Source: Nitrosopumilus sp. (GTDB taxonomy: Archaea > Thermoproteota > Nitrososphaeria > Nitrososphaerales > Nitrosopumilaceae). From it: a DNA stretch of 64,000 nucleotides. The position numbers and the translations under genes are program-made. The stretch spans positions 256,001-320,000 of the forward strand of contig OZ243974.1 of assembly GCA_965214775.1 (NCBI GenBank), read 5' to 3'. Under the pieces are notes generated by a model. The model made no database searches and had not been told where the DNA came from. It saw only the letters and a list, made by a program, of their open reading frames with translations. This document shows positions 1 through 64,000 of this stretch, piece by piece. How positions within the stretch are numbered: position 1 is the first letter of the stretch; each line of letters begins with the position of its first letter.

Positions 1-1394
1 GACGGGTCAGACAGCCTTCCGATAAACAGTATGTTGCCCGTCTCCGTGTCCTGTATGACAAAGACAAACGGGTGGTCTGCTATAAACGGCTGAGACCATG
101 ATGCTGTAGCTACTATTGCAGTCGTAGCGCCTGCCTCCGTCCCCTTTTCGTTTACGTTTATGAATGCCTTGTGGATTGCTTTAGACACGTACATCTGCAC
201 GTCCTCGCCGGCGATGCCAGAGAGGTTTGCTGTCCCTTCAAAGAGCGAGGTCACGCCCATCGCCGACAGATCCCTTTTTAGGTCGTACGAGACGTCAAGG
301 TTGAATCTTGGGAAATAGACTCCCAGTTTTTTACCTACAAGATCCCCCCTCCACTCCTCGAGGTTCTCGGCGCTCAGCAGCCCCTCCAGCTCGCCTATCC
401 CTCCCTTGTCGTTTGGCAACAGCACGAGCATGGAGATGCGGTCGCCCACGTACGGCATCTCGAGGACCTGGTGTGTGCCCACGTCTGCGTGCCTGTAATA
501 TTCCTCTCCATACATCATCGGGACTGTCACCTTTTTGTCTGGGGTCACCCAGAACGGGTAGTCCTCGATGGTTGCAGACTCGTCAAACGTGTTCACCCAG
601 TCGCCCTTAAAATATACCGCGTTTGTTATGACCAGCGCCGTTGTGCCGTCGACGGAGCCGGACGCCAGGATCTCTTTTATCTTGCCGCCGGTGTTATCTG
701 ACACCCACCCGTTAATCGTCTTGACCGCATCGCCGAATCCAAAGTTTACCTTCTCCACGCCGCTGTCGTAGTACATCCTTGCGGTCTGCACGTACTCCTC
801 TAGCGGCTCGAGCCACTCTGCCAGCCACAGCGCGTTTGCAACCGACAGCCTGTACTCTGCGTCGTGCCTGTTCAGATCCGCCATTGCCGAGCCAAACTGC
901 GTGCGTTTTTCCTCCGGAAACCCGAACACGTCGGTGAGCTCGTCTCTCGTGTCTCCCCCCGCCCCCTCGTGTGCAAGCGCAAAGGCGCTGAAGATGCTCC
1001 ACGGCGAGAAGACGATGTTTTGGCCCTCCTGCCCGGCGGCGCGGGAGTAAAAGTCCATTGCAAAGCCATTGTTTGCTGTCACGATCCCAGAATAGTCCAA
1101 GATCTCGGCGGGTATCAGGCCGCCGGCCTGCAGCAACAGGCGCGTGGACTCGGCGGCGCCGGCATCTGGCACGGTTATAGTCCACCCCATCCTTTCGGCA
1201 GTATCCTCCTTCACACATATGGCGTCATCGGCGCCACGCACGACCAGTATGAGTCCCTCCCTGCACAGAACATCCTCCGGAGAGACGCCGGCTGCAAGCT
1301 GCTTTAGCGGGGGCGGCACCTCTGCGTACGCGGTGGCAGTAAGGGCCACTACAGCCAGAACAAGAAAGAGTCCTACGGACAAGCGTCTAATCAT
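1..1394 (-). CDS. Secreted serpin with N-terminal thaumarchaeal PPLKQ/Cys domain (3' end runs off the window)
   Basis: Manual translation: signal peptide MIRRLSVGLFLVLAVVALTATAYA, then PPPLKQ..C..GL..CVK..TAERMGW. Serpin hinge/RCL IHKAFINVNEKGTEAGATTAIVATASWSQPFIADHPFVFVIQDTETGNILFIGRLSDP. Absent from the ORF track because there is no stop in the window. Confidence 0.95.
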   Translation of the reverse strand, partial: MIRRLSVGLFLVLAVVALTATAYAEVPPPLKQLAAGVSPEDVLCREGLILVVRGADDAICVKEDTAERMGWTITVPDAGAAESTRLLLQAGGLIPAEILDYSGIVTANNGFAMDFYSRAAGQEGQNIVFSPWSIFSAFALAHEGAGGDTRDELTDVFGFPEEKRTQFGSAMADLNRHDAEYRLSVANALWLAEWLEPLEEYVQTARMYYDSGVEKVNFGFGDAVKTINGWVSDNTGGKIKEILASGSVDGTTALVITNAVYFKGDWVNTFDESATIEDYPFWVTPDKKVTVPMMYGEEYYRHADVGTHQVLEMPYVGDRISMLVLLPNDKGGIGELEGLLSAENLEEWRGDLVGKKLGVYFPRFNLDVSYDLKRDLSAMGVTSLFEGTANLSGIAGEDVQMYVSKAIHKAFINVNEKGTEAGATTAIVATASWSQPFIADHPFVFVIQDTETGNILFIGRLSDP

Positions 1395-1552
1395 GGCAGA
1401 TCTACGGGCATGTAGTTAAAAAGGCTGCCGCCGCGTACAATGTGTGAGGTTACGCTCTTGCTGGTCAGACATTGGGTTATATGAAAATCATGTTCGTTAG
1501 TAATCGATGGTATGGAGTCACCTACCCCTCCCCCACCTCTCAGGCGACGGCA

Positions 1553-1643
1553 GTAAGAGTTTACCCCCAAGGCGGCACTGCTGGCCGGAGCCTTCGTGAT
1601 CATGCCTGCTGTGCCGTATCTCATGGAAGGGGTAAACTCTTAC
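1553..1643. mobile_element. MITE family A (91 bp, IS66-type ends)
   Basis: TIR GTAAGAGTTTACCCC...GGGGTAAACTCTTAC; 8-bp flanks CGACGGCA/CGACGACA (1 mismatch). Confidence 0.9.
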
Positions 1644-1705
1644 CGACGACACTTGGCAGGACCTTTAGCAATTAATTAAAGAAGGGTCTAAAACAACTGA
1701 GATCA

Positions 1706-2332
1706 GTGAATACAAAAGAAAAGCTTGTTTTGTCATCATTGTATCTGAGCCAGATCAGCGGAAAAACAGCATTGGAGATCATCAGGGAAAAGAGTGCGCC
1801 ATATGAAGAAGATAATGAAGAATACGGCTCCATTATCGGGAAACTAGTCCGGGAAAACCTGCTTGAAAGTGATTCCAAAACCCTGACAAAAGCTGGCAGG
1901 GACAGTCTCAAGGTGGTCCTGGCAGGAGGAGTCTTTGACATTATTCATCCCGGACACATCCATACGCTAAACTCTGCAAAACAACTCGGGGATGTTCTGG
2001 TGGTGGTAGTCGCAACAGACAATACCGCTGTTAAGATGAAAAAAAGACAGCCCCTTCATTCACAGGATCAAAGAAAGGAACTAGTAGAATCTCTGAGAAT
2101 GGTTGACTTGTGCCTAATTGGCCAGGAAGACGACATATTCAAGACGGTAAACCGCGTTAGGCCCCAGATAATTGCATTGGGATATGACCAGGTACATCAG
2201 GAGAAATTCATCAACGAAGGATGCAGAAAGATTGATCTGGATGCAAAAGTTGCAAGACTCCAATCTCCCATTCCGGATAGTTCAAGCTCTAAAATTCAAA
2301 GAAAGTACGGCAAGTCCATTCACGGGATCTAA
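1706..2332 (+). CDS. ribL: FAD synthetase (cytidylyltransferase family) with N-terminal extension
   Basis: GGVFDIIHPGH motif, ALGYDQ, SSSKI; adjacent to riboflavin kinase. Confidence 0.85.
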   Translation: MNTKEKLVLSSLYLSQISGKTALEIIREKSAPYEEDNEEYGSIIGKLVRENLLESDSKTLTKAGRDSLKVVLAGGVFDIIHPGHIHTLNSAKQLGDVLVVVVATDNTAVKMKKRQPLHSQDQRKELVESLRMVDLCLIGQEDDIFKTVNRVRPQIIALGYDQVHQEKFINEGCRKIDLDAKVARLQSPIPDSSSSKIQRKYGKSIHGI

Positions 2333-3021
2333 GAGGAAGAGGAAGAAATAGGAATTTTTACTGTCACTTTGGAGCCGTCCCTTAATTTTCCGGATTCTCT
2401 AATGCAGACTTTGGATATTAGCTCAATGATGGAGTCATCATGATGCGTTCTCTCCAAAATTATCAATTCGCATTTAATCGAGTTGTTTAACTCGGCTGGA
2501 AAGCATTTTACCCAGCCGTATGTTCGCCTGCCATCAGAAAAACTCTTGATTTTGGTACCTTCAAGAGCTTCAAACTGCTTTATTGATTCTTGGTGAATTT
2601 TTTTGTCCAATCGGACATTCAGAGTTCCAGGAAACGGCATATAGCCGATTTTTGACTTGAACTGCTTTGTGTATCCTTTCAGGCCCATATAGTATGCGCC
2701 CTCGCCCATTCCAGAAACCAGGGTTCCTTTTAGCTCGACAAAAGACGGCGACGAATCCAAGCTTTTTTGAAGAATGGCTGCAAGTTTTACTATTTCAGAG
2801 TATCCCTTTGGGGTGATTTTTACAGAGATGTTTCTTCCGTTAATTATTCTCTCTATGAATTGATTTTCTTCCAATTCAAGCAGGTGATTGGAGGCTGCCT
2901 GCTGTGACTTTTTGATGTTTTTTCCCAGAGACGAGGTGGTTATTGTAACAAAATTGTGCTTTGCCCCTTTTGATAAAAGATAGGAAAAGGTGGGAATGTG
3001 CTGAATCTTTAGTTCAGTCAT
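2329..3021 (-). CDS. ribK: CTP-dependent riboflavin kinase with N-terminal wHTH
   Basis: GTLVSGMGEGAYY, PFPGTLNV, ERTHH motifs. Confidence 0.9.
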   Translation of the reverse strand: MTELKIQHIPTFSYLLSKGAKHNFVTITTSSLGKNIKKSQQAASNHLLELEENQFIERIINGRNISVKITPKGYSEIVKLAAILQKSLDSSPSFVELKGTLVSGMGEGAYYMGLKGYTKQFKSKIGYMPFPGTLNVRLDKKIHQESIKQFEALEGTKIKSFSDGRRTYGWVKCFPAELNNSIKCELIILERTHHDDSIIELISKVCIRESGKLRDGSKVTVKIPISSSSS

Positions 3022-3031
3022 CTGAGTTCTT

Positions 3032-4174
3032 TTATGCTATGCCCAAATCACTAAATGTTTTGAGGTTCATGCCATCAGAGTTTGACAGTTTTGCTATTCT
3101 GTGGCCAACGACACACTCGATTCCGGCATTCTTTGCGCCCTCTAACAGTCTTTGAGTGATAATCCCATCAAGAAGAAGGTATTTGATTCCAGACTGAGTT
3201 GACAGTTTACTTACAACCTCACTGATTGGAACTTTGAATACCTCGTTTTGATCATTGTCTAGCGCAACAGCTTCTAGCGTCTCATTTAGATCTGGAAATA
3301 TTTTTGATGTCATGTCTGCCAGAGGCTTGTCCTCCTGGTTTTTTAGAGAGAGGGTCGGTTTTCCGTCTTTGATTTCATCAGATACCGGTTTGAGAATTTC
3401 GTCAATTCTTTGCGGGGTTAATTCCTCAACTTCAACGCCATTGTCTGCTCTTAGTTCATAATCAATCGGAACGATAGATTTGAGCTCCTTTAGAATGAAT
3501 CCGCCGGCTCTGTCTCCATCTAGAAATGCCACGATGATGTCTTTTGAATTGCATAGTTCCTTGATGGATTCGTCAATTTTTGCACCCTCAATTGCCAATG
3601 CGTTATCGTATCCGGCACGAAGAAGGTTGATTACGTCTGCGCGTCCTTCAACTAGGATTATCCAGTTCGAATCATGAACGCCGGAACTGCATGCGAGTTT
3701 TGATGGCCCATAACTAGACAGTTTCTTTGAATCTCCTTGATGAACGTCATTTAGCATGCTTTCTCCTTCGCTTACTGTTTTAGTTGCCCATTTTTGCTTG
3801 ATCTCTTTTGCTCGCTTGACAATATCATCTTTCTTTGCAGCCCTGACATCATCAATGGCATCTAATTTAAAGGAGCAATCAAACGGGCCTACCTTGTCTA
3901 TGCTTTCAATACTGGCTGCAATTAATGCACATGTGTCAATATCAGTGCTCATTGGAATTAACGCATTACCAGACGTAGTGTTTGCAGTGGACTTTGCATT
4001 AACCTCAATTCTGCCTACCTTGGAGACCCGTTGCAGCTCATTTAGATTCATCTCTGGGCCCAACAGTCCTTCTGTCTGCCCAAAGATGGCTCCGATTATG
4101 TCTGCTCTTTCAACGAGCCCATCAACTTCATAGGAAAGTTTAACATGATACTTGACGATTCCTGATTGAGGCAT
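3032..4174 (-). CDS. dnaG: Archaeal DnaG-type primase
   Basis: GAIFGQTEGLLG, Toprim VEGRADV, FLDGDRAG. Confidence 0.95.
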   Translation of the reverse strand: MPQSGIVKYHVKLSYEVDGLVERADIIGAIFGQTEGLLGPEMNLNELQRVSKVGRIEVNAKSTANTTSGNALIPMSTDIDTCALIAASIESIDKVGPFDCSFKLDAIDDVRAAKKDDIVKRAKEIKQKWATKTVSEGESMLNDVHQGDSKKLSSYGPSKLACSSGVHDSNWIILVEGRADVINLLRAGYDNALAIEGAKIDESIKELCNSKDIIVAFLDGDRAGGFILKELKSIVPIDYELRADNGVEVEELTPQRIDEILKPVSDEIKDGKPTLSLKNQEDKPLADMTSKIFPDLNETLEAVALDNDQNEVFKVPISEVVSKLSTQSGIKYLLLDGIITQRLLEGAKNAGIECVVGHRIAKLSNSDGMNLKTFSDLGIA

Positions 4175-4329
4175 AAACTATTCATCTCCTTAATTATCAT
4201 ATTTTGGGTCTTTGCTTTCGATATATGAGGGTATCGCAACAATTTGCGTTGAAAACAAGTTTTTTCAAAAAAATGCGCATATGATACTGGCTGGGAAACC
4301 TAAAAATGAAAAATTATGATGGTTGTTGC

Positions 4330-4680
4330 TTATTCAGTGCTAAAAGAGTGACCACATGAACAGGATTTTGTGACATTTGGGTTGTTGATTTTGAATCCTG
4401 ATCCCATTAGGCTTTCAATATAGTCGACGTTTGCACCTTGAAGGTGGTCAACACTGTAACTATCAACTAAAAGTTTTACTCCGTTTTCCTCCATGACGAG
4501 ATCGTCCTCTTCCGGCGCTTTTTCAAAGCCCATTCCATAAGACAGACCGGAACAACCGCCACCCTGGACATATACTCTAAGGTATTCTGGCTTCTCAGCC
4601 TCCTCGTTCATGAATTCTTTGATTTTCTCAGCTGCTTTTGCAGTAACTGTGATCATCTTTTGAGTTTGTTCAGTTGCCAT
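4330..4680 (-). CDS. HesB/IscA A-type Fe-S cluster carrier
   Basis: GGGCSGLSY and CSCGHSF motifs. Confidence 0.95.
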   Translation of the reverse strand: MATEQTQKMITVTAKAAEKIKEFMNEEAEKPEYLRVYVQGGGCSGLSYGMGFEKAPEEDDLVMEENGVKLLVDSYSVDHLQGANVDYIESLMGSGFKINNPNVTKSCSCGHSFSTE

Positions 4681-5075
4681 ACGAATAAAAAAGATGACTC
4701 AAATTATAATAAGCTTTCCCCGCCCTGTCCGCTAGTAATTCAGGAATTTGTGCGGTATTAGACAGATTTGATTCGACGGTATGCAACATGTTTTACAATG
4801 TCACTAAAAGACATAATTCCAACCATTCTGTTGTCATCATCAATTACGGGGAGTTTTCTAATATTCTTGCAGACGACAGGATAAGATCAGAGACAACCCG
4901 CAAATCAGAATCAGGATCAATTAAAAATAACGGGGAAGGTGTTGTTCTTCTTCCAACAGGAGAGAAAAAGACAGAGAAAGTGTGTGTCAATCGTACAAGC
5001 GGGCAGTAATTTTGATTGCAAAAAGATCCATCAGTGATTATTCCAACAGAAACTTTGCTCTAAAACAACAACAAT

Positions 5076-5155
5076 AGACTTTATGCCTAATCGGTTCAGA
5101 TCTAGGATTGTTACAAACAGAGTCATCTCATTTAGGTCGATTACGCATAAAATCT
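5076..5155. mobile_element. MITE family B (80 bp)
   Basis: TIR AGACTTTATGC..AATCG; 3-bp AAT duplication; homologous copies at 45386 and 55652. Confidence 0.9.
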
Positions 5156-5234
5156 AATAAGGAAAAAATATGATCAGGAGCATGACATTGTTTTCTCTTT
5201 TTTCTTTTTCATATCGCAAACCCTGCGTGAGTCA

Positions 5235-5618
5235 TTGCTAAGCTTGCCTGCAACTGTCACCACCCATGAAAAAATTGACCTTCTCAGATCAAGGTGCAAA
5301 GAAGCTCTGCTGGCAGAGGGATCAAAACGCACTGATCAAATAAAAAAACTAATCCTAGACAGCAAAACTGATGGCTATCTTGTGCTATATTGCAACTGCG
5401 GTGACGGATTTGTTTTTTCCTCAAACGAAAAAATAGTTGAAACGCTTTTGTGTGAAAAAGAAAGGGTGATTTTCAGAATATTTTCAGGAAGGCAGTTGCA
5501 ATTGCCCGAAATAGTGTTCTACCTTGTCCATAAGAAACTGGACATAAATGGAATAAGATCGTATAGTCGTCCTCCTGATTCAGATACTTTCCATTCCAAT
5601 ACCAGGTTCGTATTTTAG
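5235..5618 (+). CDS. Hypothetical protein
   Basis: 127-aa ORF between MITEs; no recognised motif. Confidence 0.35.
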   Translation: MLSLPATVTTHEKIDLLRSRCKEALLAEGSKRTDQIKKLILDSKTDGYLVLYCNCGDGFVFSSNEKIVETLLCEKERVIFRIFSGRQLQLPEIVFYLVHKKLDINGIRSYSRPPDSDTFHSNTRFVF

Positions 5619-5652
5619 CGTCATCAGGGGCGAGTTGCCGCGGAATGTACCC

Positions 5653-5815
5653 CAGAGGGTCGATTTGGGATTAGCAGACTCGGATCATGCATAAACGAAC
5701 TTGCGTCAAACCGATTAAAATGCCTGCAAACGGCAACAAGTCATCTGTAAGTCACTTGGCAAGTGTACAGAAAAACCCGTGCATTTGCAGTTTCTAATAT
5801 AGGATCATCTCTCAG
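5653..5815. mobile_element. MITE family C (diverged copy)
   Basis: CAGAGGGTCGATTTGGGATTAG...CTAATATAGGATCATCTCTCAG matches the ends of the copies at 40627 and 46460. Confidence 0.75.
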
Positions 5816-5972
5816 AAGGCAGACTTGAGCATGCATCAGCATTTGAAGGCAAAGAAAGCTGCAAGCATTTCTGCCCACTGCATCCATCCATTGAGCCGAA
5901 ATGATGGCAAGTGTCAGTAGCAAAACTCCAGGCCTTTTGTTTTGATAAAATAAGGGAAATTGGAAATAGCAT

Positions 5973-6758
<786 letters not shown>

Positions 6759-6769
6759 TTAAATGTTGT

Positions 6770-8929
<2,160 letters not shown>

Positions 8930-8999
8930 TCAAATGCAACCAAGTGAAATGTAAACGGGTTGTTACTTTTGTCTTGTTGGTTGGGTGTCACAAGTATTC

Positions 9000-9441
9000 A
9001 CTGCAACCGTTTGTTCATCTCTACTACATTTATCCTGTCCCTGCACAGCATGACGCGTATGGATTTCTGCATGTTATCGACGGTCTTGTAAAGGCAGTTT
9101 GCAGTTGTCTTTTTTCATCCGTGCCACTGTCCCTCCGTATTGTTCAGCTCCGGCGTGTATGGCGGCAGGTACCGTATGACCATCACCATCACCATCGTGT
9201 CCCTGTTCCACTTGGCCATCCTTCTCTTGAGTTATGCTGATTTGTGGCACGATGCGCCGTCCACAAACAACAGCACCCTGCCGTACTTGCAGTGCGGTGC
9301 CTTGAGAGGCTTGAAGAACGTGCCCGTGTTGGCCTTTTCATAAAGGCAGTTGCAGTCAAATCCGTTCTTGGAAAGTGACCCTATGGTATAGAACCGTAAC
9401 AGTTCGGACTCTGAAAGTCCAGGCATGAATTTTGCCACCAA
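9000..9441 (-). pseudogene. IS630-family transposase relic (boundaries approximate)
   Basis: Broken frames encode VLLFVDGASCHKS and RYLPPYTPELNNTEGQW. Confidence 0.8.
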
Positions 9442-9620
9442 AGTGGGGGCTGTTCAGACAGAATTTGTGCCTGAAATCAGAAACGTCTTCGGGTCTGAGC
9501 TGCTGCTACCAAGTGAAAGACAATTATTCAAAACGCTTCACCAAGCAAGAGTTTTGTTTAGGCATGAATTCCAATCCGGAGAAGATATGGTTTCATGTTC
9601 CGATAACTTCACAGAACCGG

Positions 9621-10316
9621 TCAAAAAATATGAAACGATGACTTGAAGTTATTGTAAAAAATTTTCATGTTTGATTTTACGATTGGAAGATACTCGTCTG
9701 CATCTGAACGGATTTTTTGAGGATCAACATATGGAATTTTTTTGAGTTTCTCCTCGGTGTTGTCAAGCCAGAGATTTACCATCTCCTCGTTTACTTCCAG
9801 ATGGAATTGAAGTCCAACTGCGCTTTTGTATCGAAATGCCTGGTTTTCATAGTGCTCAGAAGAGGCCAGTCTGACTGCCCCCTCAGGCAGATCAAAAGTG
9901 TCCCCATGCCAATGAAAAACCGTAAAGGGGTCATGAAAGCCCGAAAACAGCGGGGAGTTGCCGTCAATTTTCAGATCATCATAAAAGCCAATCTCCTTTT
10001 TGGGGCCACGGTATACGTTTGCGCCAAAAGTCTTTGCAATCAATTGGGAGCCCAAACAGATTCCAAGTACAGGAGTGTCGTGATCAACAAAAGTTTTGAT
10101 CAGTTTTTGTTCCTCTCTAAGATACGACAAATCATCATTTGCACTTTCAGGCGCGCCAAGAATGACTGCCATGGAAAAATCATCACCTGCGGGGATTTTT
10201 TCGTGTCTGGCATTGACAGATGTGATTTTAAACCCGTCGTCTTTTAGCAGGTCACCCAGATATCCGGATCCCTCGATGCGCGTGTTCTGAATCAGCAGTA
10301 TGTCAGACATTGCCAT
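9621..10316 (-). CDS. Type 1 glutamine amidotransferase
   Basis: LGICLGSQL, HWHGD, QFHLE catalytic motifs. Confidence 0.9.
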   Translation of the reverse strand: MAMSDILLIQNTRIEGSGYLGDLLKDDGFKITSVNARHEKIPAGDDFSMAVILGAPESANDDLSYLREEQKLIKTFVDHDTPVLGICLGSQLIAKTFGANVYRGPKKEIGFYDDLKIDGNSPLFSGFHDPFTVFHWHGDTFDLPEGAVRLASSEHYENQAFRYKSAVGLQFHLEVNEEMVNLWLDNTEEKLKKIPYVDPQKIRSDADEYLPIVKSNMKIFYNNFKSSFHIF

Positions 10317-10353
10317 ATATGATATGCAAAAGATCTTAATATCTTAAAGTTAG

Positions 10354-10746
10354 TTGTCCAGTGGTATGCTTGCGATAACAGAACAGGAGATCTCCGAGAT
10401 CAGGAGATTCATCCTCCAACTAAATACAGATCAAAAGAATGTGGTGATAGTAGAAGGAAAAAAGGATTCGGCTGCCCTGAAAAAAGTGGGATATTCCGGA
10501 AAAATTCTAGAGTTTCACAAGTTTGGAGGGATGGCAAAGTTTGCCGATTCTGTTGCAAAGTACGAAAAGATCATCATTCTTTTTGACAGGGACAAAAAAG
10601 GAAGACACCTTACATGCAGGGCAGCCAAGTTGCTAGAAAGAAGGACAAAAATCGATCTGTCCTACAAAAGAAAACTCGCAGAGATTTCCAGAGGAAGGAT
10701 CAGGTTTATAGAGCAGCTGGCATGTTACGAGCCATGCCTGGCTTAA
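10354..10746 (+). CDS. Small Toprim-domain protein
   Basis: VEGKKD and FDRDKKG motifs. Confidence 0.85.
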   Translation: MSSGMLAITEQEISEIRRFILQLNTDQKNVVIVEGKKDSAALKKVGYSGKILEFHKFGGMAKFADSVAKYEKIIILFDRDKKGRHLTCRAAKLLERRTKIDLSYKRKLAEISRGRIRFIEQLACYEPCLA

Positions 10747-12017
10747 GGCCAGATTCCTTTCTGATTAAAGGCCTCAAGAACCCTCTCTACGGCCAAGACC
10801 ATGGTGGCTTTCCTCATGTCAATTTTGTGCTCCCTTGATAATGTATACGCATCTTTGAATCCTTTGGTGATGTTCTTTTCCATCTTGTTTGCAACCTCGT
10901 CAAATGTCCAATAGTAGCCCATGTTGTTTTGCACCCACTCCAAATAAGAGATGCAGACTCCGCCGGAGTTGGCCAGGATGTCTGGAATGACCAGAATCTT
11001 CTTTTGGTAAATTACAGGGTCTGCTTCAGGCAACGTAGGACCGTTTGCAGCTTCGGCAATAATTTTACATTTTAGGTTCTTTGCAATCTTTGCAGTAATT
11101 TGGTTTTCAAGTGCGCCTGGAATCAGAACGTCGCATTTGGTTGTAAGAAGTTCTTCAGTTGAGATTTTTTTGCTTCCGGGAAATCCAACAACAGATCCCT
11201 TCTTTTCCTTGTGCTCCAGAATTTTACTGACCGGGGCGCCTTTTGGAATTGATATGGAGCCTTTTGAATCACTTACGGCAATTACTTTGGCGCCCATCTT
11301 TTCCAGATACTTGCCAGCAAACGTTGATGCGTTTCCAAATCCCTGTAAGACGACCTTTGCGCCTTTGAGTTTTAGTTTCAAGGTTTTTGCCGCCTCCCTA
11401 ACTGTGTAAGCGGTACCAAGACCGGTTGCGACATTTCTTGCCAGTGAGCCTCCCATCGAGATTGGCTTGCCCGTAATTACGCCCGGAGAATGTCTGTTGC
11501 CGTTTAATTTGCTAAAGGTATCCATAATTTGTGTCATCTCTCTTCCCGTAGTGTAAACGTCAGGTGCAGGAATGTCTTTTTCCGGGCCGATTATTTCAGA
11601 AATTTTATAGGCAAATCCCCTGGTTAATCTTTCGAGTTCACCCTCACTGAGTTTTTCAGTTTTTGGATTTACATAGATGGCTCCCTTGCCGCCGCCAAGT
11701 GGCACATCAACAATTGCACACTTCCATGTCATCCATGACGAAAGCGCCATGACTTCGCGCTCCATGTATTCGACGCCCCCTTCTGGGTCAAAGTAGCGAA
11801 TGCCTCCCTTGTACGGGCCCCTGTCGTTGTTGTGCTGGCTTCTAAATCCTGTAAAGACCCTGATTTTTCCATTGTCCATTTTTACTGGAATTTTTACTCT
11901 CAAAACTTTGTTTGGCAATGCCAAGTAATTTCTTAGTTCTTTGTCTTTGATGCCCAGAACGTCGCATGCATCATTGACTTGTTTTGTTGCATTTGCAAAC
12001 GGGTCTGATCTTACCAA
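10743..12017 (-). CDS. gdhA: Glutamate dehydrogenase
   Basis: GPYKGGIR, GGGKG, DIPAPDV, QGFGN, EAANGP. Confidence 0.95.
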   Translation of the reverse strand: MVRSDPFANATKQVNDACDVLGIKDKELRNYLALPNKVLRVKIPVKMDNGKIRVFTGFRSQHNNDRGPYKGGIRYFDPEGGVEYMEREVMALSSWMTWKCAIVDVPLGGGKGAIYVNPKTEKLSEGELERLTRGFAYKISEIIGPEKDIPAPDVYTTGREMTQIMDTFSKLNGNRHSPGVITGKPISMGGSLARNVATGLGTAYTVREAAKTLKLKLKGAKVVLQGFGNASTFAGKYLEKMGAKVIAVSDSKGSISIPKGAPVSKILEHKEKKGSVVGFPGSKKISTEELLTTKCDVLIPGALENQITAKIAKNLKCKIIAEAANGPTLPEADPVIYQKKILVIPDILANSGGVCISYLEWVQNNMGYYWTFDEVANKMEKNITKGFKDAYTLSREHKIDMRKATMVLAVERVLEAFNQKGIWP

Positions 12018-12080
12018 GGTGATCGTGATGTGAGGTCTTGGAATATATAAATTTGGTTGGAAAGTCCTGATCGGACGGTA

Positions 12081-12464
12081 TCAGATGTAGACCTTTTTGT
12101 GGTTTAGTTTTCTATCCAGTTTCTCAGTTGCCTCATATAAAGCAGAGATGTTCATTTCTAGGAAGTTTGACAGATGAAAGACCGCCCCGTATTTTTCACC
12201 AATCTTTGATACCATGTTGTTTTTCTCAAGAACCCTCATGTGGTGCTGGACTGCCTTGTAGTCCAAGCCAAGTTCCTGAGCCAGTTGGTGTGTGTTGTAT
12301 GGCTGATCGAGCAGATGCATGATTACTCGTAGTCGGGTGAACCCGCCACGGGTACTTGTGAATAGATAAAGCAGTAGTTTTCTCGTTTGTCTGTCTACTT
12401 TACGCCCGTTATTTGACGGTCTTGATTTTAGGATCTCCTGGAATTCTAAGAGTTGGCTTGTCAT
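12081..12464 (-). CDS. ArsR-like winged-helix regulator
   Basis: TRGGFTR..NTHQLAQELGLDYKAVQHH motif. Confidence 0.85.
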   Translation of the reverse strand: MTSQLLEFQEILKSRPSNNGRKVDRQTRKLLLYLFTSTRGGFTRLRVIMHLLDQPYNTHQLAQELGLDYKAVQHHMRVLEKNNMVSKIGEKYGAVFHLSNFLEMNISALYEATEKLDRKLNHKKVYI

Positions 12465-12589
12465 GCTCTTTAATGGAATAGTGTTGTTTTTGCTTAAAAA
12501 ACTATTTCCATATTTGACCCGTGTTTGGGCAGATCTTCTTTAAGAAAGACAATTACCCTTAAATTGACTGGAAACAAACTCGTCATATC

Positions 12590-13312
12590 ATGATGGCATC
12601 AAAGGGTTACGACATGACACCTACCATGTATTCTCCAGACGGCAGAATCTACCAGGTAGAATACGCCATTGAAACCGTAAAAAGAGGGACTCTGGCAATT
12701 GGCATACTTGGCAAGCAAGGAGTCATCATGGCAGTCGAGGAAAAGCCTCGTACGCTACAAAGCACGGATGTCACACAGAAAATTTTCCAAGTCGATTACC
12801 ACATAGGGGTCGCAGCGGCAGGATACATTCCAGATGCGCGAGTTCAGGTTGACAATGCAAGATTCTTCTCACAGGGAAACAGAATAACATATGACGAGTC
12901 AGTCGAAGTTGCAACTGTTGCAAAACATCTAGCAGACCAAGCTCATCAATTTACCCAGTATGGAGGGGTCCGTCCAAACGGGGTTTCAATGATAATTGCA
13001 GGGATTGACCAAAAGGGAGAATCAATCTATGTTACTGATCCAAGTGGAACCTATGTCCAATTTACGGCAATTGCAATCGGGGCAGGTTCTGATGATGTAA
13101 ATGATTTCCTGGAGAAAAATTACAGGGACGATTTGAGCTTGGAGGATGCGGCATCTCTAGCAATTGCGGCAATTAATCTAAAAGCAGAGAGAAAAGACGG
13201 AATCAGCGACATCAAGATGGCAAAGATTTCAACCGAGTCAAAAATCTTTGAAAAAGTATCAGAGGCAGACTTGCAAAGGTACTCCCAAAACGCAGCCAAG
13301 TTTGCCACATGA
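12590..13312 (+). CDS. psmA: Proteasome alpha subunit
   Basis: YD...MYSPDGRIYQVEYA signature. Confidence 0.95.
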   Translation: MMASKGYDMTPTMYSPDGRIYQVEYAIETVKRGTLAIGILGKQGVIMAVEEKPRTLQSTDVTQKIFQVDYHIGVAAAGYIPDARVQVDNARFFSQGNRITYDESVEVATVAKHLADQAHQFTQYGGVRPNGVSMIIAGIDQKGESIYVTDPSGTYVQFTAIAIGAGSDDVNDFLEKNYRDDLSLEDAASLAIAAINLKAERKDGISDIKMAKISTESKIFEKVSEADLQRYSQNAAKFAT

Positions 13313-13363
13313 CAGAATTTTAGATTTGAAAGGCATTCATTCCAGTATACGAGACGGCAGATC

Positions 13364-14056
13364 ATGGGTTTAGGAAGCAGTTATTGGCACGAAGTGATCA
13401 AAGTTCTGAGGGACATCATCCCAGTCTATGACAAAGTAAATTCAATTATCTCGTTGGGAAGGGATGCAGAGCACAGAAACAGAGGAATCTCCAACAGGGT
13501 CCATCCCGGAAACAAGGTTCTTGATGCAGGCTCGGGATTTGGGAACATGTCAAAAGCGGCTCTAAAATTAACAGATGGGAGGATCTTCATTGCGCTATAT
13601 GATCCCCTTGTACCCATGCTAAAGAGTACAGGCACACATTTTAAAAAAACGCCGGATATGGCAAACGGGGTTTTTGAACACATTCCGTTTAGGGACGGAG
13701 AGTTTGATGCAGTTCTTTGCGGATACTCCTTAAGAGACGCAATAAACTTGCGAATTGCAATCTCAGAGATTCACCGAGTTCTAAAAGACGGGGGACGGCT
13801 TGTAATCGTTGATTTGGGAAAACCTGATCAGAGATTCATCAGGGCAGGAGTCGCATTTTATCTCAGATGTATTTTGCCGATTCTGGCATTTTCGGCAGGA
13901 GGCAAGTTGGGCTTAAAGTTTGGAACTTTGTATGGTACCTTCAAAAGATGGCCACAAAACAAAAAACTAGAGGAGTTATTGCTTGAAAGATTCTCAAGGG
14001 TGGAATTTGAGAAGGATCTTATGGGCGGAGCAGTAATGGTTGCAGCATACAAATGA
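13364..14056 (+). CDS. UbiE/MenG-like SAM methyltransferase
   Basis: VLDAGSGFG, EIHRVLKDGG. Confidence 0.85.
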   Translation: MGLGSSYWHEVIKVLRDIIPVYDKVNSIISLGRDAEHRNRGISNRVHPGNKVLDAGSGFGNMSKAALKLTDGRIFIALYDPLVPMLKSTGTHFKKTPDMANGVFEHIPFRDGEFDAVLCGYSLRDAINLRIAISEIHRVLKDGGRLVIVDLGKPDQRFIRAGVAFYLRCILPILAFSAGGKLGLKFGTLYGTFKRWPQNKKLEELLLERFSRVEFEKDLMGGAVMVAAYK

Positions 14057-15210
14057 ACAGGATTCTGATTCTAGTCAACATCACCGGGTTAATCATTGGG
14101 GTTTCATATGGACTTCATGGGCCAATCCTGCCGGTATTTGCAAAAAATGTCATTGGTGCGTCCTACTCGGAGTTGGGACTGATCGGATTGGCCAATTTTA
14201 TTCCATACATGTTCATTCCATTGTTTGTAGGAATTTTGCTTGACAGATTCAACAGTGGGCACCTATTGGCATTTGGAACGGCAGTTAATTCAGCATCAGT
14301 CTATCTTCTGTCAATTGCACAGTCGGTTCCAGAGATAATCGGGTTCAGGATTTTGACAGGGGTTGCACATGCATTCTTTTGGCCGCCATGCGAGGCCATA
14401 ATATCAAATGAGAGCACTGAGAAAAACCGAGTCAGGAATATCTCATGGTTTGCAATGTTTTTTGTAATCGGATTCATGGCAGGTCCGCTGCTTGGAACTG
14501 TATTTTTAGAAGAATTAGACATCACGTATAGGATTCTATTCCAAATCACAGCTTTCATTCTGGCTACGGCAATAATCGCGTCAGTCTTGGCCTCAAAGAG
14601 AGGCAAAAAGGACCACCGTCATGGAAAATTTTCGTTTTCCTCAATAAAAGAAATGGGGAGGTTTCCCGAAGTCATGATTTTGTTAATTTTTTGTACTTCA
14701 TCATTTGGGATAATTCTAACGATTTATCCTGCGTTTCTCAACGACAATGAAATGACAGATGCTGATATTTTGTATCTGTATTTTGTATTTGGGATCTCAA
14801 GAGTAATTTCGCTTGCGCTTGCTGGAAAGTTTGTACGAAAAACCAGCCAGACATTGATTGCTGCAACAGCTGCAGTTTCAATCGGTTTGGCAATGTCGGT
14901 GGTCGGGGATTCCATTTTTGTCTATGCAGCTGCGTTGATACTCATGGGGTTTGGATTTAGCATATTTTTCCCACTAACCCTGGAGATTGTTTTGAGCAAA
15001 ACCAGAAAAGGAATTTCAGGCAAGATTATTGGCGCATATGAGACAGTCTTTGGAATGGGATGGGCAATTGGTCCCACCATAGGAGGGCCCATAACACAGT
15101 CGCTTGGTGACCAATCGCCATACATCGTATTTTGCATGATTGGGGCCGGAGTTACCGTCTTGGCAATTGTTTGTAGAAAAAAATTAGAGCCGCAAAGAAT
15201 ACAAAATTAG
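14053..15210 (+). CDS. MFS transporter
   Basis: About 12 hydrophobic segments; GILLDRF motif A. Confidence 0.9.
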   Translation: MNRILILVNITGLIIGVSYGLHGPILPVFAKNVIGASYSELGLIGLANFIPYMFIPLFVGILLDRFNSGHLLAFGTAVNSASVYLLSIAQSVPEIIGFRILTGVAHAFFWPPCEAIISNESTEKNRVRNISWFAMFFVIGFMAGPLLGTVFLEELDITYRILFQITAFILATAIIASVLASKRGKKDHRHGKFSFSSIKEMGRFPEVMILLIFCTSSFGIILTIYPAFLNDNEMTDADILYLYFVFGISRVISLALAGKFVRKTSQTLIAATAAVSIGLAMSVVGDSIFVYAAALILMGFGFSIFFPLTLEIVLSKTRKGISGKIIGAYETVFGMGWAIGPTIGGPITQSLGDQSPYIVFCMIGAGVTVLAIVCRKKLEPQRIQN

Positions 15211-15521
15211 ATGGATGTGGTTCCACGTTTTTTAGAACAAATGTCTAGTGCATCCTCGACAGGCATTACAAAGACCTTCCCATCACCTTTTGTTCCAGTA
15301 CAGGCTACATCTGCAATGGAATCCAATATGTCATCAAGTTTGGGATCATCTATAACACATGTTATCATCTCTCCACTAAAGTACTGACCTACAAGCGGAG
15401 GATCCTGGGCTCCTTGACCCTGAACATGATGAACAGTTACGCCACCAACGCCATGTTTCTTGATTGCAGCAACAACTGCATCCCTGGCTGAGGGTGGGAC
15501 AATTGCATCGATTCTTTTCAT
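15207..15521 (-). CDS. P-II family nitrogen regulatory protein (short T-loop)
   Basis: MKRIDAIV, TGTKGDGKVFV. Confidence 0.9.
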   Translation of the reverse strand: MKRIDAIVPPSARDAVVAAIKKHGVGGVTVHHVQGQGAQDPPLVGQYFSGEMITCVIDDPKLDDILDSIADVACTGTKGDGKVFVMPVEDALDICSKKRGTTSI

Positions 15522-15774
15522 AAAGTATTATGAATCATAATTTGTTTAAATGTAGCTGATCGGGTCATGAAAGTCGTTTCCGGCGACGGTTTTGGGCACA
15601 GATTCCGTTTTGATCGGCATTCATTGGGGGCAAAATCCGTGCCTGAATTTCCAGAGCATGGCATGTTACGTCTAAATCGACAGGCAGATTCCCGTGTGAC
15701 TTTTCAAAAACGGGGCCTGGTCAGGCGTGACATGCAACATTACGTTTAATTTCAAACCGGATCATTGATGATAC

Positions 15775-16119
15775 ATGATTGGGCATCCATTAAACGTGGC
15801 AGGCAGCGAATGGATAATCATAATTTTTGTTGCACTAGTCCTGATTTTGGGAACAGGAAGATTGCCAGGAGCTGCAAAAAAACTTGGAAAAGCTGTCAGC
15901 GAGTACAATAAAGCAAGAAGCGACATACAAGACCACATGAAAGAGGTTGCGGAAAAAACACCCAAAATATCAGGACCTGTTGAATCTGAAAGGGAAAAAT
16001 TGGAAATGATTGCAAAATCCATCGGAGTAAAAACTGAAGAAAGATCCAATGACGAGTTGCGGAAAATCATTGCCGATAAAATTGGTCAAAAGAGGATCGA
16101 TGAGCATGAAACAAAATGA
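15775..16119 (+). CDS. tatA: TatA/E twin-arginine translocase subunit
   Basis: EWIIIIFVALVLILG..RLP..AKKLGK. Confidence 0.85.
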   Translation: MIGHPLNVAGSEWIIIIFVALVLILGTGRLPGAAKKLGKAVSEYNKARSDIQDHMKEVAEKTPKISGPVESEREKLEMIAKSIGVKTEERSNDELRKIIADKIGQKRIDEHETK

Positions 16120-16181
16120 ATCGTTTTGATTTTTTGGCAACCAGTTATGTCAGAACAACCCGTTCCCGTCCCGTCCAGTGC

Positions 16182-16928
16182 CTAGAGCAAAAACTCCGCT
16201 GCGTTTGTGCCGTCCTTTGTAATCCTTATCCACCTGTTCCTGCCGATCTTCTCGGTCTCGATGAACCCCCACGTCTCCTCCAGAGGCTGGATGATGTTCT
16301 TGTCAAGGCTTGCAAACCTTGCCATCGAGTGGTTGGCCTCTTTTGCGTTGACCGTTATGAGGCCCTTGTCCTCAGATACCTGCGCCATCTCCTTTTTTGT
16401 CAGCCTGCCCCCGCGCTCCCTTATGATCCCTAGTGCGGCAACCAGCTTTGGCTCCGGCGTCCGGATAGAGTACGGGGGAACGTCGTGGATCTCCCTGATT
16501 CCGGTGGAGACGGGCTGCTTTTGGTCAAATCCCGGATAGTGTTCTGCCTCTGCATAAAACGGATGGATGCTGGAACCGTCATTGAACATCATGCATGCCA
16601 TCATGGTTCCGATTGCCTGGATCTTGCTTCCCGATGCTAGGTTCACATAGACGTCGTTTCCCTCCTCTTGCCCCAGGATGGTCTTGACTGCGCGGATGAT
16701 CTTAAACAGATCCCGCCTGTCATGGGATTCGGTAACAACCTTGACTCCTGACTCTTCAAGCCGTCTTGTGATCTCTGAGACAAAGGGCACTGCCTTGTCA
16801 TCACTCTTGTTGTCGTGTACGAGCAGCCAGACCCTGTCGGCCTTTTCCTGCACGGCAGGCAGAACTATCCTGTCTATCTCGTATCCTACGGGCGCCACAT
16901 GTACGCGCATCTTTGCAATCCTGACCAT
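16182..16928 (-). CDS. CARF-like Rossmann plus wHTH regulator (HFX_2341/DUF6293-like)
   Basis: RVHVAPVGYEIDRI, YVNLASGSK, C-terminal winged helix KIGRNRWIRIT. Confidence 0.8.
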   Translation of the reverse strand: MVRIAKMRVHVAPVGYEIDRIVLPAVQEKADRVWLLVHDNKSDDKAVPFVSEITRRLEESGVKVVTESHDRRDLFKIIRAVKTILGQEEGNDVYVNLASGSKIQAIGTMMACMMFNDGSSIHPFYAEAEHYPGFDQKQPVSTGIREIHDVPPYSIRTPEPKLVAALGIIRERGGRLTKKEMAQVSEDKGLITVNAKEANHSMARFASLDKNIIQPLEETWGFIETEKIGRNRWIRITKDGTNAAEFLL

Positions 16929-16993
16929 AATAATATCCCAAGTATGCATACTATTGACATGCTATATAATAATTTCCCAATCTGTGTTACCTC

Positions 16994-17419
16994 ATGAAAC
17001 AGGCACACACCCAGAAGATAGCGCTTGACTCGTGCGTGGTGATCGACCTGATCGAAAGGCCGGGCATAGCCCATGCGCTCAGGGCCCGTCTCAGGGGCAA
17101 GTCACTGGAGGTGGTTCTCTGCGATGTGGTACTGCGGGAGGTTCAAAAGGTCAGGGGGTTGTCCTCAAAAACGGTGATCGGGAGAATCTCCAAAATCCTC
17201 GGTAGGCGGATCGAACTGGCAAAGGCCGGTGAGCACAACAGGGCCGCCGCACACGAAATTACCGACCGGTTCCAGATCTGCCACAACGGGGACAATGAGA
17301 TTCTCAGCCTGTGCCGGACAAGGGACTTTGTACTGGTAACATTTGACAGGATGCTTCTCAAGACATGCCAGTTTCTCGGCGTTGCGGCATTTCATCCGTC
17401 AGAGGCAGGAGGTATCTGA
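16994..17419 (+). CDS. PIN-domain (VapC-like) ribonuclease
   Basis: ALDSCVVI, VLRE, GDNEIL, LVTFDR acidic motifs. Confidence 0.85.
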   Translation: MKQAHTQKIALDSCVVIDLIERPGIAHALRARLRGKSLEVVLCDVVLREVQKVRGLSSKTVIGRISKILGRRIELAKAGEHNRAAAHEITDRFQICHNGDNEILSLCRTRDFVLVTFDRMLLKTCQFLGVAAFHPSEAGGI

Positions 17420-17428
17420 AGATGAGCC

Positions 17429-17974
17429 ATGCGTATCCCAGGATTGTCAGGGAGTTTGATGACGAGGATGACGAGCCGATGGTGTACGGGGGCCGCTAAG
17501 TTGGAGGCCGCCAGAGACACCCATGCATCTTTTGCAAAGACGGTGGACTGCCGCAGTACGGGATCTAGGACAGAGGTGCAGCAGCAACAGCGGCTGCCAT
17601 CGGTGGGGAGCACCGGGTCTGCAACAGCCATCATCAACTACACAAAACAGACTGACTCCCACAAAAAAAGCCTGTCTGAGGCGCTTGTCAACTCGTTTGG
17701 AGGATATCCGATAGGGTACGGCCTGGGGATTGTGATCCTGCCCATGTCCATGGGATGGATTCGGGAGGATCCGCTGACGGCCAACCTGGCGATAACCTTC
17801 GTCTATGCCTCGGTCTCCTTTGCAAGGAGTTACTTTCTGAGGAGAATCTTTGAGCGGCTGGGAATTGATGACAACTTTATAAGAATGGGGATGAGGTTGG
17901 GCGCCAAAATAAAGTCCGGTCTGGGAGGTCGACGATACCCCTTTTATGGACATGTGACGGGTGTAAAGATATGA
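17429..17974 (+). CDS. Small two-TM membrane protein (true start uncertain, probably downstream)
   Basis: KSLSEALVN..GY...T..S..RSYFLRRIFE; stop overlaps the next ATG. Confidence 0.6.
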   Translation: MRIPGLSGSLMTRMTSRWCTGAAKLEAARDTHASFAKTVDCRSTGSRTEVQQQQRLPSVGSTGSATAIINYTKQTDSHKKSLSEALVNSFGGYPIGYGLGIVILPMSMGWIREDPLTANLAITFVYASVSFARSYFLRRIFERLGIDDNFIRMGMRLGAKIKSGLGGRRYPFYGHVTGVKI

Positions 17975-19483
17975 CAAGTATAACGTTTTACGGAGGAGTC
18001 AAGGACATTGGTGGAAACAAGTTCCTCGTAGAGTCCAAGGGTACGAAGATTTTCATGGATTTTGGGATGAGCTTTGGGGACGAAAACAAGTATTTTTCAG
18101 AGTATCTCAAGCCCCGTGGTGCAAACAGCCTTACTGACATGATCGAGCTTGGAATCCTGCCCAAGGTAAAAGGGCTCTACAGAACAGATTATGCCAAGCA
18201 CATGGGTTTTAGGGGAGACGAGGAGACCGAAATCGACGGCCTGCTGCTTACCCATGCACACGTCGATCACTGCGCATACATCAAGTACATAAGGCCCGAT
18301 ATTCCGATTTACTGCTCCGAAGAGTCGTATCTGATAATGAAGAATTTCGATGAGACGGGAAGCGGGGAGCAGTATCTGACACTGAAGAAAAATTTTGGGT
18401 TTCATAAGAGCACAAAGGGCTCAACGAAGGGAAAGATGGTCAAAGACACAAAGGATACGAAAATCCAGAGGACGATCAAGGTTTTTAAGAGCTACAAAAA
18501 GTTCAACATCGACTCGATAGGAGTCGAGCCGCTGCCGGTGGACCACTCGATATCAGGTGTTCACGGGTTTGTGTTGGATACCCCCGAGGGGATCATTGCA
18601 AACACCGCCGACCTGAGGTTTCACGGACGCAGGGCAAGGGACACCGAAAGGTTCGTTGAGAGATGCTCAGAGGCATCCCTGGATCTGTTGTTGTGTGAGG
18701 GGACGAGAATAAACAGCACGTCGTCGCCCACCGAATACGACGTAGAGAAGAGAATCACAGATATAGTCAACAGCACAGAAAACCTCGTAATCTGCGGATA
18801 CCCGATCAGGGATTTGGACAGGCTCCAGTCGTTTTATCTGGCTGCAAAAAAAAACCGGCAGGGACCTGGTCATCGAGCCAAAGCAGGCATACCTCTTGAA
18901 GCTCTTCAACGAGTCTGAAAACCTAAGGGGTCTCTACCCGAGCCCGACGGACAGTCACATCAAGATCTACATGCCAAAGGGTCAATGGGGACTGATTGAC
19001 AAGGACATTAAGGTACATACCAGAAAGCTTCTCGATGAGGACTATGGGATATGGGTACGGGAGTTTCTGGACTATGGCAACAAGATTGACTATCGTGACG
19101 TGTCCCTGAAACAAAAGGAGCTGATGTTATCGCTCAGTGACTTCAAGCTGCAGGAACTGATTGACATCAGGCCCAAGGAGGGGTCAAGCTATGTCAGGTC
19201 TCTGACCGAGCCGTTTGATACCGAGATGGAGCTTAAGCAGCAAAGGATCAAAAACTGGTTTGCAAGGTTCGGGCTGATCTCTGCAGAAAAAAAGTGGCAT
19301 CAGATCCATGTCTCGGGGCACGGGGATGGAGAGCAGATCAAAAAAATCATAGAGGGCGCCAATGCCAAAAAAATCATTCCGATTCATACCGAGCTTGGCA
19401 ACGAGGTATATCACAGGATGTGGCACCAAAACGTCGAATCGGTGAATCAGAACGACTCTGTAAAAATAGGGGGCGCATCCTGA
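17971..19483 (+). pseudogene. RNase J-like metallo-beta-lactamase/beta-CASP nuclease, split by +1 A in a poly-A run
   Basis: GGVKDIGGN, THAHVDH, DLRFHG, CEGT, HVSGH, IPIH. A9 run at 18846-18854; A8 restores AKKTGRDLVIEPKQAYLLK. Confidence 0.85.
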
Positions 19484-19484
19484 C

Positions 19485-20133
19485 ATGAATCTGGTTCCAG
19501 ATATCAGGCAAAGACCGGGCCCGCAGCAGCAGGTATCTATACGAGACGCTGGAGACGAACAGAAATCCTTGCAGGAGAACGAGGATTCGCAGTATCAGGA
19601 GATCTTTTACTGGAAGGGCAGTATTGCAGACACCGCGCCAAGCAATCCTAACGGGTTCAAACCCATTGATCTGCCAAAGGCGCTGGATGAGACCATGAAT
19701 CTGGTAAATGGTGATCCGACTTACAAGGATCCGCATGATGCGCAGATCATGTTTTACAACCAGAAAAACTTTGACTCTCTGGGCATTATCCGGACGCGCG
19801 AGGATCTGTGGAGCCTTTCCACTCCCGTGTTTTGTGACGACGATCGCTGTCGCTTCAAGCACATAACCAACTGTAACACCAGAAGGCTTGTGGACATAAT
19901 CGAGGCGCTCTTTGTGGCAGATGACTGGCATGGAATGGCCGATTTTCGGTTTGCCCGTTGGGTATATGAGTTTGAGATGTCCTATTCTGGTCCTGACAAT
20001 CCGGACGCAATCAGAAAGGCCATATAGGAGTTGGGTATATGAGTTTGAGATGTCCTATTCTGGCCCGGTTGGATGGTCATATCGAAGGGTTTCTGTGCGT
20101 AAAGATACCAATCGGTTGGAGGATTGGAGATGA
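19485..20133 (+). pseudogene. Hypothetical protein interrupted by a 73-bp repeat-filler-repeat insertion
   Basis: Removing 73 bp joins ORF 19485 to ..SYSGPVGWSYRR..EDWR*, whose TGA overlaps the ATG at 20130. Confidence 0.7.
19957..20066. repeat. 37-bp direct repeat (1 mismatch) flanking a 36-bp unique filler
   Basis: GTTGGGTATATGAGTTTGAGATGTCCTATTCTGG(T/C)CC at 19957 and 20030. Confidence 0.9.
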
Positions 20134-20333
20134 TTAGGGCCCGCAGGCTGTTCCTAGTGCCGGTTCTGGCAATACTGTTCACCTCGTGGATACCTCTTGT
20201 CGGGATACCCGCGTGCATAATTCTGATTGTATGGTGGTATACGCGCAATCAGACAGACATACACGATTATTTCCGTGGAAGAAGTCATAGAAAGGGGGAG
20301 TTAAGCCGCGATGAGACAGAAAAATGGCGGTAA
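20130..20333 (+). CDS. Small membrane protein
   Basis: Hydrophobic hairpin; ATGA coupling with the restored upstream gene. Confidence 0.55.
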   Translation: MIRARRLFLVPVLAILFTSWIPLVGIPACIILIVWWYTRNQTDIHDYFRGRSHRKGELSRDETEKWR

Positions 20334-20368
20334 GGCCCCGCATGTCAGCCGGACTGCAGGCAGCAAGG

Positions 20369-20626
20369 CAGAGAGGTGATCTGAAATCAGAAGGTAACAG
20401 GTCGGGCTCTGGAAGCTGCTCCTGATTTTAGGCACGAATCTACACTGGAGGCCTCCCCGAGATGGCAAAACTCGCACCTGAACTTCCAGAGCCCTACCTG
20501 TTACATCAGAAGCCGTGGGAATTTTTCAAGTGGTTTTACAGATAATTTGTGTTTTGTTGATGTTTTGAGTTGTCTTATGTAATCATTTACAAGTAATCTG
20601 GCTCTGCTAATTGAGCCAACTCTCAG
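20369..20626. mobile_element. MITE family C (reverse orientation) interrupted by a nested IS66-type MITE
   Basis: CAGAGAGGTGATCTGAAATCAG...CTAATTGAGCCAACTCTCAG. Confidence 0.8.
20394..20504. mobile_element. IS66-type MITE (111 bp) nested in family C
   Basis: TIR GTAACAGGTCGGGCTCTGGAAG/CTTCCAGAGCCCTACCTGTTAC; perfect 8-bp TSD ATCAGAAG. Confidence 0.9.
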
Positions 20627-20638
20627 CGGAGATATACA

Positions 20639-20727
20639 AGGAGTTTACCCCTCACCTGAGATACGGCGTGGCAGGCGTGATCATGAAGGCTCCAGGCAGC
20701 AGTGTCGCCTGAGGGGTAAACTCGTAC
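20639..20727. mobile_element. MITE family A (reverse orientation, left tip eroded)
   Basis: GAGTTTACCCC...GGGGTAAACTCGTAC; flanks GATATACA(A). Confidence 0.85.
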
Positions 20728-20773
20728 GATATACAAAGCCATCAAGAGGCAGCGGCCTCTGCTCTTGTCTTTG

Positions 20774-21046
20774 GGGTTGTCGCCTGATTCATCAGAATTT
20801 CTGAAAACCATGCGATGTTATCCTGACTAGGCGTGCAAAAATGGCGGAGATTCAGAAAAGCGTGCGGATTGAGTCCGGCAGGTGGAATTAGGCGACAATC
20901 CCTTGTCTCTGTCGACGTGGAGGTTGTTGCCTAATTCGCCAGAATTCCTGAAAACCATGCGATGTTATTCGGATCAGGTGTGCAAGAGGGCGGAAATTCA
21001 AAAGAACGTCAGGTTGAGTCAAACAAATGAAGTTAGGAAACGGCCC
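20774..21046. mobile_element. Two tandem MITE family F copies (about 20774-20901 and 20921-21046)
   Basis: TIR GGTTGTCGCCTAATTC...GAATTAGGCGACAACC; also at 46859 and 60964. Confidence 0.85.
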
Positions 21047-21204
21047 ACCTCCTCTTCCTCTCTGCTGTCGATGATCTGACTGCAAACCTTGCAAAAAAAC
21101 CAGGGCCGTTTTCTGAGAAATGCAAGTGACTGCCGAGTCCTGTCCGAAACAATAATGGCCCGGGCTTTTGGCGTTCCTATGCCGCATCTGCACCACGAGC
21201 AAGA

Positions 21205-21299
21205 CATAGTGCGCACAGTTGAAATCTGAAAATTTTTTATCAAAATAGGCACGATATGTCAAAATTACGGTCCGTTTTTTTTTTGATGTGCGCACTATA
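21205..21299. mobile_element. MITE family K (IS630-like TA ends)
   Basis: ATAGTGCGCACA...TGTGCGCACTATA; partial homolog at about 33570-33632. Confidence 0.75.
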
Positions 21300-21349
21300 G
21301 ACGGCATTCTGAAACAATAAATCACTAATCAATCCACGGCAAGTAGATC

Positions 21350-23866
21350 TTGAAATTTCCATGTCCCAAATGCAAGTCAAAAATTGAGATTCAAAAGACA
21401 TTCAACAAAAAAATGCACGTTTCTTGCAGCAAATGTGGCATATGGGATCTTTTGGAATTTGCAAAGAATCCTGATGAAGTGTTTCTGGAATTTTTGGAAA
21501 GATACGACAAGGGATTAGTTGGCAGGAAGGGAGGGTTAGAAGAGAGTCTCAATGCAGAAGAGATAATAAGATCAGAAGGCGAAATCAAGGGCTTGATCGG
21601 AGAGAAAAACCCCGACAGGATTACTGAGGAAATACTATATTCAAAAAAAGACTACATCTCAGAATACAGGGTTTTGAAGAATCCTGAGCCCGAAATGGGC
21701 AGCAAAATTGAGGATTTGGGACTGGAAGACGGAATCACAGATCACCTGTCAGATTTAGGAATAAGGCAGCTTTACAAGTTTCAAGAGGAGTCCATTTCTG
21801 AAATTCTTTATGGCCAGAACATCGTAATCGAGGCACCGACTGCTTCTGGAAAAACCGAGGCGTTCTTGATTCCCATAGTCCAGAAAATAAAAAAAGACGG
21901 AGTCAAAGGCAATGTTTTTGCGATTTTTGTATATCCCACAAAGGCCCTTGCACGAGATCAGCATCCCAAGATAAAGAATCTTGCAGACAAGGTTGGAATC
22001 AGAGTAGGGGTTTTTGACGGAGACACACGACTTGAAGAAAGAAGAGACATTATTGACAATCCTCCACACATACTTGTAACAAATTTCGATGTCTTGCACT
22101 ATCACATGTGGCATCAGACAAAATTTTCGTCAATTTTAACATCAACGCAGATGCTAGTCGCAGATGAAGCACATGTCTATTCAGGCATTTTTGGAACAAA
22201 CGTTCACTATATCATCAAGCGATTAAAGCGAATTTGCGCAAAAAAGATCCAGTTTATTGCGGCGTCTGCAACACTTGATGACGCCAAAGAATTTTGTCAG
22301 GAATTGTTTGGCGAGGAGGAAATGCAACTGATTCACGGTTCTGGAAAAAAAGGCCAAACGGACTTTGTCATGATGTTTCCGTCACTTCGAACGCAAAGGG
22401 CCTTGATGGTAGATTTGACAAAACGGCTAACGCAAAAAAAACACAAAACAATGGTTTTCAACAACTCCCATCTAAATTCAGAACTTTTAGCCATTCAAGC
22501 TAAAAAGCAAAAAGTCAACATCAAGGTTCACAGGGCAGGACTAATGGCCAAATACAGAACGTCAGTCGAAAAGCAATTCAAAGAGGATAGTCTGGATGCA
22601 ATATCCTGCACTCCCACGCTTGAACTAGGCATAGATGTAGGAGATGTTGACGGGGTAATCTCGTCCACAATTCCCGTCAACAGGCTTACTCAAAGGATAG
22701 GCCGCGCGGCAAGAAAAGGTCAAAGGGGATACGCATTTTTGGCATTGGGAAATGATCCGATTTCCCAGTATTACAAAAATCACCCGGATGATTATTTTGA
22801 GGACATAGAGAAGACATACATAGATCCTAAAAACCCATTTGTCGAAGAATTCCAAGTCTTGGCAATGGCTTGTGATAGGCCAATATCCAAGCACGAGTTA
22901 AAAGAGCATCAGGAGATAATCGGGCATCACCTGACCAACGGGAATCTAAAAGAACACGGAAACAGAATAATCCCCAATTTTGAGAAAGTTTCCCCAATGC
23001 TAGACGACTACAGCATCAGGGGCATTGGAAAGTCAATAGATATTTTTCTTAATGGGAAAAAAGTCGGAGATAGAGTTTTACCAATCGCACTTGAGGAACT
23101 GCATGAATCTGCGATATATTTTTTGGCAGGGACAAGATACCGTGTCAAAGAACTGGACTATCCTAGAAAAAATTATGCAAAGCTGGAAAGGATTCCAAGA
23201 GACTATCCATATTATACAAAGGCACTCACAGAAGAATGGCCCACAATAGAAACAGTCTATGAACGGCGAACTGCAAATGGAATGGAAGTTGCGTTTTGCA
23301 AATTACGCATTGAGAAAAAAGTTCACGGTTATGTAAACATGGAACTAGGTCAGGAAATTACGCAGGGTGAAAAGATGATGCTTGATGAGCCATTAGAATA
23401 CGGCTTTATTACAAAGGGAATTGTATTTCATGCTCCACGTCCAACGAAGACTATCAAAGAATCCGAAGATGAGGAATATGCCGAAGCCAGCGGATATCAT
23501 GCAACTGAACATGTCGTAATTGAAGGAAGCAACATGATCACAGGAGGGGTTTCCCAGGATTTGGGAGGCATTTCGTTGGGCACTTCAGGCCTGATTTTTG
23601 TGTATGACGCGGCCATCGGAGGCAGCGGGGCAAGCAAAGCCCTCTATGACAGACTTGAAAGAGCCCTTGAGAGAAGCATGCATATTGTAAGAGAATGTCC
23701 ATGTAAAAGCGAGGCAGGATGCCCGAGATGCACATTCTCATACAGATGCGGAAACAATAACGAATATCTCCACAAGCATTCTGCACTAGAAGTTCTTGAG
23801 AGGATCAACGGCGGTCAAAAGACCAGGCTGATTGATCCGGCAAAAGAAGACAGGCCTTTGGTCTGA
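21350..23866 (+). CDS. DEAD/DEAH helicase with C-terminal DUF1998 Zn domain (Hrq1/SftH-like)
   Basis: PTASGKT, DEAH, SAT, QRIGRAAR, CPC..GCPRC. Confidence 0.9.
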   Translation: MKFPCPKCKSKIEIQKTFNKKMHVSCSKCGIWDLLEFAKNPDEVFLEFLERYDKGLVGRKGGLEESLNAEEIIRSEGEIKGLIGEKNPDRITEEILYSKKDYISEYRVLKNPEPEMGSKIEDLGLEDGITDHLSDLGIRQLYKFQEESISEILYGQNIVIEAPTASGKTEAFLIPIVQKIKKDGVKGNVFAIFVYPTKALARDQHPKIKNLADKVGIRVGVFDGDTRLEERRDIIDNPPHILVTNFDVLHYHMWHQTKFSSILTSTQMLVADEAHVYSGIFGTNVHYIIKRLKRICAKKIQFIAASATLDDAKEFCQELFGEEEMQLIHGSGKKGQTDFVMMFPSLRTQRALMVDLTKRLTQKKHKTMVFNNSHLNSELLAIQAKKQKVNIKVHRAGLMAKYRTSVEKQFKEDSLDAISCTPTLELGIDVGDVDGVISSTIPVNRLTQRIGRAARKGQRGYAFLALGNDPISQYYKNHPDDYFEDIEKTYIDPKNPFVEEFQVLAMACDRPISKHELKEHQEIIGHHLTNGNLKEHGNRIIPNFEKVSPMLDDYSIRGIGKSIDIFLNGKKVGDRVLPIALEELHESAIYFLAGTRYRVKELDYPRKNYAKLERIPRDYPYYTKALTEEWPTIETVYERRTANGMEVAFCKLRIEKKVHGYVNMELGQEITQGEKMMLDEPLEYGFITKGIVFHAPRPTKTIKESEDEEYAEASGYHATEHVVIEGSNMITGGVSQDLGGISLGTSGLIFVYDAAIGGSGASKALYDRLERALERSMHIVRECPCKSEAGCPRCTFSYRCGNNNEYLHKHSALEVLERINGGQKTRLIDPAKEDRPLV

Positions 23867-23908
23867 AAATCAAAATAGGATAAATAAGACAAAAATGCTG
23901 GATCAACC

Positions 23909-24739
23909 ATGAAAGGGGTTGCTCTAGTTACAGGAAGCTCGTCAGGAATTGGATTGGAGACAGCATTGGCGCTGGCCAGGGACGGATATCATACATTTGC
24001 CAGCATGAGGGACACAGGAAAGTCAAAAAAATTAGAGGATGCCGCAAGAAAGGAAGGCCTCGACATAGAGATTACAGAATTGGATGTGGACAAGGAGGAG
24101 TCAATTGTTGCTGCAATCAAAAAAGTTGTGGATTCTAGGGGCAGGCTTGACGTACTGGTAAACAATGCAGGGTATGGGCAGTTCGGATGTACTGAAGATG
24201 TGTCTGTTGAAGATTTCAAGAAACAGTTTGAAACTAATTTCTTTGGCGTTGTGAGAATTATTCAAGAGGTTGCGCCAATTATGAGAAAGCAGGGTTCAGG
24301 TAGCATCATAAACATTAGTTCTGTCGTAGGAAGAATCGGACTGCCTGGCTCTCCGGCCTACATCAGTTCAAAATTTGCGTTGGAGGGACTAGCAGAGTGC
24401 CTGCGATACGAACTGGGCCAGTTTGGGATCAACACGACACTCATAGAACCAGGAGTCACCAAAACAAACTTTTTTGATTCTATGAGAATTCCAGAATCAA
24501 GGATAGACCCAAAGTACAAGCAGATGGCTGACAATATTTTGTCAGGCCTCAAGATGATGGTAGAGATGGGAACAGCGCCATCTCATGTTGCCAATGTGGT
24601 CGTGAAATCCCTTCACGATGAAGAAATGTTGCCAAGATACCTTGCAGGCTCAGATGCTGCAATGTTTTTGGAGGCTAAAAAAACAAAGACAGACATTGAG
24701 TTTGAGAAATATATGAGCAAAGAGCTCTTCTCTCACTAG
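23909..24739 (+). CDS. Short-chain dehydrogenase/reductase
   Basis: TGSSSGIG, NNAG, YxxSK. Confidence 0.95.
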   Translation: MKGVALVTGSSSGIGLETALALARDGYHTFASMRDTGKSKKLEDAARKEGLDIEITELDVDKEESIVAAIKKVVDSRGRLDVLVNNAGYGQFGCTEDVSVEDFKKQFETNFFGVVRIIQEVAPIMRKQGSGSIINISSVVGRIGLPGSPAYISSKFALEGLAECLRYELGQFGINTTLIEPGVTKTNFFDSMRIPESRIDPKYKQMADNILSGLKMMVEMGTAPSHVANVVVKSLHDEEMLPRYLAGSDAAMFLEAKKTKTDIEFEKYMSKELFSH

Positions 24740-24804
24740 CATCGCATGCCTACGTTAACTTGATATACGCATGAAATGCAGTTTTTGTCAAAGTCTGCAA
24801 TTTT

Positions 24805-26499
24805 ATGGTGAAAAGAATGGCACAATGGGAGAAACTAGAGCACAATGGGATCCTTTTTCCACCTGACTTTGAATCTCAGGGGGTCAGGATAAGGATCAAG
24901 GGAGAAGATGTTGAGCTCAATCTAGAACAAGAAGAGATGGCATACCAGTGGGCAAAAAAGAAGGACACGCCTTATGTTCAGGACAAGATCTTCCAAAAGA
25001 ACTTTACAGTAGATTTTGCAGAGAAGCTGGGCCCCAAATTTAAGAAAATCTCATATGAGGATATCGATTTTTCTCAAGCCTACAAACTGGTGGACATGCA
25101 AAAAGATCGCAAAGAGATGATGAGCAAGGAGGAAAAGAAAGAGCAGGCAAAAAATAGAAAAAAAATACGGGAAGAGCTCAAAGCCAAATACGGAATTGCC
25201 AAAATGCAGTTAAAAAAAGGCGGAAAGATAGTCGAGGTAGAGGTTGGAAACTATATGGCCGAGCCGCCTGGAATTTTTATCGGCAGGGGAGAGCATCCGC
25301 TCAGAGGCAGGTGGAAACCCAGAGTTACGGAGAAGGATGTGATTTTAAATCTTGGAAAAGAGGCACCAAGACCAAAAGGCAGTTGGAAAGAGATCAGACA
25401 TGATCAGGATTCCACGTGGCTGGCAAGATGGACGGACTTTCTCACCAAAAAGACGAAATATGTTTGGCTTTCTGATGGCTCTGATCTAAAACAAGGCAGA
25501 GACAAGGAAAAATACGAAAAAGCGGTAAAACTTCAAAGAGAGATAGAGAAAATCAGAAAGGCAATGGCCAGAGACATGAAGGATGAAAAGAAAAGCAAGG
25601 TTGCCACCGCATGCTACCTGATTTACAGGACTGCAATGAGGGTGGGAGATGAAAAGAACGAGGACGAGGCAGACACAGTTGGTGCAACGACGCTCAGGAC
25701 AAAACACATAAAGATTACAGCTGATCAAATAGAGTTTGACTTTTTGGGAAAAGACAGCGTAAGATGGCAAGAAACCCTAAAAATTGAAGGAGACGATGAT
25801 GCACAGTTTCAGGAAAATCTCCAAAAACTAATCGGAAAGAAAAGGCCGGACGAGGATATTTTTGACGAAATCACATCCAGAGATGTTAACAAGTACTTTT
25901 CTGGAATTGTAAAGGGACTGAGTGCCAAAGTGTTCAGAACGTACCTGGCAACAACCAAGGTCAAGAACTATCTTGTCCAGCACGACAACATAAGAAAGGA
26001 GAGCCCAAGTGCAAAGATTTACCATGCAAAACTAGCCAACCTGGAGGCTGCGATCATGTGCAACCACAAAAGAACCATTCCTAAAACATTTGAGCAGTCA
26101 TTGCAGAAAAAACGTGATACTCTGAAAAATGTTGAACAAATCAGGACGTGGAACAAAACCCGGGAAGCGCTGAAAAAGGCCAAGGCATCTGAGCCAAAAA
26201 CAGAAACCCAAAAGGAAAAAAAGGCAAAGAAAATCAAGAGACTAAATGAGCGAATCGAAAAACAAAAGACAAGACACAAAGAGAGGGTTGAGAAATTAAA
26301 ACTGCAAATTGACTTGTCTGAGCAGACAAGAGATTACAACCTAGGCACGTCTCTTAGAAATTATATCGATCCAAGAGTCTTCAAAGCTTGGACAGACGAG
26401 GTCGGTGCCGAATGGGAAAAATTGTACACCTCAGCATTGCAGAAAAAATTCCTATGGGTCAAAAAAGAGAATCTTAGTTGGAAGGCCATCAAAAAATAG
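24805..26499 (+). CDS. DNA topoisomerase IB (eukaryote-like)
   Basis: GRGEHP.RG, MRVGDEK, FLGKDS, AKVFRTY, CNHKR, TSLRNYIDPR. Confidence 0.95.
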   Translation: MVKRMAQWEKLEHNGILFPPDFESQGVRIRIKGEDVELNLEQEEMAYQWAKKKDTPYVQDKIFQKNFTVDFAEKLGPKFKKISYEDIDFSQAYKLVDMQKDRKEMMSKEEKKEQAKNRKKIREELKAKYGIAKMQLKKGGKIVEVEVGNYMAEPPGIFIGRGEHPLRGRWKPRVTEKDVILNLGKEAPRPKGSWKEIRHDQDSTWLARWTDFLTKKTKYVWLSDGSDLKQGRDKEKYEKAVKLQREIEKIRKAMARDMKDEKKSKVATACYLIYRTAMRVGDEKNEDEADTVGATTLRTKHIKITADQIEFDFLGKDSVRWQETLKIEGDDDAQFQENLQKLIGKKRPDEDIFDEITSRDVNKYFSGIVKGLSAKVFRTYLATTKVKNYLVQHDNIRKESPSAKIYHAKLANLEAAIMCNHKRTIPKTFEQSLQKKRDTLKNVEQIRTWNKTREALKKAKASEPKTETQKEKKAKKIKRLNERIEKQKTRHKERVEKLKLQIDLSEQTRDYNLGTSLRNYIDPRVFKAWTDEVGAEWEKLYTSALQKKFLWVKKENLSWKAIKK

Positions 26500-26580
26500 G
26501 AAGAAGGCCCAAAGTTTCTGCCCCAAGATTCCAGAAAAATCACGGATGAGACCATGACGATCTATGTCAGGGATCCCAAG

Positions 26581-26607
26581 CCTTCCTTCCTTCCTTCCTT
26601 CCTTCCT
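26581..26607. repeat. (CCTT)n microsatellite
   Basis: Read directly, about 6.5 units. Confidence 0.9.
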
Positions 26608-26650
26608 CCACGAGGCCAAGATCAGGGGTACTTTTCACTTGGCTGTGATT

Positions 26651-26771
26651 CAGTCTTCCCAGGTGTACACGACTCGTGTCGGTGGAGACGACGATGTGCG
26701 GATCTGCAGGAAGTCTAGTTTGAACTGTTTCAAGATTGGAGCCGCTTTTTGGGTTACTTTTGGGAAGACTG
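26651..26771. mobile_element. MITE family I (121 bp, CAGT...ACTG, ISH3-like)
   Basis: TIR CAGTCTTCCCA...TGGGAAGACTG; homologs at 36830, 41759 (partial), 41985 and 63852. Confidence 0.85.
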
Positions 26772-26815
26772 GTTGGTAGAACATTTAATTTCCCAGTTTT
26801 CGGGCATAATACTGT

Positions 26816-26930
26816 GCCGGGGTAGCTCAGCCTGGTTAGAGTGCCAGTTCACTTGGTAATCTCTAAAGGTTCTCCAACTAAGGCAATACTCATAATCTGG
26901 AGGTCGCGAGTTCGAAACTCGCCCCCGGCA
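26816..26930 (+). tRNA. tRNA-Met(CAT), elongator type, with a 40-nt intron (26848-26887) at position 30/31
   Basis: GCCGGGG/CCCCGGC acceptor stem. Spliced anticodon arm CCAGA-CTCATAA-TCTGG. BHB motif: helix TGCC/GGCA with bulges AGT and ATA. Confidence 0.92.
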
Positions 26931-27106
26931 TTACAAGATCTGGTCAGTACGCCCAACGCCTCAAATATTATTTATCGAGCATAAAGGTAGCCAGGAAGAG
27001 ACAAGGCAGATCCCGACACAATGTTGAGTTGGCATCTCACACATCATCCAAGGCACAGATTCATCTTGATGACGGCATGGGTCTGCAAGAGCCCACAGAT
27101 CCGACT

Positions 27107-27197
27107 GTAAGAGTTTACATCCTCCCGAAAATACGACGTGGTAGGCACAATGATCAAGGCTCCGGCCAGCAGTGTCGTCTGAGGGGTAAACTCTTAC
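27107..27197. mobile_element. MITE family A
   Basis: GTAAGAGTTTAC...GTAAACTCTTAC; 9-bp duplication GATCCGACT. Confidence 0.9.
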
Positions 27198-27281
27198 GAT
27201 CCGACTACTCTGGATTAGGCCAAGTTGGAATAAAGACGGGTGGAGATAGGCATAGAAATTCATTTTAAATGCAAAATTTAG

Positions 27282-28097
27282 ATGAAATTCTTGACTAAAA
27301 AGAAAATTGCCATCAGCGCATTTGTTGGAATCGTTGCAGTATTGGCATTGGATACGTTTGCAATCAAACCCAACGTGATTGAAGTCAATCGGGTTGATAT
27401 CTCAGATACGGGAACAAAAATGAGCATTGGTTTTATTTCTGATTTTCAGAGGCAAAATTCTGATCCCGCATTTGTTCAGCGTGTCGTAGACATCCTAAAT
27501 GAAGAAGAACTCGACACGGTAGTTATCGGGGGCGACTTTGTAGACAAAAGTTTGGGTGAATTGCCCTCACTTGATCCATTGCAAAAGCTAGATACAAAAT
27601 ACGGAGTGTATGGAGTTTTAGGAAATCATGATTATGGCGTAGATTCACTTAATCCCAATAACGCCAATTTTGAGATGGGTGAATCAGTGTTAAGGCATCT
27701 TGAGAGCGGGGGCCCAGTTCAAATCCTTAGAAACGAGAACATTGTGATCAATGGCATCGTATTGGTTGGTCTTGACTCGTACTGGGCAGGCTTAAGAGAC
27801 ACAGACAAAGCTTTTGAAAACACTTCGGATGAATTCAAGATTTTACTTGCACACAATCAAAACGATTTAGAAATAAGCAAGGAAACTGCAGACGTGTATT
27901 TGTTTGGCCACACCCATTGTGGACAAGTCAGGCTTCCATATGTCGGCTCTGTACCAAAAATGATTGGGTTTGAGGGGGATTATGACCACAAACACTACGT
28001 TGTAAATGACGCTGATGTCTATACGACATGCGGGTTGGCTCCTGGGCCGAGATTTTTCAATCTGCCAGAAATCACAATTATAAATTTGTCAGAATAA
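27282..28097 (+). CDS. Membrane-anchored metallophosphoesterase (YkuE-like)
   Basis: SD, GGDFVD, GNHD, LAH, GHTHCGQ. Confidence 0.9.
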   Translation: MKFLTKKKIAISAFVGIVAVLALDTFAIKPNVIEVNRVDISDTGTKMSIGFISDFQRQNSDPAFVQRVVDILNEEELDTVVIGGDFVDKSLGELPSLDPLQKLDTKYGVYGVLGNHDYGVDSLNPNNANFEMGESVLRHLESGGPVQILRNENIVINGIVLVGLDSYWAGLRDTDKAFENTSDEFKILLAHNQNDLEISKETADVYLFGHTHCGQVRLPYVGSVPKMIGFEGDYDHKHYVVNDADVYTTCGLAPGPRFFNLPEITIINLSE

Positions 28098-28157
28098 TCA
28101 GATTGTTGTTTCATATGAAAACTAGTTCCGCCCCTCATCAGTATCCCTCTCCATCCA

Positions 28158-28267
28158 CAGCCAAGTGGGATGTAAACGGGAATTATTTTTTTTGCCTTGT
28201 TGCTGAGGTGCCATCCTCTTGCCCATTTTCTGTTTTTTACTCGATTTTTTGGTACATTTCTCGGCTG
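28158..28267. mobile_element. MITE family J (110 bp)
   Basis: CAGCCAAGTG...CTCGGCTG; flanks ATCCA/ATCCG; homologs at 59385 and 60758. Confidence 0.75.
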
Positions 28268-28327
28268 ATCCGCTTTGGGCCGCTTTTCCTGATCGCTTCT
28301 GAGGCCTCCCGTCTCCGGAACGCCATC

Positions 28328-28470
28328 CTGAGAGTTGATTCGAAATCAGCAGATTCTGATCGTGTATGAACAAGTTTACATTAAATCGGTTAAATTGTCT
28401 GCAAACGACAAGTTATCTGTGAGTTACTTGACAGACTTGCAGAAAAATCCGGGCAGTAGTTGCACGAGTT
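28328..28470. mobile_element. MITE family C left part (right end not resolved)
   Basis: CTGAGAGTTGATTCGAAATCAGCA start. Confidence 0.65.
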
Positions 28471-28716
28471 CTAGTTGTGAATCATTTCAGAGGCGCCCTT
28501 TTCCCGTGCCGGACAACAGCAGGAGGCTGCCCGGAGATATCACAGTGTCTTGTTTCACGGATTGCTGTACAGGTCACGTGATCCAGATTCTTTAATCAAA
28601 AGTTCTCACAACAGTTGTGATCGGTTTTTGATCACGAACGCCGTATTGTTCTGTCATCTGCCTCAGCCATTCTTTCAATTGTTGTCATGCTACCTGGACT
28701 CAGAGAAGGATTCCCT

Positions 28717-28785
28717 GTGCGGCGGCGGTGCGGGCGGCGGTGCGGGTGGCGGTGCGGGTGGCGGTGCGGGTGGCGGTGCGGGTGG
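28717..28785. repeat. 12-bp G-rich tandem repeat (GGCGGTGCGGGY), about 5 units
   Basis: Read directly. Confidence 0.9.
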
Positions 28786-28985
28786 TTGACAGATTCAATG
28801 TACAGACAGAGCTGCCAGAGACAGGTCAGCAGGACATCATTGCAATTTTTCCAGAAGAAGAAAAAGAAGAAGCAGAAGAACTTGCATCATACTATTATTA
28901 TGACAAGAGACGATTTGGAATCACTGGGAAAAATCAAAGCTATCTGAGTTGTTCCAAGTGACGGATTTCAAGGGATTAGAAAGGA

Positions 28986-29864
28986 TCAATCTGATGATTT
29001 TTTGCCAACAAGCAAGTCTGCCTTATAATTTAGGGCGGCCCTAGAATGCAATTGAAGGTTCCATGGGATTTCAGAGGGGGTTTCCGTTTCAGGCGTAATT
29101 TTAAACCCTAGCTGAGTCATGGATTTGCGCAAACCTTTCCCGTCTAGAGGATTTTTGATTGAATTTACGCCCCTGTCAAAATCATACGGGTCAGAAATTA
29201 TTGCCGTTCCATTCGAAATTTGGCCAGAGATTTTTTGGATAAGAGCCGATGGCTCCATAATTTCTAATACGTTTAGAGCGACAATCAATCCGAAATGCGC
29301 TTTTCCAAAGACGTTAGAAAAGGTGTCAGCAACGACATAATCCACGTTTTTTTTACCGGGTTTTTTTGCCTCCACCAACGCACTAAAAGAACGGTCTACC
29401 CCAAAAACATAATCGCATTTTTCAGACATCTTTCCGGCAATTATCCCAATTGAGCAGCCATATTCAAGACCAAGCTTGGAGGAGGGAAGAGAGCAAATGT
29501 GCCGGTTTATGACAGAGTAAAATTTTGATTTTCTGCTGTTTTGATAGATTTTTGTCCATCTATCCTCAAGATGGGTTCTGTCTTCCTTGTATTTTATATC
29601 AGAAAAAGAAGACTTTAGAAATTCCTTCATGATTTTTGTTCTAGCAAGACGGTACAGCCGTCCGCCCAAACTTTTTCTTGACGAAACATAATTTGAAAAA
29701 TCATCCCACAGAATTGCAAGTCTAGAGATGATGGGAAAGTCAAGACTGCATTTTTTGCAATGAAGAAAGCCTTCCTCTATTTCTGAGGACTCGGATAATT
29801 TTTCCAAAGCCAAGACAGATCCGCATCTAGCACACTTTAGGTATTCTAAGCTGGACTCGTACAC
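28986..29864 (-). CDS. SAM methyltransferase with N-terminal Trm112-like Zn finger
   Basis: CARC..CKKC..FPI; LEYGCSIG. Confidence 0.8.
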   Translation of the reverse strand: MYESSLEYLKCARCGSVLALEKLSESSEIEEGFLHCKKCSLDFPIISRLAILWDDFSNYVSSRKSLGGRLYRLARTKIMKEFLKSSFSDIKYKEDRTHLEDRWTKIYQNSRKSKFYSVINRHICSLPSSKLGLEYGCSIGIIAGKMSEKCDYVFGVDRSFSALVEAKKPGKKNVDYVVADTFSNVFGKAHFGLIVALNVLEIMEPSALIQKISGQISNGTAIISDPYDFDRGVNSIKNPLDGKGLRKSMTQLGFKITPETETPSEIPWNLQLHSRAALNYKADLLVGKKSSD

Positions 29865-29949
29865 AAAAACACGGTATTTTTTCTGAACTAATAATTTCTT
29901 TGCCGCACCAAGATAATGTTAAATGTAGTAATCACGAATTTTATGCAAG

Positions 29950-31146
29950 ATGGGGGAATTTGAAGAGTTTGCAGAGGCATTATTTGGCCAGCTGTCCGTA
30001 GAAATTAACGAAGAAAAAGAGATCACAGAACTGGCAGTCAAGGCCAAAGAAGATCTTCCTGACAATGTAAGTTTTAAAAAAATTGAGGAAATTGCCGAGG
30101 AGATACTGCCGGAATTCAAGTCCAAAGTCGAGGACTTTTTGGGAGTAAAATGTCCGGATGAAATCAGATTAGAGTTTCCAGAACTAGAGGCATTCAAGAA
30201 GCTCAAAGGAGACAAAGTTTTTGCCAAAAAGGATGCAAAAAAATTTGTCAAAGATTTGTTTGCAGCTGTTGCAAAAGAGGATTTGAAAAAAATTGCAGAG
30301 CTGATGCGGCAGGATACTGGAAAGTATCTAGTGTATTCCACATACGCAATACAATACATTTCAAAGATTACAACGACTTATGGGGATTATCTGGACGGGG
30401 TCATCTACCTAAACAGATTCGTTTTATCAAGATACCCGCAAATCATTTTGCAAAAACAGGGGGGGCCTCATGACGCAATATTTGAAAATGTAAATTCAGG
30501 ATACCTGGGGGCTGTAAAAATGACAGTGCTAGAGGAGCTGATTCATTCTGCACAAGAAAACCTGCAGCAAATCAACAAGCAGGCGGCAATGGAGGTAAAT
30601 GAGATCAACGAGGAACTTGCAAACATTGTCTTGTCTTTAGATACGGAAACGGCAAACAGGCTGTCCGAGCACTGCCAATTGCAGGCAGTTCCAGATGATT
30701 TTCCCTTTGCAAAAAAAGCAAACCTGTTTTTCTTTTTGAATCCTGATCATTTCCTGATCGAGCAGATTGGGCCAGACGTCATGACGTTTACCTGCGTTGA
30801 AATGGACCCAAAAATTGAAGAGTCCATGCCGGAATTGTCAGGCATTTATAAAAGATGGCTGGTTCCAATCCAACGGCATCACGCTGCGTTTACTGCCATG
30901 GAAGGAATGGCAGGATTTGCAATCGAGGGCATTCTCAAAGATGACAAAGACTTTCAAAACTATCTGACTGCATACATGGGAACCGACTTTTCATCATACC
31001 AGGTAAGAAAAAATTTGGGCAAAGATTTCACAAAGGCCGTCTATGAAAAACTAGGCAGGGATACGTTCAAAAAAATGATCGAGACGCCGCCAAATACACG
31101 AGAATTAAAAGATCCGCAGTCATACATTGACAGATTGGGCCAGTAA
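29950..31146 (+). CDS. Conserved hypothetical protein, possible zincin-like fold
   Basis: EELIHSAQ and AMEGMA motifs; core-like composition. Confidence 0.7.
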   Translation: MGEFEEFAEALFGQLSVEINEEKEITELAVKAKEDLPDNVSFKKIEEIAEEILPEFKSKVEDFLGVKCPDEIRLEFPELEAFKKLKGDKVFAKKDAKKFVKDLFAAVAKEDLKKIAELMRQDTGKYLVYSTYAIQYISKITTTYGDYLDGVIYLNRFVLSRYPQIILQKQGGPHDAIFENVNSGYLGAVKMTVLEELIHSAQENLQQINKQAAMEVNEINEELANIVLSLDTETANRLSEHCQLQAVPDDFPFAKKANLFFFLNPDHFLIEQIGPDVMTFTCVEMDPKIEESMPELSGIYKRWLVPIQRHHAAFTAMEGMAGFAIEGILKDDKDFQNYLTAYMGTDFSSYQVRKNLGKDFTKAVYEKLGRDTFKKMIETPPNTRELKDPQSYIDRLGQ

Positions 31147-31149
31147 TAA

Positions 31150-31968
31150 TTGAGCAAAAAATTTGATCCGTTTGTTGCCGAATGGTTTTCGTTTGTAAAA
31201 AGTCCAAACTTCAACCTGGTAGAAAAATGCCTGAAATTTTCTCAACTGTTGGAGTACCCCGATCTGAATGTGGAGAAATACATCAAGAAGATCAACAATA
31301 TCGGCACGTCGTTAAAGGAATCAGTGGGCGATGTGAAAAATCCCACATATTTGATCTCTATGCTAAATGAGCACCTTTTTGAAAATCTTGGATTTGCAGG
31401 AGACGCCGACGATTATTACAATCCAAAAAATAATTTTCTTAACGAGGTGATTGACAACAGAGCAGGACTGCCAATAACGTTATCTGTTTTGTATGCAGAA
31501 GTTGCAAAATTTGTCGGACTGGATCTAAAGATGGTCGGTTTTCCCAGCCATATCTTGGTAAAACATAACGAGGAAATGATTCTTGATCCGTTTTATGATG
31601 GAAGGCCGTTAGGCATTGATGACTTGCAGGAAATTCTTGACATCAATTTTGGCGGAGAGTTGGAATTTCAACCGGAATTTCTTGACGAGATACCGCCTGA
31701 ACAGATTCTAGTAAGACTGGCCAGAAACCTGAAGAATTCATATGTCCAGTCGTTTGTTTATGAGAAGGCATTGCGTTGTGTCAACATGGTTCTTGCAATT
31801 GAACCAGAATCACCAGACGACATCAGAGACAAGGGAATACTGGAAGAAAGGATGCTGAACTCAGATGTTGCATTGCAGTACCTCAACAAATATTTGGAAA
31901 TAAATCCCAACGCAGAAGATGTGGATTTTATTTTGGAATTTATCAGAGGCATAAAGACAAAAGACTAG
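31150..31968 (+). CDS. SirB1-like transglutaminase/TPR protein
   Basis: DYYNPKNNFLNEVI, GLPITLS, GFPSH, ILVRLARNLK. Confidence 0.9.
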   Translation: MSKKFDPFVAEWFSFVKSPNFNLVEKCLKFSQLLEYPDLNVEKYIKKINNIGTSLKESVGDVKNPTYLISMLNEHLFENLGFAGDADDYYNPKNNFLNEVIDNRAGLPITLSVLYAEVAKFVGLDLKMVGFPSHILVKHNEEMILDPFYDGRPLGIDDLQEILDINFGGELEFQPEFLDEIPPEQILVRLARNLKNSYVQSFVYEKALRCVNMVLAIEPESPDDIRDKGILEERMLNSDVALQYLNKYLEINPNAEDVDFILEFIRGIKTKD

Positions 31969-32135
31969 TCGATTATCGAATCGACATCGTTGCCTTTCTT
32001 GATCATGGATATTTCGTGACGGGCAATCTTGTTTCTTAATGCCCCCTTGAGAATATCAACCTCGTTTCTGAGCAAGGCAATCTCATCTTCAAGCTTTGCA
32101 ACTCGCTCATAGATAGTTTCAGCGTCTGAACTCAT
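31965..32135 (-). CDS. Small coiled-coil hypothetical protein (56 aa)
   Basis: Manual ORF MSSDAETIYERVAKLEDEIALLRNEVDILKGALRNKIARHE. Confidence 0.65.
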   Translation of the reverse strand: MSSDAETIYERVAKLEDEIALLRNEVDILKGALRNKIARHEISMIKKGNDVDSIID

Positions 32136-32182
32136 GATTATCTATCAGGAAGAAATTGTCTTAAAAAGTTATGCATCTGCTT

Positions 32183-33531
32183 AGTTTGTTGCATAACTCC
32201 GACTAGAACCAAATCAGTCCGCCCGGATCATGACCGGCGCCCGGTTCCTACATGGCAGCCACCGCCTCTGCAATCCACTTGTTGTACAGCCATATTCTCA
32301 GCTTTACCTCCTGCACTATATTGGACCACTTGAGGGCCATTACGCACTCGCCGAACATGCGCTTTATGGACGATATCACGATCTCTACTATCCACCTGCT
32401 GCCAAAGCCGACCGTGCTCTTCCAGTACCGCAGGTTCTCCTGTCTTTCCTCCTTTGATAGGCTGCCCACCGGCTCCTCGGGGCCGCCCCCGAGCTGCCAT
32501 CGTACAAGCATGCCCCACTTGTCGCCGGTGCCCTTGCCCTTTGCAGTACAGCTTGTCAAAAGCCGTATGAGCGGTTTTATGCCGCGCTTGTGACACTCGG
32601 CTACGTTCTTCCTTGAGCCGTATGCGCCGTCTGCAAGCAGGATCTTTCCCGGCGTATCAGGATTCGCGCCGGTGTCAAGCAAGGTCATCGGTGAGATCCC
32701 GTCTGCAAGCATGTTGGGAATCTTGACTGCATCTGCGCCGTCGGTGAGTTCCTGCTGCTGCTGCTCTTCCTTGATGTTCTTGACTGCATCTGCGCCGTCG
32801 GTGAGTTCCTGCTGCTGCTGCTCTTCCTTGATGTTCTTGACTGCATCTGCGCCGTCGGTGAGTTCCTGCTGCTGCTCTTCCTTGATGTTCTTGGTCGCCT
32901 CCTCAAGCAGTGTCGGCAGTTCCGTGCTGTCGCCGACTGCATCACTTGTGACAGATACTGCCAGCATCTGCTTGGTGTCTGCGTCGACCATCAGGTGTAT
33001 CTTGACGAATCCGCGCCTTACCTTCCATTTCTTGCATATCCACTCGCCCCGATTGTGCTGCTTGAGGCCCGTGGCATCGGCTATCATGACCAGGTTGCGG
33101 GGCTTGTCGCGCACCGTGATTACGTGCTCTGCAATGTCGACGTCAAGCTTTTGTATTCTCCTGAATATCGTGGCATAACACGGCGAGTCCGCACCCTTTA
33201 GCATCTCCTCGAACATGCCTGACAGCTGCCTGTACTGTATCATGAATGCGGTTCTGAGGGCGGCTGCGGCCATTATCATGCCTTCTGCATACAGGAACGG
33301 GGCGCCCTTCTCCTTGTGGCAGTTGGCATCCTTGAGATCCTTCTCCCATTCCGGGTTGTACTTAACGATCAGGCCTGCCCCCCTCTTTACGTACTTTGCA
33401 TTGTCTGTTTGTGTCAATGTATACCAAACGAGGCATCCTCATGATCCATTACTTTTTCGGTAAGGATTAGTTGATCATTTTGGTGATTTTCAGTCAGATT
33501 TCAAATTTTAGGAAGAGTTATGCAACAAACT
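32183..33531 (-). mobile_element. IS5-family (IS903-like) insertion sequence
   Basis: TIR AGTTTGTTGCATAACT/AGTTATGCAACAAACT enclosing a transposase; no TSD seen. Confidence 0.9.
32248..33417 (-). CDS. IS5-family DDE transposase with in-frame tandem repeat insertion
   Basis: IADATGLK..GEW, KIHL, LADGAY, RWIVE..S.IKR; 3 x KNIKEEQQQ(Q)ELTDGADAV. Confidence 0.9.
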   Translation of the reverse strand: MTQTDNAKYVKRGAGLIVKYNPEWEKDLKDANCHKEKGAPFLYAEGMIMAAAALRTAFMIQYRQLSGMFEEMLKGADSPCYATIFRRIQKLDVDIAEHVITVRDKPRNLVMIADATGLKQHNRGEWICKKWKVRRGFVKIHLMVDADTKQMLAVSVTSDAVGDSTELPTLLEEATKNIKEEQQQELTDGADAVKNIKEEQQQQELTDGADAVKNIKEEQQQQELTDGADAVKIPNMLADGISPMTLLDTGANPDTPGKILLADGAYGSRKNVAECHKRGIKPLIRLLTSCTAKGKGTGDKWGMLVRWQLGGGPEEPVGSLSKEERQENLRYWKSTVGFGSRWIVEIVISSIKRMFGECVMALKWSNIVQEVKLRIWLYNKWIAEAVAAM

Positions 33532-33732
33532 AGCTACAGATAAGATTTGATATAACGTCTCATACAACATTTTTTATCGAAATAGGCACGATGTGCCAAA
33601 ACTATGATCCATTTTTTGATGTGTGCACTATACCTGCCAATTCGTGCCTGATTGGCGGGGGCAGATGACCACATACGAACTAATTATCATGTGAAACACA
33701 CTGGCGTCTACCAACATATCTTGACCATCTCG

Positions 33733-35485
33733 TCAGACTTGGTTGCGCCACTTGATATCGAACCTCAGATCATTGCGGAATACTTTCTTTGTCTCAGGTA
33801 TGGATTTGATCATGCATCTTGCGAATTCAAGCGACTCTGCAGTCTTTCCTTGCTCAACGAGTATGTATGTCTTGAGTACTGCAGAGTGGGCATTCCGGTG
33901 TAGGCTTATACTTCGATCCAGATACTTTATGGCATCATCACGTCGTTCCATTCTCCACAAGGTGACCCCGGCAGAGTGCAATCCAGTTGCATGTTCTGGA
34001 TCTATCTCAATTCCTCTCTTCAGGTATTCTAGTCCCTTCTCATATTCCCCGTTATTGGAAAAAATCCCGCCCAGATAGATCAGTGCGTCAGGATGATCCG
34101 ACCGTATTTGCAGCACTCTCTTGTACTGCTCTTCGGCTTTGTCAATGTTGTTTAGATTTACGTACACGGTTGCAAGGTTGTAAACAAGTTCCGCAGATTC
34201 CGGTGATGTATTCACCGCGTTCTGGGCCTCCTTGATTGCTTTATCGTGGTTACCCATCAGCAGCAAAACGCGACAAAATACTTGTACATATTTTGCATTG
34301 TCGTGGTTCTGCGTTAATGCTCGATCAAGCGATTGTTTTGCATTGTCAAACTCTTCAAGATTTGTATGCATTATACCCTTGAGGTAGTGGCTGGTGTGAT
34401 CTGCCGGATCGATCTCGATCAACCGGTCGATCTCGATTATTGCCTCACGTCCTTTACCGGAAGCGTACAGTCCTAACGCGACGCATCTGAGTGCTTTTTT
34501 ATTGGCAGGATTCAATTCTAGGCATCTTCGGAAATCTTTTACTGATTTTGGATATTCCTCCTTACGGTAATGTATTATGCCCCTCCTAAAATAGGCATCA
34601 TCTCGGGTTGGTTCTAGTGTCAGGATATCGTCTAGTATATGGAGCGCCTCATCAAACCACCCAAACCTCTCTAAAACGATGGCTTTGAAAAACAGCATCT
34701 GCACATTGTTTGTATTTCTTAGCTCCTCTTCATGTTGCCTTACCCATTTTTCATACTTTGTCAATTCTATCAGTGAATGTCCTACGACATGCAGGTCGCC
34801 AACTTTATTCAAACTACTGTAGAATGACAGATACCTGTCTGGATGAGGTAGGTTTAGATCCATCAACATTTTGGAAAATAGAGTCCCAATCTTTTCTGGA
34901 TATTCGTCTGGATGTACCAGATCCAATTCTTTCATGAACCTGTCCCATCGACTTTGATGCTCTTTGTAACTGTCAAATGCGATCCACCTGCCCAACAGTT
35001 GTTCTGCCTCGATCCTCTTTTCGCTACGTAGCAGATTCAGAATGATTGACTCTTCTTCTACACGTTCGGACAGCAGTATGCATAGTTGGTCTACATTCTC
35101 ATTCTCTACAATGTGCACTTTGAACCATTGTTGAATCTCATCGGTCATTTTGTCATCCGTATCCATCGCAGTATCTACAGAGACGGATTGCCTTGAGTGG
35201 GACTATGAGCGTAGCGTTGTTTGATCTGATCATGGATTCTGCTGCCATCATGGCACACCGTTTGTTTTCGTCGGAAAGCACGTGTCTCTTTATCAGAAGC
35301 TCCATCATCTTGGCAGCCTTTTGGTAGAGTTCCGGATATTGTTGGTGACCAAACACCTCTAGTTTGGGCATCTCTAGTATAGATCTGAGTTGGCCCTTGT
35401 TCATGATAGTTACATTTGTACCGTGATGCTCATTCATGACTCTGATTATATTATGAATATCCTCAATAGAGAGATAGTTGATCAT
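33733..35485 (-). pseudogene. Doc/Fic-domain - TPR fusion protein, frameshifted near 35180
   Basis: Doc N-terminus with HVLSDENKRCA motif. Adding 2 nt in the CT repeat gives AIRLSVDTAMDTDDKMTDEIQQWF, running into the multi-TPR ORF 33733-35166. Confidence 0.75.
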
Positions 35486-35742
35486 AACTCTGCTAGGCGG
35501 TTATATACTGTACTGTGTCTGTCAAATAACATCCTTATCATTTTCTGTTTTTCTTCCCTAGTCAGTTTGGACGGATCTATCTTGCCCATCTTGTCTTCCA
35601 TTTTATTGGGTATGTCCGTGATTGCATCATGAGGAAGACGCACGTATTCTTCCTTAAAAAAAAGGCCCACTTTACAAGTGTCTATCTCACTCCCATGTTC
35701 TCTGACGGATGAATCCTGTTCCAATGGTGCACCTGATGCCAT
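35482..35742 (-). CDS. Putative antitoxin of the Doc module
   Basis: Small ORF ending HSTVYNRLAEL*; ATGA overlap with doc. Confidence 0.6.
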   Translation of the reverse strand: MASGAPLEQDSSVREHGSEIDTCKVGLFFKEEYVRLPHDAITDIPNKMEDKMGKIDPSKLTREEKQKMIRMLFDRHSTVYNRLAEL

Positions 35743-35802
35743 ACTAGCACAATAAACAGAATTCTGTTAATAACGGTTACTGGTGATGTAGCGGTTGTCT
35801 TA

Positions 35803-35885
35803 TATAGCAACGGGCATAAGTCTTTGAGTCAAAGTAGGCCATAACTACACGTAAAAAACCTCAATTATTTCTGCTTGTTGCTATA
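35803..35885. mobile_element. MITE family H (83 bp including TA, IS630-like)
   Basis: TATAGCAAC...GTTGCTATA; homologs at 41947, 52097 and 63732. Confidence 0.85.
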
Positions 35886-35968
35886 ACATAATAAACAACC
35901 AAAATATTTTAGGTTTAGATTGCTCTTTAGGATCATGAAAAATGCTTGTTGCAGCATAGTGCATAATT

Positions 35969-36766
35969 ATGATTTCTGATACTTCTGCGTTGGTTTGCTT
36001 GTGGACGGGAGGCGCCATTCACAAAAGCAAAAATTCTGTAAAGTACCTAGAATCACTTGACTTAAGATCAGGTACAAAATTATGGGAGAGATGTAAGAAG
36101 ATCATGAATAATTATGATCAGGTGATAAAAAATCGAAAAAAATGCATACTTGACATCGTCTCATCAGAGATTAAACAAAAACGCATAACGCAGGTAGTTA
36201 TTTTTGGTGCAGGATGGGATGCATTATCAGTCGAGCTGGTATCTGGTATAGAGAATCTCAAAGTATACGAGCTTGACATTGCCAACATGAATGAAAAAAG
36301 ATTGCTTTTAAAAAACACGGATGAAAGATTGGCAGAGTCTGTTCATTGCATACAAACGGATCTTGAAAACCCCCTAGAAGTTTATGGGCAATTAAAAAAT
36401 AACGGCTGGAACCACTTGAAGGCCTCTGTCTTGGTCTTTGAGGGCATATCTTACTACTTGACTCAGACTAATTTATTTGGCGTAATAAGACAGTTCAAGT
36501 CACACTCTCAGAATGTTCTTGTCATAGAATACCTGCGAAACAACAAACTAAAGAACATACCTGATGAAATATTTGGCGTAATTCAAAGTCAAAATGACAT
36601 TAAAATCACAAAATATGACACAGACAAAATAAAATCACATTTAGAAGAACTTGAAGGCATTGTAATTAAAAACTATTCTCTGGCAGAAATGGAAAAAAAC
36701 AGACTGGGTTTTGCGCTTTATTTTGCACACAGAAATTGGATCAATGTTTGTCATGCAATTATTTGA
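35969..36766 (+). CDS. Leucine carboxyl methyltransferase-like SAM methyltransferase
   Basis: QVVIFGAGWD, YELD, FEGISYYL. Confidence 0.85.
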   Translation: MISDTSALVCLWTGGAIHKSKNSVKYLESLDLRSGTKLWERCKKIMNNYDQVIKNRKKCILDIVSSEIKQKRITQVVIFGAGWDALSVELVSGIENLKVYELDIANMNEKRLLLKNTDERLAESVHCIQTDLENPLEVYGQLKNNGWNHLKASVLVFEGISYYLTQTNLFGVIRQFKSHSQNVLVIEYLRNNKLKNIPDEIFGVIQSQNDIKITKYDTDKIKSHLEELEGIVIKNYSLAEMEKNRLGFALYFAHRNWINVCHAII

Positions 36767-36829
36767 CAGCATGTTTTATGCCATAGAACCGTCGCCGTAG
36801 CCGTCACCATCTGCAAGACAAACAAACAA

Positions 36830-36950
36830 CAGTCTTCACAGATGTAACTGACTCGTGGCGGTGCAGACGGTTGCATGCGGATCTGCAGGCATCATAATCT
36901 AATTTGTGTCAAATTTGGAGCCGTTTTTCTGGGAACTTCTGGAAAGACTG
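36830..36950. mobile_element. MITE family I
   Basis: CAGTCTTC...GAAAGACTG; internal GCGGATCTGCAGG shared with other copies. Confidence 0.85.
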
Positions 36951-37154
36951 ATTGTCAGGCAGTTTTACACACAGGCAACTTGTCATTTGCAGGCATTGTT
37001 TTAATGGATTTGATGCAAGCAAGTTCGGTTATGCATTATCTGAGTCTGCTAGTTTCGAATCAACCCTATGACGCTGGATCTGGAGTACTTTTCACTTGGC
37101 AGATAAAAAGGATAATAGATTATTATGACTCCTCTTTAGAGGACATCATATATC

Positions 37155-37904
37155 TTGAATGAATTATCTATTCGGTCCGTTTCTAAGTCCTTTGGCGGAA
37201 ACAAGGCATTAGATGACATATCCATTGATTTGATTCCAAAAAAGATAAACCTGCTTATTGGCTCCAATGGTTGTGGCAAGACGACTCTGATTAATGCAAT
37301 ATCAGGCAATACGCAAATTGATAATGGCAATATCGTGTTTGCAGATAAGGACATTACACAAAACGCCATAAATCACAGATTCAACTTGGGAATGATCAGA
37401 ACTTTTCAGACGCCTAGACTATTTTCAAGCTTGTCTGTACTTGAAAATCTTATGATCTGCCAACACAGTGCAGGAGAGCGTTTTAAGAATTCCCTAATCC
37501 CTAAAAGATGGAAGAGTCAAGAAAATTCAATTAAACAAAAGGCGTTATCTGTACTTGATTCGTTAAATCTCACAAAGCTGAAAAACAGCTTGGCTTATGA
37601 CCTTAGCGGAGGGCAGATAAAACTAGTAGAGCTTGCAAAGACGCTGATGTCTGACTCGAAGCTTGTCCTGCTAGACGAGCCAATAGCCGGAATAGCCCCA
37701 AAACTTGCACATGACATATTTGAGACAATCTGCAGCATGAGCAAGGATCATGGCATTACGTTTCTGATAGTAGAGCACAGGCTGGATATCGCATTACAGT
37801 ATTCAGACTGGGTGTTTGTCATGAATGAAGGCAGGATAATAGCAAACGATTCACCTGACAAAATACTGCAGGACAAGGCAGTGATCGACTCATATCTGAG
37901 GTAA
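37155..37904 (+). CDS. Branched-chain amino acid ABC transporter ATPase (LivG-like)
   Basis: GSNGCGKT, RTFQ, LSGGQ, LLDEP, VEH. Confidence 0.9.
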   Translation: MNELSIRSVSKSFGGNKALDDISIDLIPKKINLLIGSNGCGKTTLINAISGNTQIDNGNIVFADKDITQNAINHRFNLGMIRTFQTPRLFSSLSVLENLMICQHSAGERFKNSLIPKRWKSQENSIKQKALSVLDSLNLTKLKNSLAYDLSGGQIKLVELAKTLMSDSKLVLLDEPIAGIAPKLAHDIFETICSMSKDHGITFLIVEHRLDIALQYSDWVFVMNEGRIIANDSPDKILQDKAVIDSYLR

Positions 37905-37912
37905 TAATAATT

Positions 37913-38611
37913 TTGGCAATATCAATCAAGTCGCTTTCCTGCGGATATGGGAAAAACCACGTAATACACGACGTTGACTTTGTTGCAGAAAACCAGATCA
38001 CTGCAATCATCGGGGCAAACGGCTCGGGCAAAAGCACGCTGTTAAAATCAATTTGCGGATTGTGCGACATATACGGCGGAGAAATCAACCTAGGCAAAAA
38101 AAGCATTACAGGACTTGCGACACATAAAGTCATACATCTGGGAGTGTCATACATGGCTCAAAGGGACAACGTGTTCTCTGATCTTAGCATTCATGAGAAT
38201 CTAATTGTCTCAAACAGCCTAGATGCCTTGAATCTAGACGACATATTTGACATGTTTCCGGCACTATACAGGCACAAGAAAAAAAAAGCAAATGATCTTA
38301 GCGGGGGACTGCGACAGCTCTTGGCAATGGCAATGATAATAACAAAAAACCCCGGGGTCATACTGTTTGATGAGCCAACTGCGAATCTATCTCCAAAAAA
38401 TTCAAAGATGATACTGGACAAAATAAGGCAGATACAAAAAAGGCTGGGCAACTGCGTTATCCTAGTTGAGCAGAACGTCCACAGTGCATTAGAGTGTTGT
38501 GACAAGGTCTATCTGTTGGCAGGAGGACGCGTAGTATATTCTGGCGGCCCGCAAAAGCTGCTATCGGACTCGGAACTTGGCAAAAAATATCTGGGAATCG
38601 ACAAATTATGA
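37913..38611 (+). CDS. Branched-chain amino acid ABC transporter ATPase (LivF-like)
   Basis: GANGSGKS, LSGG, DEPT, VEQN. Confidence 0.9.
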   Translation: MAISIKSLSCGYGKNHVIHDVDFVAENQITAIIGANGSGKSTLLKSICGLCDIYGGEINLGKKSITGLATHKVIHLGVSYMAQRDNVFSDLSIHENLIVSNSLDALNLDDIFDMFPALYRHKKKKANDLSGGLRQLLAMAMIITKNPGVILFDEPTANLSPKNSKMILDKIRQIQKRLGNCVILVEQNVHSALECCDKVYLLAGGRVVYSGGPQKLLSDSELGKKYLGIDKL

Positions 38612-39519
38612 TAATACTGGTCGATGCGATAGTTTATGCATGTGTGCTGTCTGTGCTGTGCATAGGCCTCACACTAACGTACAAGATCACAAATGTTCCC
38701 AACTTTGCCCACACTACATTTGCCGTACTTGGAATGTACATGGCATTAATCACAACCAAGATATTTGGCTCAAGTCCCTATTTGGCAATGCCGCTGGCAT
38801 TTGTCCTGTCTGGCAGTGTTGCCCTTTTTTTGTACTATTTTATTATTCGCACGCTTCAAAACAAAAAAGCGTCCTTTCTGTCACTGATCATCGCCACGTT
38901 GTCCTTTGATATCTTTATGATTGGAGTGCTAAACATAATATCGGATTACATTTCAAACACGTTTCAGGTAGCTGCAAGAGACTTTACGTTGAGAAGCTTT
39001 GACGGTATCCTCTTTGATTTGCCGATGGTTCTAGTAGTGTCATGCGTGGTGTTGGCATGCGTAGTCTTTGGGCTGTATTATTTGCTGTATCGCACAAAAT
39101 TTGGAATATCCATGAGGGCGACAATACAAAACTCGACACTTGCATCGACTTTTGGAATCAACACAAACAGGATATTTTGCGTGTCTTGGTTTTTGAGCGG
39201 TGCCATGGGCGGCATTGCAGGAGTCTTGATGTCTGTGTGGTTTCAAGGAGATCCCAGTCTGTCAGCTATAATGCTTCCCAGCGTCTTTGCAGGAAGCATA
39301 GTGGGCGGATTCTCCAGCCTTTATGGTGCAATACTTGGGGGAATAGTCATAGGAGTGTCTGAGATTTTGGGCACCAGTTATCTGGCATCGGTGCTTGGAT
39401 ACTGGATTGTGCCATACAGGCCGATAATTCCATTTTTGTTTATAATTTTGACGCTGTTGATATCCCCCAAGGGACTGTCTAGTGCGATAGAGAGATTGAG
39501 GAGCAGAAGACCATGCTAA
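38608..39519 (+). CDS. Branched-chain amino acid ABC permease (LivH-like)
   Basis: GLTLTY..PNFAH, TKFG..MRA. Confidence 0.9.
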   Translation: MIILVDAIVYACVLSVLCIGLTLTYKITNVPNFAHTTFAVLGMYMALITTKIFGSSPYLAMPLAFVLSGSVALFLYYFIIRTLQNKKASFLSLIIATLSFDIFMIGVLNIISDYISNTFQVAARDFTLRSFDGILFDLPMVLVVSCVVLACVVFGLYYLLYRTKFGISMRATIQNSTLASTFGINTNRIFCVSWFLSGAMGGIAGVLMSVWFQGDPSLSAIMLPSVFAGSIVGGFSSLYGAILGGIVIGVSEILGTSYLASVLGYWIVPYRPIIPFLFIILTLLISPKGLSSAIERLRSRRPC

Positions 39520-40514
39520 GCTCAGAGATCATATTTTTTGCAGACTTGATTGCAATATTTTCTATATACCTGATAATCAACTCCAGTCTAAACCTGGAGT
39601 TTGGGTTTGCAGGCATTCCTAATTTTGGAAAGGTGCTGACTGTAGGAGCGGGGGCATTTGTCATGGCAATAGTTCCAGTGCATCTGTACGGATTAATTTT
39701 AGATATTGATGCGGATCCAATACAGGACAATTTTGCCGTCATAAATCAGATAAATGCGCACATTGCCAGCCATCCAGAGACAGCATTTTTTGTCTTTGGC
39801 ATTACATTGACTGTGGCTGTAATTGTCGGTGCTGTGTTGGGTCTCGTATCGTCGTATCCGGCCATAAGACTGCGTGGGGACTATCTGGCAATCACCCTTT
39901 TGGCATTTGGCGAGATAATTAGAATTGTAGGTATGAACCACGAAGGGTTGGTCGGCGGCACGCTTGGAGTTGCAGTGCCTGACTTTGCGTCGTTTGTGCC
40001 TGATGAGTACAGGTTCTTGGCGTATAGCCTGCTTTTATTGGCATTTGCAGGGATTGTCTATTTTGTCATAAGCAGGTTTACGTCATCTCCCGTGGGACGG
40101 CTGCTTCGAGCAACAAGGGACGACGAGACGGCGTTGCAGTCACTTGGTCGAGACATCGTATCAGTAAAGATAAAGACGCTGATGTTTGCAGGACTGATCG
40201 GCGCAATAGGAGGACTGCTGTATGCCTCTTATGTTGAGGGAGTCGTAGCATTTGGATATAACAGGCTAAACTGGACGTTTCTTCCATTTGTCATGGTTAT
40301 AGTTGGCGGCATGGCAAACAACAAGGGCATACTTGTCGGCACCCTGCTTTTTGTTGCAATCAGAAAGCTGATAATATTTTACAATGACTCGTTTGCCGGG
40401 TTTCTGCCATTTGATATTATTTGGCTTGATTATTTGTTGCTGGGCGGAATAATGCTTGTTGTGTTAATTTTCAGACCAAGAGGAATAATCCCCGAAAGGC
40501 CATGCACGAAGTAA
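39513..40514 (+). CDS. Branched-chain amino acid ABC permease (LivM-like)
   Basis: SLNLEFGFAG, RLRGDYLAI.LLAFGEI, RPRGI. Confidence 0.9.
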   Translation: MLSSEIIFFADLIAIFSIYLIINSSLNLEFGFAGIPNFGKVLTVGAGAFVMAIVPVHLYGLILDIDADPIQDNFAVINQINAHIASHPETAFFVFGITLTVAVIVGAVLGLVSSYPAIRLRGDYLAITLLAFGEIIRIVGMNHEGLVGGTLGVAVPDFASFVPDEYRFLAYSLLLLAFAGIVYFVISRFTSSPVGRLLRATRDDETALQSLGRDIVSVKIKTLMFAGLIGAIGGLLYASYVEGVVAFGYNRLNWTFLPFVMVIVGGMANNKGILVGTLLFVAIRKLIIFYNDSFAGFLPFDIIWLDYLLLGGIMLVVLIFRPRGIIPERPCTK

Positions 40515-40586
40515 AATGCAAACCCAACTTTGAGAAAAAAAAGATGGTTTACGGTTGGTCCTATCGACATTAGGCTGCTACTCTCC

Positions 40587-40626
40587 CTGCCTTCTCCTGC
40601 CTTCTCCTGCCTTCTCCTGCCTTCTC
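40587..40626. repeat. 10-bp tandem repeat CTGCCTTCTC x4
   Basis: Read directly; abuts a MITE C copy. Confidence 0.9.
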
Positions 40627-40962
40627 CTGAGAGTTGATTCGAAATTAGCAAACTCTGATTATTTGTGAACGAATTTGTATAGAACGGCTCAAAACATCAA
40701 CAATATACAAACTATCTGTGAAATTACATGAAAAATTCACATTGTTTCTAATTTCGGATCATCTCTCTGCCTCCCTGCCTCCTCCTGCCTGTCTCATCCT
40801 CATCCTCCTCATCCACGTCTCCCTGCCTCCCTGAGAGTTGATTCAAAATCAGCAATCTAATTATGTGTAAACGAATGCAAAAGACAGTTCAAAACATCAA
40901 CAAGACATCTGTCAAATCAGTTGAAAAATTTGCAAGGTTTCTAATTTTGAATCGCTTCTCTG
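40627..40962. mobile_element. Two MITE family C copies (40627-40769, 40831-40962)
   Basis: TIR CTGAGAGTTGATTCGAAATTAG/CTAATTTCGGATCATCTCTCTG. Confidence 0.85.
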
Positions 40963-41084
40963 GGTTGGTGCGCCCTGTAAAGGCAAAGGCCATAGGGATA
41001 GTGCACGCCAAGACAAAGGATGGCCGCGTAGATGCGGACATACTTGAGGATCGCATAGGCCAGGCTCAGGTGCGGGATGACAGA

Positions 41085-41155
<71 letters not shown>

Positions 41156-41312
41156 TGGAACGCAGTATAATGCAGGTGGCAAAGATGAGCCGTTATCTAC
41201 TGTAGACACTACAAAGCAGGGTTCCCAAAGACAAACAGCAACCAAGTAAATGAGGGATCAAGGATGCAAAAGTGAACGATTGTCTATCACGTTTACAATG
41301 TATGTTCAACAC

Positions 41313-41714
41313 TCACACTAGGGATTCATCATCAACTTCAATGGGTTTGCGTCCCATGAAACCAGAATCTTTTTCGTGCCAGAATTTTATTTCAGTTTCT
41401 CCATATTTCCAACATAGCCAAATTTCTTCATCAAATCGCTTTGAAGGAAAGTCAAGCAAGCCCTGCTCAATACTTTTTACAACTACGCCAGTGTTTTCAA
41501 GAATTTCAACGGATTCATAGAATTTTGTGATGGCAGAATTTAGTTGCTGCTTTAATGTGATGTACTCTTCAAAAGAATTCGTTGTAGATACGCACATTTG
41601 CAATTGTTGTTCTAGTTTTTTTACTTCATCTTGTTTTGCAAGCGAGTATTCATATTTTTTGATTACATCAGGAAGCGCCTCATTGGCATCATTTGTTGCA
41701 AAATAGGAAAACAC
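41313..41714 (-). CDS. DUF2203-family protein
   Basis: GLLDFPS..EIWLCWKYGE..FWH..GFMGRK. GTG start; the ORF-track N-terminal extension is MITE sequence. Confidence 0.85.
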   Translation of the reverse strand: MFSYFATNDANEALPDVIKKYEYSLAKQDEVKKLEQQLQMCVSTTNSFEEYITLKQQLNSAITKFYESVEILENTGVVVKSIEQGLLDFPSKRFDEEIWLCWKYGETEIKFWHEKDSGFMGRKPIEVDDESLV

Positions 41715-41946
41715 AGTATTGCTAAAAAAAATACCAATTAAATAGCTAGCCCAAGAATCAGTCTTTCCAAAAGTAACCCAAAAAGCGGCTCCAATCTTGA
41801 AATATCTCAAACCAGGCTTCCTGCAGATCCGCACATCAGTACTTCCCAAGTGTACTTTTACAGGCACGGCAATTACGTAATTTGCAGAGAACCTATGCGT
41901 AAACGAAATTAGCGGCTATGCCGTGCCGGGTCTGCAAAAGCACACC

Positions 41947-42155
41947 CATAGCAACGGGCAGAAGTCTTTGAGTCAAAGTAGGTCCAGTCTTCCCAGAAGT
42001 ACCACATCAAATTATCCTAGGTTCGAAACAATTCAAATGAGGATGCTTGCAGATCCGCATGTCACCTCCTGCGCCACCACGAGTCGGTTACTTCTGGGAA
42101 GACTGAGATCATAACTACACGTAAAAAACCTCAATTATTTCTGCTCGTTGCTATA
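41947..42155. mobile_element. MITE family H with nested family I (41985-42105)
   Basis: H halves rejoin on removal; 5-bp flanks AGGTC/AGATC. Confidence 0.9.
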
Positions 42156-42250
42156 GGAAGTACTGAATTGCGTCCAACTGCGATCTTCATATTTGGCCAG
42201 CCTGATCATGTATCCAATATGTTATTAATTGGATCTGTTTAATACTGGAG

Positions 42251-42766
42251 TTGACAAAATATAATGTAATTTTAAAAGTTCCTGCATCAGAAAAAGACTC
42301 TATTTTGGAGTCTATAAAAAACAAATATCCAAAATCTGAAGGGCGACAATTTTCTCAAACTGGCGATGAGTTGCGTTATATGTTCAAAATTAAAACATAT
42401 GATACAAGCAAAACTACGGTGAAAAATCTTAGTGAAATCTCGGGCCTATCTGTTGTTTCTGTAAATTCTGAATTTGACATGCGCATTCGAATACATAAAA
42501 AATACTCTACTTGGCTCATGATTGGATTGCTTATTGGTTGGACAGCAATCTCTTACATAGCATTTTCCACATCTGATAACTTTATTGATTCTCTATCTGT
42601 CTCACAACTTCTTGTTGTGCAAATCACCATCGCATTGGTAATTTCCATATGGATTTTTCTTTATGATAAAAGAACTCAACAAGATGTGATTGATGTTCTT
42701 GCAACACTAGATCTAAGAACTAGTGAAATTAACGAAAATGTAAAAGATTTAGACAAATCTAATTAA
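42251..42766 (+). CDS. Hypothetical two-TM membrane protein (AT-rich)
   Basis: 171-aa ORF with two hydrophobic helices. Confidence 0.65.
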   Translation: MTKYNVILKVPASEKDSILESIKNKYPKSEGRQFSQTGDELRYMFKIKTYDTSKTTVKNLSEISGLSVVSVNSEFDMRIRIHKKYSTWLMIGLLIGWTAISYIAFSTSDNFIDSLSVSQLLVVQITIALVISIWIFLYDKRTQQDVIDVLATLDLRTSEINENVKDLDKSN

Positions 42767-43118
42767 TTCTCGAATTAATTTTTCCATTAAATGATTTTGC
42801 AATTCCATATGCATGTGAAATAAAATCTTTGTCTGGTTTAAAATTTAAATCGAAATCTGCTTGAACTCTTAACTCATGAAGATCGTTTAATTTGTCACCC
42901 ATAGATGAATCTTTATTTTTAATTTTCTCAATTATGTCTTTATGTATTTCATCATTTTTTGAAAAATTCTCTCCCTTTTCTTCCAGTCTTAATTTTGCTT
43001 TCAATAGGGATGAATAATAGCTTCGATTTATTGCAGTTCTAATACCAGCTTCATTTTGTAATTCTGATTTTCTTCGAATCTTCTCAACAAAACCTAACAG
43101 TTCTTTTGGATCAAACAT
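42759..43118 (-). CDS. HEPN-domain protein
   Basis: RTAINRSYYS..H..LNDLHELRVQADF pattern. Confidence 0.85.
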   Translation of the reverse strand: MFDPKELLGFVEKIRRKSELQNEAGIRTAINRSYYSSLLKAKLRLEEKGENFSKNDEIHKDIIEKIKNKDSSMGDKLNDLHELRVQADFDLNFKPDKDFISHAYGIAKSFNGKINSRIN

Positions 43119-43119
43119 T

Positions 43120-43899
43120 TTATTGGCATAAATGTATGTAGAATCGCTTTTCCAATTCTTTGATTTCTTCTAGATTATTTGTTTTATATTTTAACTCGTC
43201 TATAGATTTGTCTACAATATCCCTTAATTTTTCCCAGAGCTCAAGTTTCCTTTCAAAGTCCCTCTCATAGAATTTTGTATCGAGGATTATTTTTTTCCAT
43301 TCCGGATTTTCCAAGTCTTTTTTCTCATACATAAGATACTCGGCAAATGCTAATTTTTCAACTTCATATGATCTACATATGTCGTTGATACAATTAACAA
43401 ATTCTTGATGAGATTCACTGACTACCATTTTTGCTTGCAGATCCTTGCTTACCTGAATATTAGATGCTATTTGGTTGATGTCTTTTAGGATTGAGCTAGC
43501 TGTAGTAGTTGGAACGTTCCCTGAAAAATTAGAGGATTCCCCTGCTTCATATATGACTGTGGAAGAAAAATCATTTGATTTTTCTACGACAATGCTAGAA
43601 TTCTCAAGTAGATTATATCTCAGTTTGGTTTTTGCTTCATACAGATTTCTCCATAAATTATAATTAAATTTTTTATTTCCACGTTTAGCTTCTTTTCTTC
43701 GTCTCTGGTCTAGAAAGTGTTCTTTCATCATTTTCGTTTTAAATTCGATAGGATCTGGGAGCTTAATTTTCAATAAAATATGTACTATACTTTCATCAAG
43801 TAATTGTCTTAGAACTTTTTTCCTCTCTTCTGGCGGGAGTGTATTTAATACAGGTACATTTCTTTCGACAACGGATTGCAAAACTGTGTATTGTCTCAT
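43120..43899 (-). CDS. Hypothetical protein, probable partner/antitoxin of the HEPN
   Basis: 259-aa ORF coupled to both neighbours. Confidence 0.7.
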   Translation of the reverse strand: MRQYTVLQSVVERNVPVLNTLPPEERKKVLRQLLDESIVHILLKIKLPDPIEFKTKMMKEHFLDQRRRKEAKRGNKKFNYNLWRNLYEAKTKLRYNLLENSSIVVEKSNDFSSTVIYEAGESSNFSGNVPTTTASSILKDINQIASNIQVSKDLQAKMVVSESHQEFVNCINDICRSYEVEKLAFAEYLMYEKKDLENPEWKKIILDTKFYERDFERKLELWEKLRDIVDKSIDELKYKTNNLEEIKELEKRFYIHLCQ

Positions 43900-44777
43900 T
43901 CACCAATTACCTCTTTTTCTATGCCTTCAGCAAGTTCCTTAACTAACTCATCTTTAATCCTTCCTTCAATAATTGGGATCTTACTTTGAATGGGTTGCTT
44001 GCTTGGTTCCAAAAATCGGATATAATACTCTCTCCATTCTTTGATAAGTTTCCATAACAAATCATTTACTTGTTCCTCGTGCATACCATTTCCATGTAAC
44101 TCTTCAAGTTTTTTTATATGTGGAATTACTTCATTTGAAATTCTTTTTTCAAAATCTTCTTTGTCTGTTGCAGTAGTGCCAACATACTCATCAATGCGAT
44201 CAATCATGACAAGTATTGATGAAAGCTGTAGATCTTGTGGATTTACACCATGGGTTCTAGACACTCTTGAGATTTCATTTAGTACGCCTTTTATAATATT
44301 GTTAGAACCATATGTGAGAAAATCTTTTGATGAAAATAATAACTTTGTAACTTTTTGTACAGTCTTACTAGTGTATTTAGTATTATCTGTATAACTACTT
44401 TTTTCATCATCTGGGAGTGTCACTTTTCGTGATTTTTCAATAGCACGATGAAAACTAATCCACAGCTTATTAAGATCATTCTTGTCTGATGATACTTGTG
44501 ATAGTACATTATCTGCAAAACTAGAAGTTTGATTAATTATTGATTCTACTCCTGCTGAGTTATTTACATTAAACTCACCATGTGCATCAAGAGCTAGTCG
44601 TCGTAAAAAGAATCCGGTAATGCCATAAAGCTGGGTGTCTGAAACCCAAGCATTTGTCATAATTCTATTTGAAATAATATTGGCAGTCTTGAAATCTTTC
44701 TTTTTTATTGCTTCCAAATAAATTTTCAAGTCTTGCTTGTATAATTTTGAATCATAGTTTGAAGATTCTTCGATCAT
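43896..44777 (-). CDS. Hypothetical all-helical protein (paralog of the 47808 gene)
   Basis: 293-aa ORF; aligns by eye with 47808-48210. Confidence 0.75.
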   Translation of the reverse strand: MIEESSNYDSKLYKQDLKIYLEAIKKKDFKTANIISNRIMTNAWVSDTQLYGITGFFLRRLALDAHGEFNVNNSAGVESIINQTSSFADNVLSQVSSDKNDLNKLWISFHRAIEKSRKVTLPDDEKSSYTDNTKYTSKTVQKVTKLLFSSKDFLTYGSNNIIKGVLNEISRVSRTHGVNPQDLQLSSILVMIDRIDEYVGTTATDKEDFEKRISNEVIPHIKKLEELHGNGMHEEQVNDLLWKLIKEWREYYIRFLEPSKQPIQSKIPIIEGRIKDELVKELAEGIEKEVIGE

Positions 44778-45385
44778 ATTGTGTGCAACAATTTGTATGT
44801 TGGTTATTTAATATATCTATGGTATCAGTCTTCTGTATGAGTTTACCCCTCAGGCGACGTTTCCAGTCAGGGTCTTGGCGACCATCTCACTCACGTTGCA
44901 ACCCTGGGCGCGCCAGTTCATCGTGCATGTCATCAGTACGGTGAACATCTCCATGCCCTCCATGGTACGGAGTCCCTGGAATATCTTGCGCGCAATTACG
45001 GACGGCCTCAGCATGCGCTCGGCCAGGTTGTTGGTGGGCTCCATGCCCGGATACAGCACGAACGTGTACAGGTATTCTGAAGCGTTCCCAAGCTTTGTAG
45101 CAAATCTCGCGCAACCTGCCTCCCTGAATGCTACGGCCAGTGCGCGTGTCTCGACTACCAGCATGTCGTGCTGCTGCTACCTGGTATCGTCCTTCTCCGG
45201 TGGTGGTGGTTCCAGCCCCTTGGCAAAGAGGAACTTTTTCTTGAGTGTATCATACAGCGCGTGGGCCTGCCGGGAAGTCTTGTCGGCATCCTTGGCCTCC
45301 CGGAGTATGTGTGCCCAGCACCACTGCCTAGTCTTGAATACGACATATACACCGTACCCGTCGACTGTAGCTGGTTTGTCATAAT

Positions 45386-45465
45386 AGACTTTATGCGTAA
45401 TCGACCTGAATGAGATGAATTTGTTCGTAATAATCCTAGATTTGAACCAATTACGCATAAAGTCT
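45386..45465. mobile_element. MITE family B inside the IS66 transposase
   Basis: Removal with one AAT restores the frame NFPYYDKP. Confidence 0.92.
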
Positions 45466-45681
45466 AATACGGAAAGTTCGTGTCAACTACTATCCTGCCC
45501 TTGCTGGGTGCAACCAGCGTGTGGACGCCGGTTATGCTGCCGTCCTTGTCCTTGCCTACTACCACCCATATACGGGCCGTCCTGCCGTTGTATGGCATGG
45601 CAGTCTCGTCAATATGCAGATAATCAGAATCTCGGATGGCCTGCTTTATGCCCTCTACGCTGGGCTTTATTGCCTTGGTGC

Positions 45682-45791
45682 AGGCCCTCAGGCACTGCAG
45701 CACGCCTGCCTCTGAGACCTACGTCCTGCGGGCGTACTTTGACATCCAGCTATTAGGCCCTCAGGCACTGCAGCACGCCTGCCTCTGAGAC
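45682..45791. repeat. Perfect 37-bp direct repeat flanking a 36-bp unique filler
   Basis: AGGCCCTCAGGCACTGCAGCACGCCTGCCTCTGAGAC at 45682 and 45755. Confidence 0.95.
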
Positions 45792-46459
45792 GTCCATGTT
45801 CAGGATTTCTGAGCACATTGTGGCCGTGGCCTGTATGGAGGCAGGTGCCATGTGCATTGAAGTTATCATCCCCGTAATGTTTGGTCCAAACTCGGTTCCC
45901 GGCACGTTCCAGTCCCTGTCATCCTCCATACACACGTGGCCGCAGTCGGCGCATTCGCGTTTGTATGCGGTGTGCTGCTGTGTCGTGACCGGTTTGGGCC
46001 TCTTGGGGATCTCAGTCACGGTCTTTGAGAACATCCTTTTGGGCTTCTTCATGTTGGTGCTGCCGCACTTGTCGCACTTTTTGGGGCAGTGCTTTACAAA
46101 TTCGGTCGGCATCCTCTTGTGTGATATTCCCTTGTGTCCCTGCCTGCGGCCCGGCTTTGCCTTTGCAGATGCCGGTACGTTGCCTGATGCCTTTGCAGCA
46201 GCAGTCTTTTTCTGCCTGGTCGGAATCGAGTTCTGCGAGGATGGGGTGTGCGGGTTTTCGTAATATTTGATGTGCTGTTTGAGCTGCTGGTTTTCTGCTG
46301 TCAGCATCGTCTTTTCTGCCGTGACCTCGGCCAGCTGTTCGGTAAGCCCGACTATTGTCAGATCCTTGTCTGCGATGGTTCTATCCTTCCTGCCTAATTC
46401 GGCTATGGTGCGGGCCAGCTCGTCGCGCAGTATCTTGGTCTCTGAATCAGGCATGAATA

Positions 46460-46602
46460 CAGAGAGTTGATTCGAAATTAGCAAACTCTGATTATTTGTG
46501 AACGAATGTGCATGAAACAACTCAAAATATCAACAAAATACAAATTATCTGTGAAATTACTTGAAAAATTCGTATGGTTTCTAATTTCGGATCATCTCTC
46601 AG
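46460..46602. mobile_element. MITE family C
   Basis: CAGAGAGTTGATTCGAAATTAG...CTAATTTCGGATCATCTCTCAG. Confidence 0.9.
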
Positions 46603-46666
46603 GTAGGACGCCTCCCTTATGAGGAGGTCATGTAACGTGGCGGGGGTTCGAATCCCCCTCTTGACG
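46603..46666 (+). pseudogene. 5'-truncated tRNA gene with long variable arm, anticodon TAT
   Basis: CCTCC-CTTATGA-GGAGG anticodon arm; 14-nt variable region; GGGGG-TTCGAAT-CCCCC T arm; TCTTGAC-G. Confidence 0.75.
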
Positions 46667-46858
46667 CAGACTGCCTTCCAAACAATTGATCCTGACCGAT
46701 TATTTGTACGGAACCTAGAAGATAGGAAGCGAATTGCCATCCTGCAATCAGCGATGACGTTTTTGGCTGCAATCACCCCGGTCATGCCGGCCATCCGGTT
46801 TTCTCCGTCTTTGTTCAGGGCTGAATTGGGGATTGATTCTGTCGGGGCATCAGAAGGG

Positions 46859-46985
46859 AGTTGTCGCCTAATTCCATTTATTTGGCTCAATCTGCCAGTT
46901 TTTCTAAACTTCCGCCCTTGTGCACGCCTGATCCACATGGCATCTCAATGGTTTTCAGGAATTCTGATGAATTAGGCGACAACCT
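46859..46985. mobile_element. MITE family F (reverse orientation)
   Basis: GTTGTCGCCTAATTC...GAATTAGGCGACAAC. Confidence 0.85.
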
Positions 46986-47231
46986 CCTGCGCACGACCAA
47001 GAACTCATACACGAAGGAACCTCCTTCCTCAAGAACAACCATATGTGGAATGTGACAAGGATATCGCAGCCACACTCCGTATACAAGACACTTGAGCAGA
47101 TCGTGCAAGATAATACTATTCTATCCGCTTTATTGGAATTTCAATAACACAATACACATTTCCAGATATTACCATTCTAGTACCTCTGTGTCCTTGAGTC
47201 ATGCGAATAAGCCTTTCATGGTTCTTTTTTC

Positions 47232-47313
47232 GTACAACTTCAGGTCCTATTTAAACCGCCTAGGAATCTAGGAAGTATTTGCTTGCCAGTATAAATAGGA
47301 CCTGAAGTTGTAC
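47232..47313. mobile_element. MITE family E (82 bp)
   Basis: TIR GTACAACTTCAGGTCCTATTTA; perfect 8-bp TSD CTTTTTTC; interrupts a small ORF starting at 47382 (-). Confidence 0.92.
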
Positions 47314-47384
47314 CTTTTTTCTAAATTGACATGCAACTCTTTCTCCAAATATGGCATCACCTTCATCTAGATGTATTGGCATGA

Positions 47385-47795
47385 TTATTCAGGGCTATTG
47401 ATTAATTTTCCTTCGTTACGTAGAGAGTCAACAACATCCATTACCAACATTAAATCAAGACCATGCTCATTAGCAAAATCACTCGGATAGAAAATGTCAC
47501 CGACGTTAATTTCTTTCAAGAGAAGTTCACGTATTTGTTCGTTAGTGAGATCAGTATCTTCAGGAACTGCATCCATAGATGTGATTTTATGTTGTTTAAG
47601 AAGTTGCCACATGTTAGCATTATCTACAATTAATTTTTCAACGATAGAACGCAAATGTATGTAGGCATCAACTAAAGAAACATGCGCATCATCTGGTTTT
47701 TGATTTAAAATCCCATCACGAAAATATCTAAGTGATTGTTTGTTATCAGCTATTTCATTATCATGTTCACGTTCAGATTCAACTAGTAGCGTCAT
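47385..47795 (-). CDS. Hypothetical protein with C-terminal winged helix
   Basis: FYPSDFANEHGLDLMLVMDVVDSLRNEGKLI. Confidence 0.7.
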   Translation of the reverse strand: MTLLVESEREHDNEIADNKQSLRYFRDGILNQKPDDAHVSLVDAYIHLRSIVEKLIVDNANMWQLLKQHKITSMDAVPEDTDLTNEQIRELLLKEINVGDIFYPSDFANEHGLDLMLVMDVVDSLRNEGKLINSPE

Positions 47796-47807
47796 AATAC
47801 ATTCTCC

Positions 47808-48210
47808 TCAATCATAGTATGTACGCATTGTCCTTTTAGGTTTATCGTATCTTTGCCATGCTGTTAATTGATATAAAGTGGCAGTGTATCGTACTGCTTT
47901 TAACACTTCATATAATTTAGATAAATCTCCAGAATCATAAACATCAGGCAAAGGTTTTGCAGCTTCGATCATTTCATTTTTTAGCTTGTCAGACACGTCT
48001 TTAGGTACAGAGTAATTTTCTATTGTATGAGACAAATTAGAATAAACAGATTCCAAAACTTCACTGATGAAGACTTCATTTTTTAATTCCAAATTCCAAG
48101 ACAAATTAACTAAATCATGTGCAATCCTGTAACAAACAGCATAATTTCCGTCTTCAAGATTTGCTTGAATATCTTTCAGACGCTCTGAATACAGAGTTTA
48201 GCTCTTTCAT
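47808..48210 (-). pseudogene. Helical hypothetical protein with an indel near the start
   Basis: GAGGT then ATG AAA GAG CTA at 48210; a frame change leads to LYSERLKDIQANLEDGNYAVCYRIAHDLVNLSW and the ORF 47808-48104. Confidence 0.65.
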
Positions 48211-48262
48211 ACCTCAATACAATTCCAGCAGTATGTATATTAGACTTTGCGTAGTCAATGGC

Positions 48263-48430
48263 GTATGAGTTTACCCCTCAGGTGACGTTTCCAGTAATGG
48301 TCTTGGCGACCATTTCACTCACGTTGCAATCCTGGGCGCGCCGGTTCATCGTACACATCATCAGCACGGTAAACATCTCCATGCCCTCCATGGTACGGAG
48401 TCCCTGGAATATCTTGCGCGCAATTACGGA
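48263..48430 (-). mobile_element. IS66 right-end fragment
   Basis: Near-identical to 44835-45003. Confidence 0.9.
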
Positions 48431-48463
48431 CATGATCAGGAAGGCGCTGACCAGAAACCCCGG

Positions 48464-48551
48464 GTACGTGGTCATCTACCTCTAGCAATCCTGCATTAAT
48501 CTGCCTGCAGTTGTAATTTTCATGCCTGAACAGACGGGGGATGTGACTTTA
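48464..48551. mobile_element. MITE family D (diverged)
   Basis: Similar to the reverse complement of 48936-49029. Confidence 0.65.
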
Positions 48552-48801
48552 ATTCTAGGCAGGGGCTTAACCTGTTACGAAAAGTTCTTTGGCAAGAACA
48601 GGCAGCGGTGCTGGGCCCACATAATCCGGGAGGCAGATGCACAGAGTGAAAAAACGGATTCCCCGGAGGTTCGCGCCGCAGGCCAGCGCCTCAAGTGGCA
48701 GATGCATTGCGCCAAGGGGCTGGGGCCGCCGGAGGAGGCTGCCAGGCAGTACGACAGTCGGGTGGCAGAAACACGCGAGATTGCCGCCACATACAAAAAG
48801 G

Positions 48802-48883
48802 GTACAACTTCAGGTCCTATTTATACTGGCAAGCAAATACTTCCTAGATTCCTAGGCGGTTTAAATAGGACCTGAAGTTGTAC
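48802..48883. mobile_element. MITE family E
   Basis: Exact reverse complement of 47232-47313; TSD CAAAAAGG. Confidence 0.92.
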
Positions 48884-48935
48884 CAAAAAGGAAGGATGCA
48901 ACAGCTATGCCACAAAGGTTGACAACGCCTCGGAG

Positions 48936-49029
48936 GTATGTGATCACGTCCCCCCCGTTGGCTAGGCGTGAAAATCATAACCATACGTGACAATTCGTGC
49001 CTGATTGGTAGGGGTAGGTGACCTCGTAC
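48936..49029. mobile_element. MITE family D (94 bp, IS66-type GTA...TAC)
   Basis: Perfect 8-bp TSD CCTCGGAG; partial homolog at about 33638-33676. Confidence 0.88.
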
Positions 49030-49326
49030 CCTCGGAGTTTCTCTACACGTTTATGACGCGTCATGGGATGGATCCCACCAACAACCTAGCCGAGCGCATG
49101 CTGAGGCCGTCCGTAATTGCGCGCAAGATGTTCTAGGGACTCCGTACCATGGAGGGCATGGAGATGTTCACCGTGCTGATGACATGCACGATGAGATGGC
49201 GCGCCCAAAGTTGCAACATAAGTGAGATGGTCGCCAAGACCCTGACTGGAAACGTCGCCTGAGGGATAAACTCATACGGTTGTTGAGAAAACAACAAATA
49301 AACATAATTGACGATTCTGAAAATCA

Positions 49327-49605
49327 TTGTCAAATAAAATCAAATGCTCCCACATCCTAGTTGCCAAACAAAGCGAGGCTTTGGCAATTTTAGAGAGAAT
49401 CAGGGCAGGAGAAAAATTTGGAAAGCTTGCAAAGAAGTTGTCAACAGACACGGGAAGTGCAAAAAAGGATGGCAATTTGGGCTATTTTACCAAAGGAATG
49501 ATGGTAAAGCCGTTTGAAGAGACTGCGTTCAAACTGCAAGTCGGAGAGATTTCAGAGCCAGTAAAATCAGAATTCGGATACCACATCATCAAGAGATTTG
49601 CATAA
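49327..49605 (+). CDS. Parvulin-type peptidyl-prolyl isomerase
   Basis: SHILV, GNLGYF, MVKPFE, FGYHII. Confidence 0.95.
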
Positions 49606-49640
49606 GCTGACAAATTTTTTTGCATTCTCTGCTTTAGCAG

Positions 49641-49756
49641 GGCGGCCCTCGCTGATTTTCTGGACTGCCATTTCACAGCCAGATGCCCATGTTTGCAATC
49701 AATACGACTGAGAGGCGGCCCTCGCTGATTTTCTGGACTGCCATTTCACAGCCAGA
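49641..49756. repeat. 43-bp perfect direct repeat with 30-bp filler (period 73)
   Basis: GGCGGCCCTCGCTGATTTTCTGGACTGCCATTTCACAGCCAGA at 49641 and 49714. Confidence 0.95.
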
Positions 49757-49954
49757 ATGAATTTCTTTGTGTAGTTTCCTTTCCTTTTGCAGCAAATTTT
49801 TCACTTTTTCTGGTTTTTAGATATCATCATACAAGTAAACTGATCAAAGAGGCTTTGATGATGACTGCCATCATCATATTAAATTCCATGTACGCAATAT
49901 GCCAAAAAAATACACAACACTTTTTTCAAGGAAAACCAGAAAAAAAGAGAGTGT

Positions 49955-50269
49955 GTGAGTGTGGTGGCAGTAATTACAGAAAAGATGCTTGATGAACTGC
50001 TAGACCAATTAGAAAAACCGATAGGCAACCTTGCAAAAGAATCGTTTGAAAACATGGAGCTTGATCAAGGTTTTCAAGGGGTTCATAATTTCCTGGATGG
50101 CCAATTTGACATCCGGTTGGAAAATTTGCTTGTTGCAAAAAATAGCAGTACGCATCACTTGGAATCGGGAATGAAAAACAAGATAATTCAGCGCAAATCA
50201 AAAATCATGAAAGATGCTGCAAAAAAATGTCAGGATCAAAGAAACGCATCAAGGCCGGATTGCCCTTGA
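49955..50269 (+). CDS. Hypothetical protein
   Basis: 104-aa ORF with core-like codon usage. Confidence 0.65.
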   Translation: MSVVAVITEKMLDELLDQLEKPIGNLAKESFENMELDQGFQGVHNFLDGQFDIRLENLLVAKNSSTHHLESGMKNKIIQRKSKIMKDAAKKCQDQRNASRPDCP

Positions 50270-51732
50270 TTCTTTTCAAGAACCTCGGTCATTTTGTTGC
50301 CCATGGATTTGGCCGCAGTCATTTTTCTTTGCCCAATCCAATAGTATGCCTCATCGATGGTGTTTTTAGCAATAAGGACAGATAGTCTTCCAGTGTCCTT
50401 TCGGCCGGTTCTTCCGCGCCTTTGAACGAATCGAATCGAGCTTGGCACATTGTCATAAAAAATCACCTGGTTTACTTCTGCAATATCGAGGCCCTCCTCG
50501 CCCACTCGTGTTGCAACTAGGACATCAAACTGGCCGTCACGGAATTTCTGCACGGTTTCAATTTGCTTTTTCTGCTTCAAGCCAGTTTGTCCGGCTTTTC
50601 CAATAAGAATCCCAGCAGAAACCCCCATCTCAGTTAGTTTGTTAAAAACCAAGTCTACCGAATCACGATAACTTGTAAAGATCAATGCCTTTCCAGGAAC
50701 AGATTCGACGATCTCCTTTAGTTTTGGAATTTTAGAGTGCTCGATGCCACAAGATTGTGCTTTTTTTGCCAAATGAACTGCTCTTGTAAAATTAGGATCA
50801 GCCTCAAAGAGCTCCCTTATACCAGCTCCCTTTTTTGCCTGTGTGCGCTCACAGAATTTCAGGAAGGGGGTAATCCCATGCACCTCCAAGATGTTCAGGG
50901 CATAGTGAATTCGGATTGCAGTAAACAAGGGCTTTGCAGAACGCCTGCTTTGACTCAGCACGTATTGTCGACTCTTCAACAGTCCAGACAGGGACTGTCG
51001 TTCTGTAAACCTGATGCCGTTTTTTCTTAATGTATCGTATCTTTCATCCAATGCAGTCTTCAATAACGTCTGAATTGATTTTAGTTCTGAAGGAAGCTCA
51101 ACATTAATCCATTTGATGTTCGTCTCTTGGATGTACGGTTTTACATCAGGACTGTCTTCGGTACGTTCTGCAACACTGGAAATTCTTAGTTTTTTCAGAA
51201 TTTCAATCGCTTTTTCTTTTTCACTTGGCAGTGTGGCAGTCATGCCAACTATTCGGACGTCGTTGTTTTCAAGGCGTTCAGCAATTCCAGAATAGGCATA
51301 ATCTCCGACGGTCCTATGTACCTCGTCAAAAATTACAAGCGAGAATTGATCAGAAGAGATGATTTGTCTATCCAGATCATTTTTTGTGATTTCAGGAGTG
51401 GCACAGATTACGCTGTTGTTCCAAAGCTTCGTTCTTTTTTGAACTGTATCCTCACCTGTGACCAGCGAGATATCATCCAGGGTAAGGCTGTCTTTTAGGA
51501 ATTCATAGTGCTGGTTTACAAGAACACGGGTGGGTGCCAGAAACAAAACGCCGCCTGTCCCCCTTGACAGGTATTCGGCAATTACCTGCAATGCAATTGC
51601 AGTCTTTCCCAGACCGGTAGGCAAAACCACAACACAATTCTCGCCAATGGCCTGATTTGCCAGATTTACCTGATAGTCTCTTTTTTCAACAGAGCCGCTC
51701 CGGACATATTTCCTCTCAATGTACTGGGTCAA
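50236..51732 (-). CDS. Hef/Mph1(FANCM)-like DEAH helicase
   Basis: LPTGLGKT, DEVH, TAT, GEEGLDI, QRRGRTGR; C-terminal PIP-like QSGLDAFL. Confidence 0.92.
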   Translation of the reverse strand: MTQYIERKYVRSGSVEKRDYQVNLANQAIGENCVVVLPTGLGKTAIALQVIAEYLSRGTGGVLFLAPTRVLVNQHYEFLKDSLTLDDISLVTGEDTVQKRTKLWNNSVICATPEITKNDLDRQIISSDQFSLVIFDEVHRTVGDYAYSGIAERLENNDVRIVGMTATLPSEKEKAIEILKKLRISSVAERTEDSPDVKPYIQETNIKWINVELPSELKSIQTLLKTALDERYDTLRKNGIRFTERQSLSGLLKSRQYVLSQSRRSAKPLFTAIRIHYALNILEVHGITPFLKFCERTQAKKGAGIRELFEADPNFTRAVHLAKKAQSCGIEHSKIPKLKEIVESVPGKALIFTSYRDSVDLVFNKLTEMGVSAGILIGKAGQTGLKQKKQIETVQKFRDGQFDVLVATRVGEEGLDIAEVNQVIFYDNVPSSIRFVQRRGRTGRKDTGRLSVLIAKNTIDEAYYWIGQRKMTAAKSMGNKMTEVLEKNQGQSGLDAFL

Positions 51733-51852
51733 TTACAGAAAAATCCGTGTTTGTAGATTTTATGCTTTCGTGTTGTAAAAGACTAGTCAGAGCTCAATGT
51801 TGAAAACACGCCAAAATTGAGCCTAAAAAGATAGGAATGGGGTGTGTGGAGG

Positions 51853-52044
51853 CTAGTCCAGCTTCTTCTTTAATTTGTTGACCAGGGCCATCTCCTCACG
51901 AAGATGTTTTTTCAGTAAACGATCATGAGCTTTTTTGTGAACACTGTAGGCATTGTTCAAAGATTTTTTGGTCTTTGCCCTTTTTACAGCATTTTGAAAC
52001 TTTTTGTGTATGGCGTTTACTTGAGATGAATAACTTGCCATCAC
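51853..52044 (-). CDS. Small basic hypothetical protein
   Basis: 63-aa Lys-rich ORF. Confidence 0.65.
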   Translation of the reverse strand: MMASYSSQVNAIHKKFQNAVKRAKTKKSLNNAYSVHKKAHDRLLKKHLREEMALVNKLKKKLD

Positions 52045-52096
52045 AAGGATCTTCTAAAAGATACTAAAGAAGTTTGTGCATCTGCTATTCATTCAT

Positions 52097-52179
52097 TATG
52101 GCAACGGGCACAAGTCTTTGAGTCAAAGTAGGTCATAACTACGCGTAAAAAACCTCAATTATTTCTGCTCGCTGCCATA
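52097..52179. mobile_element. MITE family H
   Basis: TATGGCAACGGGCA...GCTGCCATA. Confidence 0.85.
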
Positions 52180-52256
52180 ACAGGACACAGACAGGATGAT
52201 CGGCATCCAAATTTTCATAGCGTGATCCATATATTGAACAAAGCTGGAACAACTGT

Positions 52257-52781
52257 GTGAGTACGTTTGAGAGGCCCAACTGGGACGAATATTTCATGCT
52301 TCAGGCAGAACTGGCAAAATTAAGATCAAACTGCATGGCAAGGCAAGTTGGCGCAGTCATTGTCAGAAACAACAGGCAGCTGGCAACGGGGTACAACGGA
52401 ACTCCTCCGGGAATTACAAACTGCTTTGATGGCGGATGTGCCAGGTGCAAGCTAAGAATGGAGGGAAAAGTGGAATCCGGGGAATCGTTGGACAGGTGTC
52501 TGTGCAACCATGCCGAGGCAAACGCGATTATGCATTGTGCCATATTAGGAATCGAGGCCGGAATAGACGGCGCGATCCTATACACAACGTTCGTTCCGTG
52601 CCTAGAATGCTCCAAAATGGCAATTACAATCGGAATTAGAAAATTTGTTTGCCTTGACTTGTATCCGGAGACGGACTTTGGTTTGCTTCAGGATGCGGGA
52701 GTGGAGGTTGTTCAGCTAGACAAGGGGAAGATTGCAAGATGGGTAAGAGAACTCGCAAGTAGGCACGAAAAATCTGTGTGA
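52257..52781 (+). CDS. dCMP deaminase family protein
   Basis: TGYNG, HAEANAI, PCLEC. Confidence 0.92.
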   Translation: MSTFERPNWDEYFMLQAELAKLRSNCMARQVGAVIVRNNRQLATGYNGTPPGITNCFDGGCARCKLRMEGKVESGESLDRCLCNHAEANAIMHCAILGIEAGIDGAILYTTFVPCLECSKMAITIGIRKFVCLDLYPETDFGLLQDAGVEVVQLDKGKIARWVRELASRHEKSV

Positions 52782-52785
52782 TAAA

Positions 52786-55344
52786 ATGCAAGTCGACATG
52801 GCAGAAACTCCGAAAATTGAAAGCATGCGGCCGTCAATGTTGGTTTCTGCCACATATGACAAGAACTCAAAATCGGCGGTCTTGAAATTTTACGAGCCTG
52901 AATCTCAAAAACTGTTCCTGTGGAAGGACGAGATCGGGCACAAACCGTATTGCTACTCCAGGTTATCGCCCGATGAGATAGATTTTCTTCAAGAAAGAGA
53001 CGACATTTTAGAGATAAAGGCGGTTCAGCGTTATGACCTGATCAGTGACAGGAAAATAGAAATGTCACAGATAATAGCTGCAGACCCCCTAGCAATCGGA
53101 GGGACGGCAGGGGACAAAAGCATCAGAAACATGATGGAGACATGGGAATCAGACATCAAATATTACGAGAACTACCTTTATGACAGAGGACTAATCGTTG
53201 GAAAATACTACAAGGTTGAAGACGGGGGAATAATTCAGCACGATTTAGAAATTTCTGACGAAGTAAAAATCGCTTTGAAGAGTTTGCTATGGGACAAGGT
53301 CGACAGCGAAAAGATGGTAGATGCCGAGGGGTTCAAAAAATTCATTTCAGAATGGGCAGACTTGCTCAATCAGCCAATCCCAAAGATCAAGCGGTTAAGT
53401 GTGGACATCGAAGTCGAAGCCGAGGTTGGAAGAATACCAGACCCCAAAGTGGCAGAAAAAAAAGTTACTGCAATAGGTCTCAAGGGCACTGACGGGTTTG
53501 ATCAGGTTTTCGTCCTCAGAACTACAGACACCAAGGAAGGAGAAAACGAATTGGACAAGGGCATCAAAGTCGTGTTTTATGACGCGGGCAAGGAAAAAGA
53601 GATGATAAGAGATGCGTTTGAAATCATCGAGGGTTTTCCATTCATAGTCACGTACAACGGAGACGAGTTTGATTTGCCATACTTGTTTAACAGAGCCGAA
53701 AGGCTCGGCATTCCAAACTCAGAAAACCCGTTTTACATGATGAGGGATTCGGCGACACTCAAGCAAGGGGTTCATTTGGATTTGTACAGGACTTTATCAA
53801 ACAGATCGTTTCAAATCTACGCATTTAGCCAGAAATACACAGATTTTTCATTAAACAGCGTTTCAAAGGCCCTCCTAGGAAAAGAGAAGATAGACTACGG
53901 CCTGGAGTTTGACGAACTCACGCTGTACCAAACTGCCAACTACTGCTATAATGACGCACTACTAACCTACGAGCTGACCAGTTTCAACGGTGATCTGTTG
54001 ATGAATTTGCTTGTAATCATTGCAAGAATTGCCAGAATGCCAATTGACGATATTGCCAGAATGGGGGTGTCCCAATGGATCAGGAGCCTGCTCTACTATG
54101 AGCACAGGCACAGAAACTGCCTGATTCCAAAACGGGAAGAGCTCCAAAAGAGATCAGAGGGAGTGATGTCTGATGCGGTAATCAAGGACAAAAAATATCG
54201 CGGAGGGCTGGTTGTCGAGCCAAAAGAGGGAATCCATTTCAACGTAGTCGTAATGGACTTTGCAAGCCTGTACCCAAGCATCATCAAGATCAGAAACCTG
54301 TCTTATGAAACCGTAAGATGCCCGCATGAAGAATGCAAAAAGAACGCCATACCCCAAACAAATCACTGGGCGTGCTCTAAAAGAAACGGGCTGACCTCAA
54401 TGATCATCGGATCACTGAGAGATTTGAGAGTAAACTACTACAAGAGCCTGTCCAAAAAAGAGACACTGACAGATGCGCAAAGGCAGCAGTACACAGTTGT
54501 AAGTCAGGCACTCAAGGTCATCCTAAATGCAAGCTATGGCGTTATGGGTGCAGAGATATTTCCCCTGTATTTTCTTCCGGTGGCAGAAGCCACGACGGCA
54601 ATCGGAAGACATACCATCTTGGATACCATCAAAAAATGCGAGACGGCTGGAATCGAGGTCCTGTACGGAGACACGGATTCATTGTTCATCAAGAATCCAA
54701 CAGAAGAACAAATCCAGGCAGTCATTGATCAGGCAAAAAAAGATCACGGCGTTGATTTGGAAATTGACAAGACGTACAGGTATTGCGTATTAAGCAACAG
54801 GAAGAAAAACTATCTAGGAGTCACAAAGTCAGGAAAAGTCGATGTCAAGGGATTGACGGGGAAAAAGTCGCACACCCCTCCATTTATCAGAAAGTTATTC
54901 TATGATTTGCTAGATGTGTTATCCAAAGTCGAGACGATAGAGGATTTCAAAAATGCAAAGGAGGCGATTTCGGCAAAGATTGCAGATTGTGGAAGGAAGG
55001 TGGAGGCAAAAGAGATCCCGCTAGAAGATTTGACGTTTAACGTCATGCTCAGCAAGTCGCCTTCAGAGTATGTAAAGACAATACCCCAGCACATCCGTGC
55101 TGCAAAGCAGCTTGAATCCATAAGAGAAGTCAAAAAAGGGGACAGAATTTCGTTCATCAAGATCCTCAACAAGCCAGGAGTCAGGCCAGTGGAGATGGCA
55201 AAGAAGGAAGAGATCGATTCAAAGAAATACATGGAATTCATGGAGTCAACGCTAGAACAGATAACATCTTCGATGGACTTGGACTTTGATATGATTTTGG
55301 GAAAGCCAAAACAGACAGGCCTGGATGAGTTCTTTTGGAATTAG
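52786..55344 (+). CDS. polB: Family B DNA polymerase
   Basis: DIEV, YNGDEFDLPY, DFASLYPSII, K...NASYG, YGDTDS; PIP box QTGLDEFF. Confidence 0.97.
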   Translation: MQVDMAETPKIESMRPSMLVSATYDKNSKSAVLKFYEPESQKLFLWKDEIGHKPYCYSRLSPDEIDFLQERDDILEIKAVQRYDLISDRKIEMSQIIAADPLAIGGTAGDKSIRNMMETWESDIKYYENYLYDRGLIVGKYYKVEDGGIIQHDLEISDEVKIALKSLLWDKVDSEKMVDAEGFKKFISEWADLLNQPIPKIKRLSVDIEVEAEVGRIPDPKVAEKKVTAIGLKGTDGFDQVFVLRTTDTKEGENELDKGIKVVFYDAGKEKEMIRDAFEIIEGFPFIVTYNGDEFDLPYLFNRAERLGIPNSENPFYMMRDSATLKQGVHLDLYRTLSNRSFQIYAFSQKYTDFSLNSVSKALLGKEKIDYGLEFDELTLYQTANYCYNDALLTYELTSFNGDLLMNLLVIIARIARMPIDDIARMGVSQWIRSLLYYEHRHRNCLIPKREELQKRSEGVMSDAVIKDKKYRGGLVVEPKEGIHFNVVVMDFASLYPSIIKIRNLSYETVRCPHEECKKNAIPQTNHWACSKRNGLTSMIIGSLRDLRVNYYKSLSKKETLTDAQRQQYTVVSQALKVILNASYGVMGAEIFPLYFLPVAEATTAIGRHTILDTIKKCETAGIEVLYGDTDSLFIKNPTEEQIQAVIDQAKKDHGVDLEIDKTYRYCVLSNRKKNYLGVTKSGKVDVKGLTGKKSHTPPFIRKLFYDLLDVLSKVETIEDFKNAKEAISAKIADCGRKVEAKEIPLEDLTFNVMLSKSPSEYVKTIPQHIRAAKQLESIREVKKGDRISFIKILNKPGVRPVEMAKKEEIDSKKYMEFMESTLEQITSSMDLDFDMILGKPKQTGLDEFFWN

Positions 55345-55351
55345 CATAAAA

Positions 55352-55636
55352 ATGGAGACAGAACCAACGCTGCTAACAATCCTGGGAATCGCCGCAGGAA
55401 TTTTGATTCTGACTGGATGGGTAGAGCAGATCTACAAGGGGTTCAAAACAAAGAGCCTAAAGGACGTATCAAAATTCCTGATGATTTTCATTTCGGCAGG
55501 GGCAATTCTCTGGCTGGTTTATGGGCTGGTTGTAAACGACGTCTTTATCATCGGCACAAACGTTACAGCCATAGTCCTGATGATGATTGTGCTGGGAATG
55601 AAAAGAAAGTATGACAGAAAACTGAAAAAACGGTGA
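55352..55636 (+). CDS. SemiSWEET/PQ-loop-like small transporter
   Basis: Three TM helices; QIYK..KTKS.KDVS, LWLVYG. Confidence 0.8.
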   Translation: METEPTLLTILGIAAGILILTGWVEQIYKGFKTKSLKDVSKFLMIFISAGAILWLVYGLVVNDVFIIGTNVTAIVLMMIVLGMKRKYDRKLKKR

Positions 55637-55651
55637 AAGGTTAATTACAAT

Positions 55652-55731
55652 AGACTTTATGCGTAATCGGTTCAGATCTAGGATTATTACGAACAAATTC
55701 ATCTCATTCAGGTCGATTATGCATAAAGTCT
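55652..55731. mobile_element. MITE family B, just upstream of tpiA
   Basis: AGACTTTATGCGTAATCG...CGATTATGCATAAAGTCT; AAT TSD. Confidence 0.92.
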
Positions 55732-55752
55732 AATCAAAATGGGCCAGAGAAC

Positions 55753-56412
55753 ATGCTGTTTATAATAAACTGTAAAAACTATGAAGAAATCTCGGGTGAA
55801 AAAATCATCAAATTTGTAAAAACCGCAGAAAAGATCTCAAAAAAAATACATGGTAGAAATTGCCATTGCGCCTCCACAGCATCTCACCAAAGTCGTATCA
55901 AAGAGATCAATTTCGATACTTGCACAGCATGTGGATGATTCAAAGGCAGAAAGTACGACGGGATTCATGATTCCAGGGCTGCTAAAAGAATCCAAGGTAA
56001 GCGAATCACTAATCAATCACAGCAAACACAGGGTTGGCCCCAGGACAATTGCAAGGCCAATTCCAAAATTAAGACATCTAAAAATGATTTCAGGATTGTG
56101 CGTAAAAGACGCTGCAGAAGCTAGGAAATATTCAAGACTGAACCCGGATTACATTGCAATTGAGTCTCCGGTGTTGATTGGATCTGGCAGGGCAGTCTCA
56201 AAAGATGCCGGAATTAACCGCAAAGGCGGCAACTGCAACAAAGGATTCAAAAAACAAAACGAGGCTTCTTCGCGGTGCAGGAATAGCATCAGGAGAAGAC
56301 GTAGCCAAGGCAATCGAGTTAGGATCCAAGGGAATACTTGTTGCCAGCAGAATCGTCAAGGCAAGGAAACCGGAACAAGGCAATGTCAGAGCTTGCCAAG
56401 TCAATGGTTTAA
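55753..56412 (+). pseudogene. tpiA: Triosephosphate isomerase pseudogene
   Basis: INCKNY, NHSKHR, AIESPVLIG, GAGI, GILVAS spread over several frames. Confidence 0.9.
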
Positions 56413-56444
56413 TACCCCCTTTTTTGGACTGGTTAATCGTAAAA

Positions 56445-59111
56445 ATGAAGCCGGTATACGCATTTGAAGAGGCAGATAGCAAAAACAGAATGCTGCTAGG
56501 TGGAAAGGGAGCAGGACTAAGCGAAATGACCAGGCTAAAGCTTCCTGTGCCGCCAGGATTTACAATTACCACGGAGGTTTGCACCATGTATTATGAAAAC
56601 GGCAAAAGACTTCCAAAAGGCGTAATGCCATCAGTCATGAAAAATATCAAAAAGATGGAAAAAAAGACCGGCAAGAGGTGGAATTCGACTGAAAACCCGT
56701 TGCTTGTCTCTGTTCGTTCCGGTGCGGCAATCTCAATGCCGGGAATGATGGATACGATTTTGAACCTGGGATTAAACGAAAAGACGGTAAAAGGGCTATC
56801 AGAGCAGACAAAGAATCCGCGCTTTTCATGGGATTCCTACAGGAGATTCATCCAGTTGTTTGGAAAAGTCGTCTTTGGGGTTGATGACGAAAAATTTGAT
56901 CATGTCCTGGAAGCTGCCAAGGAAAAACAGGGTGTAAAAGACGACAGCCAGCTAAATGTCGAATCGTTAAAGAAGATTGCATCAGAATGCAGAAAAATTT
57001 GTGAAAGGCACACAAGGAGAAAATTCCCGGATTCCCCAGATGAACAGCTGGGATTGGCAATCGAGGCCGTCTTTGAGAGCTGGATGGGGCAAAGGGCAGT
57101 AATTTATCGCGAGAAAAACAACATTACAAAAGACATTGCAGACGGGACTGCCGTCAACGTGGTTGCAATGGTGTTTGGAAACATGGGAGATGACAGTGCC
57201 ACGGGGGTCGTCTTTACCAGAAACGGGCACAACGGCAAAAAGGAGATCGAAGGGGAGTATCTGATTAATGCGCAAGGCGAGGATGTTGTTGCAGGAGTCA
57301 GAACCGGAAAAAACGTTGCGTTGCTAAAAAAAGAGATGCCTGAATCTCACAAGGAGCTAAGCACGGCATGTGCCAAATTAGAGAGGCACTTTAGGGAACC
57401 GCAGGACATTGAGTTTACAATCGAGCAAGGCAGGTTCTACCTGTTGCAGACAAGGACCGCAAAGATGAGCGCAGGAGCGCTGGTAAAGGCATCAGTAGAC
57501 ATGGTAAGAGAGAAGTTAATCGATAAAGACAAGGCGCTTACAAGAATTCCCGCACAGCAATTAGAGGCACTACTGCACAGAACAATGGACGAATCCAAGC
57601 TCAAAAACTTCAAGCAGTTTGCAAAGGGAATTGCTGCATCCCCGGGGGCTGCAAGCGGAGTTGCAGTGTTTGATGTGAAAAAAGCAATCAAGCTGGGAGA
57701 GGCAGGAAAGAAAGTGATTCTGATCAGAAAGGAGACAAAGCCAGAGGATGTTCCCGCATTCTTTTCATCAGAAGGCGTATTGACTAGCTTGGGCGGCAAA
57801 TCGTCTCATGCTGCAATTGTCTCAAGGGGAATGGGCAAGCCGTGTATCGTAGGATGTGCAGAACTAAAAATCGATTATGAAAAGAGCGTTTGTTCTGCAA
57901 ACGGCAAGACAGTAAAAGAAGGACAGACGATTTCAATTAACGGAAGTCTCGGAACCGTATTCATCGGGGAAGTTCCGACAGTAGAGCCAAAAGTAACCAA
58001 AGACTTTGAGCAGATTCTAGACTGGGCACAAAAGGCCAAGGTCCTTGGAATCAGGGCAAATGCAGACACGCCTGAGGCAGCAAGACTTGCAAGAAAGTTT
58101 GGCGGAAGGGGGATCGGATTGTGCAGAACCGAGAGAATGTTCAATGCAAATGACAGAATCGGTCTGTTTGTAGACATGATTATGACCGAAGATTCCAAGC
58201 AAAGGGCCAGAGTGCTAAAGAGACTAGGACAGTTACAAAAAAGGGACTTTAAGCAGATTCTAAAGGCAATGGAGGGGTACGAGGTCACAATCAGATTGCT
58301 TGATCCGCCATTGCATGAATTTTTGCCGAATCCCGAGGAGCTGTCAGAAAAAATTCACAAGCTAAAAGCAAAAAAGGCATCCAAGGAGATCAAAAAGGCA
58401 AAAGCGGTGCTAAAAAGGGCCAGAGAACTTGCCGAAGTCAATCCGATGATGGGCCACAGAGGGGTCAGAGTCGGAGTGACATACCCGGAAATCTACGAGA
58501 TGCAGATTCAAGCAGTCTTTGATGCGCTAGTTGAACTAACAAAGAGAAGGGTAAAGGCACGCCCGCAGATCATGGTTCCGCAGATCAGCAGCATTGCAGA
58601 ACTAGACCACATTAAGAAAATTTATGATTCAGTCAAGGGAGAGACTGAGAAAAAACACAGGATGAAACTAGACATCAACTTTGGAACGATGATCGAGGTG
58701 GTAAGAGCTGCTTTGACGTCAAATGAACTTGCCACGACTGCAGAATTCTTTAGTTTCGGAACAAATGATCTGACTCAAGGAACGTTTAGTTTCAGCAGGG
58801 AGGACGTGGAAGGGAAGTTCCTTCCAGAATACATGGAAAAAGAACTGCTTGAAAAAAACCCGTTCCAGTCAATTGACGTAAACGGTGTGGGCAGCCTCAT
58901 GAGAATCGGCATTGCCAACGGCCGCACAGTAAGAAGGAACATGGAAATTGGCATTTGCGGAGAACATGGAGGAGACCCAGACTCGATAAAGTTCTGTCAC
59001 GAGGCAGAACTGAGCTATGTCAGTGCATCACCACACAGGATTCCGATTGCCATTGTAGCTGCGGCGCAAGCTGCAATAGAGCAGCGGCAACAGCGACGGC
59101 AACACAAGTAA
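56445..59111 (+). CDS. ppdK: Pyruvate, phosphate dikinase
   Basis: GGKGA, SVRSGA..SMPGMM, GEDVVAG, SHAAIV, GLCRTE, SFGTNDLTQ, CGEHGG. True start 56445. Confidence 0.97.
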   Translation: MKPVYAFEEADSKNRMLLGGKGAGLSEMTRLKLPVPPGFTITTEVCTMYYENGKRLPKGVMPSVMKNIKKMEKKTGKRWNSTENPLLVSVRSGAAISMPGMMDTILNLGLNEKTVKGLSEQTKNPRFSWDSYRRFIQLFGKVVFGVDDEKFDHVLEAAKEKQGVKDDSQLNVESLKKIASECRKICERHTRRKFPDSPDEQLGLAIEAVFESWMGQRAVIYREKNNITKDIADGTAVNVVAMVFGNMGDDSATGVVFTRNGHNGKKEIEGEYLINAQGEDVVAGVRTGKNVALLKKEMPESHKELSTACAKLERHFREPQDIEFTIEQGRFYLLQTRTAKMSAGALVKASVDMVREKLIDKDKALTRIPAQQLEALLHRTMDESKLKNFKQFAKGIAASPGAASGVAVFDVKKAIKLGEAGKKVILIRKETKPEDVPAFFSSEGVLTSLGGKSSHAAIVSRGMGKPCIVGCAELKIDYEKSVCSANGKTVKEGQTISINGSLGTVFIGEVPTVEPKVTKDFEQILDWAQKAKVLGIRANADTPEAARLARKFGGRGIGLCRTERMFNANDRIGLFVDMIMTEDSKQRARVLKRLGQLQKRDFKQILKAMEGYEVTIRLLDPPLHEFLPNPEELSEKIHKLKAKKASKEIKKAKAVLKRARELAEVNPMMGHRGVRVGVTYPEIYEMQIQAVFDALVELTKRRVKARPQIMVPQISSIAELDHIKKIYDSVKGETEKKHRMKLDINFGTMIEVVRAALTSNELATTAEFFSFGTNDLTQGTFSFSREDVEGKFLPEYMEKELLEKNPFQSIDVNGVGSLMRIGIANGRTVRRNMEIGICGEHGGDPDSIKFCHEAELSYVSASPHRIPIAIVAAAQAAIEQRQQRRQHK

Positions 59112-59262
59112 CAGGCAGGACAGCCAGATGAAATGTGCCAGAAAATCGGGCAGAAACAGAAACCAGACAGAGGAGACACGAGGCCCCAACTACAAGACAT
59201 AGACAGCAATTCTTACGTATATTTTGTTTTGATGTAGTGGCAGGGACGCTAGCAATAGACAG

Positions 59263-59355
59263 TATGGCGGCCATTGAAAGTTCTTGGTCATGAAAAAATG
59301 CATCCCTGCATGATTCGTGCCTATGTGTACTCGAGAACTTTTAATCGTCACCATA
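59263..59355. mobile_element. Single-copy MITE-like element (TA ends)
   Basis: Imperfect TIR TATGGCGGCCATTGAAAGTTCT/AGAACTTTTAATCGTCACCATA. Confidence 0.55.
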
Positions 59356-59384
59356 GTAGCAGGAGCAGGCGTAGTCTAAAAGAA

Positions 59385-59494
59385 CGGCCAAGTGAAATGT
59401 AGATGAGGTTTGCTGTTTTGTCCCGATATTGAGGCGTCGTGCCTCCTGCCCAGTTTTGGTTTTACTCGGTTTCAGGATACTTTTCACTTGGCTG
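59385..59494. mobile_element. MITE family J
   Basis: CGGCCAAGTGAAA...TTTCACTTGGCTG; 5-bp TSD AAGAA. Confidence 0.85.
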
Positions 59495-59538
59495 AAGAAA
59501 ATAATACATTTTAAAGCCAGCCACCCCAATTCAAAATC

Positions 59539-60096
59539 ATGCTTCCAAGAATAGATTCCATAAAACAAATGCGCCAAAAAATCGGAATCACACAGAAAAA
59601 GCTTGCAACAATGACGGGGGTTAGCACTTCGATGATCAATCAGATAGAGTCAGGCAGAAGTCATCCAAGCTATGATACTGCAAGGAGGGTCTTCGATAGC
59701 CTTGCAAAATTAGAAGGAGAGTCATCATCACATACTGCAGGGGATTTCTGTAGCAGGGGCATTGTAAAGTTAAAACCGTCAAACACGCTGCATGATGCCA
59801 TCAAAAAAATGCACCAGTTATCAATCAGCCAGATCCCGGTTTTTAGCGGTGCAGATGTTGCAGGGGTTGTATCCGAAGACGGGATTGTAAAGCATCTTGC
59901 AGACCTGGGCGAGACAGAACTAAAGAAGGCAAGGCTTGCCGATACCATGGAACCCGTGCCGCCAATTGTGGACTTTGAAACGCCTGCAAATGTGCTAGTT
60001 CCATTAATAAGATATTCAAAGTGCATTCTAGTCTCAAAGAAATCAAAGATTGTAGGAATCATTACGGCTTCGGACACACTAAAGATGATGGAATGA
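59539..60096 (+). CDS. XRE-HTH plus CBS-pair regulator
   Basis: GITQKKLA..INQIESG; two CBS domains. Confidence 0.9.
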   Translation: MLPRIDSIKQMRQKIGITQKKLATMTGVSTSMINQIESGRSHPSYDTARRVFDSLAKLEGESSSHTAGDFCSRGIVKLKPSNTLHDAIKKMHQLSISQIPVFSGADVAGVVSEDGIVKHLADLGETELKKARLADTMEPVPPIVDFETPANVLVPLIRYSKCILVSKKSKIVGIITASDTLKMME

Positions 60097-60312
60097 CAGA
60101 CGAATCAGAGGGAGCAAGGATTGATCATCAGAGAAACAAATCAGACATTGTCAATCTGGTCAAAGATGTTCCGGTTGAACAAATGGGGAGACAGAGAATA
60201 CAAGACAAAGCTGCTGGAGGAGGAACTGGTAAAAAAGGACGAGGGACTAATTCAGAAAGCAATAAGAAGAATCAAGCAAGAAAAAGGGCCAGGATGAATT
60301 TTTCAGGCAGGG

Positions 60313-60711
60313 TCACTCTTTAGGATGAGCACACAGTTCTGCCAAAACTCCGTGAAGGGATTTTGGATGAATGAAGGTGACCTTTGTTCCTGCCGAACCA
60401 GGACGGATCTGGCCTAGGAATTGCACCCCGCAGACTTGCATTCTTTTAACTTCGCCCTCAATATTGTCGGTCTCTAATGCTATGTGATGCAGGCCTTGTC
60501 CTTTTTTCTCCAGGAATTTCTTGATTGGACTATTGTCATTTGTGGGCTGCATTAATTCAACACGGCCGTTTTCCAAACGGATAATTGCAACTTTGACACC
60601 TTCGGTTTCGACTGTTTCAAATTCCACGCTATCAGCGCCAAGCGCTTCTTGATAGACTTTGGCAGACTCTTCAACATCGTTTACTGCAATGGCAACATGA
60701 TCAATCTTCAT
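60313..60711 (-). CDS. mce: Methylmalonyl-CoA epimerase
   Basis: IDHVAIAV, VELMQP, GLHHIA, FIHPK..GVLAEL. Confidence 0.92.
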   Translation of the reverse strand: MKIDHVAIAVNDVEESAKVYQEALGADSVEFETVETEGVKVAIIRLENGRVELMQPTNDNSPIKKFLEKKGQGLHHIALETDNIEGEVKRMQVCGVQFLGQIRPGSAGTKVTFIHPKSLHGVLAELCAHPKE

Positions 60712-60757
60712 ATAGAATTCGTCTTTTGTTAGTATAATTTATTGGTTTTATTGGGCA

Positions 60758-61091
60758 CATCCAAGTGGAACGTACCAAAAAATCAAGTAAAAACAGAAAC
60801 AAGACGAGGCATGATGCCTCAGTAACAAGACAAAAAACAATTCTCGTTTACATTTCACTTGGCCGTATGACAAGACCAACATCGACAGTTTTTGCGACTT
60901 TCCAGAAAAGGTGCACAAGAAGCTCGGCAAGGTGCTGATATTCGTAGATAACGCATCATACCAAGGTTGTCGCCTAATTCATCAGAAATTTTGAAAGCCA
61001 TACGATGTTGTCCGGATTAGGCGTGCAAAAAGGGAGGAAATTCCGAAAAACGTGTAGATTGAGCCAAACAGGTGGAATTAGGCGGCAACCT
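60758..61091. mobile_element. Cluster: MITE J (60758-60865), IS630 fragment (60866-60963), MITE F (60964-61091)
   Basis: Family TIRs; the fragment encodes KVLIFVDNASY. Confidence 0.8.
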
Positions 61092-61185
61092 CGGTTCTAG
61101 CTGTTACTGCCAAGCGGATTTTTCAGAAATTGGCCGGTTCGGACATGGGGGTTGAACACATGATAAAAAACACGCCCGCCGGAGC

Positions 61186-61315
61186 AGTTTGTTGCATAAC
61201 TTCCTTTTTCGTCAAAAAACTCCTGATTTCGATGAGCCGAAATCAACTGTGGTTTTTATCTGGATTTATCATTTAGGACGAATTCAAGCAAAAAAATCGA
61301 GTTATGCAACAAACT
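61186..61315. mobile_element. MITE family G (130 bp) sharing TIRs with the IS5/IS903-like element
   Basis: AGTTTGTTGCATAACT...AGTTATGCAACAAACT. Confidence 0.9.
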
Positions 61316-61354
61316 ACGTCGTAGCCAAGGCGATGGATCAACCCCCCTGGCATG

Positions 61355-61445
61355 GTAAGAGTTTACCCCTCAGGCGACACTGCTGGCCGGAGCCTTGATC
61401 ACCGTGCCTACCACGACGTATTTTCGGGAGGGGGTAAACTCTTAC
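61355..61445. mobile_element. MITE family A
   Basis: Perfect 15-bp TIR; flanks CTGGCATG/CTGACATG. Confidence 0.9.
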
Positions 61446-61523
61446 CTGACATGTATCGTAGAGATTATTTTAGTCTCAAATAAATGCAAAATTATATAAA
61501 CTTCTGCACCATATTGATACTAG

Positions 61524-63665
61524 ATGAATATTACCACAATAAAATTGTTAAAATTCCTAGCCGAGGGCCCAAGAGAGGCAATTCTGCTGCCAGACCTGCT
61601 TGGAGTAAAAAAGAGGCAGCTTGCATATATAGTCAGAGGTCTCAAGGAGCTAGGCTATGCAGAAAAGGAGGACGGCATCATCAGACTCTTGGAAAATCCA
61701 AAGACCGTACTTTTTAGAGACGTATCCAAGACCGTAGACGTTCAAAGGCTGCTCTGTGGATCAAATGAGACAGTATTCTTATGGCTGGCAGGCGCATCAT
61801 CAGTTGATGAAATAGTGAGAAAATCAGGATTGTCCAGGGCAACGACACACAGGGCTGTTTCAGATCTACAATCCATAGGTGCGATAACAAAAGAGGGGGA
61901 CAAGATAAGAATAAACGAGTCCAAAGAGTCGCTAGGGCAGTTTGCTGCCATGCTGATGACAGAGTACGTACAAAAATACGAGGACGACGGCGCAGAGGTC
62001 ATATACAGGGACGGGCTCCGGACATTAAGAAGGGTTCCTGCAGGAAGAACCGCAAGGGGTGAGACGACTGCCTTTACGCTGTTCTCAGAATACGGTATGG
62101 AATACAGGACAGTTTATGATTACTTTTGCGAGCAGGACGGAGACTTGGACATGCAAGATGTTCTAATGCATGCAGTTTATGCAGCCAGTCACGAAAAAAA
62201 CAGGATGGCGTTGCTGATCAGCATTGTTTTTTATGCAAAGCACAAAGACGGGATGGACACCCTTCAGATGAGAAGAAAGGCAGATGGGATGGGAGTCTCA
62301 AAAGTGTGGCTGGATGTGGAGGCATACATCAGGGGAGGGCAGCTGAAAAACCCAGGCCTGTTTTTGCCGTGGGATGAGTTTGTCTCCAAGGCCGACATGT
62401 ACGAGGTGCCAGCTGAAAAGTATTCCATGCCGGAGCCAAGCGAGTCGTTGTTTGAGGACTGGGGCAGGAAGCTGAGGAAGCCAATGAATGTCTACCTGTT
62501 TGGCGGAGAAAACATGAGGATCAAGAGACTAAAGGACAGCACGAAGGACTGCGACATGGTAGTAGAAAACAAGGAGATCTTTGAGGCTGCCGAGAAAATT
62601 CTTACAAAAAAACTGGGATACAGGCCAGTAATCAAATCAGAGTACTCTGATGAGGACAAGAGAATACATCCTGACGATATTTTTGTCCATGAAAAGAAAA
62701 GCAGGATAGACCTGTTCACGACTAGAATAATGCATGACCTTATACTGTCGTCCCCGATGAGGGAAAAGGCCGACATTCGGAACTATGGGAAGCTCAAGGT
62801 CGGGCTACTTCGAAACGAGCATGTCTTTTTGCTAAAGGCCATTGCAGGCAGGGAGGGCGATATAGAGGACATGGCTGCCTTGGTCAGGGGAGAACCTGAC
62901 GGTCCCCGGGAGTTGCAGCACGGCTCCTTTGACTGGGATCTGGTATGGGATGAAATCCTGCTGCAGGAGGGTATGGATCAGACCAGGGACTTTACGACGG
63001 ATGTTTTTGAGCAGATATCGTACCTTGCGCAGCAAACGGGCATCGTTGCCCCATTTCTAGGCAGGCTGAGAAGGCATGTCATAGACGGCGTGATCAAGAG
63101 AATACTGCATGGCGGCAGCATGCCGATAAAAGAAATGGTGGAGCTGCTAGTTGGTAAGGACAGCGAGTCAATGATTCGAAACAGGATCGATTCGCTAAAA
63201 AAGGCTGGGATCGTCGAAAAGTATCTCATAGGGAGGACGGCACATGTCAGGCTGCTAAAAGGCAATGAATTTGTCAAGAAGGAACTCAAAATGAACATGC
63301 ACTGCCTTGGGAGCTACCTTGACTGGCGTTTTTACCTGAGGCAAAGACAGTCGGATCGGAACATCCGGGAGATGGCAGGGGAGCTAAAAGAGATGGGATT
63401 TCAGACGATCGGGGAGGTCGATGAGGCGGTCAGGAGCTCCGTCGAGGTGCTAAGACGGTACGAGGATGAACAGCTTTCAAAGCGTCGTCTTGACGTGGTT
63501 GGCGCAGCAAGAATCTGCATCGGCCTGCACCGTCCGGAGATCGGTAAAAAACGATCATCAAGATATTTCGTCGACAAGTTTGAAAAATACCACAATATGA
63601 TATCTGGCAGCAGTGCACCACGTCTGACAAGGACGGAGGAAAAACCAGGGTTGAACATGCGTTGA
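61524..63665 (+). CDS. Multi-HTH plus AbiEii/DUF6036-like nucleotidyltransferase fusion protein
   Basis: Two N-terminal wHTH; YLFGGENM..STKDCDMV; LLKAIAGREGDIED. Confidence 0.75.
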   Translation: MNITTIKLLKFLAEGPREAILLPDLLGVKKRQLAYIVRGLKELGYAEKEDGIIRLLENPKTVLFRDVSKTVDVQRLLCGSNETVFLWLAGASSVDEIVRKSGLSRATTHRAVSDLQSIGAITKEGDKIRINESKESLGQFAAMLMTEYVQKYEDDGAEVIYRDGLRTLRRVPAGRTARGETTAFTLFSEYGMEYRTVYDYFCEQDGDLDMQDVLMHAVYAASHEKNRMALLISIVFYAKHKDGMDTLQMRRKADGMGVSKVWLDVEAYIRGGQLKNPGLFLPWDEFVSKADMYEVPAEKYSMPEPSESLFEDWGRKLRKPMNVYLFGGENMRIKRLKDSTKDCDMVVENKEIFEAAEKILTKKLGYRPVIKSEYSDEDKRIHPDDIFVHEKKSRIDLFTTRIMHDLILSSPMREKADIRNYGKLKVGLLRNEHVFLLKAIAGREGDIEDMAALVRGEPDGPRELQHGSFDWDLVWDEILLQEGMDQTRDFTTDVFEQISYLAQQTGIVAPFLGRLRRHVIDGVIKRILHGGSMPIKEMVELLVGKDSESMIRNRIDSLKKAGIVEKYLIGRTAHVRLLKGNEFVKKELKMNMHCLGSYLDWRFYLRQRQSDRNIREMAGELKEMGFQTIGEVDEAVRSSVEVLRRYEDEQLSKRRLDVVGAARICIGLHRPEIGKKRSSRYFVDKFEKYHNMISGSSAPRLTRTEEKPGLNMR

Positions 63666-63731
63666 GGTTTTCTCCCATATTTTTTGTAATTACAAGCTTG
63701 GCACTGTCATTTGCTTTTTTTACTACTGTCA

Positions 63732-63970
63732 TATAGCAACTGGCAGAAGTCTTTGAGTCAAAACATGGTCAGATTGCCCGTGAAAGACCTCAATTATTTG
63801 TGAGTGCTGATAGTATCCTTTTCAATTAAAAAAAATCCAGGAGGCCATATCCAGTCTTTCCAGAAACATCCTTTAGTAGCGTCCTGCAGGCAGTGACGTA
63901 GTGCGTGCAGGAGGCCTAATTTGTATCGTATCGAATTTGGAGCCATCTTGTGTAAAACTACTGCAGACTG
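63732..63970. mobile_element. Diverged MITE H (63732-63812) and MITE I (63852-63970)
   Basis: AAGTCTTTGAGTCAAA..CCTCAATTATTT; CAGTCTTTCCAG..TTTGGAGCC..AGACTG. Confidence 0.7.
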
Positions 63971-64000
63971 GGCCAGGATGTAGATTTATTATTGAGCATA

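Follow-up and report, generated by a model that had tools for sequence, protein, structure and literature searches.

Casposons are kilobase-sized elements with terminal inverted repeats, and their insertion produces a duplication of ~14-15 bp. Reportedly, Nivala, Shipman and Church (Nat Microbiol 2018) described non-canonical spacer integration by Cas1-Cas2 and the neo-CRISPR loci to which it gives rise. Off-target Cas1-Cas2 integration leading to neo-CRISPR loci is known for the type I-E system of E. coli (PMC6698737, PMC7054753, bioRxiv 10.1101/148544), and the evidence for natural off-target events in two other species is termed "circumstantial" (bioRxiv 10.1101/148544). Cas1-Cas2 from the archaeon Pyrococcus furiosus integrates off-target in vitro into plasmid substrates, at sites that share features of the CRISPR repeat and have repeat-length spacing (PMC6698737). 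Naive adaptation in this organism is described as drawing on self DNA, and transposons, CRISPR loci, rRNA genes and replication origins are its hotspots (PMC5737086).

Units of a related kind are found in the chromosome of a Nitrosopumilus sp., where a stretch of host sequence is duplicated around a short insert. As in the neo-CRISPR loci, the insert is the length of a spacer, the duplication is the length of a repeat, the sites are non-CRISPR chromosomal positions resembling the native leader-repeat region, and occasional second integrations produce small new arrays. The neo-CRISPR study reportedly relied on over-produced Cas1-Cas2 and supplied oligonucleotides, whereas the present events have become fixed in the genome of a wild archaeon with a type I-B system, at ~45-53 sites compared with 78 canonical spacers, with donors in the same genome and a visible selection filter.

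The off-target integrase of P. furiosus is likewise archaeal, but the events described for it took place on plasmids in vitro, and those found here are chromosomal, inherited and numerous (PMC6698737). Self-derived inserts come here from IS copies and from the origin region, the free-end kind of hotspot described for naive adaptation. In that case, however, the spacers enter canonical arrays and are visible solely by deep sequencing of a population, whereas here self inserts would be kept because they lie at inert ectopic sites (PMC5737086).

Units in the window

Plain coordinates refer to the window, the whole 64,000-nt stretch of DNA that was analysed, and those marked "genome" to the 2.83-Mb chromosome (Table 1). 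A repeat search of the window recovered three direct-repeat pairs, all with a start-to-start spacing of 73 bp, and no relatedness among the repeats of the three sites. The exact 73-bp period at mutually unrelated repeats had been described in a first-pass annotation, and all three pairs bear it out. The same annotation placed two of the scars in genes and held that deleting 73 bp restores the frame; this is true of sites 1 and 2, although site 1 lies in the non-conserved C-terminal tail of its gene. All three are probably fossils of off-target CRISPR adaptation by the resident Cas1-Cas2, of which the chromosome holds ~45-53 examples.

Homologues of the gene at site 1 end ~7 residues beyond the duplicated codons, and without the insert ORF 19485-20027 would extend to 20133. 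No donor for the site 1 insert turned up in the same genome, among viral contigs or among metagenome contigs (exact matches only). Site 2 splits the IS66-family transposase gene into two minus-strand ORFs, 45753-46520 and 45464-45703; deleting 73 bp gives a 330-aa open frame. Examples of matches to its insert are genome 482713 (32 of 33 aligned positions) and genome 1025028-1024993 (34 of 36). Its 37-mer is present once, with the same flanks, in three paralogous IS copies (genome 50669, 1801225 and 2817769), which are unfilled sites. Site 3 is located outside any recognisable gene, just downstream of a gene for a parvulin-type PPIase (49327-49605), and the homology of its insert to the donor continues 3 nt into the repeat.

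The sequences of the three window fillers are consistent with an absence of terminal repeats.

Table 1. Parts of the three window sites, and positions in the window corresponding to filled sites elsewhere in the genome.
Feature	Position	Description
Site 1, target copy 1	19957..19993	37 nt, one mismatch (34 nt exact); codes ..WVYEFEMSYSG.. near end of ORF 19485-20027
Site 1, insert	19994..20029	36 nt, spacer-sized
Site 1, target copy 2	20030..20066	Original frame resumes and reaches stop at 20133
Site 2, target copy 1	45682..45718	37 nt, copies 100% identical; within IS66-family transposase gene
Site 2, insert	45719..45754	36 nt; a near-identical element is present in multiple copies elsewhere in the genome
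Site 2, target copy 2	45755..45791	37-mer
Site 3, target copy 1	49641..49683	Apparent duplication 43 nt, copies 100% identical; long-duplication class, period still 73
Site 3, insert	49684..49713	30 nt; donor genome 1469986-1470015, minus strand, 29/30
Site 3, target copy 2	49714..49756	
Unfilled paralogous site	45220..45255	Single-copy 36-mer; an insert of 36 nt separates its two copies in the IS copy at genome 894783
Candidate unfilled paralogous site	45835..45870	Placed by a cross-mapped joint

Genome-wide geometry and the origin of the inserts

A scan of the 2.83-Mb chromosome identified 53 isolated repeat-insert-repeat units, 45 of them clean. Among the clean units, most duplications measure 36-37 nt, with periods of 70-76 nt. 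Duplications of 36 nt occur in 16 units, of 37 nt in 9, of 35 nt in 5, of 38 nt in 4 and of 39 nt in 3, giving 37 of 45 between 35 and 39 nt with a mode of 36; the resident CRISPR repeats are 36 and 37 nt long. The period is 72-74 at 39 of the 45 clean sites, the insert is 33-39 nt long at 36, and the two copies of the duplication are still perfect at 39. Four of the clean sites have duplications of 43-46 nt with short inserts, and microhomology between insert end and flank is seen at 4/45.

Repeats with a 73-bp period occur far above chance expectation. When repeats of at least 30 nt with no more than 2 mismatches are counted, and the two canonical arrays are removed, 6 have a period of 71, 16 of 73 and 12 of 74. 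Background periods from 40 to 130 that are not multiples of 3 hold mostly 0-2 repeats each, with a maximum of 5. The sharp genome-wide peak at 72-74 is the one that the first-pass annotation had anticipated. Its "NGGCC ... C" segment motif did not carry over to the larger set, being present at 1 of the 45 clean sites.

Multi-insert sites contain at most two different inserts, and one site consists of four repeats around three identical inserts. At genome 895395, the 36-mer that would correspond to 45835..45870 is present four times, with three identical 37-nt inserts and a period of 73. One site holds two different inserts in an array-like arrangement, with its two identical repeats towards the junction-like side and the degenerate one at the far end.

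Could such units be decayed true CRISPR arrays, mobile mini-arrays or assembly artefacts? One site, at genome 1703413, shares 20 of 36 positions with the 36-nt canonical repeat; it may be a remnant, and was left out of the core set. Otherwise each site has its own repeat, taken from local coding, IS or intergenic sequence and present singly with identical flanks in paralogues, and no sequence is common to the repeats of different sites. The scars do not form a canonical array, for which a conserved repeat common to many units, a leader and a Cas6-recognised repeat would be expected. As for artefacts, a contig from an independent public run (corresponding to 49673-49881, zero differences) runs from the end of copy 1 through the insert and copy 2 into the downstream flank of site 3, and inserts of other scars were recovered in contigs of three runs. 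An artefact, moreover, would not copy inserts from the origin or from IS elements, nor show selection against out-of-frame hits. The probability of any of these origins is close to negligible.

Inserts differ from one another from site to site. Matches elsewhere in the genome over at least 80% of the length were found for 18 of the 53; one of these (2288313) was set aside, which leaves 17 inserts with same-genome donors. Six inserts are 100% identical to the donor over their full length. Donor-verified inserts are mostly 36-38 nt. IS copies are among the donors, as are two sites in the origin region beside orc1/cdc6. The trinucleotide TTN is found on one side or the other of 6-7 of the 18 donors, for which the canonical spacers, having no matches, give no PAM reference. 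A fixed first base was not enriched among the inserts.

At six sites, including site 2 of the window, exact paralogues carry the target once, with identical flanks. These unfilled copies prove true insertion with target duplication. Both protospacers and empty alleles had been suggested as checks in the first-pass annotation: the former exist in the same genome for 17 fillers, with a common PAM only weakly visible, and the latter are present as paralogues, the relatives being too divergent for an orthologous comparison.

An IS, MITE or casposon would leave the same element, with terminal inverted repeats and a short duplication, at many sites; this explanation was rejected, as the inserts vary from site to site and the duplicated stretch is 36-37 nt long. 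The casposase is a Cas1 homologue, and the units would share with casposons a Cas1-family chemistry with target-site duplication. Unlike casposons, the inserts found here are 30-40 nt, all different and apparently without terminal repeats, and the sole cas1 lies in the CRISPR operon.

The resident CRISPR-Cas system and the choice of targets

Six-frame searches of the genome returned exactly one cas1 (336 aa, 218.6 bits to TIGR00287) and one cas2, and detected no second cas1 or remnant of one. Together with cas4 they are located at genome 2.425-2.427 Mb, in a single type I-B operon adjoining an array of 68 repeats (37-nt repeat, spacers 33-39, mode 35). The operon is apparently intact, with a 591-aa ORF, cas7-cas5-cas3-cas6b-cas1-cas2-cas4, leader and array in sequence; the 591-aa ORF occupies the position expected for cas8 and has no Pfam match. 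A second array, without adjacent cas genes, consists of 12 repeats (36-nt repeat, spacers 36-39). The adaptation genes and array geometry that the first-pass annotation had looked to are thus present. None of the 78 canonical spacers matches the organism's own genome beyond 17 nt.

The resident type I-B cas1-cas2-cas4 module is proposed to have produced the units as follows. It would capture fragments of ~35-38 nt, many of them from the cell itself, with IS copies and the replication origin among the sources. Staggered attack ~36-37 bp apart would integrate these at ordinary chromosomal sites, the left edge of the target loosely mimicking the leader-repeat junction (..GGCT/GTCGTAATG, with the slash at the junction). 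Gap repair would duplicate the 36-37-nt target and so give repeat-insert-repeat units of 72-74 bp, and most hits in essential coding sequence would then be lost through selection. As the repeats around each insert are arbitrary stretches of host DNA, Cas6b presumably leaves the units unprocessed and inert, which would explain why self-derived inserts persist there but not in real arrays.

A target preference is evident. An orientation-free EM logo of the targets has an information content of 4.63, compared with 2.85 +/- 0.26 and a maximum of 3.38 in 40 random-site sets. Similarity of the targets to the leader-repeat junction of the 37-nt array reaches z = 5.1-5.7 against 20,000 random positions, and to that of the 36-nt array z = 0.5-1.6. 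At least five of the six junction bases match at 6/45 sites versus 0.94% of random sites, and the duplication has a 5' G at 39 of 90 ends, where 23.6% is expected (p = 3e-5). Similarity between the far end of the duplication and the 3' end of the repeat is modest (z = 2-3). Judged from these sequence comparisons, the actual target signal is a resemblance to the leader-repeat junction GGCT/GT.

The geometry agrees less closely with the cas-adjacent array. The modal duplication of 36 nt is one less than its 37-nt repeat, and donor-verified inserts of 36-38 nt compare with a spacer peak of 35, so that both suit the cas-less array better. A second adaptation module belonging to that array, and since lost, might therefore have written the scars, by the same chemistry, in place of the resident type I-B Cas1-Cas2. 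Over their whole length the targets show similarity to the 36-nt repeat (z = 3.1), and one relative, G014, has a distinct 577-aa Cas1 ORF beside an array whose repeat (...GGCCCCATTGAAGC) is very similar. Such a module is nevertheless an unlikely author: no trace of its cas1 is detectable in this genome, and it is the 37-nt array, not the 36-nt one, whose junction the targets resemble. The six donor-identical inserts and the 39 of 45 perfect duplications further point to recent events in a genome that now has the I-B module only.

Related genomes provide a further comparison. The same filter gives 42 hits in this 2.83-Mb genome, with 4-12 scars per 400 kb, and 0, 0 and 1 in 400-kb portions of three congeneric genomes that lack cas1. 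One look-alike in 1.2 Mb contrasts with ~18 expected (P(<=1 at this genome's density) = 4e-7). A Cas-independent origin of the 72-74-bp units, through templated insertion during break repair or an unknown ruler-based integrase, would accommodate that look-alike (32+42 nt, in relative G018) and the repair-like microhomology at four sites. Repair, however, gives no reason for a fixed 36-37-nt duplication and a 36-38-nt insert matching array geometry, nor for targets like the leader-repeat junction, and with the scarcity of look-alikes in cas1-free relatives this makes such an origin highly improbable.

Integration by the resident Cas1-Cas2 remains the preferred reading, and the idea that a Cas1-type integrase writes single-spacer units across the chromosome, already put forward in the first-pass annotation, gains support, with Cas1 as the probable agent. 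Besides the geometry, several observations count against it: the weak PAM signal, the lack of an enriched first base in the inserts, the modest similarity at the far end of the duplication, the look-alike in cas1-free G018, the cas1-positive G014, in which 400 kb contained no scar with a period of 70-76, and the 43-46-nt duplications, which plain two-ruler integration does not predict.

Selection and biological meaning

ORF interiors hold fewer scars than expected, and the scars that do fall inside an ORF mostly keep the reading frame. The earlier description of the integrase as an insertional mutagen was only partly right: surviving scars fall preferentially in non-coding DNA, at gene ends and at in-frame positions.

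It is conceivable, if somewhat short of probable, that mis-targeted adaptation is a major endogenous source of insertions, with the inert units as an uncensored record of the integrase, a supply of in-frame segments and neo-arrays, and a second strand transfer assisted by pairing. If so, the at least 45 fixed events beside 78 canonical spacers would be the survivors of far more, removed by selection, and the ectopic units would keep what the integrase samples, namely self DNA, IS copies and the replication origin. They would also add in-frame segments of 24 residues to proteins and seed multi-unit neo-arrays. At targets without the repeat-end motif, pairing of 3-9 nt between spacer end and flank beyond the cut would aid the second strand transfer, yielding apparent duplications of 43-46 nt with the period unchanged at 70-76 bp. 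No description of pairing-aided second strand transfer was found in the literature searched.

Most likely, the units represent natural off-target Cas1-Cas2 integration, which is of a known kind but unusual in density: the process is known from the laboratory and rarely seen in nature at such a scale. A search of the open-access literature found no wild genome with dozens of such events. The complete genome thus constitutes a dense natural data set, in which dozens of events, their donors and unfilled sites are accompanied by a matching resident CRISPR system. The in vivo fidelity of an archaeal type I-B integrase and the sequence features that define its target can be tested here, as can what naive adaptation samples without autoimmune censoring, and whether new arrays arise in this way. 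Carrying CRISPR would have a cost in insertional mutation, visible as the depletion of coding interiors and the excess of in-frame survivors.

Scars with the geometry of the resident arrays

In three places in the window, local sequence is duplicated around a short filler (see table). The first-pass annotation had reported one 73-bp period for all three, and the distance from start to start is indeed exactly 73 in every pair. The repeats of the three sites show no relation to one another on sequence comparison.

Scars and other repeats in the window
Feature	Position	Duplication or unit	Filler	Source
Site 1	19957-19993 / 20030-20066	37 nt, one mismatch	36 nt	repeat search
Site 2	45682-45718 / 45755-45791	37 nt, identical	36 nt	repeat search
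Site 3	49641-49683 / 49714-49756	43 nt, identical	30 nt	repeat search
Repeat like a small non-autonomous element	~20389-20515	~110 nt; at least 10 genome copies, 93-95% identity		
Simple tandem repeat	28721-28785	12-nt GGCGGCGGTGCG-type unit		
Simple tandem repeat	32721-32891	57-nt unit, three copies		
Simple tandem repeat	40586-40635	10-nt CCTGCCTTCT unit		
Simple tandem repeat	41078-41167	(CAGG)n		

The window, at positions 256001-320000, belongs to a single contig of 2,833,656 bp with a G+C content of 47%. A scan of the whole genome for local direct repeats, using exact seeds, gave the sharp peak that had been predicted, with counts of 20, 40, 29 and 20 at periods 71 to 74. Two canonical CRISPR arrays account for most of this raw peak. 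In a second scan the arrays were masked and 30-nt windows were allowed up to two mismatches; 6, 31, 16 and 12 isolated pairs were found at periods 71, 72, 73 and 74. Elsewhere among periods 40-130, multiples of three excluded, there were mostly 0-2 pairs and at most 5. Period 72 is contaminated by protein tandem repeats, which were taken out by hand.

The curated set consists of 52 isolated units and one tandem case hidden by the filter, or 53 scars. Eight doubtful units (genome 90701, 200048, 333824, 934396, 1405649, 1703413, 2288313 and 2343003) were set aside because their repeats are short or multi-copy, or because the repeat is array-like, leaving a core set of 45. The site at 2378877, at first doubted, was retained: comparison with its donor (the genomic match of an insert) showed that the insert is 37 nt long and that one copy of the repeat has lost 2 nt. 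In the core set the duplication is most often 36 nt long (16 scars), followed by 37 (nine), 35 (five), 38 (four) and 39 nt (three); the other eight are outliers. In 39/45 scars the period falls at 72-74; the two copies are identical in 39 and differ by one base in six.

Six-frame family searches of the genome found the genes of the kind of integrase that had been proposed, namely a single cas1, at genome 2426073-2426972 on the minus strand, and a single cas2. They are part of a single minus-strand operon of cas7, cas5, cas3, cas6b, cas1, cas2 and cas4 (NCBIfam, Pfam), adjoined by the ribosomal protein genes S4e and L24P, which mark the organism as an archaeon. A 591-aa open frame without a Pfam match lies upstream, at the position expected of cas8. 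Downstream, a leader of about 120 bp is followed by an array of 68 repeats. Read from the leader, the 37-nt repeat begins with 5' GTCGTAATG and finishes with 3' ATTGAAAC; the spacers are 33-39 nt, with a mode of 35. In a second array the repeat is 36 nt long and ends ATTGAAGC; it is present 12 times, the final copy being degenerate, and the spacers are 36-39 nt. Family searches of the flanks of this array recognised no cas gene. As anticipated, the duplications and inserts of the scars match these repeats and spacers in length, and the scar geometry is therefore the genome's own array geometry.

Unfilled sites and the choice of target

Proof that the scars arose by insertion with target duplication is provided by paralogous unfilled copies: for six scars, a paralogue carries the segment once, with identical flanks. 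Since the chromosome is very repeat-rich (for 393/1500 random probes of 636 bp, a second copy extends across the centre), several scars lie within multi-copy elements. The idea that IS or multi-copy DNA is preferentially targeted was rejected, as 15/53 scars have a spanning paralogue and there is no enrichment over the random probes.

Site 2 splits an IS66-family element and has unfilled copies at genome 50669, 1801225 and 2817769. The split element and nearby degenerate fragments of related copies occupy window 44850-46950 and 48258-49333, and copies elsewhere bear three further scars (genome 894783, 895395 and 1929695). Window 45220-45255 is the unfilled counterpart of the scar at 894783, which lies in another copy of the family; window 45835-45870, placed from a cross-mapped joint, is probably that of the scar at 895395. 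Orthologous empty alleles were sought by comparing 1.4 kb around site 1 with 30 relatives, and the DNA matches, of 68-88% identity, stop short of the site.

At the level of reads, Logan assembled contigs of public sequencing runs were used, which break at repeats. One contig of run X7 equals window 49673-49881 with zero differences and takes in site 3 from the end of copy 1 through the insert and copy 2 to the flank. The inserts of three other scars are present as cross-mapped joints in runs X1, X5 and X7. Among the joints listed from these contigs, none skips 73 bases as an empty allele would.

The sites of insertion share a pattern. An expectation-maximisation search with orientation as the sole free choice gave 38 clean sites a logo of 4.63 bits, against 2.85 +/- 0.26 (maximum 3.38) for 40 random site sets. 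The preferred bases in the logo, G (-3), C/G (-2), T/C (-1), G (+1) and a pyrimidine (+2), are those of the junction between leader and repeat in the cas-adjacent array, GGCT/GTCGTAATG. When 52 sites were compared with 20,000 random positions, similarity to this junction reached z = 5.1 over a hexamer and 5.7 over 13 nt; the second array's junction scored 0.5 and 1.6. At least five of the six junction bases are present at 6/45 core scars vs 0.94% of random sites, and the 5' base of the duplication is G at 39/90 ends of the core set (p = 3e-5). The far end of the duplication shows a modest similarity to the 3' end of the repeat (z = 2-3). The NGGCC start motif of the first-pass annotation, present at one of the 45 core scars, did not hold up.

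Two sites contain more than one insert. At genome 1266834-1267014, two different inserts stand between three repeats. From the junction-like side (GGTGCT/GCAGCC), both proximal repeats are identical and the distal one is degenerate, and the proximal insert matches an IS donor at 100% identity. Exactly this layout would be expected of a second integration with polarity. Genome 895395 has four repeats around three identical inserts, probably through duplication of the unit.

Four of the 45 core scars, including site 3, form a class with apparent duplications of 43-46 nt and inserts of 28-32 nt, the period still being 72-76. Chance extension would produce 0.08 such scars (p about 1e-6). In the three that have a donor, donor homology enters the repeat by 3-5 nt. 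One hypothesis is that normal geometry is combined here with microhomology between one end of the spacer and the DNA just past the second cut; such microhomology might place the 3' end where the repeat motif is absent.

Origin of the inserts

No two inserts are the same. A BLAST search against the genome itself bore out the suggestion that they have protospacers: 18/53 have a genomic match over at least 80% of their length. The match for the unit at 2288313 was dropped as a donor on two grounds: it is a multi-copy element, and the homology carries on for 14 nt within the repeat. Six donors are identical along the entire insert (28-38 nt) and several more are one base off. IS copies are among the donors; one insert matches 12 element copies and another 11. 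Among the canonical spacers, 0/78 match the genome beyond 17 nt. For the insert of site 1, BLAST found no donor in the genome, and there were no exact matches in viral contigs (36 nt) or metagenome contigs (28 nt).

Of the common PAM that had been expected there is a weak signal: TTN adjoins 6-7/18 donors, on one side or the other. A fixed first base derived from a PAM, considered as a way of reconciling lengths of 36 and 37 nt, was rejected (C at 23/90 insert ends, p = 0.62), and canonical spacers have no fixed first base.

No more than about 160 bp separates two of the donors (genome 1053573-1053734). Here, outside the window, G000:C1:1053292-1053670 (positions 13292-13670 of stretch L127) holds three boxes with the core GTGGAAAT(A/G)AAGGGGT, which we take to resemble archaeal origin recognition boxes. 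Two of these boxes, inverted relative to each other, flank 118 AT-rich nt. The region is directly upstream of orc1/cdc6 and between both DNA polymerase D subunit genes, and the cumulative GC skew peaks locally near 1.05 Mb. Because it is AT-rich, framed by inverted boxes and beside these genes, the region is very probably a replication origin.

In the simplest reading, the integrase of this genome would sample self DNA, as in P. furiosus, for which PMC5737086 describes hotspots at transposons, CRISPR loci, rRNA genes and rolling-circle origins. Self spacers would be lethal within a functional array; at ectopic sites, with 'repeats' that Cas6b cannot recognise, they would be harmless.

Selection, relatives and the integrase

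Empty sites were reconstructed for 44 scars and classed, together with 3000 random positions, according to where they fall relative to open frames of 120 aa or more. Scars are depleted in the interiors of such frames (18/44 vs 63.4% of random positions, p = 0.003) and 21/44 lie outside any of them, vs 24.2%. The period is divisible by three in 8/18 interior scars vs 2/26 others (Fisher p = 0.008). The enzyme would therefore be an insertional mutagen, which bears out the claim in part; the scars that can be seen are the tolerated ones. Sites 1, 2 and 3 fit this pattern: at site 1 the last ~21 residues are replaced in a protein of 191 aa, the homologues of which stop shortly (a few residues) beyond the duplicated codons; site 2 is within a transposase; and site 3 lies downstream of the gene for a PPIase.

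Four relatives of the same genus (G002, G014, G018 and G072), not independent of one another, were sampled over 400 kb each rather than as whole genomes. Under one common filter, the present genome has 42 matches at periods 70-76 in 2.83 Mb, with 4-12 per full 400-kb block; at this density 17.8 would be expected per 1.2 Mb. A Cas1 family search of the complete genomes of G002, G018 and G072 gave no match. The samples of G002 and G072 contain no match at these periods. That of G018 contains one look-alike (32+42 nt) and 12 matches at period 72 or 75, which from their clustering and common motif appear to be protein-coding tandem repeats. G014, with several cas1 genes and three arrays, has one unit of 33+34 in its 400 kb and no match at periods 70-76.

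A further relative, G066, has the closest cas1 orthologue, interrupted by two stop codons and beside a decayed array. It carries three units with period 71-72, duplications of 41-45 nt and inserts of 27-30 nt (stretches L089, position 5498; L090, 4047; L105, 18130). These belong to the long-duplication class of site 3. Matches at period 62 in G014 and G066 were rejected as scars, being pairs of origin recognition boxes.

The modal duplication of 36 nt differs from the 37-nt cas-adjacent repeat, and donor-verified inserts of 36-38 nt are about two above the typical cas-adjacent spacer. Either the integrase has an intrinsic ruler of 36 nt when no repeat-end motif sets the second cut, or the scars were made by a lost adaptation module that served the 36-nt array. 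For the latter, an array of G014 (L085, G014:C1:75001-95000) has repeats ending ...GGCCCCATTGAAGC, like those of the cas-less array at G000:C1:1977219-1978062, and adjoins a 577-aa Cas1 open frame; the present genome may have lost the module that G014 keeps.

The closest known phenomenon to the scars is non-canonical Cas1-Cas2 integration giving rise to neo-CRISPR loci (Nivala et al. 2018). As summarised in papers citing that study (PMC6698737, PMC7054753, bioRxiv 10.1101/148544), these were rare off-target events in E. coli over-producing Cas1-Cas2, with circumstantial evidence in two other species (bioRxiv 10.1101/148544). In vitro, the P. furiosus enzyme is described as integrating at non-CRISPR sites with repeat-like features (PMC6698737). 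Among open-access papers, our search turned up none that describes dozens of such events in one wild genome.

Off-target spacer integration by Cas1-Cas2 remains the preferred reading. Because every defining feature that could be tested is found here, the scars are very likely a natural case of this non-canonical integration, with Cas1 as the probable agent. What is notable here is the presence of 45-53 ectopic units vs 78 canonical spacers, with self donors identified, unfilled sites and a signature of selection.

Follow-up and report, generated by a model that had tools for sequence, protein, structure and literature searches.

A 73-bp insertion in an IS66 transposase gene, probably one of about 45 off-target spacer integration scars in an archaeal genome

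Off-target integration by Cas1-Cas2, which leaves so-called "neo-CRISPR" loci, was reportedly described by Nivala, Shipman & Church in 2018 (Nat Microbiol 3:310). The same subject is treated in the accessible part of a citing paper (PMC7054753). According to the available portion of a preprint, the off-target events in E. coli required up-regulated Cas1-Cas2, and for two other species there was "circumstantial evidence" only (bioRxiv 10.1101/148544); the accessible text of another report states that IHF guides these events in E. coli (PMC9456107). The closest biochemical data come from Pyrococcus furiosus, whose Cas1-Cas2, as far as the available part of that article describes it, attacked non-CRISPR plasmid sites in vitro 30-31 bp apart, in accordance with a repeat of 30 bp, with a strong preference for G at the joined nucleotide and with enrichment of the repeat positions G1, T2 and A6 (PMC6698737).

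Here we describe a unit of 73 bp inserted in a transposase gene, found in a 64-kb stretch of DNA (the window), which corresponds to positions C1:256001-320000 of a single-contig archaeal genome of 2,833,656 bp (G000); the unit lies at C1:301682, and positions given without the prefix C1 are those of the window. Judged from sequence, this unit probably belongs to a set of about 45 natural off-target spacer integrations in the genome, and the mechanism would be a known one. What is unusual is how many natural events a single genome holds, and a limited literature collection yielded no account of comparable numbers in a natural genome. With neo-CRISPR loci, as characterized in the accessible parts of the sources, the units share a spacer-sized insert, a repeat-length duplication of a non-CRISPR target and targets that resemble the native site. 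They differ in being natural events, in belonging to an archaeon with a type I-B system, in reaching about 45 in one genome, in lying in many cases within genes and IS elements and in carrying host DNA in at least 13 cases. A role of IHF, as in the E. coli events, is not expected here. The resemblance to the P. furiosus data, within the accessible part of that article, extends to the enriched positions, here G1, Y2, A6 and A7, and to the spacing of the attacked sites, here 36±1 for repeats of 36/37 nt, while the former were obtained with purified proteins and a plasmid and the latter are fixed chromosomal scars (PMC6698737).

The 73-bp unit and the interrupted transposase gene

The unit is composed of a 37-nt direct repeat, the two copies of which are 100% identical and spaced 73 nt from start to start, and of 36 nt of filler between them. 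The perfect 37-bp duplication around a 36-bp filler, with which the preliminary description began, was seen both in the sequence itself and by the repeat finder. The features of this locus are as follows.

44835..46462, minus strand (transposase): IS66-family insertion-sequence (IS) copy that carries the unit, from open reading frames (ORFs), paralog alignment and PF03050
45753-46520, 45464-45703, 45177-45458 and 44850-45164, minus strand: transposase fragments, from ORFs
45682..45718, no strand: first copy of the duplicated target, a 37-nt exact run, in which the true duplication is probably 36 bp (45683-45718)
45719..45754, no strand: spacer-sized filler of 36 nt, or 37-38 nt if the ambiguous flanking bases are counted in
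45755..45791, no strand: second copy of the duplicated target, from sequence and repeat finder
~45385..45466, no strand: MITE-like repeat of ~80 bp, separate from the spacer-like unit and absent from other IS copies

At up to 3 mismatches the 37-mer has two matches in the 64-kb window, a number reached in 0/100 shuffles. The filler has a single match at the same threshold, which bears out its described uniqueness within the window, and any match to it was obtained in 0/100 shuffles. The repeat boundaries had been called sharp, which holds for the exact 37-nt run but not for the insert, since the match of the closest donor paralog of the filler continues 1 nt past it on each side. The event may therefore have been a 36-bp duplication (45683-45718 / 45756-45791) with a 37-nt insert (45719-45755), or one of 35 bp with an insert of 38 nt; the period of 73 is unaffected by this ambiguity. 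Among the records listed from Logan contigs of four runs none bridges the two junctions of the unit, because the contigs break at the repeat.

The ORF at 45753-46520 has the C-terminus ...NMDVSEAGVLQCLRA, where a stop codon is created at the repeat/filler junction, while the ORF at 45464-45703 reads MLQCLRACTKAIK..., and within it the transposase frame picks up again as ...LQCLRACTKAIK. Both translations quoted in the preliminary description were in this way reproduced from the ORFs of the window. An intact paralog is 476 aa long and matches PF03050 (IS66-family DDE transposase) with E=1.1e-29, and fragments of the window transposase match the same family with E=4e-7 and 3e-8. When other IS66-family copies were aligned, 9/9 lacked exactly these 73 bp, each having one 37-mer and no filler, and none of the intact copies contains the segment, so the unit is an insertion with target duplication, the polarity that had been proposed from the known state of IS66 genes. 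Empty-site paralogs of this unit, as counted, number ten. The proposed knock-out of the transposase by the 73 bp is upheld by the stop codon at the junction, but the ~80-bp MITE-like insertion breaks this copy too: in other IS copies position 45386 is followed directly by 45465, with an overlap of about 5 bases, and over 20 further loci across the genome match 45381-45470. With these two insertions in one IS copy the transposase is disrupted at least twice.

The MITE-like repeat, 250 bp away in the same IS, offers a direct contrast to the unit. Like MITEs and other small transposons, the unit is a short insertion within a direct duplication that disrupts a gene. Unlike them, the units of this genome have fillers which all differ from one another, and the 45 fillers have no terminal inverted repeats in common. 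Target-site duplications of transposons are, in addition, typically far shorter than 36-37 bp.

Other repeats are present in the surroundings of the IS. Beside it there are two short multi-copy repeats, one of ~140 bp with about 30 copies (46460-46603) and one of ~130 bp with about 10 copies (46856-46990). Simple tandem repeats reported by the repeat finder in the window (no strand) are the following.

41078-41167: (CAGG)n
32721-32891: 57-bp unit x3
28721-28785: 12-nt GGC-rich repeat
40586-40635: 10-nt repeat

Resident CRISPR-Cas system and a genome-wide class of units

The genome has two canonical arrays.

C1:2420114-2425007: array A, 67 perfect 37-nt repeats, spacers of 33-39 nt with mode 35
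C1:1977219-1978062: array B, orphan, 12 repeats of 36 nt of which the last is degenerate, spacers of 36-39 nt

A single Cas1 and a single Cas2 match above Pfam cut-offs are present in the genome, and both adjoin array A in an operon with cas8-like, cas7, cas5, cas3, cas6b, cas1, cas2 and cas4 genes (type I-B). No cas genes were found near array B, the repeat of which closely resembles the one in a large array beside a cas1 in the relative G009. A period of 73, a duplication of 36-37 bp and an insert of 36-38 nt are the dimensions of one resident repeat plus one spacer. The likeness to arrays A and B thus comprises the period of 72-74, the spacer-length inserts and the repeat-length direct repeats. 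The differences are as follows: the "repeat" of the unit is IS66 coding sequence present in two copies only, with a single spacer, no leader and no adjoining cas genes, which is not what canonical arrays look like, and in the class of units many inserts are self-derived. The unit probably has no function in immunity, for its repeat differs from the Cas6b substrate.

Outside the CRISPR arrays of this 2.83-Mb genome we found about 45 repeat-filler-repeat units with a period of 70-76. Exact direct repeats of 30-46 nt outside arrays number 3, 13, 15 and 11 at periods 71, 72, 73 and 74, respectively, and neighboring periods that are not multiples of 3 have 0-1 such repeats each. The set of 45 was defined by the period 70-76 after removal of coding tandem repeats and low-complexity loci; left out were six copies of a 75-nt coding repeat found within a multi-copy element, a pair of low-complexity loci close to C1:449000, a collagen-like repeat (C1:2133530) and, as weak, six units whose duplications fell short of 31 nt. 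The excluded 75-nt-period repeat, in which a 34-nt repeat (2 mismatches) is combined with 41 nt of filler, occurs in at least six copies of its element (C1:113943, 228016, 794568, 1521943, 1531675 and 1590841). We read it as a 25-aa coding repeat, while alternatively it may be an old unit spread by transposition.

Two sister units of the class lie in the window itself.

19957..20066, no strand: 37-nt duplication with 1 mismatch, 36-nt filler, period 73
49641..49756, no strand: 43-nt exact run, period 73

The commonest exact-run lengths in the class are 36 nt (15 units) and 37 nt (10 units). Duplications are perfect in 39/45 units, which indicates that the events are recent, and precise loss through recombination between the 36-37-bp repeats would be expected to limit the survival of units. 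For 13/45 units an empty-site paralog exists, and not one of the 45 is common to a paralog. After in silico excision, twenty of them prove to lie in frames of 150 aa or longer. A cluster of five units was found in the glycosylation/AbiE island at C1:1266-1282 kb. IS elements as preferred targets were considered and rejected: repeated DNA makes up 22.7% of the genome, and against this background 6/45 units are in repeats by a strict flank measure, or 13/45 as judged by empty-site paralogs. Clustering of donors or targets at replication landmarks was dropped, as neither an origin nor a terminus could be located from GC skew.

To place these numbers among relatives, the cas1 status was taken from a Pfam scan of 20 of them and units were counted by the same period scan in three genomes. 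The genome described here (cas1 present) has 45 runs in 2.83 Mb, or 15.9 per Mb; G009, with two cas1 genes, has 18 runs in the 720 kb examined (25 per Mb); G002, 99% complete and with no cas1 found, has 2 runs in 1.2 of its 2.2 Mb (1.7 per Mb). The association of units with cas1 across relatives is a hint, drawn from three genomes of which two were covered partly. Canonical repeats of G009 are 36 and 30 nt long. Four of its single units have 33-bp duplications, unlike either, and the termini test described below is weak in this genome (p=0.02-0.09, n=13). The 18 runs of G009 include two mini-arrays with locus-specific repeats and 3-4 spacers each, all different.

C1:238779-239170 of G009: mini-array, 5 repeats (36 nt)
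C1:620131-620390 of G009: mini-array, 4 repeats (37 nt)

One of the two has an overlapping staggered extra unit. Such a state would be expected if a scar can grow, and both are candidates for grown neo-CRISPR arrays. At ~70-75% DNA identity the relatives yielded no orthologous empty sites of single-copy genes.

Target ends and the source of fillers

In 34/45 units the duplication has G as its 5' nucleotide on one strand or on both (expected fraction 0.42, p=5e-6); 30 of the 45 have it at one 5' end and four at both. Among the 90 pooled ends, G1 occurs 38 times, Y2 69, A6 38 and A7 39 times. The termini were tested a priori against the repeat of array A in its transcribed orientation, GTCGTA...TTGAAAC. 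Both termini scored jointly with k=6 gave 5.02 against 3.69 at random sites (p=7e-10). With one end used for orienting and the opposite end scored, both ends are significant, p being about 3e-5 for each, and position-permuted termini matched the true excess in 0/400 cases. The sites also show similarity to the cas-side leader-repeat junction (p=1.4e-5). For the unit at 45682-45791 alone the likeness of the target site to the repeat appears modest: its 3' end ...CTGAGAC agrees with the repeat end ...TTGAAAC at 5/6 of the last positions, and both of its 5' ends are G only under the 36-bp reading.

The plus-strand translation of its filler, YVLRAYFDIQL, is a fragment of an integrase-like gene family. 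The best match in the genome is 36/38 nt at C1:1024992-1025029, followed by 32/33 nt at C1:482713-482745, the others being weaker. The relatives of the filler have 88-97% identity to it (100% for one partial 26-nt match), and all of them are within integrase-like coding sequence, which agrees with the coding-like character already noticed in the filler. They lie at C1:198336 and further, the best one being that at C1:1024992, far from the insertion at C1:301682; an origin of the filler from adjacent DNA, which had been named as a possible refutation, is in this way ruled out. The filler was never seen among the genome matches as an insertion at another site. The matches fall in a stretch, ...ERPYVLRAYFDTQLL..., that is conserved in a protein family with members of ~480 aa; in this genome the family has four close and about seven distant paralogs. 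The filler had been called foreign. This stands insofar as the exact 36-mer was not found in the public collections searched (genome_contigs, viral_contigs and metagenome_contigs), but the family to which it belongs is multi-copy in the same genome. Its donor would be a family member absent from this assembly, either in a related mobile element or as a lost copy, because the exact 36-mer was found nowhere searched and the best genome match is 36/38 nt. A second unit, at C1:2744112, has a filler from another member of the same family.

For this donor family no match to Pfam or PHROGs was obtained even at permissive E-values, and a sequence comparison with PDB gave nothing meaningful (best E=0.11). 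Of 8000 sequences scored against a representative at C1:653110-654561 (minus strand), 2395 are homologues at E<=1e-5. The pattern YVLRAYFDT...MGH...Y of the family resembles what we take to be the catalytic region of a tyrosine recombinase. In agreement with this guess, NCBI gives the name "site-specific integrase" to a few of the homologues from MAGs of Nitrosopumilaceae and Nitrosotalea.

At least 13/45 fillers have near-full-length matches elsewhere in their own genome, in single-copy genes as well as in mobile elements. Canonical spacers have no such self matches (0/77), only 17-nt chance matches. This difference would be expected if ectopic units are not expressed as crRNAs, because self spacers in arrays would be selected against through autoimmunity. 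Donors are distant from their units and on either strand. In the sister unit at 49641-49756 the filler derives from C1:1469985-1470018 (33/34 nt), and the donor match enters the run by 3 nt. The inspection of donor flanks for a PAM, advised in the preliminary description, was carried out at 14 donor sites of the class, where no consistent motif was found in either orientation. Array A (5.1 kb) had no match in the collections of phages and plasmids, so the canonical PAM could not be derived there.

As to the location of donors, two single-copy ones (C1:2405741-2405777 and C1:2445016-2445053) are both less than 15 kb from the CRISPR-cas locus, and 5/10 single-copy donors lie between 2.35 and 2.63 Mb. 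A local hot spot of capture near this locus is suggested by these small, post hoc numbers.

Origin of the units

The 73 bp are likely a scar of off-target (ectopic) spacer integration by Cas1-Cas2, an origin which the preliminary description implied and which the genome-wide evidence supports. According to this reading, the Cas1-Cas2 integrase would have captured a ~36-37-nt fragment of a mobile-element integrase-like gene, and the two 3' ends of the fragment would have been joined to opposite strands of the IS66 transposase gene, ~36-37 bp apart, in place of the leader-repeat junction. Gap filling would then have duplicated the intervening target and produced "pseudo-repeat - spacer - pseudo-repeat", with insertional mutagenesis through the stop codon at the junction as the effect. 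That the enzyme was Cas1-Cas2, and which module acted, we infer; the genome's single type I-B cas1-cas2-cas4 module is the most likely one.

Several observations do not fit this reading well. The modal exact duplication is 36 nt while the repeat beside the only cas1 is 37 nt, the implied spacers of about 36-38 nt are 1-2 nt above the array A mode of 35, and the GC content of fillers is 51% versus 42% in array A spacers. Duplication and filler taken together vary far less in length (SD 1.27) than the exact run does (SD 2.95), with a correlation of 0.07. Five units have runs of 43-46 nt, which is beyond chance extension; those with a known donor have 3-5 nt of spacer/flank homology and an implied duplication of 39-41 bp. 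The missing PAM at the 14 donor sites and the 33-bp duplications of four G009 units likewise fit poorly. In this genome the repeat-like target ends together with the cas1 association outweigh the constant sum.

The off-target integration could instead have been performed by a second, lost adaptation module which served the orphan array B, and to this we assign a small chance. With a modal duplication of 36 nt and implied spacers of 36-38 nt the units come closer to array B than to array A (37; mode 35), array B is without cas genes nearby, a closely similar 36-nt repeat array stands beside its own cas1 in G009, and G at one 5' end only, the state of most units, is as in repeat B. However, the orientation-independent 5'-end test favors repeat A (p=3e-5 versus p=0.004 for B), the flanks show likeness to the cas-side leader of array A (p=0.009) but none to the leader side of B (p=0.72), and the perfect duplications speak of recent events, yet no second cas1 exists in the genome.

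Distinctly less probable is an undescribed CRISPR-independent process that adds a near-constant ~73 nt, made up of a copied fragment and a compensating duplication of the target. Such a process would account for the sum being better conserved than its parts, as is seen in units with a 31-32-nt duplication and a 40-41-nt filler and in others with 39-41 nt and 33-35 nt, and it is in accordance with the lack of a PAM, with a filler composition unlike that of canonical spacers and with the 33 + 38 units of G009, which fit neither of its canonical repeat lengths. On the other hand, it names no known enzyme and predicts neither that both target ends should resemble both ends of the resident repeat, nor the near-absence of units in the cas1-less relative, nor that mini-arrays of locus-specific repeats and different spacers should have grown in G009, and the fillers are only marginally hairpin-prone (mean MFE -6.1 versus -5.0 for random 36-mers, p=0.04) with their higher GC. 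Template switching or microhomology-mediated repair, with ~36 nt copied from a distant integrase gene and re-annealing 37 nt back, is highly improbable, for although the donor paralog matches past the filler on each side and five other units have 3-10 nt of junction homology, 1 nt per side is at chance level, 9/14 donor-defined units have 0-1 nt at both junctions, which argues for transesterification instead, the donors are distant and on either strand, and no fixed 36-37-bp setback, copy length of 35-38 nt or repeat-like target ends would be predicted.

Returning to integration by Cas1-Cas2, we lean towards a broader view in which the CRISPR integrase of this archaeal lineage steadily acts as an endogenous mutagen and gives rise to new arrays, with a weak site code that mirrors both repeat ends and with some scars that grow into multi-spacer arrays, as in G009. 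If this is true, the genome is a natural record of the target and prespacer preferences of Cas1-Cas2 free of interference selection, dozens of "spacers" derived from the host and from mobile elements have been written into genes, IS elements and intergenic DNA, and capture of self DNA is common, with no PAM detectable at the 14 donor sites. About 45 scars with empty-site controls, donors and a measurable target signature turn an anecdote into a data set. Broken genes represent a fitness cost of CRISPR adaptation, and the fillers, at least 29% of which are self DNA, show integrase capture unfiltered by interference. The units also bear on the birth of new arrays, and tools that reject two-repeat "arrays" as false positives would overlook them.

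Another IS66 copy carries, at C1:895398-895650 and in addition to the 45, a 73-bp unit three times in tandem with identical filler. The identity of the fillers indicates that the tripling came about by amplification of the inserted unit and not by uptake of new spacers. Its unit junction recurs in the Logan contigs of three public runs, which may include the source of the assembly. Also within this IS66 copy are a second unit, at C1:894783, and, at about C1:895087-895165, an insertion of ~75 bp bearing inverted ends.
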